From assembly GCA_030867685.1 (NCBI GenBank), contig JAQOWU010000007.1:806001-870000 (forward strand): 64,000 bases of DNA, given 5' to 3'. The notes beneath the pieces are model-generated. The model did not search any database and was not told the origin of the DNA. It saw only the letters and a list, made by a program, of their open reading frames with translations. This DNA is from Wickerhamiella versatilis. Taxonomy: Eukaryota. Numbering within the stretch: the first letter of the stretch is position 1; each line of letters starts with the position of its first letter. The position numbers were made by a program, and so were the translations under genes. Below, one piece after another: positions 1 through 64,000 of this stretch.

Positions 1-1038
1 CATGGCTCTGATGGTAAGGACTATCAATATCTGCTCAAGGGTCATGAAGATCTGCGTCAAGATTCTCTTGTTATGCAGCTATTTGGCTTGGTCAACACGC
101 TTCTTGCCTCGAATCCTGAATGCTTTAAGCGCCATCTTGCCATCCGGCGGTACGCTGTCATTCCTTTGTCTCCAAAAGCTGGGTTACTTGGCTGGGTCCA
201 GAACTCAGACACCCTTAATTATTTGATCAAGGAGTACAGAGAAGGACGCTCTCTCACATCCATCGAAACTCGAATTATGATGCAGATGGCTCAAGATTAT
301 GACAGCCTCACACATTTGCAGAAAATTGAGGTTTTCACATACGCCTTGGATAACACAAAGGGACAGGACCTATACCGCATTCTTTGGCTCAAATCTCGTT
401 CTTCCGAGGCTTGGCTGAACCGTCGTACCGAATATACTCGCTCACTTGCGGTAATGTCTATGGTGGGTTACATCCTTGGTTTGGGAGATCGGCATCCCTC
501 CAATCTGATGCTGGATCGAATTACAGGAACTATAGTCCACATCGATTTCGGTGATTGTTTTGAGGCCGCAATATTGCGAGAGAAATTCCCAGAGAAAGTG
601 CCGTTCCGGTTGACCCGAATGTTAACATACGCTATGGAGGTAAGTGGCGTTGAGGGCTCGTTCCGCATTACCTCTGAACATGTTATGTCTCTCCTTCGGG
701 CAAATTCTGAGTCTCTAATGGCTATCCTCGAGGCTTTTGCAAATGACCCACTCATAAATTGGGGATTTGATATTCCTCGTCGCAGTGATAACGATGACTC
801 CCTTTCGCCTGCGCTTTTGGCCCAACCAGTGGGTACTTCCGAGGACCAAGGTGATGCTGAGCATCGGTCACTTCGTGCTCAGCTGGTGCTACACCGTATT
901 AGCGACAAGCTTACAGGTAACGACATACGGCATCGCAAAAACCTCAATGTACCTGACCAGGTCGACTTACTTATTCAAGAGGCTACGAACATTGAGAACC
1001 TTTGCTTGCACTTTGTAGGCTGGTGTGCATTCTGGTAG
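1..1038 (+). CDS. TOR: TOR kinase, C-terminal part (PI3K-related kinase domain + FATC); 5' end outside window
   Basis: Frame is open from base 1 ([21 protein letters not shown]), with [15 protein letters not shown] and PFRLTRM motifs and a FATC end GWCAFW. Confidence 0.97.
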
Positions 1039-1232
1039 AATGAATGGTATTTTAGTTATGGTTATGAAAGAAGTATGGTTATATATATATATATATACTT
1101 GATCATCTTAAGAGCTCTCATATACATCTCATGAAATGTTCTTAAGATTACTCCAGCGTTAAAACCTATATACAGAGTATTCACGGCGAAGAGAGTGGAG
1201 ATATGCGTCAGATGTAGCCTCTAGTCAGCCAC

Positions 1233-1523
1233 TCAGCGTTGATCTAATCTTGCGCCGTGTTTCTTGCGGAGCTCTTCAAGCTCAGCCTCTGGGATATCAG
1301 GTATCCCAATGTCACCGAAGTCATCTGGCGTCAGAGCACGGTAAGTCCACCAGTAACAAAATCCGGCAAAAGTGGCGAACCCTGCACCAAGGAACATGTT
1401 ACGCACAAAGAACGGACGTCGTGCCCTAATTGCTGCTGCGGTCATCGTTCCATCTGAATTACGATACTTGCCACGAAGATTCACGGTCCTTACGCCTGAT
1501 GGCCGAACTGGTGAATTGGCCAT
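1233..1523 (-). CDS. COA3: Cytochrome c oxidase assembly factor 3
   Basis: MTAAAIRARRPFFVRN, one TM helix, then DDFGDIGIP, typical of fungal Coa3. ATG at 1523 preferred over the longer ORF start. Confidence 0.85.
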   Translation of the reverse strand: MANSPVRPSGVRTVNLRGKYRNSDGTMTAAAIRARRPFFVRNMFLGAGFATFAGFCYWWTYRALTPDDFGDIGIPDIPEAELEELRKKHGARLDQR

Positions 1524-1598
1524 CTGAAAATTCTTCTGACTAATCGCAGACGACGACCGCGACGTTACGTTCATCAACCCGTTGAATCCCCGGGTCGA

Positions 1599-1808
1599 AT
1601 GCCGCCCTTAGTGGATTATAGCTCAGACGACTCGGAGGACTGCGGTTGTGAAAATTTCAAATGGAGCATTGTGCCCAGCTCGCCACTAAAATGTCACATT
1701 CATGGTCATGACTTGATAGCATTATACCACTATCAGCAGCAGCTAACACAGGGTAAACGTTCGGTAAACCACGGGGTTGCCAACCCGCAAAAAAAGCGAC
1801 GAAGATAA
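1599..1808 (+). CDS. Possible small nuclear protein (LVDYSSDDSED N-terminus, PQKKRRR NLS-like C-terminus)
   Basis: 69-aa ATG ORF divergent from COA3. The acidic start resembles the N-terminus of Usb1-like proteins, but no catalytic HxS motifs are present. Confidence 0.3.
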   Translation: MPPLVDYSSDDSEDCGCENFKWSIVPSSPLKCHIHGHDLIALYHYQQQLTQGKRSVNHGVANPQKKRRR

Positions 1809-2032
1809 AGGTCCACTGTTGCATATACCAGCATACACCGTTCGGCGTCCACCTGGGTTTGTTCATGTTCCAATGTGCTGTTTGGTCATCTTGATTGGAG
1901 ATACATCGCATTAAGTCAATTTAAGTTGTCTAGAACTAGGTAAATGCTAGTTTGCTTCTCTATGTCTATTGTGTGTCTTCTATACGACTACTATGTAAGT
2001 ATGCGTTGAATAAGTAAGTTTCAGAAGGCTCT

Positions 2033-3571
2033 CTATAGTGTGAGAGGAAGCAAAAATCTTTTATCGGAAAGTGAGCTTTCAAAAGATTTAACCAGATCGA
2101 ATTCAGTGGTCGTTTTCCGCGAAGCAGATAGATCTTCTGGATGACAGCGCTTTCTATTATTACTTCCCAGACGTCTTCGAAAAGGACGTGACGAATCATC
2201 GCCGCCTTGCGTGGGGAAAAGTTTGGCCTCCACATGTTCCTGATAGTATCGACGCAGCGAAGGGTTAATCTGAATATTCTTGACACCCAGGTTAATCTCG
2301 TATTCGACTTTTATAAGACGTTCCTCACGCAAGTGCCGAGATGTAATTTGGTGACACTTCTTTGGATTTTCACCTATGTCCTGAAGCTCATTTGTGGTCG
2401 ACTTGCGGACTTTGCCCAGCTTATCTTTTAGTTCACGCTCTAAGTTCCTTTCAAAATTTCCGAAGGCAACGTCAATTTTGTCCTCAGCGTCCTGTAATTC
2501 CTCCACTCTATCAGCATGACGGCTCCGAATGTGGCGTAAAAGACCATCGTGACGCGAGAAAAAAAGAGGACAGAGGCGGCATGTATGAGAAAAGGAATGA
2601 TGCTTTTTTGCCATATGGTTCTGTAATTCCTTAGCACTTGAAAAGCCAATAGTAGCCATAGGGCAGTTATCATCTATACAATGAAATTTGTTCGCACCCA
2701 ATGCCTTGTGCTTCGAAATAGCATGAGCCAATTCCTGCAACAGCGTGGAGTAAAGCACGTTGCATCGATCCTCGCCACACTTAGAAGATGCCTTTTTCGC
2801 ACGACTGAAAGCTAACAGCTGGGGTCGCGATGCAATCTTATTTATGACAGTGAACATCGCAGTGTCGAAAGTGCTAGTGGTTTTTTTTTCTGACTTCACA
2901 GGGCTCGGAGGATCTATAGAGACGTTAAATTGAACGTCATTGGTGGGGGGAGTGGAAGGTCGAGACGTGTCAACTGAGATGGCTGCGGTACTTTTTGCCA
3001 CGCTCTGATCGGAAAAAGGAGTCGACGGCCGGGACAGCATCGAGGAACCGTCCATGATATCATAAACATCGGGGAGCTGTTGATTGACCCAGTTGGGATC
3101 CGTAACCCATGGGGTCACGCCTGTAGAATACGGCTTTATTGCTTTGGCGGCTGAGATATTAAGCAATACTGAGGGTCCAACCGACTGAATAGGATTCCCG
3201 TCACCAAACAGGGGAGATTCTTGCTCGGGGGACGGGAGGGAATCCACGTCAGTCTCCGGTGAAAATACCTCGTGGTCAAGCGAACTGTACAGAGGGAATC
3301 CCAGGTTGGGAATGTCAATGCTAGGGATGATTGTAGGCTCCTGTGGAACAAGGGGAGCTGCCAGTGCATCTGCGGGCCAACCTAATGCAGCCGGTCCCTG
3401 AGTATCATACTGGCTGCTCAGCATGAAGGAATATGAATTGCCCGGCTCCGTCTTCCCATTGGAGACTTCTGTGCCGCTTAAGCCTGGTGTGGCACTGTCA
3501 AAGTAGTTCATCATCCGTATCTTCCAGTCAAGAAGTGCAGAGTTGCTGATATCTTTACGTCCGACATTCAT
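2033..3571 (-). CDS. C2H2 zinc-finger transcription factor, Rme1-like
   Basis: Three C2H2-type fingers (KCGEDRC..., FHCIDDNCPMATIGF..ELQNHMAKKH, TCRLCPLFFSRHDGLLRHIRSRH) after an acidic/Pro-rich region, with 1.4 kb of upstream intergenic DNA. The finger pattern resembles Rme1. Confidence 0.7.
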   Translation of the reverse strand: MNVGRKDISNSALLDWKIRMMNYFDSATPGLSGTEVSNGKTEPGNSYSFMLSSQYDTQGPAALGWPADALAAPLVPQEPTIIPSIDIPNLGFPLYSSLDHEVFSPETDVDSLPSPEQESPLFGDGNPIQSVGPSVLLNISAAKAIKPYSTGVTPWVTDPNWVNQQLPDVYDIMDGSSMLSRPSTPFSDQSVAKSTAAISVDTSRPSTPPTNDVQFNVSIDPPSPVKSEKKTTSTFDTAMFTVINKIASRPQLLAFSRAKKASSKCGEDRCNVLYSTLLQELAHAISKHKALGANKFHCIDDNCPMATIGFSSAKELQNHMAKKHHSFSHTCRLCPLFFSRHDGLLRHIRSRHADRVEELQDAEDKIDVAFGNFERNLERELKDKLGKVRKSTTNELQDIGENPKKCHQITSRHLREERLIKVEYEINLGVKNIQINPSLRRYYQEHVEAKLFPTQGGDDSSRPFRRRLGSNNRKRCHPEDLSASRKTTTEFDLVKSFESSLSDKRFLLPLTL

Positions 3572-4975
3572 TGTCAGGAAGATATAGATTTCTTATTCAG
3601 GTGGGATATCGGTAAGGCACTTAACTGTGACCCGTTACCTGGGAGATGATGCTAATGCGTGCTGATGATGATGCAGTAAATCATCGATAAGCTTATTGCT
3701 TGGTTCTGGAAACCCTCTGAACCCCAAAAAAAAGGCTTATTATATTCAAAGTATGGGTTATCTAGGATAATTCTATCTTGTATCCAAATTTATGGGCGAT
3801 AAATGTCCCAGTCCAAATGTGAAGTCGGATAATCACACCACTCGTGTATAAGGGTTTTCTGCGTGGCTCATGCAACCAACCTCGTTAATGCCAGTATGTG
3901 GGGTGCGTTTTGCAGAGTTCTTCTTGACAAAATCATTCTATGTTTCTAGGCTAAATAAAATCGAGTCTGGTTTCCCCCAAAATAATACTGACTTCTCCTA
4001 TCCCGGGCATCGGGACTTTAAAAAGAGCGGTCATACGACCATTTATCAACGCGGAATTAAGATATCATGATAAACAAAACCTATATTTCGCAAGTTTTAT
4101 TGAAACTTCTACCGATTTGCATCCACCTTTCCTATGCCCGACCAGGTCTCACATGCGCCCACTGGGTTATGAAAGCCGATTGTAATCCAGGCCCTGCTGA
4201 ACATTGCATGCAGCGTAGGCGACCAGTTCGGTTAGCCGAGATGACGCATCCGTAGCATGCGTGTGTGACCGGGGGTACGGTAGAACCACCAACAGGGACA
4301 CTGATCCGATTCGTCCAGAATATATGCTCTTAATATTAAATATACACAATGTTTTGCTTTCAGCCCATGGATCACCATATTTGTCATTAGCAACACGCAA
4401 CACGCCCGCATAGCTTTGCTTACGCAAAAAGCTTTGAAACCGACTAGATAGCATTCCTAGCCGCAGCCTACATATCGGTTGCCTAGGCGACACTTCCCTC
4501 AGCCCAGTTTGCGGCTTTGTTTTGGACAATACCCCACTCATAGCGGACCAGCGCTGGACGACCAGACTAATATATGAATTCAAAAAGCTATGTGATAATA
4601 TGAGTGACTCTTATTGGAATTAAGGGCAGGACACATTTGTCGGCTTACCCTCGGACATAGGCCGAATAGTAGCGCACATATCTGAGACAAGTCAGGGCAA
4701 GGGCACGCATTGTAGCACCGACGACAATCACCGGATCACGTGAAAATGCTTAAAAGTCAATTGGATGGTTTAGTGCCTGGGTTTCATCCTATAATACGCG
4801 AATCGCTCGTCTGACAGATCTTCAATTGTTGATCCTATGTGATCTTCACTTTTCCCCCGCCCAGTTATTATTTGGTTTCCCCACATTGATGGAAGGACAC
4901 TAGATCGTGGTATTTAAATATCTTAAGGCTGGTGGTGAATGCTACATGTTGAATAGAGGCCCTACTGCCAGCTAG

Positions 4976-6100
4976 TTACAGCTTAATATCCTTGAAGCCC
5001 CACTTCTCGGTTTGCTTCCGCCGAGAACGTCTACGTTTCTGGGGCATGCGTGCTTCTACAAGTCCCCGAGCTTGCAGACTGCGAAGGCGCTCCTTAAAAA
5101 GGTTTCCTTCACCCCGTACACGCCTTAGTGAATCGTCCAACTCATCAGACAGCTTGATAGCCAAGGGCTGATTGATTACTGGATGTCCCGAGTGGGCCTT
5201 ATTTAGTTTTCTGGGCCCCTTGGGCCTTGGCGCTTCCGACGCCGACGCCTGTAAGGCCGGTGTAGGTTGATAAAGTGAGCGACTCTTCTCTTTCAGCCGT
5301 CTTTGAAGCTCCAGACGCTGTAAGTGGCGTCGTTGCTTGTTGATTTGGGCACGGGTTTTCCGTCTTTCTGAGGCTGGTGGATTCACGGATAAGCGGCCCA
5401 ATTCGCTCTCCTCAGTCTCTATATCTGATTCCTCAGTCTCAGAAGCTTCTGGCGAGGGTTGCGCCATCAATTCTTCTATGCGAGTCTGCTCCGCTTCACG
5501 CTTAATACGAGCATTTTCCTCCTTTGAATACTTCTTTTGCTCCTCAGCGAGTGAAGCCTTCCACTCAGAGAGTTCTGGGTTATATGAGCGGCCACCGTCA
5601 GGAACCTCCACGGCCTCTGCGTCAGGCAAGGGAGGCTGCGGCGGGGCAGGCCGCTTGGTCACAACCGGTGCCTCTTCCTCATCTCCCCATAAATCCTTGG
5701 GGCCCGTTGACTTCACGAGGCCATCACGGGCTATTTGCGCTTGCAGCTTAGCTGCTGGGCTCTCGAATCCAGCAATCTTCTTAAGCAGTTCCTTGTCAAC
5801 CTTTTTTCGTGGCTTCTCCTGCTTTTTCTGATGGATTGATGGGATCACAGGGACAGCACTTCTCTTATTCAATATTTCATCGGATTTAAGTCTTTTCTCC
5901 TCCCGCATCTCGCGACTTAAATCATTGCTACTTCCCTTGACATCGATTTCAAACAGTGGAGCAGGTCCAAGGACAATTTCCTTCTCTCTGTTTGCCTCCA
6001 GATCCTGCTCTATATCATCAAGGTCAATATTCTTTCGCCATGACTTTTTGCCCTTACGACTCTTCTGCGCCGGTTGGGCTGGCCTTCCCATAGAAGCCAT
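4976..6100 (-). CDS. NOP53: 60S ribosome biogenesis protein Nop53
   Basis: SRKGKKSWRKNID, LFEID (Mtr4 AIM motif), SYNP, L.DSLRR..EGNLF and EKW.FKD motifs. Confidence 0.93.
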   Translation of the reverse strand: MASMGRPAQPAQKSRKGKKSWRKNIDLDDIEQDLEANREKEIVLGPAPLFEIDVKGSSNDLSREMREEKRLKSDEILNKRSAVPVIPSIHQKKQEKPRKKVDKELLKKIAGFESPAAKLQAQIARDGLVKSTGPKDLWGDEEEAPVVTKRPAPPQPPLPDAEAVEVPDGGRSYNPELSEWKASLAEEQKKYSKEENARIKREAEQTRIEELMAQPSPEASETEESDIETEESELGRLSVNPPASERRKTRAQINKQRRHLQRLELQRRLKEKSRSLYQPTPALQASASEAPRPKGPRKLNKAHSGHPVINQPLAIKLSDELDDSLRRVRGEGNLFKERLRSLQARGLVEARMPQKRRRSRRKQTEKWGFKDIKL

Positions 6101-6196
6101 TTTTTTTGCCCAAATACAATGAGAAAAAATTACGTAATATTATGAACTATATACAATGTAGTACGTAGCGGTCGTTATTCATGATATTGTGCCTTG

Positions 6197-6778
6197 CTAG
6201 TCGCTTTTAGCATCTTTAGAAGAGCTTTTATGTTTCTTATGCTTCTTCTTGGATATTTTAGCCCCGTCCTTCTTGGCTGAAAGTGATCCATCGTTGTGAC
6301 TTTTATCCTTCTTGGCCTTCTTAGCCTTCTTTGGCTTTTTCTCCTTGCTCGATTTCCGACGGTGGTGCTTAGATTCCTCACCATTTTCTGACTTAGTGCT
6401 ACTGTCAGCGCTGGAGCTTTTTTTGCGCTTGTCTTTGACCTTAACGCTGTCAGATGATGGTTTCTCAGGTGGGGACGATTCTATGGTTCCGGCTAAAACT
6501 TCACCAGGGAGAAACATTGCATATAGCGGAGACACAGCTTTTCTACGTGCTTCCTCGTCGACTGTAATATTCACCCCACTAGACCCCGAGGAAACGTCTA
6601 ATGTTTTTAGGTGGCCGTCAAAAACACGTTCCCACCATGCGTCCGAGGCGTGGGGCTTAAATCCAAGCCCGCGATTATCTTTGCGATGCTTCAGCAGGAG
6701 TGGCTTTCGAAGAGAGCCCGGTTTCAGGCCCTCTCCTTTCTTCCAGCCGAGACTCTGAAGATATTTTTCGGGGTCCAT
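6197..6778 (-). CDS. TMA23: G-patch-like nucleolar protein Tma23
   Basis: YLQSLGWKKGEGL, GLG, WWERVFDGHLK motifs and a Lys-rich tail. Confidence 0.85.
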   Translation of the reverse strand: MDPEKYLQSLGWKKGEGLKPGSLRKPLLLKHRKDNRGLGFKPHASDAWWERVFDGHLKTLDVSSGSSGVNITVDEEARRKAVSPLYAMFLPGEVLAGTIESSPPEKPSSDSVKVKDKRKKSSSADSSTKSENGEESKHHRRKSSKEKKPKKAKKAKKDKSHNDGSLSAKKDGAKISKKKHKKHKSSSKDAKSD

Positions 6779-6807
6779 TTCTTCGGCCTCGGGGTTACGT
6801 TATATGT

Positions 6808-8574
6808 ATGAATGAGGAGGAATGGCTTACAGCTATTGACACGGCATCCAACCCCTTAACGGTTGCCCGTGAGGCTTGTGAGGACTGTCCCAGCGCCCGG
6901 GTATGGTGCCGTCGACTGGCTATTGAGCCGAACCTTGAAGTCGCTAAGGAAGGACTGGAGGCGACTCGAGGATGGATTGACCAGTCATTCGCGTATGCTT
7001 GTGAAGTATTTGACTTGGTAGGGGCTGATTTTAGGGATGATGTGCTACATTTTGGGGCAAAACAGTACGAAAAACTTTTACAACCTCGCCGAAGCTGGGA
7101 AGATAGAGTTGCCAAGGATCCCTCATCACTGCTTCCCTATCTTGAGTGGGAGCTCGCAAAATATCAAACTAACGCGCGTCTGGACTTTTGTCGGCCTCTA
7201 TTTGAGAGAATTCTAACGCGTGAGAAAGGAACACCGGAGCTATGGTTGAGATATATACGGCATGAATGGGTTGATAAGCTCAGTCTCGCCGCCGTACACC
7301 TCCCTCAGCCGACCGATGCGGCCCAGTTAGGTCTGGTTCTAGTGGAACGGGCCTTGAGGAGGTTCCCTGGCGATCCGCATATTATCACGACCAAGATTCG
7401 CCTCCTTCAATCTGCACGTCGGTCATCTGACCTTATTGAAGAAATTGAGCGTATTGCAGACGCTCCGGAAGCAGTTTGTCTTCAACTATTTTCATCTCTA
7501 TGTTTTTTTGCAAGAACAGGGTCTATCGATCCAGAACCCATCGTTGACCTGTTAATTGAAAACCTGTTCCACGTGGAAAATAAAGTGATTTTAATTGATT
7601 TTATCAGAGGATTAGATTCAGAAACAGCGAATAAACAACTTCGCCGCCTTACGACACAGCGCTCGTTACCAGACCATATTTGGGCAGAGTTGATGGTCTA
7701 CCCGCCAGAATACGTGCCCATGATCTATCAACGTTACCGATCGCATGCGGACAGAGTTATTGCGAACGTCGAAAAAGCGACTCGCCACTTTTATCTTACC
7801 GAGGGTTGGGCTGCTGCTCTTGAAAAACAGCAACCGATCTGGGACTCGTTGCAGTATAAAAAGCAAACAGAACCTTTGCTAAAAAGCGGTTCTATGCCCG
7901 CCAAATGGTCTTTACTCATCTCTGGCATCTCAGAAAAAATATTAAGCCCACTAAAACCATCGCGTACCTTCGACACAGTTTCTGTTCTGGAATTCAATAG
8001 CCCTTCATCGAAGGAGAAGGCACGAGACCGATTGGCTATATATGGTCAGGTGTGGGATGGTGCGGGTACAGTAGTAAAGTGTGAAGGGGAAGAGCATCCT
8101 AAAAACGTTCTTGGAACTTTCAGACTAGGCCATCAGCTTTTTGCACAGTTTCGTGATGCTCGGCAAGCTAATGGAGGCCCCGTTATATGGCCCCAGCAAT
8201 TCGACGTGTCTATATCCGATATGGGGCAGGACCCCTCAATATTGGCACAATGGTGTCCACAAATCACTGAATATGTTGCAAAGCGAGGCGGTCGAATGAT
8301 TTATGCTTCGTTTCCTACATTGGCCTTGGCTAAAGAAGCTACCGACATCCTCATCAGTAAATCATTGCATGCACGACTAATGCTGCCGCGCGAGCGAACA
8401 GTAGTAGTTAAAGGTCCGGAATTTACCTACGAAGATGCTAAACTATGGGGAGCAGTGGAAACCTTTGAGGTGGATAGTTCGTCGTGGGTAGTTATTTACG
8501 GCACTCAGCCTATGGCAGCTCGGGCAATACTAGGTATCAATGGCTCGAAGGGTTTGGTCGCTAAAAGTCCCTAA
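6808..8574 (+). CDS. HAT-repeat/RRM protein, Prp24/SART3-like (divergent)
   Basis: HAT-like repeats (YLEWE..RPLFERIL..PELWLRYI..ERALRRFP) followed by degenerate RRM-like segments. First in-frame ATG at 6808. Confidence 0.6.
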   Translation: MNEEEWLTAIDTASNPLTVAREACEDCPSARVWCRRLAIEPNLEVAKEGLEATRGWIDQSFAYACEVFDLVGADFRDDVLHFGAKQYEKLLQPRRSWEDRVAKDPSSLLPYLEWELAKYQTNARLDFCRPLFERILTREKGTPELWLRYIRHEWVDKLSLAAVHLPQPTDAAQLGLVLVERALRRFPGDPHIITTKIRLLQSARRSSDLIEEIERIADAPEAVCLQLFSSLCFFARTGSIDPEPIVDLLIENLFHVENKVILIDFIRGLDSETANKQLRRLTTQRSLPDHIWAELMVYPPEYVPMIYQRYRSHADRVIANVEKATRHFYLTEGWAAALEKQQPIWDSLQYKKQTEPLLKSGSMPAKWSLLISGISEKILSPLKPSRTFDTVSVLEFNSPSSKEKARDRLAIYGQVWDGAGTVVKCEGEEHPKNVLGTFRLGHQLFAQFRDARQANGGPVIWPQQFDVSISDMGQDPSILAQWCPQITEYVAKRGGRMIYASFPTLALAKEATDILISKSLHARLMLPRERTVVVKGPEFTYEDAKLWGAVETFEVDSSSWVVIYGTQPMAARAILGINGSKGLVAKSP

Positions 8575-8696
8575 TTGATACAAGAATGGTGAAGTTGTTG
8601 CACTCTATGCCGGGAACCATGATTTTTTAATCTGCAAGAAGATAGTATTTATATTTTTAAGATACAAACAAGTTTAATGATAGGATCTCGGTAGCA

Positions 8697-8790
8697 CCCA
8701 TGTTGATTGGCCATCTCATAGCTACGGTCATCCCTCAACGACTCCTTTTGAAGCTTCCAACGTTTGTCTCACTCTTTGGCTGTCTGAGGA
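8697..8790 (+). ncRNA. Candidate box C/D snoRNA, SNORD53/U53-like
   Basis: C-like box ATGTTGA at 8700-8706 and D box CTGA at 8784-8787. The D box is preceded by TCTTTGGCTGT, complementary (with G:U pairs) to conserved LSU rRNA ACAGCCAAGGG. Confidence 0.55.
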
Positions 8791-8991
8791 TTTGGGTTTT
8801 TGTGAGGCCTAATTAAACATTAGAAATACCCACTCATTGGCCCGCAAAATCAGCCCAATCAGATCATTTACATATAATATTTTTTTGTTTTCCGGAATCT
8901 TTAATTAATTTTGTTATTAAAAAAAACTACTAAATATTAATTCTTAGTCTCGGGATAAATTAAGACTGTTATATTAAAAGACCTAGACAAG

Positions 8992-9828
8992 TTATGTGCT
9001 TTTCTGGTTTTCCCAGACCATGCGCTGGCTGAAACTCATTCGTTCGGGGCTTATTGCAAAAGGATCAATTTCTTCCGGTATACTTTCACGTGTATCGATG
9101 TTCCTCCTCATATGACCCGTTGAAATGTCAATGGGTAAGGACCCAACGTATCCTTGCTCCTGGGGACTCGCAATTTCCGGCGCTGAACTCAATTCAGGAC
9201 TGGACTTCTCTGGGGTTGACCTCTCGCTTTTATGGGCCTCGTCATCTTCGTGAGTTATGAGATCATCAAATGAAAATATAGGATCGGAGCCTATTACGGC
9301 CTTGTCTGGTTTTATTGGTACATTCGCAAGATCATGCTTTGGTTTTGCTACAAATGGTGCGTGATGATAGACAACCGACTCCGGTTCGTCCTCTGGTGGC
9401 AATGTGTGTTCTGATGAGTCGGAATCGGAATCGGAATCCTTTGATCCCTTAACATGCCCCTCATCCTCATTATCATCTGTTTCAAATACCTCTACTTGCG
9501 GTGGAGAATCAGAAAATGAGACGCGTTTTTCAGAGGATCCAGAGGAATGATGCTTCACAATTGATTTGAGTTTCGGTTTTAGAGCCGCCTTTTCCTCAGA
9601 CCGGCGGACATTATCTCTCCAAGCCACAAGCTCAGCATGCTTGCGTATCTCAGATTCAGCAAAAGACTCCAGTTCATTCACCCTTCGATCTACGAACGAT
9701 TGAACTTGCTCCACGACAGGCTTCTGGACTTCTGGTGGAGACTCCTCTAGATGCTGCCGAAGAGTAGGTGGCAACTGATCCCATAACGCATAAGCTGATG
9801 GACCATTGCCGCCGCCACCAACCGTCAT
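8992..9828 (-). CDS. Hypothetical protein with coiled coil, KLKSIVK and KRVSF (PP1-docking-like) motifs, acidic tail
   Basis: Long ORF with first ATG at 9828. RVxF motif seen; no family recognised. Confidence 0.7.
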   Translation of the reverse strand: MTVGGGGNGPSAYALWDQLPPTLRQHLEESPPEVQKPVVEQVQSFVDRRVNELESFAESEIRKHAELVAWRDNVRRSEEKAALKPKLKSIVKHHSSGSSEKRVSFSDSPPQVEVFETDDNEDEGHVKGSKDSDSDSDSSEHTLPPEDEPESVVYHHAPFVAKPKHDLANVPIKPDKAVIGSDPIFSFDDLITHEDDEAHKSERSTPEKSSPELSSAPEIASPQEQGYVGSLPIDISTGHMRRNIDTRESIPEEIDPFAISPERMSFSQRMVWENQKST

Positions 9829-9930
9829 GCACCACGGTGATTTCGATATTCGATTACGAAAGAGCTGATAGCACACATTATCGATATTAGGGTTTCTGGG
9901 TCTAGCCAACTGAAACGAGACAAACAACAG

Positions 9931-11445
9931 ATGCTTTCCGTATGGCCGTTGATTGCATTGCTGTTCTTCGTGCTGATTGCTGAGGGTGCACCCTACAAGT
10001 ATGGCTGCCCGTCGTATGAACTTTGGAGTAAGCTAAGGAATCAACCAGTCTCAGGTGGGCCTCTTCGACTACCAATGCAACGCCCATCATATAATTGTAG
10101 GACATTCATTTCTTCGTCCGTTGAAAAGATGTTGAAAGAAGTGTCAAAAGACATTCTTGACACAGATACTGCCCGAATATTCGAGAATGCATATCCTAAC
10201 ACACTAGATACAACCATTAAGTGGCACCAACGAGCTCCAAATCCTTTAACTTTTATTGTCACGGGTGACATCAATGCTGAGTGGCTTCGTGACTCCTACC
10301 GTCAACTCTCTGTATATATTCCGTTGTGCTCCAAGGAGGAGGCACTTCGTGACCTTATTCTAGGAGCCATTGCCCTTCAAGCACAATACGTCATTGAGTC
10401 ACCCTTCTGTAATGCATTTCAGCCACCACGTACTTCTGATTTAAGGGCTCCACCTCCTTCAAATGCCGAGGACAACGTCTGGCCCCCTGTAAATCCAGAA
10501 GTAGTCTTCGAATGTAAATTCGAAATAGACTCTCTAGCGGCATTTCTTGGACTTAGCCGCGAGTATTATCAGGCAACAAAGGATAAATCATTCGTAACTC
10601 CAGAATGGAGGTCTGCATTGGCTCGTATTCTGTATGTAGTAGAGACCATGAGCCTTCCAACCTATAATGAGACAACGAGTGAAGTTCTGGCACCGGCCTA
10701 TACGTTCCAGCGAAACACAGATTTGGGTACAGAAACAATCCCCTTGAAAGGTTGGGGATATCCTGTTCGCTATACGGGTATGGTGCGATCATGGTTTCGA
10801 CCTAGTGACGACGCCACGATCTATCAATTTTTTGTTCCTGGTAACGCTGAGATGGCTGTAGAATTAGAGGCAGTCAAAACTTACGTGGATTCATGGCTCT
10901 CTGGGCGTGCATCAGAAGCCGCGACCGAAATTAGAAAAGGAATAATGGAACATGCAATATTTGAGCACCCAAAGTACGGTAGGGTATTCGCATATGAGGT
11001 GGATGGCTATGGGGGGAGAAATTTTATGGATGATGCCAACTTGCCATCGCTGTTAAGCCTCCCTGATCTTGGGTTCTGCAGCGCTGATGATGAAGTTTAC
11101 AAAAATACTAGGCGCATGGTATTGGATCCCTCGTCAAATCCATTCTACTATCGTGGGCCATATTTCGAAGGAATCGGTGGACCGCATGCTGGAATACGTG
11201 CGGCATGGCCCATGTCTCGTATTGTTGCCATTAGGACCACGAACTCATTGGATGAGATTAGATCACATCTTCGTGCTGTGGTGAATTCGACACGAGGATT
11301 GGGACTGATTCATGAGACAGTTAATGTGGACACGAACGATTTCTCAAGACCTTGGTTCAGCTGGGCCAACTCAGAGTTTGCCAAAACTATCATAAATTTA
11401 AAGGAACGAGGTCTCCTGCAACGTGCAACGAAAGATTTGCTTTAA
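9931..11445 (+). CDS. Secreted glycoside hydrolase family 125 (exo-alpha-1,6-mannosidase-like)
   Basis: Signal peptide, NAYPNTLDTT, TGDINAEWLRDS, ECKFEIDSL, FRPSDDA, MDDANLPSLL and RPWFSWANSEF motifs. Confidence 0.92.
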   Translation: MLSVWPLIALLFFVLIAEGAPYKYGCPSYELWSKLRNQPVSGGPLRLPMQRPSYNCRTFISSSVEKMLKEVSKDILDTDTARIFENAYPNTLDTTIKWHQRAPNPLTFIVTGDINAEWLRDSYRQLSVYIPLCSKEEALRDLILGAIALQAQYVIESPFCNAFQPPRTSDLRAPPPSNAEDNVWPPVNPEVVFECKFEIDSLAAFLGLSREYYQATKDKSFVTPEWRSALARILYVVETMSLPTYNETTSEVLAPAYTFQRNTDLGTETIPLKGWGYPVRYTGMVRSWFRPSDDATIYQFFVPGNAEMAVELEAVKTYVDSWLSGRASEAATEIRKGIMEHAIFEHPKYGRVFAYEVDGYGGRNFMDDANLPSLLSLPDLGFCSADDEVYKNTRRMVLDPSSNPFYYRGPYFEGIGGPHAGIRAAWPMSRIVAIRTTNSLDEIRSHLRAVVNSTRGLGLIHETVNVDTNDFSRPWFSWANSEFAKTIINLKERGLLQRATKDLL

Positions 11446-11553
11446 ATAAAAGCACGCGCAGACACACAGACACTCAGAAGTACATATACATCATTATTAT
11501 AGAGTTCTTAGATAGGTTTTTAAGTAGGCCTAATATTTCATTTAGCCTCGAGC

Positions 11554-12603
11554 TTAGTTTCCAAGCGAACGCTCGATTTCTCGAGTCTCCCCCTGCGTCC
11601 GGCGCAGTGCTTCCTGATACCTGTGTTGGATTCCTTCCGAATCCTCCTGCTCCTGCTCTTCCAATTCATCAGAATCGTCATCAGCTTCTCCATCGTCAGA
11701 AAAATCACTCAATACATCACCCGACCCAGCCTTATCGACACCAACGTCTCGAAGAAGCTTTTCCAAGTCCTTCGCCTTACGCTCAGCATCCTTTTCCTCG
11801 CGAAGCCTTCGCACTCGCTCTTTCTCTGCTTCATACTCCACTTCGAACTCAACCTTCTTTCTCTGAACCGCCTCAAGTAAATCCGGGATTCCCTGACCAG
11901 TCAGGGAGGAGACAGAAACAACATCAAGCGTATTATAGAACTCTTCCAAAACAAGTGACATGGAGGACATGAGAGATCCCATGTAGCCGCTGCCATTTTC
12001 ATCATCATCTAAGTTTAGGGCCTTCTGGAAAGCTTCGAAGTCCGTCATCCATTCTTTTGCAAAATCAGCATTCTGAGCATCAGTCTTATTGAATACAATG
12101 ATCATTGGTAGTTTTGTTTTATAGAGGATCGAACAAGCGTACAACATGTTCGACATAAATGTCGTTGGGGAAGTACATCGCGGAGTATCCACAATATATG
12201 CGATCATGGTTGGGAAGGACGAAGCCAAAGAGTCCATGATTATTTGGCCCGAGGCACTCCAAATGAAGCATTCAATCTGACCTGGTGTGTCAATAAGCAC
12301 ATGCTCAAATTGTGGAGCTCGCTTCTCAAGGATGCCTATGATTTGGTCAACTTTCGTGGAAAATAAATTAAGACTTGTCATAATGGCACCATTAGGACCC
12401 AGCCCATAGTCCTCCATTACCTTGTGGTAGTTGACAGAGTCCCGGATGTCTATATTGGGCCCGTACGGTGTATCGTTAACGGCAGGATCTAGATTAATCA
12501 CATAAGGAGGCCGTTTCTGTGCATGCAGCTCAGAGTTTAGACGTTGCATGAACGTCGTTTTGCCAGCACCAGCCATGCCAATGCATAGTATTGTAGCGAC
12601 CAT
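11554..12603 (-). CDS. NPA3: GPN-loop GTPase 1
   Basis: [10 protein letters not shown]-loop, NLDPA, LGPNGAI and DTPGQIE motifs. ATG at 12603. Confidence 0.95.
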
Positions 12604-12620
12604 TTTTAACCTGATGACTA

Positions 12621-13223
12621 ATGGTGGTCTTGGTTCCTTCTGTATCGATTGGCAATGTGCCACAGCTTGCGGTCGACCTTTTGCTATCTACCTATGATGA
12701 ATTTGAATTAGTTAAATGTCTGGATGATGAATATTTGAGCCCCTTCGCTGGACCTCGAGACTTTACCGAGGGCCCACAACCGAAAGGAGTGGCCACAGCA
12801 GCTCAACTTTATCGCAAAGGAGATATATATATCGTACAACTACGGTCACCTGTGCTACCTTTTCAGAAGCATAATTTTGCTGAACAGCTTAAAAAAGAAT
12901 TGCCCTCTGATGACGTATTGATTGTCAGCTCTGCCAATGCCGGGGCCAGAATCCAGCAGGGCCTTCCTTTACTCACGATATCCAAACCAAATGAGCCCTT
13001 GCAAGATTCAGGATTTACCCAGGAAGCTTTGGAGTGTTTTAAATGCGAAGCGGTAGTGCTCTACACTTATGAAGGTGATAACATTGAAGATGCTCGACAA
13101 TTAGCTCAAGTACTAGTGGGAAAACTAGGGCTTGAGCCACGCCAGTTTAAAACCCCTGTTAGCTGGAGACACATATACGGAAAAGACGTGCCCCTAGGAC
13201 TGGAACAAGGTATCTACACGTAA
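12621..13223 (+). CDS. Proteasome assembly chaperone 2 (PAC2/Pba2 family)
   Basis: [22 protein letters not shown] and P.SW..IYG motifs. Confidence 0.88.
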
Positions 13224-13243
13224 AGGTTTTTTTGTTTCCGAAA

Positions 13244-13993
13244 TTAATCGTCATCAAGGACGCGCTTCACAACGTTGCTAAGAATACATTTATTGCGCAT
13301 GATATCCAGTTGGTCGGCTTCCGACTCGAAAATCTTCTTTTTATCAACGTTGGGGGCAAAAGCAGGTGGACCTGTAGCAGTTGGTGCGGAAGATGCATTT
13401 TGCTCGCCAAGGATTAGAGTAAACAGACTTTGTAGCCCAATAAGTAGGATAATATACCATGATATGCTACTAACCCACCGGACATCAAGATCAGGAGTGG
13501 TGATACCAGCCTGGAGCATCTCTTTGAAGCGGCTGGTTAGTGGGAATGGTAGCTTCATCACGATGAATCCACCAAAGAAAGCAGAGATCCAGCTCATTAT
13601 AACGGTTTGGGGGATAAATGTCAACATTTGCTGCTTCACTCCGGCAGTCATGTTTTCCATTTGCTTAGGGTCACTTAGGTTGGGCATTGCACTTTGCTGC
13701 GGTTTGGCCTCTGGGTCTGCGAGAAACGCTCCCTTGCGGTACCCTTGAACCAGATACTGCACTCGGCTAGAAAAGCTTGTCTCATCCAAATTAAACCCAT
13801 TTACACGGATCAATCGTCCGAGCTGCATATAGCTTGCTTCCCGAAGCTCTTTGATACCCATTTGAGGAGGTTCAGGCGCCAAAAGCATGGTAGCAAAATG
13901 TCTGATCACGCCAACAAGAACCATAACAATAAGAACTGGGAATAGCACCCATGTTTGCAGGCTCGGGTCCAGGATAAGGTCTGGCACAGCCAT
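13244..13993 (-). CDS. EMC3: ER membrane complex subunit 3
   Basis: LDPSLQTWVLFP, KLPFPLT.RFKEMLQ and DVRWVSSISWY motifs. Confidence 0.95.
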   Translation of the reverse strand: MAVPDLILDPSLQTWVLFPVLIVMVLVGVIRHFATMLLAPEPPQMGIKELREASYMQLGRLIRVNGFNLDETSFSSRVQYLVQGYRKGAFLADPEAKPQQSAMPNLSDPKQMENMTAGVKQQMLTFIPQTVIMSWISAFFGGFIVMKLPFPLTSRFKEMLQAGITTPDLDVRWVSSISWYIILLIGLQSLFTLILGEQNASSAPTATGPPAFAPNVDKKKIFESEADQLDIMRNKCILSNVVKRVLDDD

Positions 13994-14402
13994 GGCAGTT
14001 GCTTACGTAGTTACTGATCAGTAGTGTAATAGTGCCTGGTAAATTTCAGTAGAGTAGCACCAAGAGTATCACATTGCAACAAGAAAGGCATTAGAGCAAT
14101 CAAGATAATAGGCAGAAAGTATCGTAGCTATCATTTCACTTGGGATATTTTCTTATGGGCCGCATAGCTTAATGCCGTGTAGCATCGAGTGAATTTACTT
14201 TATTCTACGAGCATCAGCCAAATGAAGAGATTTATGGAACAGACAGTAGATGCGGATAATTATTAAAGTGGCATCACGAACAAATTCCCTTTATCGTGTA
14301 CACACGTGACTTTCCTTTTCGAGTCGCTATCCTACCTCATGGGGTGGGGGGCTGTTTAACGCTCTTCAAAACCGAAGGAAGCTCAAACCCTTTGCAATAT
14401 CT

Positions 14403-15014
14403 ATGTCCAAACTCGACTTTGATTTTCTTGAAGAGATTGATGCTCTCTGGCCTACTGGAACAGCACTTCCTGAGATTAGCCCTCTTGCAGAGTCTACACC
14501 GGACCCAGTGACAATTACACAGGTTTTTGACGACATGGATACCACTCCTGAGCTATTAACAAGCAAAGAGCAGCCTCAAACTTTGGGAACGCCTTGGTCT
14601 GTACCACCAGATGTAAAACCATTTCAACAACCTCCACCACCACTTCCGAACCTTTGGACCCCACCACAAGCTCAAAATCCATTCAAAGAATTTCTAGCAG
14701 AAAGCCCAGCGCCAATATGGAAACCCGCGGATGTTCTGGACACACCAGGCGAGATGCCACTTTTTTTTTCTGAGGGGTCGGGTACACCAGGAGATCCCCT
14801 TCTTTCACCTCCATACTCACCAATCCGAAAGCGCAAGAATAGTCGCTTGAATAAAAGAATCACCATTCCAAGGAGGCCCCAGGAGGACCCTTATACATAT
14901 CATACTGTGTCAAAAACACTGGCCACGCCCGAGTTTGCTGAGGATAATGCAGGCGCTGGAACCTTCCTACTATTAAACATGCGCAAACGCGCAGCGTGGC
15001 GACGCCGCGTTTAA
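14403..15014 (+). CDS. Hypothetical Pro-rich protein with acidic N-terminus and basic C-terminus
   Basis: 203-aa ATG ORF, AT-rich terminator-like sequence downstream, no recognised family. Confidence 0.6.
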   Translation: MSKLDFDFLEEIDALWPTGTALPEISPLAESTPDPVTITQVFDDMDTTPELLTSKEQPQTLGTPWSVPPDVKPFQQPPPPLPNLWTPPQAQNPFKEFLAESPAPIWKPADVLDTPGEMPLFFSEGSGTPGDPLLSPPYSPIRKRKNSRLNKRITIPRRPQEDPYTYHTVSKTLATPEFAEDNAGAGTFLLLNMRKRAAWRRRV

Positions 15015-15147
15015 TCTACCCGAATTAACAATGTATATATAAAGCAGATCCTAGAAAATTTGCATTTTTTTTAAGTACTGCCATTCTGGTAGGGCATCTC
15101 GCTCTTAGCATTGATTTGAGGGATCTAAGGTTTGTCTTATGCAAAAT

Positions 15148-16800
15148 TTAGAATTGGCCATCACTCTTTCCTGCCTCGATGACAGTATTTATCTTTAGAA
15201 TCATTCTGGTGAGCTGAGTGGCAAGAAGAAGTTGTTGGCGCTTGCCAATAAGAGGGTCCACGACAAACAGGTCCCGCATATTGTCGGATCCTGAGCCCAA
15301 ACAGTCAATTCCAAGTACGGATAGCTTCTCCCGGGCTTGACTCGACTTTACTTTAGAAACTGCTTCAATAGCATTAAGGCCCGAGTTCTCTGCGAGCTGA
15401 AGGGGGACTACATCCAAAGCCTTGGCGAATGCATTGAAAGCATACTGATCCAAGTCTGGGTGCTTATCGGCCTCAGAGGCTACAGCCAACGAGCAAGCAA
15501 CCTCTGCCGCACCACCACCGTAGACGACGCGAGGATCACGGATAAGGTTACGCACGACGCACAGAGCATCATGAAGAGCCCGCTTCGCTTCTTCAACTAT
15601 CATATCGTTAGAGCCACGCACCAATACTGAGACAGTCTTAGAGTTAGCACACTCCTCGACCACAATCATGCGGTCCTGAGTTGTACCAAATGAAAGTTCA
15701 CGAACGGTTCCTGCGTGACCCAACTTAGCTGGGGACAAGTCCTCGAAACGAGGAACAATGCGACCCTCAGTGGCCATTGCCAGAAGTTCTATTTCAGGGC
15801 CACCAACCCATCGCACAGCAGGAAGGTCATTCTGTAGAAGCAAATGGTTTGCCTCATCGTCAAAGCCCCACTGGCAGACCACGAAGTTCGCACCTGCATC
15901 TTTGAGCTGGGAGATCATCTTGCGGAAGGTATTTTGCTCATACTCTTGAAGAGATTTAAATTCCTCGACAGAGGTAATGTCAAGCTTATGCTTTGTCTTA
16001 GGTTTAGGTGGCTCAAATGGACAAGTAAGGATCGCCATTCGCGCATCGTGCACTACACGAGGCATCTGCGGGTGCGACATATCCTTATCCACAACGACAC
16101 CCTTCACAACCTGGGAGTCACCGAGATTGCCACCAGTCTTTCCAACAACCTTGATCAGATCGAAATCGACATCCTTACGACCTCGGTCGGCGACAGCGAG
16201 AACAGCTTCCACTGCCATATGAGCAAACTGTTCCTTGTATTCAGAGACAACTTTAGAACCAAGAGAGGTTCTTGCAGCTTTTAGCAGCTGTTCCTTGGTC
16301 CACTCAGTCTCTTCCGCAATGGAATCCAATTTTTCAATCGCAAGGTCGCACGCCTTATCGTAACCATTTGCGATTCGAACCGGGTGAATACCTTTATCTA
16401 GAAGATCGTAAGCCTGCTCCAATAGCGCAGCCGCAATAACAACAACGCCAGTGGTGCCATCTCCAATTTCGTCGTCCTGCGACCGGCTCAACTCTACCAA
16501 CAGTCGTGCAATAGGATTCTCGATCTGCATTCTACTCAGAATCGTGGCACCATCATTTGTAACTGTGATTTCACCATCCTGAGAGATCAGTATTTTATCC
16601 ATACCACGCGGGCCCAAAGATGTGCGCACTATGGACGCCAAACTTTTTGCCGCAAGAATGTGACCTTTCACGGCGTCGAGACCATGAGCACGCTGCTTCT
16701 GGCCCTGATCTCGAACAATAATGAGAGGGCGTCCCGTCTCATCCTGCGCTACCATCGCATTAGAGAGGTCAACCTGCTGCTGAGGACCCGGAGCTTGCAT
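15148..16800 (-). CDS. CCT5: Chaperonin CCT epsilon subunit
   Basis: [26 protein letters not shown] and [15 protein letters not shown] motifs. Confidence 0.97.
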
Positions 16801-16900
16801 CGTGGGATTAATAATTACGTCAAATTCACTATGTACTTAGGCCAGTTCCAGTGCGGACTGACTTTATTCTTTTTTTTCGTTATATAAAATGCGGTATGCC

Positions 16901-17410
16901 TCACGGATATAAAGCTCTAACATCGTAAAAGTCATGATCATGGTAAGCAAGAGCACGCTTCTTTTGCTCTAGGACTTCTGCCACCTGGGCTATAATAATT
17001 TCATGGTCCTGTACTCCCACAGAGGTCCTAACGTCACAAATAAGTGTGCTTGCTGCTCTTTTTAAGATAGGGAGGCCATCTTCCCGTGTCATGTCAAACG
17101 AGTCTGGATGCTGTGCAAATGGGTTTTGATTGTGGCCGCCCACTCCTGCAAACGCTCGTGCTAGCATCACGCATTCTTTAGAAGGTGTCAGAATGTTTGC
17201 CGCTAGACGACCACCACTATTACGGAGAATTTCAGCCGTTCTTGATGGTACTTGCATGTTAAATGACAGAACCGGTGCGGGCCGAATGGACACAGATGCA
17301 AGAGAAGAAACTGTCATTCCTGCAAGATTTGGGCCTGCTCTGGTAGTAATTATAGCCACCGTGGAGACCATATGGCGCATGGCAGATTTATATGCCTCGA
17401 CGCATGTCAT
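16901..17410 (-). CDS. Flavin reductase-like FMN-binding protein
   Basis: AMRH..STVAIIT..GMTVSS..SVS..P and DH.III..V motifs. Confidence 0.85.
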   Translation of the reverse strand: MTCVEAYKSAMRHMVSTVAIITTRAGPNLAGMTVSSLASVSIRPAPVLSFNMQVPSRTAEILRNSGGRLAANILTPSKECVMLARAFAGVGGHNQNPFAQHPDSFDMTREDGLPILKRAASTLICDVRTSVGVQDHEIIIAQVAEVLEQKKRALAYHDHDFYDVRALYP

Positions 17411-17569
17411 GAGTAAGGCAAGGTTGATTCCTAGATTTGTCGGGTTGTAAGAAGACTAACAAAAAAATTAGCAAACAAGAATTCGAATAATTTCAATGTG
17501 TATATCTACATGGACGAAATGAAATGGCTTCCCACCAAACCCGATGCTATGTAGGATTGTTACTTATTA

Positions 17570-20500
17570 TTACATGATGGCCCTGGCGGGCCCTGGTGGG
17601 TAGCCGTAAATAACTGGTGCTGCTCCTGTAAGATAATGCAATAGGCAGGCACGCCGGCAATTCATGAGAGCTCTACATGGATCTTCACCATAATCAAAGA
17701 CACGAGACACAAACTCCTTTGCCAATCGGTTCATGTCCTTGTCTTTAACTGTCCAGAGATTGCCCATCACCAGAGGGCTACCGGCAACTAGGTAGTCTGT
17801 GAGAGGACCTGAAGCGTCATAATGTGCGTGACTCCTTAACTTTGCTGATCCACAGCCAAAGAGCAAAACAGGGCAGCATTTCTTCAGTGCCCGCAGGCTC
17901 GAGCGCTGAATATAGGATGTCCCTGCACCATGGCCCATGTAAACTAAACACGTACCCTCTTCAAGTGCGGAGGTTAGTTCACTAGGCGATGGGGCTAAAT
18001 TTGCTATGCCACTCCACCCCCTTAAACGGAACTCGGCTGCGCTGAAGTTTTCCCCTAAATGATGGAGGTTATCACCCGGATTCAGGACGTACCGAACCTC
18101 CTTTCCCAAGGAATCAGAGTACGGTCCTCTATGGATGAGATCAAGATTCAATTGCCGGCTGGCAGGAATATCCCTCAAACAGGGGAAGCATTCCCAAGGT
18201 ACTTGACTCGCCAAAGAATCTACAACAAGGAGCAGATGATGTGTTCTTGTTGGTTCCTGACCGTGTGATAAGATGGCATGAATCTTGATGACCAAGGCAT
18301 CAATGTCGACGTCGTCGTAACCCAATGGCTGGCCTTGTAATTGTAAAGTGTCCAATATGTACCATACGAGATCTTCGATTTCGGCCTCTGTAGGGCGACC
18401 AAGTCTCGCAAATAAATTCAAAACTGACTGAGGAAGATTTATCTGGACCTTATGGGGTAGGTAGTCAGTGAAAACTTGTTGGATCATATTACAGGTATCA
18501 GGGCTTGCCTTAATCGTAGTGGGCTCTAATAGGGCTCGGAACCCGCCGAGCCAATGCAATTGCATACGAAACACCAGTCTACGAGCTTCATCATCCCAGT
18601 CCCGTTGATTTTTCCAAAATTCTGAGTTGTCACTTTGCAGTCTGTATGCATCGCTCACGCTCTTTTCAATTATCTCTTGTAAATCTTCCAAGCCACCCTT
18701 TATTTTCAGTTCGGGATCAAGTTCTTGATCAAGACTAAGTAGCGAACGCATGCGCGCGGTTGGTATGCGTATAGAAAATGGTTGCTGAAATGGCTCAAAT
18801 CTCGTCAGAACCAGACAGCTTTCATTAACATCAATGTCGATCGCGACAACAACCAGATGCTCGGGTAATGGGCCTTTGGAATTTGCCACTAGATCCCCGT
18901 GAAGAAAGTGGCGAGAAGCACTCAGTCCTGCAAAGCGATTCTCTTCACGTTCGTTCATAGGCGCCTGATCACCGGCGTTGGCCACCGTGCTGAGAATAGC
19001 AGAACTAATGCCCAGCAATTGCGCTCGCTCATTCTTTTCAGTGAAATCACCTTTGTGTCCTAAATTGATGAATTGATGGTATATTTCGTCAAGATATTGC
19101 ACGCATCGTCGTGCTTTCACTGGCAGAGACGTCGTACCAAAATTTGCCAGTGCTGCCTCGTTGAGTAGCGCATAACGTGGGTCCTCACTCAGCCTTTGAA
19201 GTGCTGCATGGTGCTGGCTCCGAATCGCAGGAAGTTCTCCTAGATGGGGTAGCGGAGTCCATGGACTGGGCAGCTCAGTCCCATTGTCTTCCTCAGCACC
19301 CACGAGTTTAGCAAGATAATTGTAGTCACTGCGAAAAATGGCTTGACGCCCAGCTAACTCTAGGGCGCGCGCCCTTCCCATGCCTTTCTTGATGCAGGAC
19401 CAGGCATCATCGATAGAACCAAAAAAGAGTAAAAGTTGCGATGACCGGTGAAGTACATCCATTGTTAGGCCATCAACCCCTTTCGTGGTGGAGAGGCTGG
19501 CAAGCAGAGTTCCAAGAATTTGCAATGCACTGAAAACCTGTCCTTGTGATATGGCGAGTTCCGCAGCTTCCTGTTCCGCAGCCAATTTATCGTAAATATT
19601 ACTGTTGTCTCGTACCCGAGTTTTAAGCTCCTCCTGCCAGGTGGTTACGTCGGTCCGCTGAGGACAGCCATAAATACCTTGAAGCTTTTTGATTTCGACG
19701 TCGATGTTTTTTTGACAACAATCCCAAACGACCTCCGCGCAGGGAGAGCACAACCCCAGGATACTTTGTAGCTCGAGGTCCTCCCCAGCATGAGAAAGAA
19801 GCTCGTGAATATTTTCAATTGACATGCATTTTCCCGTGGCTGCATGCCACAGAACCTGCCATTTTCGTTGGTCCTCGGGGAATTGCCCGCTCAAAAATGG
19901 CCGTAAGCACTCTAGTTCTGAGATCCACTTTGGATTTGGTATCATTGCAAGCAGTGTAAGGAGTACCTGCGCGCCGAAGGGTTTTGTTGCGACCGCCATA
20001 GCTAGCGAATGAATACGATGAGGCCGTCGGAGAAGCGTTCCTGCAAGCTGAGGCAAGCCTGGTGCGCCAAGAAGTCGATCAAATGGCACAGTGGCTGCAA
20101 GAGTTTCAATGTCACCATCAGCTAGCCATAAGCGCCGGCACTTATCCACTATAGCATCAGGCCGAGTTTCGAGCGACAATGCCAAGCTCCACATACGGGG
20201 CTCATTGTACTTCTGTGCAAGCATTGTGGCCGCATTGGATATAACGGTGTGGTATTCAGGGTATTTTTGGGCCAGTGCGCTATAGGCGTCAAACAAAGCT
20301 GGTGATTGACACCGCGCTTCGGATAAAATTTTTAAAACGCCTTTAATATTTCGTGAGGACTGCTCCAGGACAACTTTTACGAGGTTGCCCGTATGTCTTG
20401 GTTGATTGACTATGATCTCAAGACACTTCTTATGTCTGCATGCTTCCCATTTATCCTTCGATAGTCCATCTAAAACGCAAGCAAGCTGCTTTGAATGCTC

Positions 20501-20731
20501 GGGCATAATTTCGTTAACAACTTCGAGCTCTACATCGATATTATCAGCGCCGCTTAACAAAAGAATATCAACGGCTCTCAGAAGCAGCTCACAAGCTTCA
20601 TGAGGCGAAGTCCTGTGAAGTCGACTAAATTGTCGATTGAAGTGCCTACGATCTCCATTTTCAGAGAATCTACGTCGTAGAATAGCTTCCATGTCATTTT
20701 TGATGGCATCACGGGAGCCTTCCTGAGGCAT
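17570..20731 (-). CDS. ESP1: Separase (peptidase C50)
   Basis: WLGGFR, PWE..P.L, YVLNP, catalytic YMGHGAG and LFGCGS, GNLWTV.D.D and GAAPVIYG motifs. First ATG at 20731. Confidence 0.92.
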   Translation of the reverse strand: MPQEGSRDAIKNDMEAILRRRFSENGDRRHFNRQFSRLHRTSPHEACELLLRAVDILLLSGADNIDVELEVVNEIMPEHSKQLACVLDGLSKDKWEACRHKKCLEIIVNQPRHTGNLVKVVLEQSSRNIKGVLKILSEARCQSPALFDAYSALAQKYPEYHTVISNAATMLAQKYNEPRMWSLALSLETRPDAIVDKCRRLWLADGDIETLAATVPFDRLLGAPGLPQLAGTLLRRPHRIHSLAMAVATKPFGAQVLLTLLAMIPNPKWISELECLRPFLSGQFPEDQRKWQVLWHAATGKCMSIENIHELLSHAGEDLELQSILGLCSPCAEVVWDCCQKNIDVEIKKLQGIYGCPQRTDVTTWQEELKTRVRDNSNIYDKLAAEQEAAELAISQGQVFSALQILGTLLASLSTTKGVDGLTMDVLHRSSQLLLFFGSIDDAWSCIKKGMGRARALELAGRQAIFRSDYNYLAKLVGAEEDNGTELPSPWTPLPHLGELPAIRSQHHAALQRLSEDPRYALLNEAALANFGTTSLPVKARRCVQYLDEIYHQFINLGHKGDFTEKNERAQLLGISSAILSTVANAGDQAPMNEREENRFAGLSASRHFLHGDLVANSKGPLPEHLVVVAIDIDVNESCLVLTRFEPFQQPFSIRIPTARMRSLLSLDQELDPELKIKGGLEDLQEIIEKSVSDAYRLQSDNSEFWKNQRDWDDEARRLVFRMQLHWLGGFRALLEPTTIKASPDTCNMIQQVFTDYLPHKVQINLPQSVLNLFARLGRPTEAEIEDLVWYILDTLQLQGQPLGYDDVDIDALVIKIHAILSHGQEPTRTHHLLLVVDSLASQVPWECFPCLRDIPASRQLNLDLIHRGPYSDSLGKEVRYVLNPGDNLHHLGENFSAAEFRLRGWSGIANLAPSPSELTSALEEGTCLVYMGHGAGTSYIQRSSLRALKKCCPVLLFGCGSAKLRSHAHYDASGPLTDYLVAGSPLVMGNLWTVKDKDMNRLAKEFVSRVFDYGEDPCRALMNCRRACLLHYLTGAAPVIYGYPPGPARAIM

Positions 20732-21139
20732 GCCGAACGTAAACAAACCCTGAGTAATCTGAATGATATACAGAAAAAATTCGGTTTAACATAAAATTCA
20801 CGCAAAACTGGAGACTAAAGTAGAAAAGATTAAACTCAATTTCGATTTTGAACTTGGGAAAAAGATTATTTGCCATGTGAAAGTATTCAAGCCGTGCATA
20901 AGCAAGAGGACGAAAAAAAAAGAGAAAAAGTTAGAGGCTAGATTAGGTTGATGATCGATCATTAATTTTTCTAATATTTTTTGAAATCTATTTTTTCATA
21001 CCACGATTTAGACTGCTAGGGGGCGACACACCAGCCCGTTTATTTTCTGCCCAATGTCACTGGGCACGTGATCATGATCGAGTAAGGAAAAAAATTACCT
21101 AACTGGATTCTTTCACCTGGCTGCACCTTTGTTAAAACC

Positions 21140-22808
21140 ATGGGACAAGCCCGAAAAGAAAAGAACAGGGTTGCTAAGGGCGCTGAGAAGAATGAATCCA
21201 GTCAGCTGAAGACGGGCAACCTCAGGGTGAAGGGTGAAAACTTTTACCGTGATGCGGCGAAGGTTCGTAAAATCAATATGTACAAGGGTGGCAAGGCCCA
21301 ACGCAATGCTAAGGGTGAAATTACCAAGGCTGCGTCGCTTCAGGCCACTGATATCCCCACAGCTCGTGTCGAGCCGAACAAGCGTTGGTTTGGCAACACA
21401 CGAGTCATCTCACAAGATGCTCTTGCGCACTTCCGCGACGCTGTCTCCAATGTGCAGCAAGACTCCTATCAGGTGCTTTTGCGACGTAATAAGCTTCCTA
21501 TGTCTCTTCTGGAAGAGTCGACAAAAACGCCAACAGTAGATATCACTGAGACAGAAAGCTATGCATCAACATTTGGTCCCAATGCTCAACGAAAGAAGCC
21601 GCGGATGGCCGTATCCTCCCTCGAGGATCTGTCCAGTTCCGTGGAGAAGGAGCATAAGGACTTCAATGACCGTGATGATATGCAGGGCGAGTATGAAGAA
21701 AACTATGGCTCAGCTAATGGTGATAGTGTTTTCAGAAAAGGCCAATCTAAGCGAATCTGGAACGAACTTTATAAAGTTATTGATTCCTCAGATGTTTTGC
21801 TTCATGTTCTAGATGCGCGAGACCCTCAGGGAACACGCTGCCGCGCGGTTGAGAACTACCTGAAAAAGGAGGCGCCTCACAAGCACCTCGTTTTCGTTAT
21901 TAACAAATGTGACCTTGTCCCTACGTGGGTATCGGTAAGTATAAAATTCTAACAACCCATCGTTAAGTCAAGGCAGCGTCTTAGTTTGTCGTGGCGTTGC
22001 CTGTTACAACTTTGGGAGATCAGACGTGTTGGTACACCTATGGATCTCCGTTTTGGAGGTCCCGTACCAATCACGTATTGGTTTCTAGAGTTGGACAGGG
22101 ACTTTTTCGATGCCCTTTCCTTAGTCGAAACCGAACAAATACTAACTCTTACAGGCTGCTTGGGTGAAAATACTCTCCAGAGATTACCCGACTCTTGCTT
22201 TTCATGCCTCTATAACAAACTCATTTGGCAAAGGTGCGCTCATTCATATCCTACGCCAGTTTGCCTCCCTGCATAAGGATCGAAAGCAAATTAGTGTAGG
22301 GTTGATAGGCTATCCGAATGCAGGAAAAAGTTCGATCATCAACACATTGCGCTCCAAAAAGGTGTGCACGGTTGCTCCCGTCCCTGGTGAAACCAAGGTA
22401 TGGCAGTATATCACGTTGATGCGTCGGATTTTCCTCATTGATTGCCCTGGGATTGTCCCGCCCAGTGCAAACGACACGGAGGCGGACATTTTGTTTAAAG
22501 GTGTGGTGAGGGTCGAGAACGTTAGCGATCCTGAACAGTTTATTCCTGCATTGCTTGATAGGGTCGAGCGCAAATATATCGAGAGGACGTATGACGTCAA
22601 GGATTGGAATACTCCTGGTGAATTCTTAGAACTACTTGCCCGTCGCCAAGGCAAGCTCCTGAGAGGGGGCGAGCCAGATGAGAAGACTGTGGCAAAGTCA
22701 GTGCTAAATGATTTCAACAGGGGCCGCATTCCTTGGTTTGTACCACCTCCCCGTGATAATGACCCTGCCGAGCAGAAGAAGGAAGGCGTTAAGGATCAGA
22801 AATCATAG
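21140..22808 (+). CDS. NOG2: Nucleolar GTPase Nog2, two exons (21140-21934, 22155-22808)
   Basis: [43 protein letters not shown] and DCPG motifs. Splicing restores [14 protein letters not shown]. Confidence 0.97.
21935..22154 (+). other. Spliceosomal intron (220 nt, phase 0) of NOG2
   Basis: GTAAGT donor at 21935, TACTAAC branch at 22140-22146, CAG acceptor ending 22154, in-frame join. Confidence 0.95.
21955..22140 (+). ncRNA. SNR191: Intronic H/ACA snoRNA snR191/U19 homolog
   Basis: Hairpin 1 pocket AGTCA/GTTAC and 3' hairpin pocket AGAGT/TAGT match LSU helix 69 GUAACUAUGACUCU. H box AGATCA at 22017-22022 and ACA at 22135-22137, each about 14 nt after its pocket. Confidence 0.9.
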
Positions 22809-23316
22809 CTGAAATGCTAATTAAATTTCTTATTTATATATATAGAAGAGTCTAGTTAGCCTTCTCCTCAGGTATCTGCTGTGATACACTCTGGGTAAGC
22901 ATGTGGAGCCAGTCATTATGGGGTGATTCTTAGTTTGCAGCCTAAAACTGTATATAAACATTTCCGAGAGTGCACTCCTCGCTATACTTTTTTTTGGTTT
23001 TTTTTTATTAGCTCACTTGTCACTTACGAAAATATTGGGTATGGGTATGGTAATATTTACGACAGGAATTAAGACCCTACTGCTTTTCGAAAAGAATTTT
23101 CAATAAAATTCAGGATAATATCGAGATTTCTCAGAGAATGTTATTATCTTAATGATGTGTCGACAAATCCACTGTTGATCTCTATCTGATGCTGTCCAGA
23201 TTGATATGTACCCCGCCCGGGGATATGCAAGTAACATCGCGAAAGTCACGTAAGTCACAGGGGTAAGGGCAAAATTGGGTATAAATCGAATTTTTGGGGT
23301 ATACCGCTGCTACAAA

Positions 23317-25368
23317 ATGATTTTTTATACCCTGTTACCATTCCTGATGGTGCAGTGCGCAGCGTTGTACGTTGGCACTGCTTGGTATCCGGAACAGTTC
23401 CCTATTTCAGCATATGATCAAGATCTAGATATGATGAAGGACGCAGGAATAAAGGTAATTCGTTTGGCAGAATTCTCCTGGAGCACTCTGGAGCCTTCTG
23501 AAGGCAATTATGACTTTTCTTGGTTGGATGCAGCTATCAATAAGGCTTCGGCCCGAGGCTTCAAGCTTGTTCTCGGCACACCGACATCCAGTGCTCCTGA
23601 ATGGGTCACAGAAAAGTATCCAGATACCCTGTTCGTTAATTCTTCATTTGTGAGACAGAGACATGGTTCTCGCGAACAATACAATTACCGCAGTGAGAAA
23701 TACCTGGAGCTGGGACGCAAGGTTGTCACTCAAATGGCGAGGCGCTATGCCAATAATACGAATGTGATTGGATGGCAGATTGATAACGAACTCAAGAATC
23801 CGTCCTTCGACCCCAGTACCTTGGAGCAATGGGCCAGCTGGTTGGAGGACAAGTACTCCACGATTGACAATTTGAATTCCAAATGGACCACTAGCTACTG
23901 GAGTCAAACATACCAAAACTTCAGTCAAATTCCACCAGGCATCAATCTAGGTGAAGGCCAGAACCCTGGCCTTATGTTGGATTGGGCGAGATTCACGAGC
24001 GATGGCTATCATGACTACGTTGCGAATCAAGTATCGGTAATTCGGAATTTTACAAAGGCCCAAAACTCCAGCCAATTCATTACGACGAATGCACTGCAGG
24101 ATCTCAGCACTAATAATTACTTCAACCCGCTCTCTGTTTATGACCAGCTGGATCTGGCGGCTTGGGACGACTACGTCTATCCCACGGACGACTATAACTA
24201 TGACTGGGTGGGAAACGCTTTTAAACATGATACCGTACGTGGGTACAAGGAAGGTAAGAATTTCTGGGTGATGGAGACGATGCCGCCATTTGTTGATTGG
24301 CAGGACGAAAATCTACCGTTGAGCCCGCAGGCCATGCGCACTTTTGCATGGCAGGCAGTGGGCAAAGGATCCGATGCCATACTCTACTGGCAATGGAGAA
24401 GTGCTGCGAATGGAGAGGAGACAACGCACGGAAGTCTGGTTGGAATCGACAACCACACGACACCATCGTATTACGAGGTTCAGAAGATCGCAAAAGAGTT
24501 TGAACAGGCATCATCTGCTATTGACGGGTCAAGTGTGAAAGCTAACGTGGCATTGATAAACGATTTCACTGATCGTGTTGCCTTGAGCACCCAGTCCCAG
24601 AACAAGAGGTTTATACCATTGAATGTGAGCCAAAACTTCTACAACCCGCTCCTGAAACATGCTCAAGTTGTGGATATTATCTCGACCTCACAGCCATTTG
24701 ACTCCTACGAACTCATAGTAGCCCCTTCGCTCTTTGTACTACCCCAGAATCTATCGGACCGGCTTGAGAAGTATATAAGGAATGGCGGTCATCTTGTGCT
24801 GGGTCCCCGCAGTGGTAGTAAGGATGAGTATAGTCGTCTGAATCCCCAAGGCCAACCAGGACCTTTGGCGGATACCCTCGGTAGCAAGGTGGACCTCTGG
24901 TTCTCAATTTCGAAGGCCAATGCATCACTATCGTCATCCTCTAATTCATATCTTAGTGGTGGAAATGCAACTATTTGGTCCGACAAGCTGAATGTGAAGA
25001 CTAATGACACAGAAATTGTTTTGACCTACGATGAGTTCAATGGCTGGTGTGATAATACACCTGCTGTGGTTACGAGGCCTGTCGGTAAAGGACGAATCAC
25101 GTATGTTGGCACTATTCTCGATGAGGATACGATTGAGGCACTAACAACATCGTGGCTGGCTGAAACCAGCGTTTCTGGCGTTCCTGTATCGGATGATATT
25201 GAGTTCACAGTCCGGGAGAAATCGGGCAAGAAGGTCTATATTATAATCAACCACGGCAAGTATACTCGACAGGTCCCACTTAAGCAGTCGTTGACGTCTG
25301 TCCTCACCAACACTACTACAAATAATACCGTGAAGCTTCAGCCGTACGGTGTGGAGGTCCTGGTATAA
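23317..25368 (+). CDS. Secreted beta-galactosidase, glycoside hydrolase family 42 (bacterial-type family)
   Basis: WYPEQ, AEFSWSTLEPSEG.YDF.WLD, LGTPT..AP.W, WQIDNE (acid/base), FWVME (nucleophile) and YWQWR..GEE..HG motifs. Hydrophobic signal peptide from ATG 23317; TATAAA at 23280. Confidence 0.92.
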   Translation: MIFYTLLPFLMVQCAALYVGTAWYPEQFPISAYDQDLDMMKDAGIKVIRLAEFSWSTLEPSEGNYDFSWLDAAINKASARGFKLVLGTPTSSAPEWVTEKYPDTLFVNSSFVRQRHGSREQYNYRSEKYLELGRKVVTQMARRYANNTNVIGWQIDNELKNPSFDPSTLEQWASWLEDKYSTIDNLNSKWTTSYWSQTYQNFSQIPPGINLGEGQNPGLMLDWARFTSDGYHDYVANQVSVIRNFTKAQNSSQFITTNALQDLSTNNYFNPLSVYDQLDLAAWDDYVYPTDDYNYDWVGNAFKHDTVRGYKEGKNFWVMETMPPFVDWQDENLPLSPQAMRTFAWQAVGKGSDAILYWQWRSAANGEETTHGSLVGIDNHTTPSYYEVQKIAKEFEQASSAIDGSSVKANVALINDFTDRVALSTQSQNKRFIPLNVSQNFYNPLLKHAQVVDIISTSQPFDSYELIVAPSLFVLPQNLSDRLEKYIRNGGHLVLGPRSGSKDEYSRLNPQGQPGPLADTLGSKVDLWFSISKANASLSSSSNSYLSGGNATIWSDKLNVKTNDTEIVLTYDEFNGWCDNTPAVVTRPVGKGRITYVGTILDEDTIEALTTSWLAETSVSGVPVSDDIEFTVREKSGKKVYIIINHGKYTRQVPLKQSLTSVLTNTTTNNTVKLQPYGVEVLV

Positions 25369-25490
25369 TGTAGAGACATGAGTTTACTGTTCACCTCACT
25401 TTGAACCAGTATGTAAAATTAAAAGATATGAAAAAATGTCTAAACTATATGCAAAGATTTTTAAGATCAGTATCCTTAGAGAAGCTCTCC

Positions 25491-26198
25491 TTATTGGCCT
25501 CTCTCCACTAAAATTTCGTTTATAAGTGGCAAAATACTACTGCCTCGCTGTAACGCGTCCTGAAATTTAGATCCGAGAACCTGAATATCACGAATCACTA
25601 AGTCGGTACCCTTCTTCCAATTAGGAGACTTCATATCACTCCGAGGCCACGAGAAGTCTCTCACTGAGCCAAATTTTCCACCAAGATTTGTGTCAACGAT
25701 CTCCAATTCATCGCTATTCTCAATGATGGGCTCTGGGCACCCTGGTGCTATGACATCGTTATGCGAGTCGTGAATACGGCATTGTTGACAATTGAAAACC
25801 AGCAGGCAGTCAACCACATTGGATATATATACAGGACCCTGAACATTAGTAGCGATCACCAGAGAATTGGACAAATTGGCGATTGTTAGAGAAGGTTTGG
25901 CTTCCAAAATTAGCTTGACCTCATTGCATGAACGGGTAGCCTGATTCTCAGATGCAGTAAAGGGCTTGTGCGCATTCCCAGATTCTGAATGGGTCGGCTG
26001 CGAGGAGGGGTTATGCGAGAATTTGAATCTACGCGGCTTGGTCCTAAGTCTTGAAACCGCCGCATCTAGCCCTGCCTCAAGCTTATCAACATCATATGAA
26101 ACGAGTTCGTCACGGTTCTTTCTAATATCATTACGGAGAGCTTCAGCATCGGATAGGGTGGTTAGATTTCGCAGGCGTGCTTCTAGCTGGCCTTCCAT
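25491..26198 (-). CDS. Tubulin-specific chaperone C
   Basis: KPRRFKF, GPVYI, CQQCRIHDS, PIIENS and VRDFSWP..SPNW motifs. ATG at 26198. Confidence 0.88.
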   Translation of the reverse strand: MEGQLEARLRNLTTLSDAEALRNDIRKNRDELVSYDVDKLEAGLDAAVSRLRTKPRRFKFSHNPSSQPTHSESGNAHKPFTASENQATRSCNEVKLILEAKPSLTIANLSNSLVIATNVQGPVYISNVVDCLLVFNCQQCRIHDSHNDVIAPGCPEPIIENSDELEIVDTNLGGKFGSVRDFSWPRSDMKSPNWKKGTDLVIRDIQVLGSKFQDALQRGSSILPLINEILVERGQ

Positions 26199-26233
26199 CA
26201 CCACATTACGTCATCAACAGCGTTCCTTTGGCC

Positions 26234-26509
26234 ATGGAAGAAGCAATCGGTGAGATACAGCAGCTGGTTGCGGACTTCGGCACTGTCGACTATGTGGGCC
26301 AGCAGGATTGTAAGCGTTTGACTGACTATGCATCCTATGGAGGTCTCGCGCTGTCCATCTTTGCAGGACTCGTATCTAAACGATTCGATGTTGCCGTCTT
26401 CGGTGCAGTAGCAAGCATTGCAGTGGTGATGGTTCTCTGCCTGCCCTGGCCAGCTTATAAAAAGCATCCTTGTACGTTCAGGGAGCCAAAGGGTCTCCGG
26501 TTAAACTGA
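26234..26509 (+). CDS. SPC1: Signal peptidase complex subunit 1
   Basis: VDYVGQ, two TM helices and LPWPAYKKHP. ATG at 26234. Confidence 0.85.
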   Translation: MEEAIGEIQQLVADFGTVDYVGQQDCKRLTDYASYGGLALSIFAGLVSKRFDVAVFGAVASIAVVMVLCLPWPAYKKHPCTFREPKGLRLN

Positions 26510-26894
26510 ACAAAAGTGGTACCTGTTTCTCAACTGCTGTCCCTGCCTCCCCTGCTGCTATAACGGGGTTAGTGCAAGATGCAATAAAATATATGCTACT
26601 CTCTATAACATATTAATCCCATTGCTAGTCTGCACTGTACTGGTTACACCACCCTGTATAGGGAGCTGGTTGCCCGCGGCCTCGCCTCGAGCCTGCCAAT
26701 CATATTTCTCCTATATATATGGCCTTGACAAATTTAAGTAAAAGTGAGGGGTTTAGAACGTATTACATTGCATTAAAGAGAGTATAACAGCGTGATAAAT
26801 ATTAGGGTTTACCCCGCAGGGTAGATGGATGACCCGCTGCTCAAGTGGGCTATTATAAAGCGAGGCCTCCCAGTATTAGCCAGGTTCAATTTCC

Positions 26895-28922
26895 ATGGGT
26901 TCTACAGAGTTGCTCGCACAGGAGCGTGCTGCCGCTTCATTTCCCGTACGGGAATTGACCTATTTTCTTGATGGTAGTCCCGAGCGGACCGAAAAGCTGG
27001 AGAGACTAAAAACTCAAATCGAAAGGACGCCTGCATTCACCAATGACGACTATTATGAGCTTCCGGGCGAGCATTTGAAACTCCGGGAACGTACAATGGT
27101 GAAAGTCGCGGCCATGGCTGAGATGATCAGCCAACAGAACACTGAGGGAGACATCCGAGATTTGATGATGCACCTCTCCGTCCTTGATCCCGGGGCATAT
27201 ACCCGGGTAGGTGTGCATTTTGGGCTATTCTTAGCTGGTGTTCGAGGTTCCGGTACGTCTCAGCAGCTGAATCACTGGGTCTCCATAGGGGCAGGTTCTC
27301 TCAGAAATTTCTTCGGATGCTTCGGAATGACCGAATTGGGACACGGATCTAACGTTGCCGGTGTCGAGACAACAGCCACCTTTGATAAAGACACGGATGA
27401 GTTTGTGATTAACACCCCTTCCGTAACCGCCACCAAGTGGTGGATTGGTGGTGCAGCGCATACCGCGACTCATTGCCTTGTGTTTGCGAGACTAATCGTC
27501 GATGGCAAGGACTACGGTGTCAAGAATTTTGTGGTACCCCTTAGAGACAGGCATGACTGGTCCCTACTGCCAGGTATCGCGATTGGTGACATCGGCAAGA
27601 AAATGGGACGGGATGGTATTGACAACGGCTGGATTCAATTCTCAAGTGTGCGGATCCCAAGACAGTACATGATGATGAAGTACTCAAAGGTCTCGCGGGA
27701 TGGCAAAGTCACCCAACCGCCACTGGCCCAGCTGGCGTATGGTGCTCTTATTGGCGGACGAGTTTCCATGGTCCTGGATTCTTTTGTATGCGCCAGTCGC
27801 GTCCTTACCATAGCCATTCGGTACGCTGCAGTCCGTCGGCAGGGATCGGTTAAAAAAGGTGAGGAAATCCGCTTGCTTGACTACGCCTATCATCAACGTA
27901 GACTGCTTCCACTGTTAGCATACTGCTACGCAATGAAAGCAGGAGGCGTGAATTTGGTAAGTATTCAGGAGTCGGCCACTTCCAAGCTCGCATCAACCGA
28001 CCCCAAGTCACCGGAAATGGCATCTGCCGTCAGCGACGTTAAGGAGCTTTTCTCGGTCAGTGCAGGCCTAAAGGCGTTTTCAACGTGGGGCACTGCGCAG
28101 ATCATTGACGAATGCCGCCAAGCCTGCGGTGGGCATGGATACTCTGCATACAATGGCTTTGGTCAGACCTTTAATGACTGGGCTGTTCAATGTACATGGG
28201 AGGGTGATAACAACGTCTTAACCCTGAGTGCAGGTCGTGCACTGCTGCAGACCGCGCTTAGCTTGCGTAAGGGCAAGTCAGTTGGCGAATCTGGTGCATA
28301 CATTGGTGTCGAGCATAAGCCACTGGGTGCAGATTCTCTTGAGGACCCAAATGCCCTAAATAGGGGCTTTCGCTACGTGGCTGCCCGAGCAATCAACGAT
28401 ATGACCGACTCTTTTGAAAAGTATAGTGGCAGCTTCGAAGAAAAACTCGAGAAATTGTCGAAACAGAGGTTTAATGCCGCTCGTCTGCATTCCCGGGCAT
28501 TCCTGGTCGCAGCCTTCTTCAAGAACATCAGCAGCGCAAAGAAGGAGCTCCAGCCTGTACTTCTAGACCTAGCGACACTTTTCGCGTTGTGGTCAATTGA
28601 ACAAGAAAGCACGGCATTCCTGCAATACGGATTCTTGCCTCATGACAGACTGAATTTCGTCTCAGAGCTTGTTGATAAATATTGTGGTAAGATTCGGGTC
28701 CAGGCAGTTGCACTATGTGATGCCTTCAACTGGTCTGACTTCTTTATCAACTCTCCTATAGGAAATTACGATGGTGATGTCTATAACAATTACTTCCAGA
28801 AGGTGACCTCCTCGAACTCACGGCTTGACACCAAGGCTCCGTACTATGAAACCGTAATGAAGCCTTTTTTCAAGCGGCCCGAGCCAGAATCACCTGATCT
28901 AGAGGATCTAGAGGACGACTAG
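26895..28922 (+). CDS. POX: Peroxisomal acyl-CoA oxidase
   Basis: GCFGMTELGHGSNV, KWWIG, GRDGIDNGWI, CRQACGGHGY and CTWEGDNNVL motifs. Confidence 0.96.
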   Translation: MGSTELLAQERAAASFPVRELTYFLDGSPERTEKLERLKTQIERTPAFTNDDYYELPGEHLKLRERTMVKVAAMAEMISQQNTEGDIRDLMMHLSVLDPGAYTRVGVHFGLFLAGVRGSGTSQQLNHWVSIGAGSLRNFFGCFGMTELGHGSNVAGVETTATFDKDTDEFVINTPSVTATKWWIGGAAHTATHCLVFARLIVDGKDYGVKNFVVPLRDRHDWSLLPGIAIGDIGKKMGRDGIDNGWIQFSSVRIPRQYMMMKYSKVSRDGKVTQPPLAQLAYGALIGGRVSMVLDSFVCASRVLTIAIRYAAVRRQGSVKKGEEIRLLDYAYHQRRLLPLLAYCYAMKAGGVNLVSIQESATSKLASTDPKSPEMASAVSDVKELFSVSAGLKAFSTWGTAQIIDECRQACGGHGYSAYNGFGQTFNDWAVQCTWEGDNNVLTLSAGRALLQTALSLRKGKSVGESGAYIGVEHKPLGADSLEDPNALNRGFRYVAARAINDMTDSFEKYSGSFEEKLEKLSKQRFNAARLHSRAFLVAAFFKNISSAKKELQPVLLDLATLFALWSIEQESTAFLQYGFLPHDRLNFVSELVDKYCGKIRVQAVALCDAFNWSDFFINSPIGNYDGDVYNNYFQKVTSSNSRLDTKAPYYETVMKPFFKRPEPESPDLEDLEDD

Positions 28923-28976
28923 TAGCTAGTGCGTAGATCGATTACATAAGTCAAGTAATAGGATCTGTGAAAAAAC

Positions 28977-30062
28977 ATGTCTGGCAAAATTACGCCAGAG
29001 CTGGTGGGCTGGCAGTTCATTCAGCAGTACTACCCGCGTCTGAACAGGGAGCCCGAGAAACTCTATCAGTTCTACAACAAAGCGTCGTCACTGCTCCATG
29101 GCCATGAGGACGACACTTCCTCAGAGGTTTCGCACGGCCAGGCAGAGATCCGGGCAAAGGTCTCAGCGGAGAACTTCAAGGGCTGCAAGGTTGTTGTGTG
29201 CTCTGCAGACTCCTTGGAATCTGCTGACGGTGGTGTACTCGTCCAGGTTGTGGGTGAGATATCGTGGCCCGAACTTCAATCCCAGAAGTTTGTGCAGACC
29301 TTCTTCTTGGGAAAACAGGATACGGGATATTTCGTTCTGAATGACATACTTCGCATACTGAAGGATGAACCGGTACCCCTGTCGTCCTCTCAACCTGCCA
29401 TACCTCACTCTCGTAACGGATCGGCAGAGCCGGTCTCTGCACCTGAGATTCCGGAGCCCGCACCTGTGGCGCAGCCCGTACAGCCCCCTGTACCGCAGGT
29501 AAATGGGGAGACCCAAAAATCTGTTAATGGAGGTTCCGAGCCACAGCCTACAACTCCGCATCCCGCTGTAGGCCAAGATGCATCAATGGTCTCGCCGCCC
29601 ACCTCGGCCCCAGATACTCGTGCGGCTAAAGGCCAATCTCAAAGCCAGAAAACTAAAACATGGGCTAATGCTGTATCTCAACCGCGACAGCAACCGCAGT
29701 ATGCCCAGAAGGCCAAAAAAAACCCAGTGCCCTCAGCACCTGCGGGACCTGTGGGACCTGCGGGGCCTGCGGCACAATCTGCTCCTCAGGCTCAGGCACG
29801 AGGTTCTAAATCTGGAGACCAGTCTCAGTTCTCAGCATTTTTGAGGCATGTGGTTCCCAAGGTTGACGTAGCCGAACTTGAAGCTGCCCTGAGAAGCTTG
29901 GGCAAACTTGTAAATATTGAAATCGACTCGTCAAAGAACCGGGGATTTGCCCATTTCGCAGATAAGCAGTCGCTCGATCGTGCAATTTCAAAACATGAAG
30001 TAACAGTCAATGGAGAAACAGTGTACGTCGAGACCCGAAACCAGCGTCCAAGGCGTTCTTAA
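28977..30062 (+). CDS. BRE5: G3BP-like NTF2 + RRM protein (Bre5/Nxt3 family)
   Basis: N-terminal NTF2 domain (VGWQFIQQYY..KFVQTFFL..YFVLNDILR), TWANAV motif and C-terminal RRM. Confidence 0.85.
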   Translation: MSGKITPELVGWQFIQQYYPRLNREPEKLYQFYNKASSLLHGHEDDTSSEVSHGQAEIRAKVSAENFKGCKVVVCSADSLESADGGVLVQVVGEISWPELQSQKFVQTFFLGKQDTGYFVLNDILRILKDEPVPLSSSQPAIPHSRNGSAEPVSAPEIPEPAPVAQPVQPPVPQVNGETQKSVNGGSEPQPTTPHPAVGQDASMVSPPTSAPDTRAAKGQSQSQKTKTWANAVSQPRQQPQYAQKAKKNPVPSAPAGPVGPAGPAAQSAPQAQARGSKSGDQSQFSAFLRHVVPKVDVAELEAALRSLGKLVNIEIDSSKNRGFAHFADKQSLDRAISKHEVTVNGETVYVETRNQRPRRS

Positions 30063-30084
30063 AAATTAGTTAGTGGTTATTCCT

Positions 30085-31878
30085 CTAGGGAGCAGTTAGT
30101 TTTAAATCTACCTTTTCAAGCATTTGGCGACAGATGGGGTGATAAAAGTCTCTGTGTTTCTCAAAGGTTTGGAGCGCAAGATCGCGGTCAACAGAGGACA
30201 GCAGACGATACCCGGGCCTGACAAACTTCATTCTGCCAACGGTGCCCAGCCATTCTGCCAGTCTGTGTTTTTCGCTACCAACACCTGTACTGACTGACAG
30301 CGTGAACCACCTATCCTTAACCTCACAGTTGCCATTATTCGCAATACCGTATATGTCGCCCAGCTCCTCAACAGTATCTGCAAGGAACTTGGGTCGCTGT
30401 TTCAACACTAAATTGCAAAGCTCATCCAAAAAGACCACCATTTGAAGTGCTGTAAAGTTTGAGACGTCGCTGGCATCTGCCCATGTGCAATCTCCAGACT
30501 GCGCACTGGACGCCCAACGACCGGCTAGCTGTTGGCAGGGCCAGGCAAGAGATACGTCAAATATAGGTTTAGGTGGAAGTCCGGGGGTGTGCAGCCAAAG
30601 ATTCCAGTCAATCTCTTTAAGCTTTTCCTCCCCGAAAAACTCGGCCAAGGTTGCCTTGAAGTCGTCGGTATCCAGCGACTTCTTGGCCCACTTGGTAAAG
30701 TAGAATTTGACAAATTTGTCAAACTCTTCGCGGCCCAGATGATTTTCCAGATAATACAGGAATGTAGACCCCTTCTCATAGGGTACCGTGCTGAACGCAT
30801 CATCAGGATCTATCTTTCCACCCTGTAAATCCCAAACCAGTGTTTGGAATTCCTCTGGCATCTCATAAATGGCATTCTGGAGATCCTTCCAGCCAATTAG
30901 CATAGAGAAGTGTCGGAAGGGCTCCCCATAGAGCGCACCTAGTATCCGTCGCTCCAGGTATACTGTCCATCCCTCGTTGAGCCAAAAGTGCTCCCATGTT
31001 TTGTTTGTCACAAGGTTTCCACTCCAGCTGTGGGCTAGCTCATGTGCAATTACGTTGACAAGTTGGCGGTCACCACTTATCAGGGTGGGTGTTGCAAAAG
31101 TTATATTCGGGTTCTCCATACCTCCAAAAGGAAAGCTTGGGGGGAGCACCAGGATATCATATGTGTGCCATTCATACGGGAAGGTAATTTTTTCTGCTGC
31201 TTGAATAAATTTCTCGGTGTCGGCCTCAAATTCGTATTGGCATGCTGCAAGCTGAGGTGGTTCACACCAAACATGAGATCGCGGGCCAATGGGAGCCTTC
31301 TGCAGGTCACCAGAGGCTATTGCGAGTAAGTACGACGGTATTGGTATATCCTGAATAGTCAAATATGTATCTTTGGCTGGTGAGGGCTGCTCAACACCAG
31401 TGGATACCGCGGGCCATTGGGATTCCACGATAATTTCAAATGGGCTCTTAACAGCTGGCGTGTCAAAACAGGGGAAAAGCGAGCGAGCATGCAATGCTTC
31501 ACATTGCGAAAACAGATAAGGTGCACGCTTGCTGGCGGTTTGCTGTGGTTCCAGCCACTGCAGTGCAGTGCAGCCCTGGGTCGTTGCAAACGCAAGTTTC
31601 AAAATACCATCGCGGGCACCTTTAGGAAGGAAGATATCGAGCGCTTGGCCCAAAGGCTCTTGAGTTCGACGAAGTTCCCATTTGAGACTATGGTTTTCAA
31701 ACTCAGCAGACAATATTTCAAGATGCGATGTGTCCAGAGTCAGTTGCTGAGACTTGATACCTTGCAAGGTATATGCCACTGACCCACGTAGGACATGGCG
31801 TGGCCAATCCACCTTTAGTGCTAGCACCGTTTTGAGCACGGTAACGCTCAGGTAACTAGATAGAGTGGAGTGGTCCAT
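30085..31878 (-). CDS. LAP2: M1 aminopeptidase / leukotriene A4 hydrolase homolog
   Basis: GGMEN, HELAHSWSGNLVTN..WLNEG, VPYEKG and GRMKFVRP motifs. Confidence 0.95.
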   Translation of the reverse strand: MDHSTLSSYLSVTVLKTVLALKVDWPRHVLRGSVAYTLQGIKSQQLTLDTSHLEILSAEFENHSLKWELRRTQEPLGQALDIFLPKGARDGILKLAFATTQGCTALQWLEPQQTASKRAPYLFSQCEALHARSLFPCFDTPAVKSPFEIIVESQWPAVSTGVEQPSPAKDTYLTIQDIPIPSYLLAIASGDLQKAPIGPRSHVWCEPPQLAACQYEFEADTEKFIQAAEKITFPYEWHTYDILVLPPSFPFGGMENPNITFATPTLISGDRQLVNVIAHELAHSWSGNLVTNKTWEHFWLNEGWTVYLERRILGALYGEPFRHFSMLIGWKDLQNAIYEMPEEFQTLVWDLQGGKIDPDDAFSTVPYEKGSTFLYYLENHLGREEFDKFVKFYFTKWAKKSLDTDDFKATLAEFFGEEKLKEIDWNLWLHTPGLPPKPIFDVSLAWPCQQLAGRWASSAQSGDCTWADASDVSNFTALQMVVFLDELCNLVLKQRPKFLADTVEELGDIYGIANNGNCEVKDRWFTLSVSTGVGSEKHRLAEWLGTVGRMKFVRPGYRLLSSVDRDLALQTFEKHRDFYHPICRQMLEKVDLKLTAP

Positions 31879-32109
31879 ATGACGTAGGTAAGCGGTAACT
31901 CGTAATTCTCAGCTATTCTACGAGGAGCTAGAATTTATTTTTTTTTGTTTCCACTAAATAGCTCCAGCTAATATTAAAGGATTTTTTGTCTTACCTACAT
32001 AGGTTTTTTGCATAATTTCTTTTGCCTACTTTCGACTTACTAGTAAGTGAATTTTTTTAAAAAAAAACAGAAACAAAAGAGGACAATAATTTGAAATGGC
32101 TCAAACTGT

Positions 32110-33612
32110 TTAAATGGGCTGGCCAAGATAGTTCAAGAGCTTTCCCTGATAAGGAATGGTCTCATTGATCGGGTTCAGGCTTGTGGTGGCATTGTAGTCC
32201 CACCAGAATGTGAGGTGAGAAGGCACTTCCGAGGTCAAATTGCATACCTTTGAGAACTCGCGTCCGGAGATACGGGAGTTAATGTATTCATTATAATCAT
32301 TCAATGGACAAGACAGTCCTGGTCCGGACATACAATCATCCAAGGGTACAACAGCCTCGTTCACGACCACTCGAACGAAATGCTGGGTTTGCGTGCTATT
32401 AGGTGCAGAACTGTTAGTTATATTAGCAACGGTATTGTTGAAACCAAGCGGATACTCATTCACATATTCTTCACCAGGTATGTCTGCTGATGAGGCACAC
32501 GAGAGTCGTTCAAAAATTATACGCCCACCCTGTGGAACCACATCTGCGACGTGATAGCCAGGGTTGGACTGTATTTTAGAGTCATTAAACTGGGGAGACG
32601 GGTCCAAGCCCAATGCAGCCTGTACAGGTGCAATGTCGGTGTCATGTGAAAAGTTGACGACCAGAGGCTCTCCTTGCTCTGGACCTTCAAGAAGCATGGT
32701 ACGGCTGGCATTTACAAAGTTGGTACCACGGGCCAAAGCATCAGGGGAACCAGGACCATCAGCGCACCAGAATTTCGCTGAGAGATGATGTTCAAACGCT
32801 ACCCAGGCGTCGCTGGGGAATACCGAGATCCATGGCGAGCGTCCCCGGACATTGAGCTCGTATGCAGCCATTTCCATAAGAGTTTGAATGTCTTTATATG
32901 TGAGCTTTACCCCGTACTGCTGATTCCAGTCCTGGGCGAGATCACGGAACGGTTTGTAGTCGCGCTTGCTCTTGCACGGTCCTTCAGTGATAGAGGAATT
33001 TTGGCAGGTTGGCTTTAGCGAATTTGCACCCTGGTCAGTTGTCTCGGGTATAATGTTAAGAGCAGCCTGGGTAGCGTTATATCCGAAAAATCCTTCGATG
33101 AAACGTCTTGCGGTGTCAACAACGCGGAGTGCTCCACTGGCAAAAACAGGGGTCATTTCGTCCAAGTCAACTAGATCCCCATACCGTTCTGCGTACATCA
33201 TTCCGCTATAGTAGCCCTCATGAAGTCCATTGTAGGGCCCTATGGTCGACTCCTCGCCAAGCCAGCCGCTACTAGGCTCATCAAATGGCACCCAGCTGTT
33301 GTAGAATGCCAAGTCGCCAGTGAATTTGCCCTTTTTGGCATTAAGTTTCGACAATGATTCCGCAAAATCATCGGCCTTGCCAGGTGAGGCATGTCGGGCA
33401 CCGTGTCTCATCAGGATGATAGCCTGATCAACAACGCATCCACTAGGGGGATCGCGGGAAATACCAACGCCTCTACGATTGGAATACGGGCCTGCGTTTC
33501 CGGTGTACTTTAGTACGTTGTAGTTATCGTCGAAATCTTGGGGATAAGGCTTATTTGGGTTGTATGCACCAACGCAGGAGAGAGCAGCTACAAGCACAAG
33601 ACTCGACTTCAT
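32110..33612 (-). CDS. Secreted histidine acid phosphatase/phytase (Pho5-like)
   Basis: Signal peptide, RHGARH catalytic motif, SHD motif and many N-glycosylation sequons. Confidence 0.92.
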   Translation of the reverse strand: MKSSLVLVAALSCVGAYNPNKPYPQDFDDNYNVLKYTGNAGPYSNRRGVGISRDPPSGCVVDQAIILMRHGARHASPGKADDFAESLSKLNAKKGKFTGDLAFYNSWVPFDEPSSGWLGEESTIGPYNGLHEGYYSGMMYAERYGDLVDLDEMTPVFASGALRVVDTARRFIEGFFGYNATQAALNIIPETTDQGANSLKPTCQNSSITEGPCKSKRDYKPFRDLAQDWNQQYGVKLTYKDIQTLMEMAAYELNVRGRSPWISVFPSDAWVAFEHHLSAKFWCADGPGSPDALARGTNFVNASRTMLLEGPEQGEPLVVNFSHDTDIAPVQAALGLDPSPQFNDSKIQSNPGYHVADVVPQGGRIIFERLSCASSADIPGEEYVNEYPLGFNNTVANITNSSAPNSTQTQHFVRVVVNEAVVPLDDCMSGPGLSCPLNDYNEYINSRISGREFSKVCNLTSEVPSHLTFWWDYNATTSLNPINETIPYQGKLLNYLGQPI

Positions 33613-33686
33613 TGCCTATATCAATGCTTGTGACTTTTTGAAAAAAAGTTTGCAGCCTTTTCACTGCGTATATGTTAAATCTGAGG

Positions 33687-34016
33687 ACCACGTGCCGGTT
33701 TCCTAGCCCAGTCAAAATATAATCTATGCATCTCGAGATATTTAGCTTAGAGTTCGGCAGCACACAGAAACTTATAGTAAGCCTCCTCAAGGGAAAAGTA
33801 AGTGCATTTCCAAATTTCCCCGGTTTCTTTGGCCACTATACTCATCAACCTTTTTGGAGGCCCTAAAATAAGCATGGTAGAAGTTACTCATACGTCAATC
33901 TGCAGCAGCTTCCTGCATGGAGATTTTATTACTCGATTCGGATCGCACATATAACTGGTAATAGGCTACAAATCGACTGGATAGCAAAGTTTTGGCGGCC
34001 TATGGCCCCACGTGCC
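33687..34016 (-). promoter_or_regulatory. Two Pho4-type sites (GCACGTGG) upstream of the acid phosphatase
   Basis: CACGTG at 33689-33694 and 34009-34014, both reading GCACGTGG on the minus strand. Confidence 0.6.
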
Positions 34017-34272
34017 CGTAGATGCTAGTTTTGCACATTGGTCCTAGGAAATTTAAGCTCAAAGAACACTTTATTTGTACGTATCTAGGGATAGAATTGC
34101 CAAATTGCGCTGGCAAGCAGCTACTGTTTAACAAAAATGACGCACAACCATTATACAACTAATAAATATACGAAACCTGTAGGTGAAATAGAGCCCTGTG
34201 AAAAAAAAATAATAATAATGCCGTCACCATCTAAAATGCTCTTTTTGGTTAGCGTTTTTTGATGGCTCTCTC

Positions 34273-34887
34273 TCACAGGTCTATGCCCTCCCATTCACTC
34301 ACCTCTCGGGCCTGCTCTGGTGGACTTGTCTCACTTGGGAGCCGCTTGGCAAGCGCATCTAGACGCTCACTGATTTCTTTGTTCGAAGCGAGCATCGACT
34401 CAATTTCGCTTCGTTTTTTCTCGATCTGCTGTGCCATCTGCATCACCAGGCCCTCACGCGCTTGGTGGGGCCGATACACATTCAGCAAATGATGCATATT
34501 GATCATGATAACTCGGAGATTCTCTACTTGAGGTTCAAACACCGTTGGGTCGGCGCCCAATGTATCTACAATACTGATGAAAGCTGCAAGTGCAGACCCC
34601 AATAGTTTCTTGAGTTCTGGGACTAGGTCTTTTCTAGAGCTGTTCTCCGGATATAACTGCTGGATCCCCGACTCTGCCAGGGGCAGCAGCTGTTCTTTTG
34701 TGTTCCACACGCTGCCGAACCCTCTGAACGTAGGCTCTTCGGGGACCGCAGGTGGCATGAGCTCTGCTAGTTCAGGGGGCACTGGCTTGCCATTATCCAA
34801 AGCCTCCTGGAGCTTGGTCTTGTTTTCATCAGTGAATCGCTGGAACCAAGGCGGCGGAGGTGGATATACCGACGTCAAGCCGGACAT
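34273..34887 (-). CDS. MED7: Mediator subunit 7
   Basis: YPPPPPW..FT, FRGFG.VW, GIQQLY and NMHHLLNVYRPHQARE motifs. Confidence 0.95.
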   Translation of the reverse strand: MSGLTSVYPPPPPWFQRFTDENKTKLQEALDNGKPVPPELAELMPPAVPEEPTFRGFGSVWNTKEQLLPLAESGIQQLYPENSSRKDLVPELKKLLGSALAAFISIVDTLGADPTVFEPQVENLRVIMINMHHLLNVYRPHQAREGLVMQMAQQIEKKRSEIESMLASNKEISERLDALAKRLPSETSPPEQAREVSEWEGIDL

Positions 34888-35151
34888 GCAGTTGTCGTCG
34901 AGCCACTGAGTCAGAGAATAGTCTTCACAGTGTAATCATGGTGTGGTGATGTTGGTGCACTTAGAGAACGACAACAAATGTTCCAAGTAAATTGGGGTGC
35001 GTAGATATCGCAGTCTTGATTATTTTTGCAAAAGTAAATGCGAGCTTTCTTTTTTTTTGGGGAGTTCAGAGGCAACCAAAAAACCCCTTTGGAGATAAAT
35101 AGGATCCAGGGCAAGGGGATATTTTATTTCTACCAACTGTATTCGTCCTCC

Positions 35152-36405
35152 ATGAAGCGGCTAGCGAAGATTCCCTCGTCAGGAACTTATCCCTTAGGCT
35201 TCAGGATAGGTGCAGCACACTGTGGTATTAAGAAAAATGGGGTTACTGACCTTGCTGCTCTGGTGAGTGATAAGCCAGCTTCAGCCGCTGGGGTATTCAC
35301 CTCCAACGTGTTCAAAGCAGCGCCTGTGGTGGTTGATCAGGAGGTGCTTCGAACCACAAAAGGCGAGGGTATTCGCTCAATTGTTGTAAATAGTGGATGT
35401 GCCAATGCGGTGACCGGTACCAAAGGTGTGGAGGATGCTAAGACGATCATAGCCACGGCAGATAAGGTCTTGGGCCAAGCGAAGAGTAGCACGCCAAGCT
35501 CGCTATCCATGTCAACTGGTGTGATTGGACAGTTGCTGCCCCTCTCCAAGATAACTGATGGCATTCCCAAGCTCTACAATCAGCTTGGCAGCTCACATGA
35601 ATCCTGGTTGGCCTGTGCGCGGGGAATAATGACAACTGACACGTTCCCCAAGCTCGTGTCTCGTGAGTTCCACTTGGATGGCAATACCTATCGCCTAGCC
35701 GGCATGGCTAAGGGTGCGGGAATGATCCACCCAAACATGGCCACCCTTCTCGGCTTTTTGGCCACAGATGCACCTGTTGGTCCCCAAACACTGTCTGTGG
35801 CCCTCAAGGAGGCGGTAAATAAAAGTTTCAACTCTATCAGTGTGGATGGTGATATGTCCACCAACGACACCATAGTTGCGCTTGCTAACGGAGCAGCGGG
35901 CGGGACAGAGATTGAGGAAGGGTCTCCCCAATTTAAAGTGCTCGTTTCCGAATTCACCGAGGCTGCAGTGGACTTGGCGAAACTCGTGGTCCGCGATGGC
36001 GAGGGTGCCACGAAGTTTATCACCATCCGCGTCGAGCAGGCAGAAACCCCAGAGGATGCAAAGCGTGCTTGCGCCTCCATAGCAACGAGTATGCTGGTAA
36101 AGACGGCCATGTATGGTAAAGATGCGAATTGGGGTCGCATACTGTGTGCCATTGGCTACTCCGGGTCCAAGGTCAACCCCACGCAGACCAGCGTGGCGTT
36201 CGTACCTACTGATGGGTCACCTGAGCTGCCCTTGCTGGTTAATGGTGAGCCTGAGCAGGTGGACGAGGCCCGGGCATCCGAGATCCTTGCATTGCCAGAT
36301 CTCGAGATCCGGGTGCAGCTGGGGGTTGGCAGCAGCTCGGCCAACTTCTGGACTTGTGATCTCTCCCATGAGTACGTTACCATCAATGGAGACTATAGAT
36401 CTTAA
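35152..36405 (+). CDS. ARG7: Ornithine acetyltransferase (ArgJ family); start uncertain (in-frame ATG also at 35038)
   Basis: [52 protein letters not shown] and DANWGRI motifs. Confidence 0.95.
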
Positions 36406-36529
36406 TCTTAGGCCCCAGCCAAGCGAGGCTCGATAGCAAAATAGGCCAAATAAGGCTACGCTAGCTAATATTTCATTCGAATCTGTACCTAACCCAGTAA
36501 GCCACACGACCTCATTGTTTCTCCACATA

Positions 36530-37006
36530 ATGTCAATTTCCATTGAAAAGCTATTTTTTGCGGCAATTCTCGTGCTTCCAGGCACCATCACTCGAGCATT
36601 GCTGCTGGGGTGTCTGATTGCCGTGCATGTTGTTCCCCGACCTGTTCTCCACGGGATCCTGAAAAGCCGGGCAGTGGTGGTCGCGTCAGTTATTTGGCTT
36701 CTCCTGGTCTTCATGAGTTTCCATAGAGTACAATTGCACCACACGTTGAAGATTGGGGGGATTGCAAGTGGTGTCCTTATCAGCAGACTGGTGCTATGGC
36801 TGGAGTGGGAATCTCTGAAGTCCTTCGAGGAGCCGCTGTCGACGGATGACCTGCGATGCTTTATTGCCGACTACCACCCAACCCCAGCCGAGGTCGTTGA
36901 TGTATTAGGTGACAGAGTGATGAAGTTTGCTCAAAACCAAGAGGTCCTGCAATTCCTTCGCAAAGACTGCTCCCTACAGGATGGCAGGATTATTCCTAGG
37001 TGGTGA
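36530..37006 (+). CDS. Hypothetical membrane protein
   Basis: 158-aa ORF with several hydrophobic segments, filling the gap after ARG7; no family recognised. Confidence 0.55.
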   Translation: MSISIEKLFFAAILVLPGTITRALLLGCLIAVHVVPRPVLHGILKSRAVVVASVIWLLLVFMSFHRVQLHHTLKIGGIASGVLISRLVLWLEWESLKSFEEPLSTDDLRCFIADYHPTPAEVVDVLGDRVMKFAQNQEVLQFLRKDCSLQDGRIIPRW

Positions 37007-37174
37007 ATGAGACCAAAACGAAAGCAGTGCAGACTATACCATAAAAAAAATAAAAAGAAGAAATCTTTGCAACAAGTATACATATATTCTTATCCATCAT
37101 AAAGTTAAGTTTGATTCCATCTCTAAAATACCGCGATATATAAATATGATCACGTTCCCATCCAAGATGGGGAC

Positions 37175-38737
37175 TTACAGCACAAGCCATGCTGAGCTAC
37201 CAATAAGAAATAGCACTACAACTGCTGTCAAAACACCTGCACCCGCCTTGTCGCCGGTATCAAGGTCGAGCCTACGGGCCGTAATATTCTTAGTACTGTT
37301 TGTTCCCGCTTCACCGTAGCCATAAACAGCACCCTGGCTGGACTCCACTTGGCCGTCGCCTCCGCTTGAGTTCGACGGCTTGTACAGATCCGGAAGGTCA
37401 GCGGCCCTGTAAATCTGAGACTTGTCCGGGGCAAGAATGGCGTTGAATGCAGCTAGGGCCGAGATTTGTTCTCCAAGACCAGAATTGCCATCAAATCCCG
37501 AATGAGTCCAATTGAGCCCGCAGGTGAAGCCATCACGTCCGCCATCGCAGGAAAACGATGCGGCCTGCGCAGTGGTCGACATTCGGCTCCACATAAGATC
37601 CCTTGCTGCGGGGAGTATACGCATGGTATTTCCAATGAGCTGGGCAAAAACAGCCTTGAAACATCGCTGGTCAGTCGTGCAGGTCAATCTACCAGACGGG
37701 CCCAGTGACATGCATGCTGGTTCATATAATACAGAGTCTGTTGACCATTGATTATTTCCAAAGAATACTGAGCCATATTCGGAGATTGGCGTCACGGTGC
37801 GGCTCCATAGGCCCTGTACTCGGTTCCACCACTTCTCGTCCTTCGTCTGGTTGTAGAGGTAGGCTGCTCCGCTGATCATCATTCCCTGATTATAAGTCCA
37901 CTCGTAAATGGTTACGTTGGAACAGTTTTGTTCCATACCAGCACCATCGTAGACCCGGATCTTCCAATCCTCCGGATTCTCAGATGTCCTATTTGCATAA
38001 TCCAAGAGCCTACAATCACCACCGCCCGGTGTACAGGTTTCTCCTGTATCCTCCATCCAGTCCCAGACCTTTTCCGCCCAATGCACATAGGTGGCGTTGT
38101 TGGTGAACCGCGAGAGGCGGGCCGCAAGGTTGAAGAGTGCACCATTGCTCACAGTGTTTTTGTAGTTGTACCCAGCGTTCCACTGATAAATCTGCCAGCG
38201 TAGCCCGCCATTACACTCAGACGTATCCCAGCGGCTCACCATGGCGGCGAATGTGGACTGGGCATAGTACAGCCAGGTCGGGTGCGAGGTGTTGGCACGC
38301 GTGAAGTTCACCTCTGCTGCCTGCATTGCGGCCAGGCCCCACATTGCCTCATCGTCATTACCTTCGACAGATGTCTGATTTTGTGTCATGAAATTCATAT
38401 CATCTCCAGCCTGGAACGTAATACTGTCGACGATATATTGAGTGAGGGTATCGTTGCCGGTAACAGCAGCCCACTCAACAAGAGCAGCGGTTGAAACACC
38501 GCCCTCATACCAATAGTAAGGCTGTGAGGGCATGCCTGGGACTGTCCCCAATATCTTGGTTTTGTTCCTGGTGAGCCCCTCCTGCTGCGCGTACGGGAAG
38601 TAGTCCAGGAGACCTAGGATGACAAGGTTGCATGCTTCCTCCACCTGAGTCTGGTTATTTGGGTCCATTTGAATTGCGGAACAGCCGGCAAAAAATGCCG
38701 ACACCGCAAGAATCCATTGGATCACTGCCCGACCCAT
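37175..38737 (-). CDS. GH76 GPI-anchored mannan endo-1,6-alpha-mannosidase (Dfg5/Dcw1 family), copy 1
   Basis: Signal peptide, PYYWYEGG, EGNDD, CNGGLRWQI, YKNTVSNG, WTYNQG, GLGEQISAL and C-terminal GDKAGAGVLT plus hydrophobic tail. Confidence 0.95.
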   Translation of the reverse strand: MGRAVIQWILAVSAFFAGCSAIQMDPNNQTQVEEACNLVILGLLDYFPYAQQEGLTRNKTKILGTVPGMPSQPYYWYEGGVSTAALVEWAAVTGNDTLTQYIVDSITFQAGDDMNFMTQNQTSVEGNDDEAMWGLAAMQAAEVNFTRANTSHPTWLYYAQSTFAAMVSRWDTSECNGGLRWQIYQWNAGYNYKNTVSNGALFNLAARLSRFTNNATYVHWAEKVWDWMEDTGETCTPGGGDCRLLDYANRTSENPEDWKIRVYDGAGMEQNCSNVTIYEWTYNQGMMISGAAYLYNQTKDEKWWNRVQGLWSRTVTPISEYGSVFFGNNQWSTDSVLYEPACMSLGPSGRLTCTTDQRCFKAVFAQLIGNTMRILPAARDLMWSRMSTTAQAASFSCDGGRDGFTCGLNWTHSGFDGNSGLGEQISALAAFNAILAPDKSQIYRAADLPDLYKPSNSSGGDGQVESSQGAVYGYGEAGTNSTKNITARRLDLDTGDKAGAGVLTAVVVLFLIGSSAWLVL

Positions 38738-39189
38738 CCGAAAAAGTTGTATGTAATCAGGGGGCAGGCCTGGTTTTGTGCAGTCATATAATTAGCACAA
38801 GGTTAGGGCGTATGACCAATGAGAGCAATTGCAACGACATGGCTTTTTTTTCTTTTTCTCCATGGGTTCTGATGTGTATCCCACTGGCATGACAGGAGCG
38901 TGAGGGAAACGGATAATGCCATGGGTGCGGTGGTCAGGGTCTGTGGTAGGGGGTGGGGAAATCTTGCATTGTCCAACCAATCTCTAACCTAAAGGGAGAC
39001 AGCAGACTGCACGCGACACGCTGCAGAATCAGGACTTTGGGTGCGGCATCCACTTTGAGAAGGCAGTTTGGGCCGTCTAAAGGACGTCCAAAGGATGTCG
39101 TACACGAATAGCCAAGACCGAGTTTTCACCCTCCTCTTCATTCGGTGGGCACGCATGAACACTTCGATTTTTTCCTGTGTGGAGGCGGC

Positions 39190-40752
39190 CTAGAACACGA
39201 GCCATGCCGAGCTACCAATAAGGAACAACACCACAACTGCTGTCAAAACACCTGCACCCGCCTTATCACCCCCACCAATGTCGAGCTTGTGGGCCGTAAC
39301 AGTCTTATTACTCGATCCCGCGTCACCGAAGCCATAAACAGCACCCTGGCTGGACTCCACCTGGCCGTCGCCTCCGCTTGAGTTCGACGGCTTGTACAGA
39401 TCCGGAAGGTCAGCGGCCCTGTAAATCTGAGACTTGTCCGGGGCAAGAATGGCGTTGAACGCGCCCAGGGCCGAGATTTGCTCACCGAGGCCAGAATTGC
39501 CATCATAGCCCGAGTGGGTCCAATTCAACCCGCAGGTGTGTCCATCATATCCACCGTCGCAGGAAAACGATGCGGCCTGCGCAGTGGTCGACATCTTGCT
39601 CCACATGAGATTTTTTGCCCCGGGGAGCATATGCATGGTATTTCCAATGAGCTGAGTGAAAACAGCCCTAAAGCATCGCTGGTCGTTCGTGCAGGTCAAT
39701 CTGCCGGTCGCTCCCAGCGTCATGCATGCTGGTTCATATAATACAGAGTTCTCTGACCATGCATTGTTACCAAAGAATACTGAGCCATCTCCCGAAGGTA
39801 ATGGCGTCACTGTGCGGCTCCATAGGCCCTGGACCCGGTCCCACCATTTCTGGTCCTTCGTCTGGTTGTAGAGGTAGGCTGCTCCGCTGATCATCATTCC
39901 CTGATTATACGTCCACTCGTAGACAGTTACCTCGGAACAGTTTTGGTCCATACTAGCACCATCAAGGACCCTGATCTTCCACTCACTCGGTTCTTCAGAA
40001 GTACTGTTTCCATAGGTCAAGAGCCTACATTCACCATCACCCTGTGAGCAGGTCTGCCCGGTATCTTCCATCCAGTCCCAGATCCTGTCCGCCCAATGCA
40101 CATAGGTAGCGTTGTTCGTGAAGCGCGAAAGGCGAGCTGCAAGGTTGAAGAGTGCACCATTGCTCACCGAATTCTTGTAGTTGTATCCAGAGTTCCACGG
40201 GTAAATCTGCCACCGCACGCCACCATTGCACCCAGATGTATCCCAGCGGCTAGCCATGGAACTGAACGTGGACTGGGCATAGTACAGCCAGGGAGGGTAC
40301 GAGCTGTTAGCACGCGTGAAGTTCCGCTCCGCAGCTTGCATCGCGGTTAACCCCCACATTGCCTCGTCATCATTACCTTCGACGGATGTCTGGTTATTCG
40401 TCATGAAATTCTTGTCATCCCCGCCTTGGAAAGTAATACTGTCCAGAATGTAGTCGGTGAAGGTGTCATTACCAGTTAGGGTGGCCCACTCGACAAGAGC
40501 AGAGGTAGCAACACCACCTTCGTACCAATAATAAGGCTCCTGGGGCATACCTGGAACGCCTCCTGTTACATCGGAACCCCCAGTGAGTCCTATTTGTTTG
40601 GCGTATGGGAAGTAGTCCAACATGCCCTGAATGACAAGGCTGCAAGCTTGCTCCACCTGTGACTGGTTGTTTGGGTCCATTTGAATTGCAAAAGAGTTGG
40701 CGAAGAATGCCAGAGCTACGAGAACCCACCTCATTGCAGGTCCTCGGTTCAT
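39190..40752 (-). CDS. GH76 Dfg5/Dcw1 family, tandem copy 2
   Basis: Same motifs and same 520-aa length as copy 1. Confidence 0.95.
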   Translation of the reverse strand: MNRGPAMRWVLVALAFFANSFAIQMDPNNQSQVEQACSLVIQGMLDYFPYAKQIGLTGGSDVTGGVPGMPQEPYYWYEGGVATSALVEWATLTGNDTFTDYILDSITFQGGDDKNFMTNNQTSVEGNDDEAMWGLTAMQAAERNFTRANSSYPPWLYYAQSTFSSMASRWDTSGCNGGVRWQIYPWNSGYNYKNSVSNGALFNLAARLSRFTNNATYVHWADRIWDWMEDTGQTCSQGDGECRLLTYGNSTSEEPSEWKIRVLDGASMDQNCSEVTVYEWTYNQGMMISGAAYLYNQTKDQKWWDRVQGLWSRTVTPLPSGDGSVFFGNNAWSENSVLYEPACMTLGATGRLTCTNDQRCFRAVFTQLIGNTMHMLPGAKNLMWSKMSTTAQAASFSCDGGYDGHTCGLNWTHSGYDGNSGLGEQISALGAFNAILAPDKSQIYRAADLPDLYKPSNSSGGDGQVESSQGAVYGFGDAGSSNKTVTAHKLDIGGGDKAGAGVLTAVVVLFLIGSSAWLVF

Positions 40753-40862
40753 CCGAAAAAGATATGTAAGCCGAAGACACCAAGATGGTTTCGCGGAGCC
40801 TCACGGCGTGTCGTGGGCTAGGGCGTGGAGCGCTGAGCCTACGAGGTTAATTTATTAAGTTT

Positions 40863-40887
40863 ACGCGTATCATGCCACTACACGCGT
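40863..40887. promoter_or_regulatory. Two MCB-like ACGCGT boxes upstream of GH76 copy 2
   Basis: ACGCGT at 40863-40868 and 40882-40887, about 110-135 bp upstream of the ATG. Confidence 0.45.
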
Positions 40888-41562
40888 AGTTTTTAGCTTG
40901 CAGTGTGGTCCAGGGGCCTGGCTATGCACCAGGTCTGGCCTGGCTCGTGGAGCCTCATCTATGCGAATGCTTAGCTGGTAACGGTGAATGACGCAATGTC
41001 TTGCATTTTGCAGGTCGTTTCAGAACCAAACAGCCGAGAGATGGTGCTTGACCTGACCTAAGTTGTGGTTCTACGTGGCTCCTCGGGGAATAAATGCAGG
41101 CAGACACGGTTTTACCGTTGAGAAATGCATACCGTATGATGCATACCGGATTTTCTGCTGGCCCAAGAGGGTTGGTGTGGATGAATTGGTGTTTGGCAGT
41201 ACGGAATAGTCCTGGCGATGGTCCTGGTCTTGCCAGGGATTACATCACCCCTGATGGAGTCTAAATCAAATTTTGCTTGATATATTGATTCAGTGTCTTG
41301 TCCTATTTTTAGCCAGGAGCCATTTATTCAATCCAGTGAATGTTTTGCGAGGTTGTGCTTTAAATAGTCGTGTTCAAGGACCTGGTTATATCTCGTTGAC
41401 TATCAAGCTCTCCGACTACTTGTCGTTTATTTATTGGTTGATTGTTCATATACCTGCTGCAGCTTTGGCCAAAGTTAGGAGCGTCTCTGTATGAAACAAC
41501 TATCATGTCACGTATAGAAGACTAATATTTAATGAAATAAAAGAATTACGATTGTTAGTGGA

Positions 41563-41806
41563 TTAGATCTACCTTGGTCAGCTCGTAGGATCGAAGCCTT
41601 CTTTAGGTTCTAGGTGTCCGCCTGGTGGATTGGTGTGCGAATGCCTCTCAGCCAAGTTTGCCAGTTGTAGCGAAGCACAACACACCTGATGGAATATACT
41701 CACCCCATGAACGACACTCGCGTGGTGATGATATTCCGTGGCGAACAAAATGAACGCGGAAATGAGTAGCCCGCACTGACAGCTGTACACGCAATGTAGC
41801 TATACT
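41563..41806 (-). pseudogene. Frameshifted relic of an OPT transporter 3' end (possible N-terminal remnants extend to about 41930)
   Basis: YSYIACTAVSAGYS / SAFILFATEYHH / SWGE / ASLQLANL..GGHL..EGFDPTS* aligns across frameshifts to the C-terminus of the adjacent OPT gene. Nucleotide similarity between 41764-41806 and 42761-42803. Confidence 0.85.
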
Positions 41807-42543
41807 GGATGCTCCAGAAACAATTCCCACCTCCAGCAAGTTTTTTATTATCTCAGGCAGATAAGCACCTTGATCCAAGACGTGCCATCTGTGATAAGAT
41901 ATATCGCAGATCCACGCGTGCTAGCCTTACTTCAACAGGAAGTGGGAAACGTCTAGCCATCCAGCTGAGAATATGAAAGCATTTTCAGCAGCCAATAAAC
42001 AGCTTTAATCGCAAAAACAGCGCCATTCTCCCCTTGCCAGTCCTGAAAGTGCGCCAATTGTGGCCATACCATCTAAATGACGTCATATCTCGCATTTGCC
42101 TATGTGCGTCTGTTTTATATGGAGCGCATAACAACTACTAGAGTTCGGATATTTGATATTCCAAGGTGACGGTTCGAATTGAGTCTTGCACGTTGAGCGA
42201 GCACGGCTCGGCTCGGCACAGGATGGCCCGCAGACGGGGGATGAGGCGGGCTATCTTGCATTGTCCAACCATAGGTGCTCCGCAGCTTTATTTTTCATTT
42301 TGCTTCATAGAGGCACTAATTTCAAAGCTTATTTTGGTAAAGCAAACTAGGCGGAAGGGTCTCAGGTGTCAGCGTATATGGGCCTCCGACCACACAGGGC
42401 TGCGCTGACGGCCCCACTAAGGTAAGTGGCCAGACCCCGCGAGCTTAAGTTGATAAAAAATGTACTATGCTGCAATGCGTCATCTTTAAAGATTTCAAGC
42501 TCAACTAACGGTTTAAAGAAAGAGATTAAGATTAAGTAGTGAT

Positions 42544-45273
42544 TTATATGAGCTTTTGCCAATCCGTGGGTCCAAAGCCTTCTGAGGGGATTGGAAGGCG
42601 ACCTCCACTTTGATGATTGTGAGGATGTTCAGGGCCCCATTTTGCCAATTGGAGAGCAGCGTAGTCGTTGCCATCCTCAGTTGAAAGAGATTCACCCCAC
42701 CAACTTACACCAGCAATGTGGTGATATGCTGTGGCGAAAAACATAAACAGCGCCGAGAACGAGTAGCCCACACTAACAGCTGCATAGGCAAGGTAGTTAT
42801 ACTTGCTCCACCACCGCGGGTAATGATCCTTGATGAATTTCGAAATACCTGACTGCCACATGTACGGAGTTGCCGTGTAAGCCATGTTGAGAGGGGCGTA
42901 GTTCAGTACACCATACATTACCACTAATTCGTTGGTGTTCTTTAGCCACCTGAAATCCATGAATTTACGTACAATCACGTTCCTCTCCTTGTTCTCCGGC
43001 TTCTCTATCCAGCGATTGCCGTAGGGGACTAAGAAACGACGGGCAGCCCAAATAGGAATTGGAATGAATGCGCCAATCAAGAATGTCCACTTCATAGACT
43101 TATAAAGATGCTGGAAAAACCAGCGTGGTCCAATAAATCCCAGCATAACTGAAGCATTGAAATATGTACGGATATCGTTGCACGTGAACTGCTCACGGTT
43201 CTCCGGGCCACACATGTCCCGCTTTGGATCCATGGGTCCATTAGGATCACCGAGACCCATTCCATTAGATTGCCAAGTTGTCAGTCCAGCCTGGACAAAG
43301 GAGTTGCAGATCAGGGTGATAAACTGAACGCGGAACATCGACCATGGTGCAATACCAGCATAATGACCCGTCTTCTGGCTCGAGATATAGCTATCCGTTT
43401 GGATCATGAAATTAGTGCCGTAAACTTTGGAGATCTGTAGAGCGTTTCCGTTGTGCTCACATGCCAACCCAATTACGATTTCGTACAACACATTGATAGT
43501 AATCTGGACATACGTCTTCGCATAAATGGCACCAGCCGGCACCATGAAAAACGCACTCAACCCCAGGGCAAAAAAGATTGTCCACACAGGAGTATTCGTG
43601 AATGAGTAGTGCTCCACACAGGCGATTGCCAAAGCTAGGGTAATAACGAGAGCGATAAGGAAGACCCATTCGGGAACTTCTTTATGCTTACGCTGCGCAC
43701 GCGAAAAACGGTCATCGAAGCTCTGCAAAGCAGCTTTGGGATTTACTATCGTCTTCACAAAAATCTTGAAAGACCTCAAAATCGTCATTCCCTGGTTTAA
43801 GATAGCATACATAACCAGAGCTGGATACACCATGAAAAATGCACCGTATACTGCGAGGTTTCCAGCGGTCCAAAAGGGGAAGCCATATTTTTCGAAACCC
43901 TCCGGACTAAACTGATGTTGGTCATCGAGAATATTAGCGACCTCATAAGTAGTTCCATTTCGGGTATACAGTGTGTTGGTGTTGATGGGTAAATACCCAG
44001 TCCACTGAACATTCGTAAACCACATTATAATAATGGCAAAACCACCAATAACAGTTCCGATGTAGTTGTTAAGCACGGAAAAAAAGGGTTGGACGACCCC
44101 AACAATACCTGAGGTCATTGAAGGGTCAAAGGTAGGGACAGGATTGAGGAACGCAAGGCCACTGCTAGCGGTAGAGGTTATTGCGACATTGTATAGATCA
44201 TTAGGAGCTATAGCTGTCATCCAATCGAATTGTTCCAGGAAATCGAAAAGAAAGTCAGTGATCCAGTACCACCCGAATTCAAGCCACGCAATGATCCAGA
44301 AAAACTCCCAGCCTCGCAATTTCCAACCATTTGCATTCTCCCGCTTGACACCTACCTCTTCAGTAAGAGCTCGGGAAAGAGCAAGATTAGGCAAAACGCT
44401 GAACCAAATGTATTCCGCGGGATAAATTAGGAACGTCCGGAACGTTCCAGCCAGGCCAAATCCCATAAGATTTGAACTCAGGGTGAGCAAAATGGCAAAC
44501 CCAAATGCTCCCTTGGCCTCGTCGTAGTCGTAAAAGTATTTATTAGCCATAGCCAAGATTGCATCCTGAGCGTATGCAGACTGGTCGCCCGTTACAACGC
44601 CAATTGACGCCAAAACTTGTTCTTGGTAGTTGAAACGGTGGGGGTCATTGATCCAGAACTTACGTCCTTTGCCAAGGGGAATTCCGAATGCTGGTAGTCT
44701 CGCCAAGAGACGCGCAGAATACGCAACAAGCATTTGAATTGCTACACTGTTGATCTGGATTGCGGGGAAACGAACGGCAAAGAAAGTTGCCAGACACGAT
44801 CCTGCACAGCCCCATAATATAGACAACAAGTATACGCGGAATGTTTCGTAATTTCCCTCATATGGCTCCTCAATTGGCTTGGTCACAGCTCTAACGTAGG
44901 GGTAGATTGACCAATCCTTGACCAAGAATGCATCAAACTTCACTGCCAATTCCCATTCCTCACGCGAACGGCCTTCGGGGGTACCTTCCAGCAAAATCAC
45001 GAAACGGGCCCTGTCTTGCACATCGAAATTCTCGTCAAATTCGTGCTCCTTGAGAGCATCCCTGAGGATCTGAAGACACTCATCTACATCACGGTCATCA
45101 ATGTGCTCAATTATAGTCTCCATATCTTCCTCATTAATGGAATCACCACCGAACCGGCGTAACGTATCCATCACATCATCCCCTAGCTCGATATCTTGCT
45201 TCTCTTGACTTGTGACTGGGTCCTTGACCAGCTCCTTCTCACCAGAGGAAGGCGCACTTCCCGAGTCCGACAT
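42544..45273 (-). CDS. Oligopeptide transporter, OPT family
   Basis: SIYPYVRAV (SPY-like), ETFRVY, GFGLAG..R.FL.YP, HKEVPEW, KTGHY.GI.P and WWSKYNY motifs; many TM helices. Confidence 0.93.
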   Translation of the reverse strand: MSDSGSAPSSGEKELVKDPVTSQEKQDIELGDDVMDTLRRFGGDSINEEDMETIIEHIDDRDVDECLQILRDALKEHEFDENFDVQDRARFVILLEGTPEGRSREEWELAVKFDAFLVKDWSIYPYVRAVTKPIEEPYEGNYETFRVYLLSILWGCAGSCLATFFAVRFPAIQINSVAIQMLVAYSARLLARLPAFGIPLGKGRKFWINDPHRFNYQEQVLASIGVVTGDQSAYAQDAILAMANKYFYDYDEAKGAFGFAILLTLSSNLMGFGLAGTFRTFLIYPAEYIWFSVLPNLALSRALTEEVGVKRENANGWKLRGWEFFWIIAWLEFGWYWITDFLFDFLEQFDWMTAIAPNDLYNVAITSTASSGLAFLNPVPTFDPSMTSGIVGVVQPFFSVLNNYIGTVIGGFAIIIMWFTNVQWTGYLPINTNTLYTRNGTTYEVANILDDQHQFSPEGFEKYGFPFWTAGNLAVYGAFFMVYPALVMYAILNQGMTILRSFKIFVKTIVNPKAALQSFDDRFSRAQRKHKEVPEWVFLIALVITLALAIACVEHYSFTNTPVWTIFFALGLSAFFMVPAGAIYAKTYVQITINVLYEIVIGLACEHNGNALQISKVYGTNFMIQTDSYISSQKTGHYAGIAPWSMFRVQFITLICNSFVQAGLTTWQSNGMGLGDPNGPMDPKRDMCGPENREQFTCNDIRTYFNASVMLGFIGPRWFFQHLYKSMKWTFLIGAFIPIPIWAARRFLVPYGNRWIEKPENKERNVIVRKFMDFRWLKNTNELVVMYGVLNYAPLNMAYTATPYMWQSGISKFIKDHYPRWWSKYNYLAYAAVSVGYSFSALFMFFATAYHHIAGVSWWGESLSTEDGNDYAALQLAKWGPEHPHNHQSGGRLPIPSEGFGPTDWQKLI

Positions 45274-48200
45274 AGTGTGCTAGAGCTTGGATGAAAAAAC
45301 TCTAAAAAAAAGGAAGTGGGAGCTAATTATAATAAGCTTCTGCGATCACCTAACCCACCCTTACCCACATCGTATGCATGAGAACTCGGTATATGCCGGC
45401 CAAATCGAGGCTGGAGGGGCTTTAGCCATGTATCTATGTCTTAATTTAAAACCTGATCGAATAATACTCTAGAAAGACTTCTCCGGGGACCTGGCGTATT
45501 TTCCGAAAAAAACGAGATATATTGTTATCAATGATTACGTACGTTTTGCGTATAACCCTACCCTTCACTGGAGCTAATGTTCTGTCGATACCCCCGCCGC
45601 TTGCCAAATGGCAGGGGTTCTAGTCAAAGATTAGATCACGTTTTATTTAGACCAAATCGGCTCTCTTTAGCATTTTGCCTCTCTATGAAGAGCGTTATTC
45701 AATCCAGGATGCTGCATTTTGTGTTCGTAATATGCACGTACACATGCAGCTTGGTGATGGTTTTTTGATTGACTAAGACACTGTCAAGGGGTGAATTCGC
45801 GAGACGCTAGGCTGGTTTGGGGGTCATTTTCACTTGACGAAACGCAAACCCCATGCTTTATTAACATGGCGCTTGAAATATTTAAATGAGCAGTGCCTTA
45901 TGCCACAGCCCCACCTGGTTACAGCATCCGACTGTGACTCTGACGCAAGGGTGGTGGAACAGGTGGCTGTACTGGCTGATATCCAGGCTCGACAATTTGT
46001 TTTTCTTCTGGCTCTCTAGGCACTCCGTATTGTGGAATCCTTCCAAGACCAGAGTGCTTTCAGTACACATTTTGCAAATATTAGAAACACTACGTTTTCA
46101 GGACCTTCGACATTATATTATATTCGTATACGTTTCTCTTAGACCTTCTGAGCTCAAGTTTTGTAAAATAAAGACGTAGTCACCACAGCCCAGTCCTTTT
46201 TTTGGCATCAACAATGAGGGAGATGAGTATCAGTAACAGATATCAACCCTTACCGTAGATCTCTGCCCTTACCCGTAATACCCTAATTTATGTCGGAACG
46301 CTATAACCGAATGTCACTAGCAATTTTCTGGTGCTTATTTTTTGGGGGCACAATTTTATAGCTCTATATAAAATATGGTGGTGGCCCACGCCCATGCACA
46401 TCACAAGCAGGCAGTAGGGTTATTGCTTTTATTAACCGGTGATGAACGGAAGGTGTTACTCACGAGACCTTTATAACGAAAATATTCCGCTGACCATTCT
46501 TCGCAGAATACCCAACATGCTATACTCCCATCAGTTATTGAAAGAATTTGGCATGGCCCAGGATGCGGCATGATTCCCGATTCCGTGACCACTGGGTGCT
46601 CTCACGTTATCATCAACCGTAGTAATCATGGCGTCATAGATTTTCCTTTGCTCAGGGATGAAACAGTCGTACACTATCGTGGAGAGCAACCTAATTATTA
46701 TCTGCCAGATAATGAGGGTTTGCTATTGCACCTGAGCGCCCTGAAGATGATGATCGTTGCATAGACATAGACATAGGCGAAGGCATACTCATAGAAGAGT
46801 GCTAGGTTTACAAAATTATACTAAACGGTTTTTCCTTGATTACCTGGGCTCTTATTGGTGGAACTTAGTGCAGGCCTTCTGAATGACGTCTAGCACATTC
46901 CCTCGAAAGGACTATATATGCCATTCAGAGTTCAAATTGCACGAATGCGCCAGAGAAAAATATGTAAGTTTTCGGTTGGCAGTACCAAATTAGTGGATCG
47001 GCAAATATGCCTCTCGCGATGTACGCGAAGTGAGCAATGAGACGCTCCTTGAGCTATGGACGTTTTCTAGGATGAGAACCCAACCTAATTGTGGTCAATT
47101 CCCATACAGCAAGCAAATTTTATTGATTCTCTTTTTTGTTTCACTTGGAGCTTGACTCAGACTGAGACATGTTTTGATCATGGAGCCATTTATTTGGGTG
47201 GCTAATACACTACAAAAAAAGCCCTTTTTGGTGGCACTTGGTTGATCATGGTAACCAAAATATCTAATAAATATACTGTAGCATTTTCTGGCCGCATCGA
47301 CAGTGTTCGTCTAATTGTGTGATTCAAGTTAAGGAACTTAATTACTTTACATAATTTTACACATCGAAATCAGATGAAACTGCTATTGGTGAGAATGACA
47401 TTGTAACTGTACATGAACATGTAGTTGAATCCAATATATTTTCACTAAAATAACTCTATGTACTTATACTCAAAGTTACTTGCTATATGCCTCATTTCAC
47501 CACTATCAAGACACCAAGACGTAATCCTAGGAGAAATCTCGCTTACATCTCGCGGAAAAGATGATTTAGGAAAGAAATATTTGCATTATTTGCACCACTG
47601 CTACGGTTCTTAGATGGCGCAGTGTCGCTAGACTTAGCCATGCCATGCAGCTGGACCTCTATATCACGTGATATATAGAACCTAGCACATGTTGGGCTTC
47701 GTCTCACATATGACCTCATATATGCTGTGGATATAATGAGATAGGCGGAAATTAATGACTACAGTACCAGCCGGCAGAGGGGGGAAGGGGGGAAGGGGGG
47801 TCCAACAAGTTACTATTTCTGGAGTAAGACTGATTCTGTACTTACAGTAATTTAAGGAGGGGAGGGAATCAAACCTACCTTAGCACTCAAGATAATAGAT
47901 CAGAGTAAAAGTTTTCTTCTCACTTCTATAATGTGATGCAAGTCTCTAGTAAACAGCAACTTGAAGACCACCCAGAATCAGTTAAGGCAAGGCTACAATG
48001 CACCTAGTTGTACCGAGCTGAGTAGCCGAGGCGGACTATTTTTCTGGTCTCTTCTTTCCTGACTGCAGAGGCAAGGAAATATAACAGAGACTTGAGACAC
48101 TAGCAGTAGGTGTGCTTGTTTATGGTATGAATAGCCCCATTTCTTACTGCATATGAGTATATTATGAGAGGTTGGATAGATGATCTGCACGTGAAATGCT

Positions 48201-48763
48201 AACAATTATGAAAATATTTGAAATTCACAATAATTTCTAGTGACTAGAATCCCTCAGACCCTCAGATCCAGACGGCGCTAGTCAGGGTAGGGGTAGGGTG
48301 CTTAAAGATGGCGTTACGTCTGTGCCTGTACCTAAGACATTTCATTCGAGTGGGAATATCGCACAGGTAGCTATCAGTAGTAACAAGAGACTTAAATAAA
48401 ATAAATTTGGGGTATTATTTCTTTTTGCCACCAAAATTGCAGTCCGTAGGGTGCAGGCTCATATGCCTCAAATGCAAACCAGCATGATCATGATAACCCT
48501 CGCCCTATGCCTGCAGTCGTATATGGATCGCCATTTGATCAGCCCCAATTCTTCAGTGATAATTAAAAGATTTGAATAAAAAATAACAATAGCTACTCAG
48601 AAAACTTTTTTTGGTTGCCAGTGCTCTTCTTAAGCACATTTGATGGAGCATGGGACCTGCCCTTTGTAGCGCCGTGTGCGTTGAGATTTTTTACTAATTA
48701 TCCTATTAAAGAAAGAAGAACATAACCTCACCAGCTAACATTAAACTGTCAATAGTCAAATTT

Positions 48764-50737
48764 ATGTTTGGAATTCATTGGGTGCTGCTAGCTCTGCCGT
48801 TAGTGTCTGCAGGGACCAGAACAATCCTCCCTCCATCGAGCTTCGAGGACCAAAGCTCTTTGGAGAGGTATTTCAACTACAATTATCGCTGGGGACCTAC
48901 CCACAATGGTGACTCTTATATGAAACCAGATCATGTAAAAGCTGAGGATGGCATATTGACATTGACCGCTAATCATACGGACCAGACAATCTGGGTCGGA
49001 CCTCATGACAACGCAAAAGGCTACAACTGGATCGCAGGAACAGTAAACTCCAAGGCACAATTCAATGTGCCCGAGGGTGGAGGGTACAATGTCAGTGTTG
49101 ATGTCAAAGTTCCGGGCTTGACCACAGGAATGTGGCCCGCTTTCTGGCTGGAGCCCAGTGGCACCTGGGATCAGGAGATGGATCTTGCGGAGTTCAGGTT
49201 TGGCAAAATCATGATGAATACTTACGATCATTACACGGGTTCATATGGCCGGTGGGACTCCTATACTGCGGACTTTCCCAACCCCGACGTGTTCCATACC
49301 GTTTTCTGTCAAGTTGAAGATGCAGGCAATGGTGATGCCACGCTTACGTTCTATATTGATGGAAAGTACCAGACAGCACAATCTTGTACTGGGTGTAGGA
49401 GCGAAACCATGTACCTCATCATTGACTTTCAAATGGGAGGTGACGGTGGGCAAATTCCCGATGGATTGGAAAGTGCTTATTTCTCTTTGCGAAATCTCAA
49501 CATTGTTGAATACGGTCCTTCAATCGAGCCAGCGACCACGTCATCATCCAGCACAACCAGCACTTCCGTCCGCTCGAAGACATCATCTACTTCGTCAAGT
49601 GAGCTTTCAACTTCAGCACCTAGCTCCACCAGTACATCTACCAGTGCAGGATATTCTACGTCTTCACAAGCTGTGATATCGTCAAGCAGTGTTGTGGCTC
49701 CGACATCTACGTTGACTAGCTCCACCGCATCCATCAGCACAGGACTCTCTTCTCCTTCAAAATCTGTCACACCGTCAAGCAGTGCTGTGACTTCAACGAC
49801 TGGCCCACTTAGCCCAACTATTAATTCCGAAAGCTTAAGCCCCTCCTCTTCCAACTCGAAGTTCGTAACTCCTTCAAGCAAGAGGTTGACATCTGTGGTA
49901 CCCAGCCCGATCCCGAGTCTCACCAGCCCATATAATGTCCATTCTCTAACATCTTCAACCGGTCTTTCGGTTCCAGTATCCACGACAGTTAGCACAAGGT
50001 TGTCTCATTCGGGATTCTTTAATACCACCAGTCTATTATCAGACACTTCTACAGTCAGCTCGGTGACATCGACATCTTTGACCTCGTCAGAATCAGAATC
50101 GGGTTTGGGCAGTTTAGGTGCTCAAACATCCGCTACTGTGACAGGATTGTCTACTACTACCTCTAATTACTTGGATACTTCAGGATCCTGGGTGTCTCCT
50201 ATACTCCCAGAAACTTCCACAAAATCTCGGTCATTCACATCTACCGCTGAGTCGAGTTTTAGTTCTACCCAACCAACTCGCCCCGGGTCAGGATCGGGAA
50301 CTCCAGCTTCGGGATCTGGAATTCCTGCACCAATTACAGCTAATACTGGCAACTCGCCATTTTATAGTACAGTAACTGGACCAGGAACAACATTGGCTAC
50401 AGGAACAGAGCTGCTCACTTACTATACGACATACTGTCCTTCCCCTACAACGTTCACCTATGGATCTTCAACGTACAGAGTATCAGCGCCTACAACATTG
50501 ATCCTTCCAGGTACAGCTAGTGCCCAAGCGAAGACTGAAGCCTATACAGAGACTTCACAGAATACAGATACTTCTTTCAGTGCTTCTTCAGGCCCCTCGA
50601 GCACCTCTGCTTCGAGAATTGCTCCCTTTTTCAGTAGTGAAACCTCTCTTGCGGTTGCTAATGCTGCTGAAAAATCGGGTCCTTTTGCTGGCACCTGCAC
50701 TCTAGGCGCATTGGCTGTTGTGTTGCTTCTTTTATAG
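48764..50737 (+). CDS. GPI-anchored GH16 glycosidase (endo-beta-1,3-galactanase-like) with Ser/Thr stalk
   Basis: Signal peptide, Y.WG.THNG, GMWPAFWL, catalytic EMDLAE and LIIDFQMGG motifs, then an S/T stalk, one TTYCPSPTTFT module and a hydrophobic C-terminus. Confidence 0.85.
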   Translation: MFGIHWVLLALPLVSAGTRTILPPSSFEDQSSLERYFNYNYRWGPTHNGDSYMKPDHVKAEDGILTLTANHTDQTIWVGPHDNAKGYNWIAGTVNSKAQFNVPEGGGYNVSVDVKVPGLTTGMWPAFWLEPSGTWDQEMDLAEFRFGKIMMNTYDHYTGSYGRWDSYTADFPNPDVFHTVFCQVEDAGNGDATLTFYIDGKYQTAQSCTGCRSETMYLIIDFQMGGDGGQIPDGLESAYFSLRNLNIVEYGPSIEPATTSSSSTTSTSVRSKTSSTSSSELSTSAPSSTSTSTSAGYSTSSQAVISSSSVVAPTSTLTSSTASISTGLSSPSKSVTPSSSAVTSTTGPLSPTINSESLSPSSSNSKFVTPSSKRLTSVVPSPIPSLTSPYNVHSLTSSTGLSVPVSTTVSTRLSHSGFFNTTSLLSDTSTVSSVTSTSLTSSESESGLGSLGAQTSATVTGLSTTTSNYLDTSGSWVSPILPETSTKSRSFTSTAESSFSSTQPTRPGSGSGTPASGSGIPAPITANTGNSPFYSTVTGPGTTLATGTELLTYYTTYCPSPTTFTYGSSTYRVSAPTTLILPGTASAQAKTEAYTETSQNTDTSFSASSGPSSTSASRIAPFFSSETSLAVANAAEKSGPFAGTCTLGALAVVLLLL

Positions 50738-51790
50738 ACTAATATCACAAGTTTTCTCGTAACTGGAAATCTTTTCAATGGATTATCGATATCTCTTAAT
50801 TTTGTAACTAAAGTTATCCTCGTTTTGTGCTTACTTGTGTAGTTTCTCATTGTTCGATCGAAAACAAATTTGAGATTATACACAATAACAAGGCATTTCA
50901 GGAAAGGCAAGCTCCCAAATTTTATACTTACGCACATATTATGACCTGTAACGTCATTACTAGTGTGTAAGCTATAATCCTGCAATGACGGGCTTTCCGA
51001 AGGACGGATGCGCGAATAAATAATTTCTATGTTGATACATGTAGTCAAGTTTGAGGAATCTTTGCATTTGAAACAAACTGTCAATCTATATATTTCTCAA
51101 AATAAAACTCGGATGACTTTGTTGGTTTAGGCTAATTGATCGGCGCGTGGTTCCAAGCCCTTGCCCAGAACTTCCAATTCAGATACGTCCGCGATTTCGC
51201 TATAATCCCGCCGTAGAGTCGGCCAAAAAGAGCACGAAAGGGACTTGAAATTACATATATATAGAATCAGAACCTAGTTGAAAAGCCATCATAAAGACCT
51301 ACTCCCGAGATTCAGATGCTCTTTGTTACAAACAATTCTCAAGGGCACGGGCCAAGGTGGGTATATCTATGGTGCTGCCAAGGGATGGCTCCCCTGTGAG
51401 AATAAAGTCGAAATCGATAAGCTGTTGAACACTAAATTAAGAACTACGAGACGAATGAGCAATACATTATACGCAGAAAAAAAATCAATAAGATGGCACA
51501 CCACTATTCACAAGTCATTAGGTAACACGATCTGGACATCAGGTGTATCAGGATACCGGTTAAAGTGCGGTGACGTCGATCATTAGAAAACCTATATGAG
51601 AGAAAGCGGTAAAAAACAGAATCATCCTCTTGATTGGCCAATCAAGACACTAATGCTCGTTAACCCCGGATACCAACCTGCTTACCAGAGTACGGCCCGA
51701 ACATAATATAACACTACCTGCATAAATACAGAATTTTTTACTAATTTACTATTAAAGGGCCCGAGGCGCTCGTGATTTACTGTATCACAT

Positions 51791-54700
51791 ATGCTCAATT
51801 ATATGCCAGAGTTTTATTGGCTACCGCTAGTGCTACCACTAGTTTCTACTGTATCTGGGACACTTATGCCCGCTTCAAGCTTCGAAGTGAAGGAAGAAGG
51901 CCCAATCGAAAAGTACTCAGGTGATTATCACCACTGGAGTCTCTCTCAGAATGGACAGGTATATATAAAGCGTGAAGAATATCACACTCTCGTACCAACT
52001 GGAGAGGACATGACCATGCCGGTGCCCACATCAGCGATTAGTTCAATCAGTTCAAATGGGAGCGCTCCTAGCACCTTGAACGGAACAAGCACCCTTTCAG
52101 TGCCCGTATACGCTAGCTCGGAAGCTTCAAGAGTATCAGAGTCATCATCAGGCTTGTCGTCAGGTTCCATCTATACAGGCTCAGTATCATCCAGTTCAGG
52201 TGAAATACCCGTAACAACATCTAATGCAACTTTGCTAACGTCCAATTCTGGGTCGATAGGAACTGCATTGAATCCTACCAGCTCCTCTAATACGTCCTTG
52301 CCATCATCTAACCCTGAATCTTCGGAAACAGAACTGTATCCCACAAGCTCTCCCAATACGAGTTTCACAACTTCACAACCTCTCTCATCCAGGTCAGGAT
52401 CTGCTCCTATAAGTCCTCTTAATACAACTTTGGCAACTTCTGGTACTTTGTCAATTGGAACAGGATTACCATCTACAGGTAGTAACTCAACGTCGCCAAC
52501 TTCTAGCCCAGTATCAAGAGACGGGGCTCCTACGAGCTCCACTAATACGAGTCTGACCCCTTCAGGTACTATTTCATCTGGAGCAGGATTGGCCCCAACT
52601 GGGTCCACTAATACAACACTTACAGACTCAGGTTCTGTGTCACCTGTGACAGGATTATCATCCACAGGTATCAACTCTACATTACCAAGCTCTGACCTTG
52701 TATCGGTAGGAACCAAAGAAACTCCTATAAGCACCTTGAACAGGACCCTGAGAGCCTCAGATTCCGCAACCCCTCAAACTGGATTGTCTTTCACAGGCTC
52801 TGGTAATACAACCTTGCCAACTTCGGGTCCAATTTCTCCCGGAACTGAAGCGACTCATACAAATTCTTTCAACAAGACACTGGGAACTTCAGACCTTAGT
52901 TCACCCAAGACAGGCTTGGCCTCCACAGGCTCCACTAATACAACTTCAGCAACTTCGGCTCCTGTATCTGGCCCTATATCACATGGTGCAAGTGTGTCTT
53001 TGAATGCCTCATCGCAAGTTACTAGGATTAGTGGCTCTGACTTTATCACCAGTTTCCCATCTCCTTCCCTTAATACATCGATCAGCTCTGGCGAAGCTGG
53101 TGTGCTAAGTAATTCTACTTTCGCAGGACTAAGCGCTGTATCTACTGAAGCAGGAGCCACTGCGTCCGAGGGACTACCGATTTCCGGTGCTGAAACCAGG
53201 TCAGGCTCACCAGGAACTAACGGAACAACCACCTATTATACTACCTACTACCCTTCTCCTACAACATTTACATATGGGTCTTCCACTTACACTGTATCAG
53301 GACCCAAGACATTGACTCTCCCAGGAACTGCTGGATCTGGCGGGTTGTCCAACTCGGAAACAGAGGGAGGATTGATCACAAGCTCAGGTATTTCAGCGAC
53401 TGCCGGGGCAGGAGAAACAGGATCAGGCACTCCAGAAGGTAGTGGATCAGGAGCACTGGTATCAGGAGCCACTTGGTCTGGAAGATCGCCAATATTTGGC
53501 ACAGGTAATGGCAATGGTACTGGTTCTGGGTCTGAGTTCACGGGAAAAGATGGCCACACCTACTACACTACTTACTGTCCATCGCCTACAACATTTACAT
53601 ATGGATCTTCCACTTATACCGTGTCTGGACCCAAGACATTGACTCTCCCAGGAACTGCTGGATCTGGCGGGTTGTCCAACTCGGGAACAGAAGCAGGATT
53701 GATCACAAGTTCGGGTATTTCGGCTATTGCCGGGGCAGGAGAAACAGGATCAGGTACACTAGAAGGTAGTGGATCAGAAGCCACTTGGTCTGGAAGATCG
53801 CCAACATTTGGAACAGGTAATGGTACTGGTTCTGGGTCTGAGTTCACGGGAAAAGATGGTCACACCTACTACACTACTTATTGTCCTTCGCCTACGACGT
53901 TTACACATGGATCTTCGACTTACACCGTGTCTGGACCCTCAACGTTGACTCTCCCAGGAACTGCTGGCTCTGAGGGCGAGCCCGAGTCGAGTCCTAAGGC
54001 AAGCTCAGGCATTTCAGAAACATCAGATTCAGGTGCATCAGTATCAGTAAGTTCTGGCTCTGGAGAAGCGGAGTCAGGCTCGCCGGAAGCGACTGGTTCA
54101 GGAACTTTCGGCTTAGGAGTGACGGGACCGGGAGCAAAGGGATCAGGTGCACCTGAGGCCACTGGCTCAGAAGCATCAGTATCAGGTAGTGTTGGCTCTG
54201 GAGAAATGGGATCAAGTGCAGAATCTACAGGTTTGGGAGCTTCAGGATCAGCTACGCCCGAGGGTACTGGCTCAGTAGCTTCAGGGTCAGGAGTGACGGA
54301 ATCAGGAGTAGAAGGATCAGGTACACCTGAGGCTACTGGCTCAAGAGCGTCAGAATTAGGAGTATCTTGGTCCGGAATATCACCTGGTTCTGGGTCTGGT
54401 TTTACTGGAACAGATGGCCACACCTACTATACCACTTACTGTCCATCGCCTACAACATTTACATATGGATCTTCGACTTATACTGTGTCAGGACCCTCAA
54501 CGCTGACTCTCCCAGGCTCTGATGGCTCTGGAGGGGTGCCCAATTCAAGTCCTAAGACAGGCACAGGCATGCCAGACGCAACAGGATCAAGAACCTTAGG
54601 AGCTGCAGGACCAGGAGAAACGGAGTCTGACACTCCGGAAGCAACGGGTTCAGAGGAGTCAGACTCAGGTGCTGCTTGGTCTGGAGGATCGCCAACATCT

Positions 54701-55069
54701 GGTGCTGATTCTGGTTCTGCCGGAAATAATGGTGGACTTACCTACTATACTTCTTACTGCCCATCTCCTACAACCTTCACGTATGGATCCTCAACGTATA
54801 CTGCATCAGGACCCACAACATTCACTTTCTCTGGTACTGCTAGTGCCAAAGCGACTTCCGAAGCTTCATCTGCGGGCTCTGAGACCCTTGCCATGGAAAG
54901 TTCACAGAATTCATCTGGAGGAGCTGTTTCAGGTATCCCCAATGCATCTGTGCCCAGCCTCGCACCATCATCAAGTGAAACATCCCTTGTTGTTGCCAAT
55001 ACTGCTGGAAGGAAGACATCTTTTGCTGGCTCACTTGGTCTTGGTGTTGCCATCGTTCTACTTCTCTAG
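51791..55069 (+). CDS. Large Ser/Thr/Gly-rich GPI cell-wall protein, paralog of the GH16 gene lacking the catalytic core (start may be 51803)
   Basis: Signal peptide and first ~60 aa plus C-terminal GPI signal are homologous to 48764-50737; five TTYCPSPTTFT-type modules. Confidence 0.88.
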   Translation: MLNYMPEFYWLPLVLPLVSTVSGTLMPASSFEVKEEGPIEKYSGDYHHWSLSQNGQVYIKREEYHTLVPTGEDMTMPVPTSAISSISSNGSAPSTLNGTSTLSVPVYASSEASRVSESSSGLSSGSIYTGSVSSSSGEIPVTTSNATLLTSNSGSIGTALNPTSSSNTSLPSSNPESSETELYPTSSPNTSFTTSQPLSSRSGSAPISPLNTTLATSGTLSIGTGLPSTGSNSTSPTSSPVSRDGAPTSSTNTSLTPSGTISSGAGLAPTGSTNTTLTDSGSVSPVTGLSSTGINSTLPSSDLVSVGTKETPISTLNRTLRASDSATPQTGLSFTGSGNTTLPTSGPISPGTEATHTNSFNKTLGTSDLSSPKTGLASTGSTNTTSATSAPVSGPISHGASVSLNASSQVTRISGSDFITSFPSPSLNTSISSGEAGVLSNSTFAGLSAVSTEAGATASEGLPISGAETRSGSPGTNGTTTYYTTYYPSPTTFTYGSSTYTVSGPKTLTLPGTAGSGGLSNSETEGGLITSSGISATAGAGETGSGTPEGSGSGALVSGATWSGRSPIFGTGNGNGTGSGSEFTGKDGHTYYTTYCPSPTTFTYGSSTYTVSGPKTLTLPGTAGSGGLSNSGTEAGLITSSGISAIAGAGETGSGTLEGSGSEATWSGRSPTFGTGNGTGSGSEFTGKDGHTYYTTYCPSPTTFTHGSSTYTVSGPSTLTLPGTAGSEGEPESSPKASSGISETSDSGASVSVSSGSGEAESGSPEATGSGTFGLGVTGPGAKGSGAPEATGSEASVSGSVGSGEMGSSAESTGLGASGSATPEGTGSVASGSGVTESGVEGSGTPEATGSRASELGVSWSGISPGSGSGFTGTDGHTYYTTYCPSPTTFTYGSSTYTVSGPSTLTLPGSDGSGGVPNSSPKTGTGMPDATGSRTLGAAGPGETESDTPEATGSEESDSGAAWSGGSPTSGADSGSAGNNGGLTYYTSYCPSPTTFTYGSSTYTASGPTTFTFSGTASAKATSEASSAGSETLAMESSQNSSGGAVSGIPNASVPSLAPSSSETSLVVANTAGRKTSFAGSLGLGVAIVLLL
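52199..52968 (+). repeat. Degenerate ~20-22-codon coding tandem repeat, about 12 copies, each with an N-x-S/T sequon
   Basis: Units such as GTALNPTSSSNTSLPSS, GAGLAPTGSTNTTLTDS and KTGLASTGSTNTTSATS. Confidence 0.75.
53231..54840 (+). repeat. Coding repeats of the Sed1/Ccw12-like TYYTTYCPSPTTFTYGSSTYTVSGP module
   Basis: Copies start at about 53231, 53558, 53864, 54422 and 54740. The first two units (327 and 306 bp) are near-identical at DNA level. Confidence 0.9.
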
Positions 55070-55932
55070 AAGAGTTATATCACAAATACTATTCTTTATT
55101 GTGATCTGTTCAAATTAAATACGTTCTCAACATCTGTTAATTCCTGTAGCCAAAGAAATTCGTTTTCGCACTCACTTACAAATAGATTGGCAACGTTTAT
55201 ATGCAGTATTTGCATATCGAACATCGTTCAAAATAGCAAAATATATGAAACAATATGGTAATTGTGGATGCGTCGAGTCATCCAGCATGTATCGACAAGT
55301 TCGAATTGAAATGAGCTTAACACTCGATTAATGAATGGAAGAGTCATTTTCACAATCAGTTTTCAGACTAGAATTTGCTAGTGTAACTTGAAAATATTGT
55401 GTATATATCGATAAACAAGCCGTAAATATTGCTCGCGACATATAACACCTAAGAAAAGTCTGAGTTATCACACCAACTTGGTTTCAGTTATCTTGATTAT
55501 AAAGGAGCATTCCAAATCACACAAGTCGTCGTCACTACGTTAGACTGCTATATATATTTTAGAGTTCGTCGAATCCCCAGTTGTTTTACCGGAAAATAGC
55601 CAGTTGATGCATAGCGACATTAGTGGTAATTCAGCTATAAGTGTATTTTCTTGCAAAATTCCGCCCTAGCTTTTTACCAGAACGTCACTAGAAACACTAT
55701 ATTAGATGTTAATTAAATTTTTAGATATGTTTACACTTGAGTTTCTAAAAGTCAGAACATTTCAAATGGTGGTAGTGGCCACAACCTGCAAATATTCTTT
55801 CAAGTCGAGCGCGAGATCCTACAAGCTGTAGATGTACTCTAGCATAAAGCAGCAAGAGTACCTAAAATTTTATCCACTGCCTGTACAAGAGGATTTCGCA
55901 GCTACTGGAAGATGATGCGCTTTCACAAAGAT

Positions 55933-56337
55933 CTATGGCAGTCGATATTTCCTGCTGGATAGATAGATTGATGCCATAATTAAAGCAGATATGGCAGCAT
56001 ACATAGGATAAAGAAGTACAAATCCCAAGGCAAGAAGCAGCTTGGCCGTGGCCATGACGCGCTCACTTTGACGAACACGTTTAGCCCAACTAAGAAGGAC
56101 CAGGCCACTAAATACAGTCACTTCTGCAATAACCACAGGCAAGTTAGTGTTTATATTTTGTGCCTGCTGTGCTAAGGTACTCAATTCTGACGTGAGCTCA
56201 GATGGTTTAGGCTTGTCAGTGGTATTATCCGAGTTTTGCGGAGGGCTTGGCTGAGGCATTTCTAGTTTCACTGGCGCATTCTGATGCACAGAATTCCTAT
56301 TAGGATTTGCGCGCCGCAACGCACCCGGATACATCAT
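55933..56337 (-). CDS. Hypothetical membrane protein (start uncertain)
   Basis: 134-aa ORF with a polar N-terminal half and 2-3 hydrophobic C-terminal segments. Confidence 0.5.
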   Translation of the reverse strand: MMYPGALRRANPNRNSVHQNAPVKLEMPQPSPPQNSDNTTDKPKPSELTSELSTLAQQAQNINTNLPVVIAEVTVFSGLVLLSWAKRVRQSERVMATAKLLLALGFVLLYPMYAAISALIMASIYLSSRKYRLP

Positions 56338-56345
56338 ATGTATAC

Positions 56346-56813
56346 TTAGCCGGACGAAGGAGCAGTTAGGAGGATGAGTCCAACGGGCACGATGATGTAC
56401 CAGTACTTCTGGAAAAATCCTTTTTCAGGCTCAATTTCAGTCTTCTCTCCCTCCTTCACAGGGGCTTTCAGCAACGGACGAGGCACAGGGCTCGAGCGGG
56501 GACCCCACACGATCGCTGATGTGTTGCCGAATTCATCTGCACGAGGCTCAAAGCGAATTTCTCCCCTTAGAGCTTCCCTAGCTGTAATTTTGTCACATTT
56601 TCCTTCAAAGAGAGTATGGCATTCAAACTCCTTATTGTCCCGAATGACGCCGAGGCACGCTGGTGTCCCACTGGTCTCGACAACAGCAGATGGCTTCCAT
56701 TCAATATCAAGCCCATCAACAATCGCGTTTCCTATCTGCACCAATTCATTTCCATCCTGTACAGCAAGTTGGTACTGCACAGCTGCGACTGCAGCTAGGA
56801 TCCATAGAAGCAT
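56346..56813 (-). CDS. ER membrane complex subunit 10-like type I membrane protein
   Basis: Signal peptide MLLWILAAVAA from ATG 56813, P.P.L motif, EKGFFQKYWYIIVP and a TM helix. Confidence 0.75.
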   Translation of the reverse strand: MLLWILAAVAAVQYQLAVQDGNELVQIGNAIVDGLDIEWKPSAVVETSGTPACLGVIRDNKEFECHTLFEGKCDKITAREALRGEIRFEPRADEFGNTSAIVWGPRSSPVPRPLLKAPVKEGEKTEIEPEKGFFQKYWYIIVPVGLILLTAPSSG

Positions 56814-57026
56814 CCTGCTTAGTGACCTGGTGTACGATGTATGTAACTTTTGGTCCCGTCGCACGAGCCAAGTTCAGATCAATGTATTGACTATGGATCC
56901 AAAACCACTCTGAACCAACTGCTATGCTTAGGGCACTTGTCCGAGTACTTCTCCGATTTTGAGCAAAAGTCACAATAGATCAGACGAGCGACAAACTTCT
57001 GTGAGTCAGCATTAACTACCAGTCCA

Positions 57027-57364
57027 ATGGTATCGCCCGTTTTCAACGTAAGTACAGCACAGGCTACAGGCTCTGTATACAGACAGCTAACAAGCAGGTT
57101 TTAAGGTGGGCCGCTCTGGCCAGTGGTGTCGTCTACGGTTTTGCTCATGACCGTACGCTAGCCTCCGAAGCTGATGAAAAGCGGAAACATGCAGCTTTCG
57201 AGAAAAAGGCAAAACTGATCGAAGAGGCTAAAGCAGAGTGGCTTAAGCTCCATCCTAAGCCTCAGGCTCCTGCATCGTCGGGTCCTGCTGAGGCTGACTT
57301 CGACGATCCTAAGTTCGATATCGTCAAATTTATTGATGCCTCGATCGAGGGACTCAAGAACTAA
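57027..57364 (+). CDS. TIM11: Mitochondrial ATP synthase subunit e, two exons (57027-57047, 57098-57364)
   Basis: 50-nt intron at 57048-57097 (GTAAGT..GCTAAC..CAG). Spliced product MVSPVFNVLRWAALASGVVYGFAHDRTL..KLIEEAKAEWLKLHP has the GxxxG motif. Missing from the ORF track. Confidence 0.92.
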
Positions 57365-57473
57365 AATCAGGACTAAAATCAGAATCTGCAAGATGTAGAA
57401 TTATACAGTTCATGTGAACAAGGTCACTAGTTTCTTTTCCTTTATGGTTTATCGTATATGTATGTATGTACAC

Positions 57474-58544
57474 TTAGTTTTGCGCCTGGGTCTGTTGACC
57501 CTCTGGCTGCTGGTTGGCCTTTTCAAGCTTTTCGTCCATAGCCATCCACTTTTTACGATCACGCACGTGAAGGAGTGCGTTTTCAGGATGCATCGTGCGA
57601 GCACGGAAGTAAACCGTGCCACGCCGGTCGAGTCCGTATTTCTCCCTGAGATCTGGGGTGGACAGATCCCATTTGGTGCGCCACATGTGGGCCCCGACGG
57701 CATCCAAATTATTAGAGCTAGCGAATTTCCGGATGTCAAAGTGGTCCCGTGCTGGTATTTCGGGGATTCCGAGCTTACCGGATTGTCGGAACACCCACAC
57801 ACACATTCGATAATGCGGAGCATTCTTCTCTGGCAAGGGTGGTCGGTATTCAGCCAGAATATCGGCATCATTCATATTGCAAATTGGATTTGCCGCACCT
57901 GCCGGCACATTCACAGCTGCAAAATGGAGCTGAGTCTTGAAAGTGTCCCGGTCCAGATCAGGAGCATCAGGATTAATCACGACAATGCTATAAAGTTGGT
58001 CAGTGGGAGCACCAAAGTCCACAACCTTGAAAAGTGGCATCCGTTCACAAACGTCATTGGCGATCCACTCGCCGGGCTCGAGCCATCTACGGTTGGGGGT
58101 CAAGAACTGCATCTGGACGTCTGCCCGCGGATCCAGCGTGGGCATAGTATCTGGAATAACATGATGCTGCTCAAGGCGTTGCATGAGAAGGGGCATGGGG
58201 CGAGCTTGCCAGTCCCGCAGGGCCAGATGGCGATACACTGGTTGGCTAAGGTCAAGCCGTCCAATGTGATGGTTGTATCGTACCTCTGGGTTGTACAGAT
58301 CTGCCTTGACCAAGTGCTTCTCAATATCTGCCACAGATGCATTATTCTTTTTTAGTTCTGCAGCCTGAGCTCGATGATTCGCCGAATCTTTTTCGATCAC
58401 CTTCATAGCCTCAGTAAACGCTTCGTTGAGCCCACTGACTGGGATATATCGAGAACGAGCCCATCTACTTTTCAGTGAAGGCGGGCCTGTGGATGGTACA
58501 CCGTTTAACACGGCCTCACGGATTTTCGCATTCGCGATGCGCAT
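57474..58544 (-). CDS. MRPL35: Mitochondrial ribosomal protein mL38 (PEBP domain)
   Basis: YNPEVRYN, PVYRHL..W, LMQRLE..VIPDT.PTL.P, INPD.PD and PPLPEKN.P.YR motifs. Confidence 0.92.
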   Translation of the reverse strand: MRIANAKIREAVLNGVPSTGPPSLKSRWARSRYIPVSGLNEAFTEAMKVIEKDSANHRAQAAELKKNNASVADIEKHLVKADLYNPEVRYNHHIGRLDLSQPVYRHLALRDWQARPMPLLMQRLEQHHVIPDTMPTLDPRADVQMQFLTPNRRWLEPGEWIANDVCERMPLFKVVDFGAPTDQLYSIVVINPDAPDLDRDTFKTQLHFAAVNVPAGAANPICNMNDADILAEYRPPLPEKNAPHYRMCVWVFRQSGKLGIPEIPARDHFDIRKFASSNNLDAVGAHMWRTKWDLSTPDLREKYGLDRRGTVYFRARTMHPENALLHVRDRKKWMAMDEKLEKANQQPEGQQTQAQN

Positions 58545-58866
58545 GGTTTCCTGATTAGTAACTATTTTTCAAGCAGTAAATTAAATTGACATTCAGATGA
58601 AAAGGGAACCGCCAGGCTGCTGAATGTTGGTGATATCGACGCAAATGCAAATTTAAATTCTATTGACCAAATATAAGCTACCTAGCCTACATGAATTACG
58701 ATTGAAGAAAAATTAGTCACTTGCTAAGTGCTGGTTTGCTTAGCATTGCCAGAATATTGGGGGAAACTTAAGTGGCCCTTTCTGTACAATAAAGCTTCAA
58801 CGCTAGAATAAATTATTTCGAAATTCTTAAGCTATTTGAGTCAGGCTACACACTTTTCGCTTTGTC

Positions 58867-60114
58867 ATGCGTGTCGCACTCGCGGCCCATGCTGGTGATC
58901 AATTCCGTCAGGATTCCGCTTTTACCCAGCAATATGCTAATATATATTATACAAGGCTCCAGCTACTAGCAAAGGCAATCGAGCCTCCAGCCTCGTGGGG
59001 CGATGTGACGCGAGCACCACGCGTTCTCGATCTGGTGAACGGAAGACGGGCGTGGGTTATTGGCACCTTATATCGAGAGATGGCATCTAAGCCTAATATT
59101 CTTGATGATGTTAGGGAAATAAATCATGGAATGATGCCTATGCACCACAAAACATACGTAGGACCCAGTGACCACATTTTCCTTGAGGACGATCATGGAC
59201 GCGTAGAATTATCCGGTCCGGCGTTGCAGGATCATCTTTTGGTCACTGGCTGTGTTTTGGGTATCGTTGGTATCCAGGATTCTCAGGGTGTGCTAAATGT
59301 GGAGGACGTGGTATTCCCTTCACCAGCTCCTGAAAAGCCACTTCCAGACCCAAGGCCCCAAGGGATTATTGCTATTGTCAGTGGACTTCTTCTTGACGAA
59401 AAAGCACATGAAGGGGTTGCTCCATATCTGTTGAAAAATTGGCTCGCAGGTTGTTTTGGGGACCCTCGTGCTGCCAGGGTATCCCGACTTATAGTTGCAG
59501 GCGGTCTGGTTACTGAACCGGATGAAAAGCTAATTGGCTCACGTGTGATGCGCCCCACGTTGTCATCTGGTGCGTTAAATTCATGTGATAATTTGCTGGC
59601 GGATCTGGGGCGCAACATACCCCTTCATGTAATGCCTGGTGCAAGTGATCCGGCCACAGTTGCTTATCCCCAACAGCCTCTGCATCCAGCGTTGTTCCGA
59701 CGAGGTCGTTCTCTGTTCCGTGCAGGTGCGCTGAAGTTTGAGACGAATCCTTTGGTGCTGGATGTCGAAGGAATTCGTATTCTGGGGTCTGCTGGTCAGC
59801 CTGTGGATGACCTTCGAAGATACTCCCCTGAATCAACAACATTACAGCTTCTTGAAGAAACCCTCAAGTGGAGGCATATTGCTCCCTCTGCCCCTGACAC
59901 GCTATGGTCCTATCCAACGCCTGACGATGATCCATTGGTGATCCGTGAAATGCCACATATTTACTTTGCAGCGAATCAGCCTTCGTTTGGAGTTGAGAAG
60001 ACAGATAGCTCTCTCCTAATTAGTGTACCAAAATTTGCCCAGAGTCATCAACTGGTGCTTGTGGATCTCTCGACACTGGATGCCGAAACCATAACTTTTG
60101 ATGTCAATACGTGA
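58867..60114 (+). CDS. POL31: DNA polymerase delta small (B) subunit
   Basis: QQYA.IY..RL, KPNIL, LEDD.GR, MPG.SDP..PQQPLH and WRHIAPSAPDTL motifs. Confidence 0.95.
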   Translation: MRVALAAHAGDQFRQDSAFTQQYANIYYTRLQLLAKAIEPPASWGDVTRAPRVLDLVNGRRAWVIGTLYREMASKPNILDDVREINHGMMPMHHKTYVGPSDHIFLEDDHGRVELSGPALQDHLLVTGCVLGIVGIQDSQGVLNVEDVVFPSPAPEKPLPDPRPQGIIAIVSGLLLDEKAHEGVAPYLLKNWLAGCFGDPRAARVSRLIVAGGLVTEPDEKLIGSRVMRPTLSSGALNSCDNLLADLGRNIPLHVMPGASDPATVAYPQQPLHPALFRRGRSLFRAGALKFETNPLVLDVEGIRILGSAGQPVDDLRRYSPESTTLQLLEETLKWRHIAPSAPDTLWSYPTPDDDPLVIREMPHIYFAANQPSFGVEKTDSSLLISVPKFAQSHQLVLVDLSTLDAETITFDVNT

Positions 60115-60278
60115 GTCCAAATGTCAAACATCTTCAGGATAGAATGTTAATTTTGGCTAAGCATATATACAAGACCTTTTATGGTTTAGTTATTTAGATA
60201 GAGGCGATGTACGCCGCCACAAAGCAGGATTGCCCGAATTTCTATCTCATTAGGAGCATGGTTTGCTCAATAAATATA

Positions 60279-62339
60279 CTATGCTTGCATAAAAGGATTA
60301 GGACCTTGGTTTGGACCCGAAACTGCATCTGGGATTTCGACATCCACAAACGGATCTGATTCGGGAATGAAGTCTTCATCTCCGTCCCCGTCTTCATTTT
60401 CATGAGCTCGTTTACCAGGGGGCCCTGCCTCCGGTTGCGAGCTTGAGAGAACTGCAGTCCTAGCAGATCGCTTTTTCGCGGGAGCACGAGGAGAATGGTA
60501 TTCAAATGCAAAATATTCCTCTGCCTCTCGTATATCATCAGACGAGAGACATCCTAGATTGTGATAGAAGTCGCGAACTCGCGGATTGACTCGCACTTTG
60601 TTTCGGTTGAAACGCATTAGCTGTAGGCCATCGATAGATGTTGCTCGTGATATTGCCACATAGGCTTGACCAGTCTCAAATATCCGCTCTAGATTAACAC
60701 TCAAATATTGCAGAGTCTGACCTTGAGCTTTATGAATAGACAAGGCCCATGCAAGCATCAACGGAATCTGCACGCGACTAGCCAAGATATCACCCTCTTG
60801 AGTTTGAATTGCCCAAGACTCTGGCATTACCAGCATGTACCGGGGAAGGTTTGAGGGTGTCATGAACCGAACTAGCGGCCATCGCGCTTCGCTTTTACCA
60901 TGCAGCTCTGTGAGCTGACGTAGCCTCTCAGACTTCCGGATATTTATGGGGTCTGATGGATTATCAGTGATACCCAATGCACGTTCATCATAAACAGCGC
61001 TGGTTCCTTTACCAGAAGCCTTGGCGCCAGAGAAATCTGTTTGAGACATGAAGCCAACGACCTTGCCTATGGATCCATTGACAACAGTGGAGTCGATGTT
61101 CTTGAGCATCATTACTTGTGCACCTTCGCGTAATTTGACGTGCTGAGGAGCGATGCAATGTTGATCGATTTTTATGCCTTCCTGTTTGGCCCTGTTGCTC
61201 TCATAGTCTTCGGCGAGATATTCATACGCTGTACCCTTGAGCCTTTCCAGGGCTCTTTGGTTAGCATTGTCGACATCATCGCGACGCGGAAACAAGCGGG
61301 TCGGAATAAGGCCCTTAGGAATCTTCACCGGACGGCACAATGACTGGAAGAGTTCCTGGGTATCGTCAGAGACCTCACCCTCTCGAAGTTCGTTCAATAT
61401 TCGAGCAAAATGAGGATCTGCTTGACGGAAAATCTGCGTCAAGTTCACAGTGCGGTCGACCAGAGCAGGCCAGCAATTAGCCTCAAAGCAAAAGCTCGCC
61501 GATCCCTCACGGGAAATTGGTGGCAGCTGGAAAAGGTCCCCAGTTAGGACCAGCTGTATTCCGCCAAATGGCAGCTGATTGCCCCGTACTTCTCGAGCCA
61601 CGGCCTCAAGCTTGTCCAAAAGCTCGGCACTCAGCATTGAGACTTCGTCTATGAGCAAGACCTTTACTTTATCCCATCGACTTAACGACCGCCGATTTCG
61701 CTTTATTTTTCGCACCATGTGTGGCACATCGTCTTGCCCAAGGCCAATTCCCGCGAAACTATGCACAGTGGTACCCCCTATATTACAGGCCGCGATACCC
61801 GTCGTAGCCGTAATTGCGACAGAATCAGGCTGGCGCTGATATCTTTTTTTCAAGTGATCGATAATGCATCTTAGCAGGACGCTCTTTCCGGTTCCTGCAG
61901 CACCAGTAAAGAATATATTCTGACGACCTTCTATAACCAGATGAAGCACGGCTTTCTGCTCGGGGCTGAGCATGGTCTCTGGCTTATTTCGTATTTCATC
62001 AGTGATTTCCTCGGTATGTGACAGGTCATGAGCCTCCCGACTTAATTCAATGGGCACTGCCTTACCTTCAACCTCAATCATGGGCTTGTTTTGCTGAAGC
62101 GATTGAGGAGGAGGTTGCGGCTGGGATTGCGAGCTTCCTGGCGAGGATGAAGCTGGTTCAAGAGTCGTTTTTACAAAGTCACGATTGAGACTGCATTGGA
62201 CAGCCACGCGTTTTAGACGATGGGCCTCTGCAAGAGATGTCGGTGCTGGTACCCCATCAGCACCCTCTATCTTGACATCTAACGATGGCTTGTAAGAAAA
62301 ATCACGAAGACTCTGTGCCGCAGCTCCACCCTTTGCCAT
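60279..62339 (-). CDS. PIF1: Pif1-family 5'-3' DNA helicase (possible GTG-initiated extension to 62375)
   Basis: LSPEQ, FTGAAGTGKS, ATTGIAA, IDEVSM, PFGGIQL..GDLFQLPP, WALSIHKAQGQTL and GQAYVAISRA motifs. Confidence 0.93.
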   Translation of the reverse strand: MAKGGAAAQSLRDFSYKPSLDVKIEGADGVPAPTSLAEAHRLKRVAVQCSLNRDFVKTTLEPASSSPGSSQSQPQPPPQSLQQNKPMIEVEGKAVPIELSREAHDLSHTEEITDEIRNKPETMLSPEQKAVLHLVIEGRQNIFFTGAAGTGKSVLLRCIIDHLKKRYQRQPDSVAITATTGIAACNIGGTTVHSFAGIGLGQDDVPHMVRKIKRNRRSLSRWDKVKVLLIDEVSMLSAELLDKLEAVAREVRGNQLPFGGIQLVLTGDLFQLPPISREGSASFCFEANCWPALVDRTVNLTQIFRQADPHFARILNELREGEVSDDTQELFQSLCRPVKIPKGLIPTRLFPRRDDVDNANQRALERLKGTAYEYLAEDYESNRAKQEGIKIDQHCIAPQHVKLREGAQVMMLKNIDSTVVNGSIGKVVGFMSQTDFSGAKASGKGTSAVYDERALGITDNPSDPINIRKSERLRQLTELHGKSEARWPLVRFMTPSNLPRYMLVMPESWAIQTQEGDILASRVQIPLMLAWALSIHKAQGQTLQYLSVNLERIFETGQAYVAISRATSIDGLQLMRFNRNKVRVNPRVRDFYHNLGCLSSDDIREAEEYFAFEYHSPRAPAKKRSARTAVLSSSQPEAGPPGKRAHENEDGDGDEDFIPESDPFVDVEIPDAVSGPNQGPNPFMQA

Positions 62340-62434
62340 ATTACGTCTTATTAGGGTGAGTGTGAATCGCCTCACTTTCGGAAAATGTATGGATTAATAA
62401 CAGTCGCGTATATAACAATTTAACCATTAACGCC

Positions 62435-63400
62435 ATGCTTAAATGGTATCGCGTTCCTTGTGATCCACACCAAATATATTTGCCAGCGGTACTTAGGTGT
62501 GGCCAGAGTTTTCGATGGCGTCGTAATGATATCGAAGGGGGAACATGGAGCATTACCTTGGACTCACGCGTCGTCCTACTGAAACAGGACGCGAAGAATC
62601 TGTATTTCTCCAGTATTCCGGAACTTGCGTCGACTCCTGACCTGGTGAAGGACTATCTAAACCTTTCTGTGGACCTCAAGAAGCTGTGGAATGACTGGTC
62701 ATCTCGTGACAAACGGTTTGGCGAACCACGCCTGACTGGTGTGAGAATCCTCCGGCAGGATCCCTGGGAGACTCTCATTGCATTTATCTGCAGTTCTAAC
62801 AACAACATCAAAAGAATTTCGAAGATGGTGCATTCCCTTTGTCAAGAATATGGCCCCTATATTGCCGAATGGGAGGGTGAACGCTACTACGGTTTCCCAA
62901 GCCCGGCAGATCTGTTGAAACCAGAGGTTGAACAACGATTAAGGTCGCTTGGGTTTGGCTACCGGGCAAAATATATTGTACAAACTGCCAAACATATTGC
63001 GTCGATGTCCGATGGACTTACCTATCTGCATAGCTTGCGGGATGTTCCTTATGAGGAGGCTCATGCAGCTCTCACTAAATTTTCGGGTGTTGGACCAAAA
63101 GTTGCTGACTGCGTGTGCCTTATGAGCCTCGATAAACATGATGTTGTACCCGTGGATACACATATTTGGCAGATAGCTCAGCGAGACTATAAAATGCGGA
63201 TAAAAACCCAAAATGCTCGAGAATATCAACAGGTTCAGGATGCATTTAGGCGCCTATGGGGGCCACATGCCGGATGGGCCCACTCAGTGCTTTTTGCAGG
63301 TGACTTGCCAGCACTTGAGGCAATTGAGCCCCTTGTTGTCAAAAGCGAGATTGAGGAGGCTGCTGGCCCGCAAATCAAGTCCGAAGGGATTGCGGCGTAG
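62435..63400 (+). CDS. OGG1: 8-oxoguanine DNA glycosylase/lyase
   Basis: LRCGQSFRW, RILRQDPWE, SSNNNIKRI, GFGYRA, HhH GVGPKVADC, PVDTH and AGWAHSVLF motifs. Confidence 0.96.
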   Translation: MLKWYRVPCDPHQIYLPAVLRCGQSFRWRRNDIEGGTWSITLDSRVVLLKQDAKNLYFSSIPELASTPDLVKDYLNLSVDLKKLWNDWSSRDKRFGEPRLTGVRILRQDPWETLIAFICSSNNNIKRISKMVHSLCQEYGPYIAEWEGERYYGFPSPADLLKPEVEQRLRSLGFGYRAKYIVQTAKHIASMSDGLTYLHSLRDVPYEEAHAALTKFSGVGPKVADCVCLMSLDKHDVVPVDTHIWQIAQRDYKMRIKTQNAREYQQVQDAFRRLWGPHAGWAHSVLFAGDLPALEAIEPLVVKSEIEEAAGPQIKSEGIAA

Positions 63401-63639
63401 TCTACTCCGAGATTTAGATACATGTACTCTAACTTATTCCATAGTTATTTTCATATAGATCAATCCATGCATATCGGAGGAAAATGCCGCAAGCAACACA
63501 TCAGTAATATTTATCGTCGGTCAATTTCTTTGACGAAGTACTAAATAAATTGTTTCCTACTCTATTTTATGTCTGTTCTCATCGTCATCATCACACCATT
63601 TCACTTTACCATCTCAGATTACTTGATTAGTCACCGTAC

Positions 63640-64000
63640 ATGACGCTGGTGTTCAAGGACCCGCAGGTTCTAGTGGTGTCTCCCGGGAGTGACATTACTT
63701 ATGCCCAAATGGGTCTTCTTGAGGCCCTTCTTCCAGCCACGGTAGAGATACCTACATTGGTATACAGGAGTGGTGACAAGTTTGCGGGGAAGGGTGAAGA
63801 GTCAGATGCCGTTAGGCCCATCCAATCCGGAAAAATAGTGGATGAAAGTGCCTTCCATTACTTTCTAAAAGCCCTGTACCGTACATTGTCACGAAATGCT
63901 CCTCTACCCCCAGCCCTCTTTCTCACCACTAGTCTCCAATGGAACAGACGACAAATCGAGCGTCTTGTACGCTATCTTTTTGAGGAAGTTGGCGTACCAG
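63640..64000 (+). CDS. ARP9: Actin-related protein 9 (SWI/SNF-RSC), 5' part; runs off window
   Basis: Manual translation MTLVFKDPQVLVVSPGSDITYAQMGL..EIPTLVY..PIQSGKIVD..W....IE....YLFE. Not in the ORF track. Confidence 0.8.
   Translation, partial: MTLVFKDPQVLVVSPGSDITYAQMGLLEALLPATVEIPTLVYRSGDKFAGKGEESDAVRPIQSGKIVDESAFHYFLKALYRTLSRNAPLPPALFLTTSLQWNRRQIERLVRYLFEEVGVP

Follow-up and report, generated by a model that had tools for sequence, protein, structure and literature searches.

The question raised by this locus is why a short palindromic element resembling the binding sites of bZIP proteins recurs immediately before the start codons of so many unrelated genes. The window analysed here is one stretch of DNA of 64 kb with 40 gene starts. 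TKASTMA or TTACGT/ACGTAA was taken as the strict motif, near variants being counted apart, and the zone of interest was set at positions -1 to -35 before the ATG, comprising 1244 of 14778 noncoding bp (8.4%).

Most of the gene names proposed in a preliminary description of this DNA were backed by Pfam, namely Nop53, ATP_bind_1/NPA3, PAC2, EMC3, CCT, Flavin_Reduct, separase C50, TBCC, SPC12 and ACOX, as well as NTF2, M1/LTA4H, His_Phos_2, Med7, OPT, EMC10, PBP/MRPL35-like, POL31 and PIF1. The match to Coa3 was weak, and Pfam gave no support for the names "TMA23/PRP24-like" (the locus at 6795) and ARP9 (ATG 63640).

Position of the element relative to start codons

The preliminary description had placed 18 motif strings close to start codons; all 18 were found at the same coordinates, and each lies 0–29 nt from the ATG in gene orientation. 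TGACTAA at 1537..1543 is common to COA3 (minus strand, A of the ATG at 1523) and a 69-aa ORF (plus strand, ATG 1599), and TTACGTTC at 1565..1572 precedes the start codon of this ORF by 26 nt. The motif is upstream of COA3 only when translation begins at the second in-frame ATG (A at 1523), which the RNA 5' ends at 1537 and 1541 support; counted from the corrected ATG, the divergent gap is 75 bp. Very small promoters had also been claimed, and the ATG-to-ATG gaps of 17, 29 and 35 bp, with one site per divergent pair, bear this out. TTACGTTA at 6795..6802 lies inside the 29-bp gap between divergent ATGs at 6778 (minus) and 6808 (plus), TGACTAA at 12615..12621 inside the 17-bp gap between NPA3 (ATG 12603, minus) and PAC2 (ATG 12621, plus), its final A being the A of the PAC2 ATG, and TTACGTCA at 26206..26213 inside the 35-bp gap between TBCC (ATG 26198, minus) and SPC12 (ATG 26234, plus).

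On the minus strand, TTACGTAA at 6130..6137, a perfect YRE-A, is 29 nt upstream of the NOP53 ATG (6100), TTACGTAG at 14003..14010 is 9 nt upstream of the EMC3 ATG (13993), and TTACGTCA at 16815..16822 (in gene orientation TGACGTAA) is 14 nt upstream of the CCT ATG (16800). TGAGTAA at 17410..17416 shares a single base with the ATG of flavin reductase (A at 17410). Separase (ATG 20731) has two sites, GAACGTAA at 20735..20742 (in gene orientation TTACGTTC) and TGAGTAA at 20751..20757, respectively 3 and 19 nt upstream. TGAGTCA at 34907..34913 precedes the MED7 ATG (34887) by 19 nt and lies 131 bp ahead of ArgJ on the plus strand (35038); it may just as well be an ordinary site of the Gcn4 type belonging to this arginine-biosynthesis gene. 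TTAGTAA at 58555..58561 precedes the MRPL35-like ATG (58544) by 10 nt, and TTACGTCT at 62341..62348 (in gene orientation AGACGTAA) precedes the PIF1 ATG (62339) by 1 nt.

Strict sites before plus-strand genes include TGAGTCA at 57002..57008, 18 nt upstream of the TIM11 ATG (57027), TGAGTCA at 58837..58843, 23 nt upstream of the POL31 ATG (58867), and TTAGTCA at 63627..63633, 6 nt ahead of the ATG (63640) of a gene described earlier as ARP9. TIM11 has an intron at about 57048–57097. Near variants are TGACGTAG at 31880..31887 (in gene orientation CTACGTCA), 1 nt upstream of the LTA4H-like ATG (31878, minus), TTACATAA at 28942..28949, 27 nt upstream of the ATG of the NTF2-domain gene (28977, plus), and TTAGTGA at 56819..56825, 5 nt upstream of the EMC10 ATG (56813, minus).

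It is confirmed that the ATG-proximal pattern in the window is real. Within the 64 kb, 17 of the 28 strict noncoding sites fall into the zone, where 2.36 were expected (binomial p = 4.6e-12), and the density of sites is 13.7/kb in the zone, 0.81/kb in the remaining noncoding DNA and about 0.35/kb in coding DNA. The enrichment persists with 25- and 50-bp zones and with the Pfam-only gene set; in the subset of genes whose upstream DNA measures 150 bp or more, 9 of 15 sites lie in the zone (805 of 6114 bp, p = 2.8e-5). A strict site was found in positions -40 to +1 of 19 of the 40 genes, while 2000 dinucleotide shuffles gave 2.07 ± 1.39, with a maximum of 8. The earlier chance estimate, about one site per kb and a few percent per 35 bp, agrees with the computed 3.4%, and the phrase "most housekeeping genes" is fair in view of 19 strict sites and 3 near variants among the 40 starts, but its wording is subjective.

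Using an unbiased k-mer scan, ACGTAA/TTACGT was obtained as the top 6-mer, with 8 occurrences in the zone versus 4 elsewhere (p = 1.8e-6, or about 0.004 when corrected for 2080 6-mers), and the bZIP half-site ATTAC/GTAAT as the top 5-mer (13 in the zone versus 23 elsewhere). Twenty control patterns, scrambled or changed in the centre, gave 0–4 zone sites each. An identical automatic pipeline found 13 of 27 sites in the zone in this window versus 0 of 35 in 13 unrelated fungal contigs (115 ORFs). The 7-mer is avoided in ORFs (3 versus 16.8 expected), but this does not discriminate, because one control pattern partly shows the same (10 versus 25.4 expected). Taken together, the data support strong position specificity of the element beside start codons.

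Sequence class of the element and the genes bearing it

According to the available text of PMC3111461, the published Yap1/Cap1 consensus is MTKASTMA, the Yap "adjacent" site YRE-A is TTACGTAA, YRE-O is TTA(C/G)TAA, and Pap1 is reported to accept both half-site spacings. The 7-mers of the window fit MTKASTMA at 9 distinct zone sites, and the 5' flank is A or C in 14 of 18 symmetrised positions. Dyads are found in both the 7-bp form with overlapping half-sites and the 8-bp form with adjacent ones, TTA and TGA half-sites being mixed freely. Three of the nine ACGT-core sites are full dyads (TTACGTAA once, TGACGTAA twice), and the other six consist of one perfect half-site and ACGT. Read in the direction of the gene, 8 of the 11 7-mers have TCA at the end, with a G after it in five of these eight. 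The element occurs in both orientations, and no more than 2 of the 17 sites touch the ATG, each with a single base. The earlier attribution to the bZIP type is upheld by the matches to MTKASTMA and, in part, to YRE-A (PMC3111461); the sequence supports a putative Yap/Pap-type bZIP site, a dyad with two spacings, for which a protein of the Yap family would be the putative reader.

Two known regulons were considered and rejected as the identity of these sites. A Gcn4 regulon has TGA(C/G)TCA before amino-acid genes, and the three zone sites of this form adjoin MED7, TIM11 and POL31, only ArgJ being a fitting gene. A stress or drug regulon driven from an upstream activating position does not agree with sites at the transcription start site (TSS) of 19 of 40 unrelated housekeeping genes.

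The site-bearing genes function in ribosome biogenesis, the chaperonin, separase, Mediator, DNA polymerase delta, signal peptidase, the EMC and the mitochondrial ribosome. Such diversity of Pfam functions among 19 of the 40 starts is in accordance with the initial claim that the genes are functionally unrelated; they are of the constitutive type, and the POX/ACOX, phosphatase and OPT genes indeed have no site near the ATG. In the window, TATA-bearing, secreted or nutrient-type genes are without the element, and the TATA boxes, located at -37 and -41, are confined to genes lacking a site. The median upstream gap is 98 bp for genes with a site versus 408 bp for those without (p = 0.0035). Many promoters are shorter than 100 bp, promoter-containing gaps between tandem genes measure 54–100 bp, and the stop codons of convergent genes are 20 bp apart. 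The recurrence before many unrelated constitutive genes (19 of 40 starts) is a trait of general regulatory factors (GRFs).

RNA 5' ends and explanations of the element

RNA 5' ends were taken from template-switch junction reads in public RNA runs (X11 and X12) with an adapter tail, which is the SMARTer 5'-end label (PMC9245221); the RNA source strain differs from the window by 1–5%. Among the ends listed, those of four transcripts are exact and five more were estimated from a 17-nt offset. COA3 (minus strand) starts at 1537 (421 and 196 reads in X11 and X12) and 1541 (49 and 25 reads), and the 69-aa ORF (plus strand) at 1542 (36 reads, X11). Initiation is thus back-to-back inside the 1537–1543 element, one site firing both ways, with 5' ends at the final A of TTAGTCA for one strand and at the position-6 A for the other; the COA3 leader is 14 nt long, and only the last base of the element is transcribed. 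The CCT 5' end at 16803 (23 reads, X12) lies 12 bp downstream of the element and leaves a 3-nt leader. That of flavin reductase at 17418 (29 reads in X11, 24 in X12) is 2 nt beyond the 17410–17416 site, and its 8-nt leader is formed by the element itself; the PAC2 leader of 8–9 nt is probably made of the element likewise. Fragment-end pile-ups were found at 6106 (NOP53), 6826 (the 6778/6808 pair), 12629 (NPA3/PAC2) and 13972 (EMC3).

Very short 5' UTRs, also suggested at the outset, are thus seen at single-base resolution in three genes (14, 8 and 3 nt). The mRNA 5' ends lie inside the element or within about 15 bp of it, with a variable spacing: inside the site, 2 nt upstream or 12 bp downstream. 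Because the ends are inside or beside the sites on both strands, the element is a DNA-level and bidirectional one.

In our opinion, held with moderate confidence, the element is a Yap/Pap-type bZIP site that serves constitutive genes as a bidirectional promoter element close to the TSS. A dimeric fungal AP-1 (Yap/Pap) bZIP factor would bind these sites in a compact budding yeast, where they would have become a promoter element near the TSS of TATA-less genes with constitutive expression. One dyad of 7 or 8 bp would be placed 0–30 bp ahead of the ATG, and RNA polymerase II would start at about -6 to +17 bp from the dyad centre. Because initiation would occur on either or both strands, a single site could serve two divergent genes with ATGs 17–35 bp apart, and the mRNA leaders would be a few nucleotides long. 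The bZIP protein may nucleate or position the initiation complex, and perhaps keep the spot free of nucleosomes, rather than act as a conditional activator. The earlier inference, that a bZIP protein was co-opted as a general core-promoter or nucleosome-depleting factor, is supported in part. Against this reading, unfixed spacing between TSS and motif is unusual for a polymerase-positioning factor, classical yeast activators do not sit on TSS-overlapping sites, and no more than three of the nine ACGT-core sites are full dyads. More tentatively, and with considerable doubt, a Yap-family bZIP might have taken over promoter definition in about half of the genes, a single dyad without TATA or an upstream region recruiting the initiation machinery both ways, with starts within about 15 bp, inter-CDS promoters of 17–35 bp and near-leaderless mRNAs (3–14 nt) translated without conventional scanning.

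The promoter role of a bZIP site should be weighed against other explanations. An initiator-like core element read by TFIID, TFIIB or Pol II, with the TCA ends as outward-facing initiators, seems unlikely, although the COA3 and 69-aa ORF starts fall on adenines of the motif, each of the four exact starts is, or may be taken for, an A after a pyrimidine, and the frequent TCA ends with a following G agree with it. No start base is fixed, as the CCT and flavin-reductase ends show, and the dyad symmetry, the two half-site spacings and the top 5-mer ATTAC, which are hallmarks of bZIP dimers (PMC3111461), are left unexplained. Ordinary condition-specific sites of Yap1, Gcn4 or Atf/Sko1, near the ATG only through the small size of promoters, are an improbable alternative. 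The sequences are identical to known Yap, Gcn4 and CRE sites (PMC3111461), ArgJ is near the 34907 site, flavin reductase and the LTA4-hydrolase-like protein could be stress genes, and promoters below 100 bp are common; however, 19 of 40 genes of unrelated functions are far too many, genes with 150–400 bp of upstream DNA still have 9 of 15 sites within 35 bp of the ATG, and 5' ends in or beside the sites do not suit an upstream activating position.

The tight packing of genes and the location of sites at the very edge of transcription units would suit a roadblock or insulator, whose bound factor stops polymerases reading through from the upstream gene and does not drive initiation. Reb1 and Rap1 of S. 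cerevisiae act as such roadblocks. The divergent pairs with gaps of 17, 29, 35 and 75 bp receive no incoming gene and bear the site equally often, which makes this idea quite improbable. An RNA-level element allowing translation from a cap-proximal AUG in a short leader is suggested by flavin reductase and probably PAC2, where the last A of the element is the A of the AUG, and by TISU, which serves both transcription and short-leader translation (PMC2518114, available text). Nevertheless, the CCT element is wholly upstream of the 5' end, COA3 transcribes only one base of its element, and the sites occur in both orientations, are common to divergent genes and vary in distance from the ATG by 0–29 nt, so that such a function is very improbable. 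Scarcely any credence is left to chance or a counting artefact, which is largely refuted. It is true that the choice of the two pattern families, of the near variants and of a loosely set distance was made after seeing the data, and that motifs containing TGA or TAA are depleted in ORFs and might be forced beside first ATGs, but the unbiased scan recovers the motif, the unrelated contigs give none in the zone, same-letter controls, including stop-containing ones, remain at 0–4, and independent RNA 5' ends coincide with the sites.

Significance and comparison with known systems

The textbook yeast promoter consists of an upstream activating sequence, a nucleosome-free region kept by a GRF and a TATA or TATA-like element, followed by downstream scanning, and leaders are about 50 nt long. 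In this window, one bZIP-type dyad on the start site seems to run half of the genes, which would be an unusual small-promoter design for a yeast. The inter-ATG promoters of 17–35 bp fall below the lower limit of promoter-containing spacers, 80–255 bp across 11 yeasts in the available text of PMC3128071. If the more tentative reading were true, this architecture of promoters and translation initiation would be one not described in fungi. If the pattern is genome-wide, it would provide a natural minimal bidirectional promoter of less than 40 bp, useful for synthetic biology, an example of stress-type transcription factors whose family was rewired to serve promoters in general, and a fungal system for studying how ribosomes use cap-proximal AUGs. 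For annotation, the motif can predict start codons and 5' ends in this lineage, as in COA3, which does not start at its first in-frame ATG.

YREs act as upstream activating sites. Those of Yap1, Cap1, CgAp1 and Pap1 share with the window TTA/TGA half-sites, a C/G or CG centre, the 7-bp form, in part the 8-bp form, and A or C as the 5' flanking base. They mark, according to PMC3111461, a small regulon responding to stress or drugs, whereas the window sites are at the TSS, 0–30 bp from the ATG, in about half of the genes and before unrelated constitutive functions. Yeast GRFs (Rap1, Abf1, Reb1, Cbf1, Tbf1) are similar in using one short motif, often bidirectionally, for unrelated constitutive genes. 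Their sites are well upstream of the TSS, within a nucleosome-free region of 100–200 bp, while the element considered here sits on the TSS and is of the putative bZIP class; to our knowledge, no yeast GRF is a bZIP.

TISU also hugs the start codons of basic-function genes with extremely short leaders and has a transcriptional role (PMC2518114 and PMC3177215, available text), but it includes the ATG, is situated downstream of the TSS, has a fixed direction and is recognised by a zinc-finger protein. Identity with TISU was rejected, as just two of the 17 sites reach into the ATG, transcription of CCT begins downstream of its site, and the element is palindromic and used in both orientations. Identity with Inr, which has a fixed start base, was rejected too, the ends lying at motif position 7, at position 6 of the other strand, 2 nt upstream and 12 bp downstream.

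The HomolD box (CAGTCACA) of fission-yeast ribosomal-protein promoters is a short non-TATA element that sets the start of housekeeping genes lacking a TATA box. Some window sites, among them TTAGTCAC at 63627, share part of its sequence (AGTCAC); unlike the window element, HomolD is directional, occupies the TATA position about 30–40 bp upstream of the start and belongs to one gene class. In mammalian TATA-less, often bidirectional housekeeping promoters, the CRE/ATF dyad (the TGACGTCA family) shows a sharp peak immediately before the TSS. Those promoters are CpG islands in which initiation is dispersed, leaders are of normal length and several other motifs cooperate with the dyad, whereas the element of this window is apparently the sole recognisable element of promoters of 17–100 bp.

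The gene set and the position of the element

The window has a G+C content of 47% and a coding share of about 77%, and its genes mostly do without introns; the signals of those present are GTAAGT...CTAAC...AG (TIM11, ~57048–57097; NOG2, ~21946–22155). Nop53 homologues show the host to be a budding yeast (Saccharomycotina), with identities of 99% and 75% in close relatives, 42–49% in the next twelve and only 33–34% in named yeasts. Pfam gives names to most ORFs and largely bears out the gene labels of the preliminary description; 40 start codons were curated. By the RNA data, the start codon of COA3 is the second in-frame ATG, with its A at 1523; an expressed 69-aa ORF (1599–1808) was added to the curated set. 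PDB sequence searches gave no match for ORFs 6808–8574, 6197–6778 and 1599–1808, and the last has no match in Pfam either.

All 18 motif strings of the preliminary description, TKASTMA, TTACGT or near variants of these, were found in place (18/18). In the window, 17 of the 28 noncoding TKASTMA or TTACGT/ACGTAA sites have their centre at most 35 bp upstream of an ATG; this zone covers 1244 of 14,778 noncoding bp, and 2.36 sites would be expected there (p = 4.6e-12). Per kb there are 13.7 sites in the zone, versus 0.81 in noncoding DNA outside it and about 0.35 in ORFs, and the enrichment holds with a zone of 25 or 50 bp and with a Pfam-only gene set. Clustering near the ATG is no side effect of tiny promoters: when only genes whose upstream DNA spans at least 150 bp are counted, 9 of the 15 sites remain at most 35 bp from the ATG (p = 2.8e-5). 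TKASTMA occurs 3 times within ORFs, where permuting the codon order leads one to expect 16.8 ± 4.1, but the control TKAWTMA is likewise scarce (10 versus 25.4), so that this depletion does not set the motif apart; that of TTACGT/ACGTAA (10 versus 15.0) is not significant. No bias was seen in the start-codon context −6..−1 of genes with or without a site.

A strict site is carried by COA3, the 69-aa ORF, NOP53, the unnamed divergent genes 6778/6808, NPA3, PAC2, EMC3, CCT, flavin reductase, separase, TBCC, SPC12, MED7, TIM11, an MRPL35-like gene, POL31, PIF1 and the 63640 gene; the LTA4H-like gene, an NTF2-domain gene and EMC10 have near variants. Genes without a site are mostly of secreted or nutrient type (GH125, GH42, ACOX, acid-phosphatase-like, two GH76, OPT, GH16-like and a 1092-aa ORF), and others are a zinc-finger gene, NOG2, ArgJ, OGG1 and several unnamed ORFs. 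ACOX, the acid-phosphatase-like gene and OPT are all in this group, as the preliminary description noted for likely-inducible genes. The median upstream gap is 98 bp with a site versus 408 bp without (p = 0.0035), and canonical TATA boxes, at −37 (GH42), −41 (ACOX) and −26 (OGG1), occur only in site-less genes. In three divergent pairs the ATGs are 17, 29 and 35 bp apart, with exactly one site between them in each case; in 11 yeasts, inter-CDS regions that contain a promoter are reported to have a lower limit of 80–255 bp (PMC3128071).

Several further features of the window deserve mention. The TATA boxes at 23281–23287 (GH42) and 26854–26859 (ACOX) lie merely 37 and 41 bp before the ATGs, which suggests that TATA-driven genes may also have very short leaders, with a metazoan-like distance from TATA to start. 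The gene at 23317–25368 (plus strand) encodes a GH42 beta-galactosidase in which the three domains of GH42 are all present; the family is mostly bacterial, so the gene may have been acquired horizontally. Tandem GH76 paralogues (Dfg5/Dcw1-like; 37175–38737 and 39190–40752, minus strand) of 520 aa each are alike just ahead of the ATG (...TTACATA..CTTTTTCGGATG). Between OPT and the GH16-like gene, 3.5 kb (45274–48763) have no called gene, which is atypical for this dense window, and contain 6 of the 11 motif copies found outside the zone. The ATG of a 134-aa ORF (55933–56337, minus strand) is only 8 bp downstream of the stop of EMC10 (56346–56813, same strand); this ORF, with neither Pfam match nor motif, may be a mis-call or a portion of the EMC10 transcription unit.

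Transcription starts

Raw reads of public RNA-seq under the same species label (two studies, four runs) were mapped to 1200–21199; their source is another strain, 95–99% alike to the window. In two polyA runs, soft-clipped read ends bear a constant tail, which the cited excerpt shows to be the terminal part of the SMARTer label by which RNA 5' ends are marked (PMC9245221), and the junctions therefore mark mRNA 5' ends to the base. Junctions and pile-ups reported here are the best supported, beside which 135 further loose-end and 177 further begin/end entries exist.

In runs X11 and X12, which gave template-switch 5' ends, the minus-strand COA3 mRNA begins at 1537 (421 reads in X11, 196 in X12) and 1541 (49 and 25), the leader from 1537 being 14 nt long, and the plus-strand 69-aa ORF is transcribed from 1542 (36 in X11) with a leader of 57 nt. 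Initiation at 1537–1543 is back-to-back and bidirectional, since all these starts fall inside one element. On the minus strand, flavin reductase starts at 17418 (29 in X11, 24 in X12; element 17410–17416; leader 8 nt), and CCT at 16803 (23 in X12), where the element (16815–16822) is 12 bp upstream of the start and the leader has 3 nt. The leaders of COA3, flavin reductase and CCT bear out, base-exactly, the very short 5' UTRs proposed in the preliminary description. Strand-invasion artefacts are unlikely because the sequence just upstream of these ends is unlike the GGG end of the adapter.

Fragment ends of two random-primed runs pile up 16–19, 17, 17 and 25 nt inside the four exact ends. Standard second-strand synthesis loses the extreme 5' end, to which we infer this inward offset to be due. 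Pile-ups shifted by about 17 nt gave five estimated starts: near 6123 for NOP53 (pile-up 6106), 6809 for the 6808 gene (6826), 12612 for PAC2 (12629), 13989 for EMC3 (13972) and 21114 for NOG2 (21131). All are at most ~26 nt from the ATG, and in the four site-bearing genes the start is at most ~17 bp from the site. Among the best-supported entries no splice joint was seen in the 20 kb of 1200–21199, and hence there are no hidden leader exons.

The same data contain other details. Sharp plus-strand read-start pile-ups of the polyA runs at 12819–12824 and 15032–15037 resemble poly(A) sites of EMC3 and CCT, which lie on the minus strand; EMC3 and PAC2 are convergent with stop codons only 20 bp apart, and if the first pile-up is the poly(A) site of EMC3, its 3' UTR would run ~420 nt into the PAC2 ORF. 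In the RNA-source strain, the 69-aa ORF (MPPLVDYSSDDSED..., plus strand, divergent from COA3) is longer by 3 nt, inserted in frame behind position 1633 (129/133 reads of run X8), as would suit a genuine gene for a small protein. A 124-aa ORF (4167–4541, minus strand) has near-zero RNA in the four runs (depth 0–0.27 in bin 3868–4534), no Pfam match and no motif, and is probably silent or not a gene. Five differences between the strains flank the COA3 element (1525, 1549–1551, 1558) and none is listed within 1537–1543, a hint of constraint on the dyad at this one locus.

The dyad, its putative reader and rival explanations

The sites are dyads with half-sites of TTA or TGA type, and two spacings occur. 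Nine distinct zone sites have the 7-bp form with central C/G (five TTA/TCA hybrids, three TGASTCA, one TTASTAA), and nine, including the LTA4H variant, the 8-bp form with central CG (3 are full dyads; in 6, one half-site is perfect). Of the 18 symmetrised positions directly 5' of the 7-mer, 14 have A or C. Extracts of PMC3111461 give the overlapping Yap response element YRE-O as TTA(C/G)TAA, the adjacent YRE-A as TTACGTAA and the Yap1/Cap1 consensus as MTKASTMA, and state that Pap1 and CgAp1 tolerate both spacings. Judged by sequence, two half-site spacings about one dyad centre would be expected of a bZIP dimer, and the data hold no pointer to another reader.

What is observed is where the sites lie, their sequence class, their symmetry and sharing, the 5' ends and the split between gene classes; from these observations we infer the identity of the reader and the causality of the element. 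A Yap/Pap-type bZIP dimer on the dyad may mark the promoters of constitutive TATA-less genes with nearby starts, a reading about equally likely to be right or wrong. The putative dimer would bind the dyad, its occupancy would mark the promoter, and initiation, on one strand or on both, would take place at pyrimidine-purine steps ~−6 to +17 bp from the dyad centre, so close that leaders would be a few nucleotides long.

Chance as an explanation is opposed by several controls. In an unbiased scan of all k-mers, the zone −1..−40 versus the remaining noncoding DNA, the top 6-mer was ACGTAA/TTACGT (8 versus 4, p = 1.8e-6) and the top 5-mer ATTAC/GTAAT (13 versus 23). Twenty control patterns (column-scrambled palindromes, altered centre and single-base variants, several with stop codons) had 0–4 zone sites, and the two real ones 9 and 8. 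The claimed enrichment also withstood shuffling of the window: a strict site in −40..+1 was seen in 19 of the 40 genes, versus 2.07 ± 1.39 (maximum 8) in 2000 dinucleotide-preserving shuffles. An automatic pipeline that takes the longest non-overlapping ORFs from 100 aa upward and their first ATG gave 13/27 in the window versus 0/35 in 13 unrelated fungal contigs (115 ORFs). The contigs are those with 5 kb or more out of 18 loci from a metagenome scan with a clade-restricted alignment, 5 shorter ones being left out; all 18 are distant (full-length matches at most 35% identity) and were therefore used solely as a negative control. The pattern is not a forking-paths artefact.

Ordinary regulon sites are another reading, and TGAGTCA at 34907, between MED7 and ArgJ, could be a plain Gcn4 site serving ArgJ; however, the sites are too frequent and functionally too mixed, and in position, prevalence and gene set they do not fit the Yap (or Gcn4) regulon, in agreement with the view that this is not an ordinary Gcn4/Yap regulon. 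An initiator-like core element would also explain starts near the dyad, but the element is not a fixed-register initiator. A TISU-like role in RNA is opposed by the untranscribed element of CCT and by the COA3 mRNA, which takes in only the last base; the element therefore acts at the DNA level. A roadblock or insulator role is a further rival to the bZIP-marked promoter.

Intron branch points as a source of TTACTAA sites were ruled out: zone sites are outside introns, no splice joints were seen in 1200–21199, and both TTTTACTAATT copies (48691, 51738) lie in a common promoter module. This module of ~25 bp (TTTTTTACTAATT..CTATTAAAG; 48686–48712 and 51733–51759), a Yap-like 7-mer adjoining a TATA-like box, precedes two large genes of secreted type (the GH16-like gene at 48764 and the 1092-aa ORF at 51791) by 50–75 bp and is perhaps a conventional regulated promoter.

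Comparison with known systems

By sequence, the sites match Yap response elements, the 8-bp ones less perfectly; functionally, they behave like those of general regulatory factors (GRFs), although yeast GRFs are not known to include a bZIP or to have their sites on the TSS. Mammalian housekeeping promoters have TSS-proximal CRE/ATF sites, to which those of the window are similar. In our opinion, the element is of high interest if the pattern seen in this one 64-kb window holds genome-wide. Subscription journals and supplements aside, no published account was found of AP-1/Yap-type sites located at TSSs or start codons in yeast, and bZIP, Yap1 and Gcn4 are unmentioned in a paper on a species-aware fungal DNA language model (PMC10985990). 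The nearest analogue of the ATG-adjacent element of the window is TISU/YY1, which the cited extracts describe next to the ATG of housekeeping genes with short leaders (PMC2518114, PMC3177215); it differs from the window element in sequence, directionality and reader.

What the first reader, a model, noticed from the sequence alone, without database searches (positions are those of the whole stretch)
23317..25368. Bacterial-family GH42 beta-galactosidase re-tooled as a secreted yeast glycoprotein
Established: GH42 is a mainly bacterial/archaeal and mostly intracellular family, whereas yeast beta-galactosidases are typically GH2 or GH35. Seen: an intronless, complete GH42 with both catalytic Glu, a ~16-aa signal peptide, at least 13 N-x-S/T sequons and a TATA box. 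It lacks the Cys zinc-cluster residues after the NE motif that many GH42s have, and sits between housekeeping NOG2 and TBCC. Inference: horizontal acquisition followed by adaptation to the secretory pathway.
Basis: partly seen in the sequence, partly recalled or inferred. Interest (0 to 1): 0.78.

Follow-up and report, generated by a model that had tools for sequence, protein, structure and literature searches.

The report
Bacterial-origin GH42 beta-galactosidase in yeast
A budding yeast carries and expresses a beta-galactosidase gene of a bacterial type that it most likely took from bacteria long ago and now appears to secrete as a sugar-coated enzyme, which is a nice but not unprecedented example of gene transfer into yeasts.

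Summary
Window 23317-25368 (+) is an intact, intronless 683-aa GH42 with all three Pfam domains and both catalytic Glu (E158, E320). It has 13 N-x-S/T sequons and a hydrophobic N-terminus, and lies between NOG2 and a TBCC gene. Two assemblies carry the same junctions, and poly(A) RNA of another strain covers the gene.

All nearest relatives that carry a name are bacterial, at 44-48% identity (Acidobacteriota, Xanthomonas, Steroidobacteraceae). An ML tree nests the yeast protein inside that clade (99/97). Four very large searches found nothing between 53% and about 99% identity. Codon usage is fully yeast-like, so the transfer is old.

The interpretation needs correcting. The donor clade is itself exported: 114 of 119 nearest relatives have a signal-like N-terminal extension. 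That clade also already lacks the zinc Cys cluster. So the enzyme was pre-adapted to life outside the cytoplasm. The yeast-specific changes are a short eukaryotic leader, gained sequons and a long branch.

Secretion is inferred, not shown: no SignalP was available and the transcript 5' end is unresolved. Bacterial relatives often sit beside rhamnosidase, fucosidase and pectin-type genes, which hints at plant galactosides as well as lactose.

Verdict: a new member of a known kind, of moderate interest.

The parts
23317..25368 (+). GH42 beta-galactosidase coding sequence, 683 aa plus TAA, no intron
   Evidence: ORF. Three Pfam GH42 domains. PDB sequence hits down to 4.5e-95. AF2 model with pLDDT 83 and TM 0.83-0.91 to solved GH42s. 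RNA coverage without joints.
23317..23364 (+). Codons 1-16, putative eukaryotic signal peptide (MIFYTLLPFLMVQCAA, cleavage guessed after A16)
   Evidence: Hydrophobic core with Kyte-Doolittle mean 2.12. Residues 1-14 have pLDDT below 50 and the first barrel strand starts at residue 18. The ATG context ACAAAATG has A at -3. The cleavage site follows the -3/-1 rule applied by eye; SignalP was not available.
23383..24507 (+). Catalytic (beta/alpha)8 domain (Pfam PF02449, residues 23-397), with acid/base E158 (23788-23790) and nucleophile E320 (24274-24276)
24541..25173 (+). GH42 middle (trimerisation) domain, residues 409-619
   Evidence: 133 bits.
25198..25362 (+). GH42 C-terminal beta-sandwich domain, residues 628-682
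   Evidence: 40 bits.
22809..23316 (+). Upstream intergenic region and promoter. It holds a T-run near 22990-23008 and TATAAAT at 23280-23286.
   Evidence: Sequence. RNA depth is zero in 22940-23153 and begins in bin 23154-23367. The function of the TATA motif was not tested, and it may lie too close to the estimated 5' end.
25369..25490 (.). 122-nt spacer between the convergent stop codons of GH42 and TBCC. RNA covers it on both strands.
   Evidence: bin 25294-25507 has depth about 16 on each strand in X24.
21140..22808 (+). Left flank: NOG2 (482 aa). Exon 1 is 21140-21934, the intron is 21935-22154 (GT..AG) and exon 2 is 22155-22808.
   Evidence: NGP1NT domain. The splice joint was seen in 9 reads of X24 and 120 of X21. 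The joined frame has a single terminal stop.
25491..26198 (-). Right flank: TBCC-domain (tubulin cofactor C-like) gene, 235 aa
   Evidence: Pfam TBCC, 50.6 bits.

Best explanation
The gene encodes a functional retaining GH42 beta-galactosidase, with E158 as acid/base and E320 as nucleophile. An ancestor of this budding yeast, which is Dipodascales-like by its acyl-CoA oxidase, acquired it by horizontal transfer from a bacterium.

The donor belonged to the exported subfamily of GH42 that is common in soil Acidobacteriota and also occurs in Xanthomonas, Steroidobacteraceae and some Alphaproteobacteria. That subfamily already works outside the cytoplasm and already lacks the zinc Cys cluster.

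In the yeast the gene sits alone between NOG2 and a TBCC gene. It has lost the bacterial leader and linker, has a short eukaryotic-type signal peptide, and has gained about 13 N-glycosylation sequons and yeast codon usage. It is transcribed as an unspliced polyadenylated mRNA.

The product most likely enters the ER, is N-glycosylated and is released to the cell wall or medium. There it would split terminal beta-galactose from lactose and/or plant galacto-oligosaccharides, so that the cell can take up the monosaccharides.

Shown: gene integrity, family membership, bacterial affinity, chromosomal linkage, transcription.
Inferred: direction and age of the transfer, secretion, glycosylation, substrate.
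For: Family:
- Three GH42 Pfam domains.
- 15 GH42 PDB chains matched at E <= 1e-56.
- Both catalytic Glu aligned to 1kwg.
- The AF2 model matches solved GH42s at TM 0.83-0.91.

Bacterial affinity:
- Among the best 120 of 5328 hits, every named protein is bacterial, at 44-48% identity.
- In the 1.84-billion representative library the protein is its own 50% cluster. The next hits are 628 bits (a cluster with Steroidobacteraceae members) and 536 bits (with a Brevundimonas member), then 481 bits or less.
- The best 80 loci from species-representative prokaryote genomes are all bacterial, mostly Acidobacteriota, at 39-46%.
- The careful ML tree of 49 rows puts the yeast row inside a 26-row clade (UFBoot 99 / SH-aLRT 97). 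That clade is nested in clades of 28 (99/96), 30 (98/92), 35 (99/93) and 36 rows (100/100).

Restricted distribution:
- No hit lies between 53% and the protein's own cluster in the near-length search, the shorter-protein search (164 hits) or JGI metagenomes (best 80 of 597, all 49% or less).
- By contrast, the neighbouring ACOX has unnamed relatives at 77, 66 and 64%.

Not contamination:
- One 177-kb contig of an isolate run covers 20800-27200 with 0 differences.
- A 15.7-kb contig of a food-metagenome run from another study covers 21519-27200 with 3 differences.
- RNA of a strain 95-99% identical covers NOG2, GH42 and TBCC.

Expression: depth is about 10-35 in a poly(A) run and a second RNA run, with no joints in the gene.

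Selection: of the 15 listed SNPs in the gene, 9 are synonymous.

Host-like coding:
- Codon usage ranks closest of 24 window genes to the pool of the others (r 0.92), against r 0.39-0.54 and GC3 0.74-0.87 for five bacterial homologues.
- CTG codons fall on conserved Leu columns in 8 of 16 cases, and on no conserved Ser or Ala column.

Secretory marks:
- Hydrophobic leader.
- Sequon density is 1.90 per 100 aa. The window's four secretory ORFs (acid phosphatase-like, two GH76, one Ser/Thr-rich ORF) have 2.36, and its 19 other ORFs have 0.29.
- The homologues average 1.33 sequons, range 0-5.
- 114 of 119 sister-clade proteins carry signal-like extensions.
Against: - The yeast branch is long (1.55 changes per column against a median of 0.31). 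treekit flags its amino-acid make-up as unlike the rest of the alignment, so its exact place is unsure. Within the 26-row clade its position is unresolved.
- Most hits are unnamed, so their bacterial origin rests on clustering with named ones: the best 119 other hits collapse to 8 groups at 72% identity.
- GH42 modules are reported in a few filamentous fungi (passages of PMC3652786 and PMC5064400). None could be fetched for the tree.
- No compositional trace of foreign origin remains, so direction and date rest on phylogeny alone.
- Secretion: no signal-peptide predictor was available.
- The leader has no charged n-region.
- From depth alone, the mRNA 5' end falls roughly at 23290-23340, which brackets the ATG at 23317. 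A transcript starting downstream would begin at M11 and lack the leader.
- The sequon excess over the protein's own composition is modest (51 of 2000 shuffles).
- Only 40 of 171 variant places were listed, so the 9:6 synonymous to non-synonymous count is partial. It is looser than NOG2 exon 1 (14:2).
- X1 and X9 are each flagged as a possible source of the window. Since they differ from each other, at most one can be.
Confidence: 0.7

Rival explanations
1. The gene was transferred from bacteria and is functional, but the product stays inside the cell. The hydrophobic N-terminus would not be used as a signal peptide, or the mRNA would start downstream so that translation begins at M11. The sequons would then be unused by-products of the shift to an Asn/Ser/Thr-rich composition.
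For: - The depth-based estimate of the 5' end brackets the first ATG.
- There is no charged n-region.
- Asn is 6.9% and Ser+Thr 16.9% in the yeast protein, against 3.9% and 9.4% in the homologues. With that composition 7.5 +/- 2.4 sequons are expected by shuffling.
- Most GH42s are cytoplasmic: 98 of 133 distant representatives have 12 residues or fewer before the first strand.
Against: - The first ATG has a good yeast context (A at -3, ACAAAATG), whereas M11 has C at -3.
- The sister clade is exported.
- Sequon density matches the window's secretory ORFs and is 6.5 times that of its non-secretory ORFs.
- Only two Cys remain, one of them in the leader.
Confidence: 0.15
2. The yeast obtained the gene from another fungus, or another eukaryote, that had earlier taken it from bacteria. 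The long branch would reflect time spent in eukaryotes.
For: - GH42 modules occur in a few fungi, for example Penicillium arizonense and P. rubens (passages).
- The yeast branch is 2-3 times longer than its bacterial sisters, and the gene is fully ameliorated.
Against: - No fungal name occurs among the best 120 hits, although the same database holds many fungal proteomes.
- Beyond the yeast protein's own 50% cluster, only two representative clusters score above 481 bits, and their named members are all bacterial.
- The shorter-protein search and the metagenome scan found no intermediate.
Confidence: 0.1
3. Vertical inheritance: an ancestral fungal GH42 was kept in this lineage and lost almost everywhere else.
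For: - Retention of ancestral genes otherwise known from filamentous fungi has been argued for Geotrichum candidum (mentioned in a passage of PMC8254220).
- Codon usage is fully native.
Against: - The protein is nested several supported nodes deep among bacterial sequences.
- Its closest relatives at 44-48% are bacteria, while other GH42 subfamilies are about 30% identical.
- No yeast or other fungal relative above 53% turned up in any search.
Confidence: 0.04
4. Bacterial contamination or a chimeric assembly.
For: None found.
Against: - Contigs from two studies carry the same junctions.
- RNA from a divergent strain covers the gene and both flanks, with unbroken depth from the gene into TBCC.
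- GC3 and codon usage are yeast-like.
- The Asn/Ser/Thr-rich composition is unlike the GC-rich bacterial homologues.
Confidence: 0.01

Closest known systems
Exported GH42 beta-galactosidases of Acidobacteriota, Xanthomonas, Steroidobacteraceae and Ideonella (annotated only as 'beta-galactosidase'; no characterised member was seen in these calls)
   Same: - Same three-domain architecture, with full-length alignment over 98% of the query at 44-48% identity.
- Same D-N-E and WVMET catalytic motifs.
- Same absence of the four zinc Cys.
- Located outside the cytoplasm, by leader sequence.
   Different: - The bacterial proteins have 30-74-residue N-terminal extensions, most with a basic n-region (116 of 119) and an AxA motif (112 of 119), often followed by a conserved Q-A-T-x-Y linker. 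The yeast has a 16-residue leader without charge and no linker.
- The yeast has 13 sequons against a mean of 1.3.
- The yeast has six short insertions, a long branch, and a host gene context instead of glycan-degradation loci.
Structurally solved GH42 enzymes: Halorubrum lacusprofundi Bga (6lvw), Thermus thermophilus A4 beta-galactosidase (1kwg), Rahnella sp. R3 (5e9a), Geobacillus Gan42B (4oif)
   Same: The fold matches (TM 0.83-0.91) and the catalytic Glu pair aligns.
   Different: - Sequence identity is 23-29% over the structural alignments.
- In the printed alignments 6lvw and 1kwg start within 3 residues of the first barrel strand, so they have no leader.
- 1kwg and 6lvw carry the Cys cluster after the NE motif, and the yeast protein does not.
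Known yeast and mould lactases: Kluyveromyces lactis LAC4 (GH2, intracellular) and Aspergillus secreted GH35 lactases (recalled, not from a call)
   Same: Same expected reaction, hydrolysis of beta-galactosides. The Aspergillus enzymes are also secreted glycoproteins.
   Different: Different CAZy families and folds. The only GH35/GH2-type signals here were sub-threshold Pfam side hits in bacterial relatives.
Bacterium-to-yeast transfers of metabolic enzymes in Saccharomycotina (for example six candidates in Blastobotrys adeninivorans, passage of PMC4022394)
   Same: A single enzyme gene of bacterial affinity, inserted between conserved host genes, intronless and expressed.
   Different: No paper found by the searches names a GH42 among them. 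'GH42' with 'Saccharomycotina' gave 1 paper, a false match to GenBank numbers. 'GH42' with 'yeast' and 'horizontal gene transfer' gave 34 papers, of which 20 were listed, and none by title or abstract concerns a yeast GH42.

Membership tests
Glycoside hydrolase family 42 (CAZy GH42; Pfam PF02449 + PF08532 + PF08533) | Three-domain architecture: catalytic domain, middle (trimerisation) domain and C-terminal domain | tested here: met
   All three Pfam models score above their curated cut-offs: 357, 133 and 40 bits.
Glycoside hydrolase family 42 (CAZy GH42; Pfam PF02449 + PF08532 + PF08533) | Acid/base Glu in the N-E motif and nucleophile Glu about 160-170 residues later (E141 and E312 of T. thermophilus A4 beta-galactosidase; that these are the catalytic residues is recalled) | tested here: met
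   E158 aligns with E141 and E320 with E312 of 1kwg. Both are invariant in alignment A1.
Glycoside hydrolase family 42 (CAZy GH42; Pfam PF02449 + PF08532 + PF08533) | (beta/alpha)8 barrel fold with the GH42 accessory domains | tested here: met
   The AF2 model has pLDDT 83 and pTM 0.87. The Foldseek top hits are all GH42 structures, TM 0.83-0.91 over about 690 columns.
Glycoside hydrolase family 42 (CAZy GH42; Pfam PF02449 + PF08532 + PF08533) | Beta-galactosidase (or alpha-L-arabinopyranosidase) activity | not testable with these tools
   Needs an enzyme assay. By sequence the protein is closer to beta-galactosidases (244-323 bits) than to the arabinopyranosidase 5xb7 (196 bits).
Glycoside hydrolase family 42 (CAZy GH42; Pfam PF02449 + PF08532 + PF08533) | Homotrimer (usual in the family, not strictly defining) | not testable with these tools
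   Three copies (2049 residues) exceed the 1000-residue limit of complex prediction, so no job was sent.
Zinc-binding GH42 subgroup (Cys cluster after the NE motif, as in 1kwg) | Four Cys ligands (C106, C150, C152, C155 of 1kwg; numbering recalled) | tested here: not met
   The query has N123 and NELKNPSFDPS at those places. The bacterial sister clade lacks them too.
Prokaryote-to-fungus horizontally transferred gene | Nested with support inside a prokaryotic clade | tested here: met
   Careful ML tree: support 99/97 for the 26-row clade, with four further supported enclosing nodes. Caveats: long branch, and fungal GH42s are not in the tree.
Prokaryote-to-fungus horizontally transferred gene | Absent from related eukaryotes, with patchy distribution | tested here: inconclusive
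   No homologue between 53% and the protein's own cluster in four large searches. No eukaryotic genomes are held, so related yeasts and NOG2-TBCC synteny could not be inspected directly.
Prokaryote-to-fungus horizontally transferred gene | Physically linked to host genes and expressed | tested here: met
   Contigs of two studies span the gene and its flanks, and poly(A) RNA covers it.
Yeast secreted N-glycoprotein | Cleavable N-terminal signal peptide on the translated product | tested here: inconclusive
   The leader is hydrophobic, residues -3/-1 are small, and the model is disordered at 1-14. No dedicated predictor was available, and the mRNA 5' end is not resolved relative to the first ATG.
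Yeast secreted N-glycoprotein | N-glycosylation sequon density typical of secretory proteins | tested here: met
   1.90 per 100 aa, against 2.36 in 4 secretory ORFs and 0.29 in 19 non-secretory ORFs of the window. Occupancy was not tested.

The most novel reading that the evidence does not exclude
This would be the first eukaryotic, secreted, N-glycosylated GH42. It would be confined to a single yeast species (or a very narrow lineage) that turns up in food-fermentation metagenomes. The donor would be a soil Acidobacteriota-like bacterium whose copy served a pectin or rhamnogalacturonan-type degradation locus. The gene would give the yeast an extracellular route to lactose and/or plant galactan side chains that its relatives lack, making it a niche-defining trait.
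Probability: 0.3. Interest if true: 0.6.

Novelty: new member of a known kind. Interest (0 to 1): 0.45.

Why it matters
Transfers of single bacterial enzyme genes into budding yeasts are known. This one is a clean, well-supported case involving a family that the literature searches did not link to Saccharomycotina.

It also shows which kind of bacterial gene transfers easily. The enzyme already worked outside the cytoplasm and had no metal-Cys cluster, so it needed only a new leader to function in the eukaryotic secretory pathway.

If secretion and activity are confirmed, a naturally glycosylated GH42 made by a yeast could interest lactose hydrolysis, galacto-oligosaccharide synthesis and plant-galactan use in food fermentations.

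Tried and rejected
- Whole-genome search of the window's own assembly: no genome is held. Copy number and other transferred genes could not be checked.
- Earlier findings of the scan by place, sequence and words: nothing to show.
- ESM Atlas: the rows shown were bacterial GH42 clusters and added nothing new.
- Literature searches for GH42 in yeasts: the one 'GH42 + Saccharomycotina' paper matched GenBank numbers only. The Brettanomyces beta-galactosidase expansion is by KEGG number, with no GH42 or transfer claim in the passages read.
- Supplements of PMC8254220, a CAZyme survey of yeast genomes, might list GH42 counts per species.
- tRNA genes as insertion landmarks: none in the window.
- A [WF]YPE-motif count in distant representatives was useless, because only 10 carry the motif. 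It was replaced by an alignment-based count.
- Naming the yeast species: the ACOX neighbours only place it near Blastobotrys, Sugiyamaella, Trichomonascus and Geotrichum at 57-59%. Geotrichum candidum itself is excluded, because Geotrichum ACOX hits are 57% or less. This was not pursued further.
- Runs X18 and X20, labelled as other organisms, hold 0.38 and 0.08 of the sampled words.
- A homotrimer prediction was not sent because of the size limit.
Full report
OBSERVATION

The window holds one long ORF at 23317..25368 on the + strand: 683 codons plus TAA, starting at the first in-frame ATG. Pfam finds the three GH42 models above their cut-offs:
- Glyco_hydro_42, 357 bits, residues 23-397.
- Glyco_hydro_42M, 133 bits, residues 409-619.
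- Glyco_hydro_42C, 40 bits, residues 628-682.

Fifteen GH42 chains of the PDB match at E <= 1e-56, the best being 6lvw at 4.5e-95. In the printed alignment with 1kwg, query E158 (in WQIDNE) pairs with E141 and query E320 (in FWVMET) pairs with E312. That these are the acid/base and nucleophile of that enzyme is my recollection of the literature. Both Glu are invariant in a 16-sequence alignment.

An AlphaFold2 model built on that alignment has mean pLDDT 83 and pTM 0.87. Residues 1-14 are below pLDDT 50 and the first strand is at 18-22. Foldseek returns only GH42 structures at the top, with TM 0.83-0.91.

There are 13 N-x(not P)-S/T sequons. TATAAAT lies at 23280-23286. CTG codons fall on conserved Leu columns in 8 of 16 cases and on no conserved Ser or Ala column, so the standard code applies.

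SURROUNDINGS

Upstream lies NOG2 (NGP1NT domain). Its 220-nt GT..AG intron (21935-22154) is confirmed by 9 reads in run X24 and 120 in X21, and the joined frame gives 482 aa. Downstream and convergent lies a TBCC-domain gene at 25491-26198. It is followed by a small, highly expressed SPC12 signal-peptidase subunit gene at 26234-26509 and an acyl-CoA oxidase gene. Further left is separase. There is no tRNA gene in the window.

The oxidase's best named relatives are Blastobotrys, Sugiyamaella, Trichomonascus and Geotrichum galactomycetum at 57-59%. Unnamed relatives reach 77, 66 and 64%. The host is therefore a budding yeast of the Dipodascales neighbourhood, and not Geotrichum candidum itself.

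IS IT REALLY IN THE YEAST, AND IS IT USED?

Four runs were laid on 20800-27200.
- A 177-kb contig of an isolate run (X1) covers the whole stretch with no difference.
- A 15.7-kb contig of a food-metagenome run from another study (X9) covers 21519-27200 with three differences.

Each run is flagged as a possible source of the window. As they differ from each other, at most one can be, so the junctions are seen at least twice.

Two RNA runs labelled with the same species (X24, poly(A)-selected; X21) come from a strain whose reads are mostly 95-99% identical. They cover the GH42 at a depth of about 10-35, against about 40-200 for NOG2. Depth is zero in 22940-23153 and unbroken from the gene into TBCC. 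No joint was reported inside the GH42. Contamination or chimerism is excluded, and the gene is transcribed as an unspliced mRNA.

Of the 15 variant places listed inside the gene, 9 are synonymous and 6 are not. In NOG2 exon 1 the count is 14 and 2. Only 40 of 171 places were listed, so this is a partial view. It fits purifying selection that is weaker than on NOG2. The window's protein equals database member P0121, and the cluster representative P0001 differs by K179E.

RELATIVES

- The near-length search found 5328 hits. Among the best 120, every protein with a name is bacterial (Paracidobacterium, Alloacidobacterium, Silvibacterium, Acidobacterium sp., many Xanthomonas, Ideonella), at 44-48% identity over 97-100% of the query.
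- The best 119 other hits collapse into 8 groups at 72% identity.
- The exhaustive search of 1.84 billion 50%-representatives shows the yeast protein as its own cluster. The next hits are 628 bits (46%) and 536 bits (44%), then 481 bits or less. Members of those two clusters are named Steroidobacteraceae and Brevundimonas.
- The shorter-protein search (164 hits) reaches at most 53%.
- The scan of species-representative prokaryote genomes gave 590 confirmed relatives among 597 candidates. The best 80 are all bacterial by record title, mostly Acidobacteriota, at 39-46%.
- The scan of JGI metagenomes gave 597 of 600, and the best 80 are all at 49% or less.

So nothing lies between 53% and the species' own alleles, whereas the neighbouring oxidase does have relatives at 64-77%.

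A careful ML tree was built from 49 rows: 28 ingroup and 21 outgroup representatives that I chose (LG+C20+F+G4 by PMSF). It places the yeast row inside a 26-row clade with support 99/97. In that clade it sits with the Steroidobacteraceae pair and a 23-row Acidobacteriota, Xanthomonas and Ideonella clade (98/99). The 26-row clade is enclosed by further supported nodes of 28, 30, 35 and 36 rows.

The order of the three lineages is unresolved. The yeast end branch is 1.55 against a median of 0.31, and its composition deviates from the rest, so the exact sister is unknown.

The closest clade is not intracellular. All 119 nearest bacterial hits have 30-74 residues before the first barrel strand. 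Of them, 114 have a hydrophobic core, 112 an AxA motif and 116 a basic residue ahead of the core; examples are. Among 133 more distant full-length representatives, 98 have 12 residues or fewer before that strand, and only 9 have a long hydrophobic extension. GH42 as a whole is indeed mostly cytoplasmic, but the yeast gene derives from the exported minority.

The same clade also lacks the Cys cluster (DNEYAxxSFDPEA). Its absence is inherited, not a yeast adaptation.

WHAT IS YEAST-SPECIFIC

The bacterial leader and its conserved Q-A-T-x-Y linker are gone. The yeast protein starts MIFYTLLPFLMVQCAA and then runs straight into the barrel.

Its hydrophobicity (2.12) is somewhat below that of the window's secretory proteins (2.3-3.0) and far above ACOX and TBCC (0.2-0.4). 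The ATG context is ACAAAATG, and the next in-frame ATG (M11) has C at -3.

The 13 sequons are gains:
- At 9 of the 13 sites, no homologue of 119 has a sequon in the same column. At the other four sites, 1-10 do.
- The homologues average 1.33 sequons, range 0-5.
- Density is 1.90 per 100 aa. The four secretory ORFs of the window (acid phosphatase-like His_Phos_2, two GH76, one Ser/Thr-rich ORF) have 2.36, and 19 other ORFs have 0.29.
- Part of the excess is compositional. Shuffles of the protein give 7.5 +/- 2.4, and 51 of 2000 reach 13.

Codon usage is the closest of 24 window genes to the pool of the others (r 0.92). Five bacterial homologues have GC3 0.74-0.87 and r 0.39-0.54. The transfer is therefore not recent.

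OPEN POINT ON SECRETION

From bin depths (2.75 in 23154-23367 against about 21 in the next bin for X24, and similar for X21), I estimate the transcript 5' end at roughly 23290-23340. That range brackets the first ATG. The TATA motif 37 nt upstream of the ATG may be too close to such a start to be the working element. No signal-peptide predictor was available. Secretion is thus a well-motivated inference, not a result.

LIKELY SUBSTRATE

I examined 8 of the 80 bacterial loci and passed 62 of the 90 long ORFs found in them to Pfam.
- Five loci have neighbours typical of plant-glycan breakdown: GH106 and GH78-type rhamnosidases, GH29 fucosidases, GH28, pectinesterase, an apiosidase-like protein, GH127, GH43-like proteins and TonB-dependent receptors.
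- One locus has a GH36 alpha-galactosidase next door.
- One has a GH1 enzyme and esterases.
- One has nothing of the kind.

From memory, such a set resembles pectin or rhamnogalacturonan degradation loci. This suggests that the ancestral job was trimming galactose from plant glycans. By sequence the yeast protein is closer to solved beta-galactosidases (244-323 bits) than to the GH42 alpha-L-arabinopyranosidase 5xb7 (196 bits). Whether the yeast uses it on lactose, plant galactosides or both cannot be told here.

COMPARISON AND NOVELTY

The protein is a GH42 by every sequence and fold criterion tested; activity and trimer state could not be tested.

It fits the known pattern of single bacterial enzyme genes inserted between conserved yeast genes. 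A passage of PMC4022394 reports six such candidates in Blastobotrys. GH42 modules are reported in only a few fungi (passage of PMC3652786), for example Penicillium arizonense and P. rubens (passage of PMC5064400).

My searches found no paper on a GH42 in Saccharomycotina. Supplements of the yeast CAZyme survey PMC8254220 could not be opened and may bear on this.

I rate the finding a new member of a known kind. It is interesting mainly as a clear example of an already exported bacterial enzyme needing few changes to enter the eukaryotic secretory route, and for its possible use in food and enzyme technology.

Noticed in passing
window 21956-22139 (+), inside the NOG2 intron 21935-22154: H/ACA snoRNA-like match (Rfam SNORA74, 44 bits, below the gathering score of 71, E 7e-9). 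It fills most of the NOG2 intron, so it is probably an intron-encoded snoRNA. From memory, S. cerevisiae NOG2 also hosts an H/ACA snoRNA in its intron.
   Followed up: partly
window 26234-26509 (+): A small 91-aa ORF with the SPC12 (signal peptidase 12-kDa subunit) domain (47.9 bits). It is the most highly expressed feature of the laid stretch (depth up to 385). Template-switch-like loose ends at 26208/26213 mark its 5' end. An extra C after 26672 occurs in 140 of 230 reads of X24 and 12 of 12 of X21, in its 3' region.
   Followed up: partly
window 37175-38737 (-) and 39190-40752 (-): Two neighbouring 520-aa GH76 (Dfg5/Dcw1-like mannosidase) genes on the same strand, with 15 and 12 sequons and similar N-termini. 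This is probably a tandem duplication.
   Followed up: no
window 51791-55069 (+): A 1092-aa ORF with no Pfam match. It has a hydrophobic N-terminus, 23 sequons, GC3 of only 0.34, and the most deviant codon usage of the 24 window genes. It is possibly a Ser/Thr-rich cell-wall protein.
   Followed up: no
window 32110-33612 (-): A histidine acid phosphatase (His_Phos_2) gene with a signal-like N-terminus and 12 sequons. It was used here as an internal example of a secretory protein.
   Followed up: partly
loci L004 (9971-12157) and L012 (15099-17147): In two of the bacterial loci a second GH42 gene lies near the matched one, directly downstream in L004 and about 5 kb away in L012. The exported GH42 therefore occurs in paralogous copies within glycan-degradation loci.
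   Followed up: no
runs X18 and X20: Runs labelled as two other organisms hold 0.38 and 0.08 of the sampled words of 22300-26300. This could mean a close relative or a mixed culture carrying part of the stretch.
   Followed up: no
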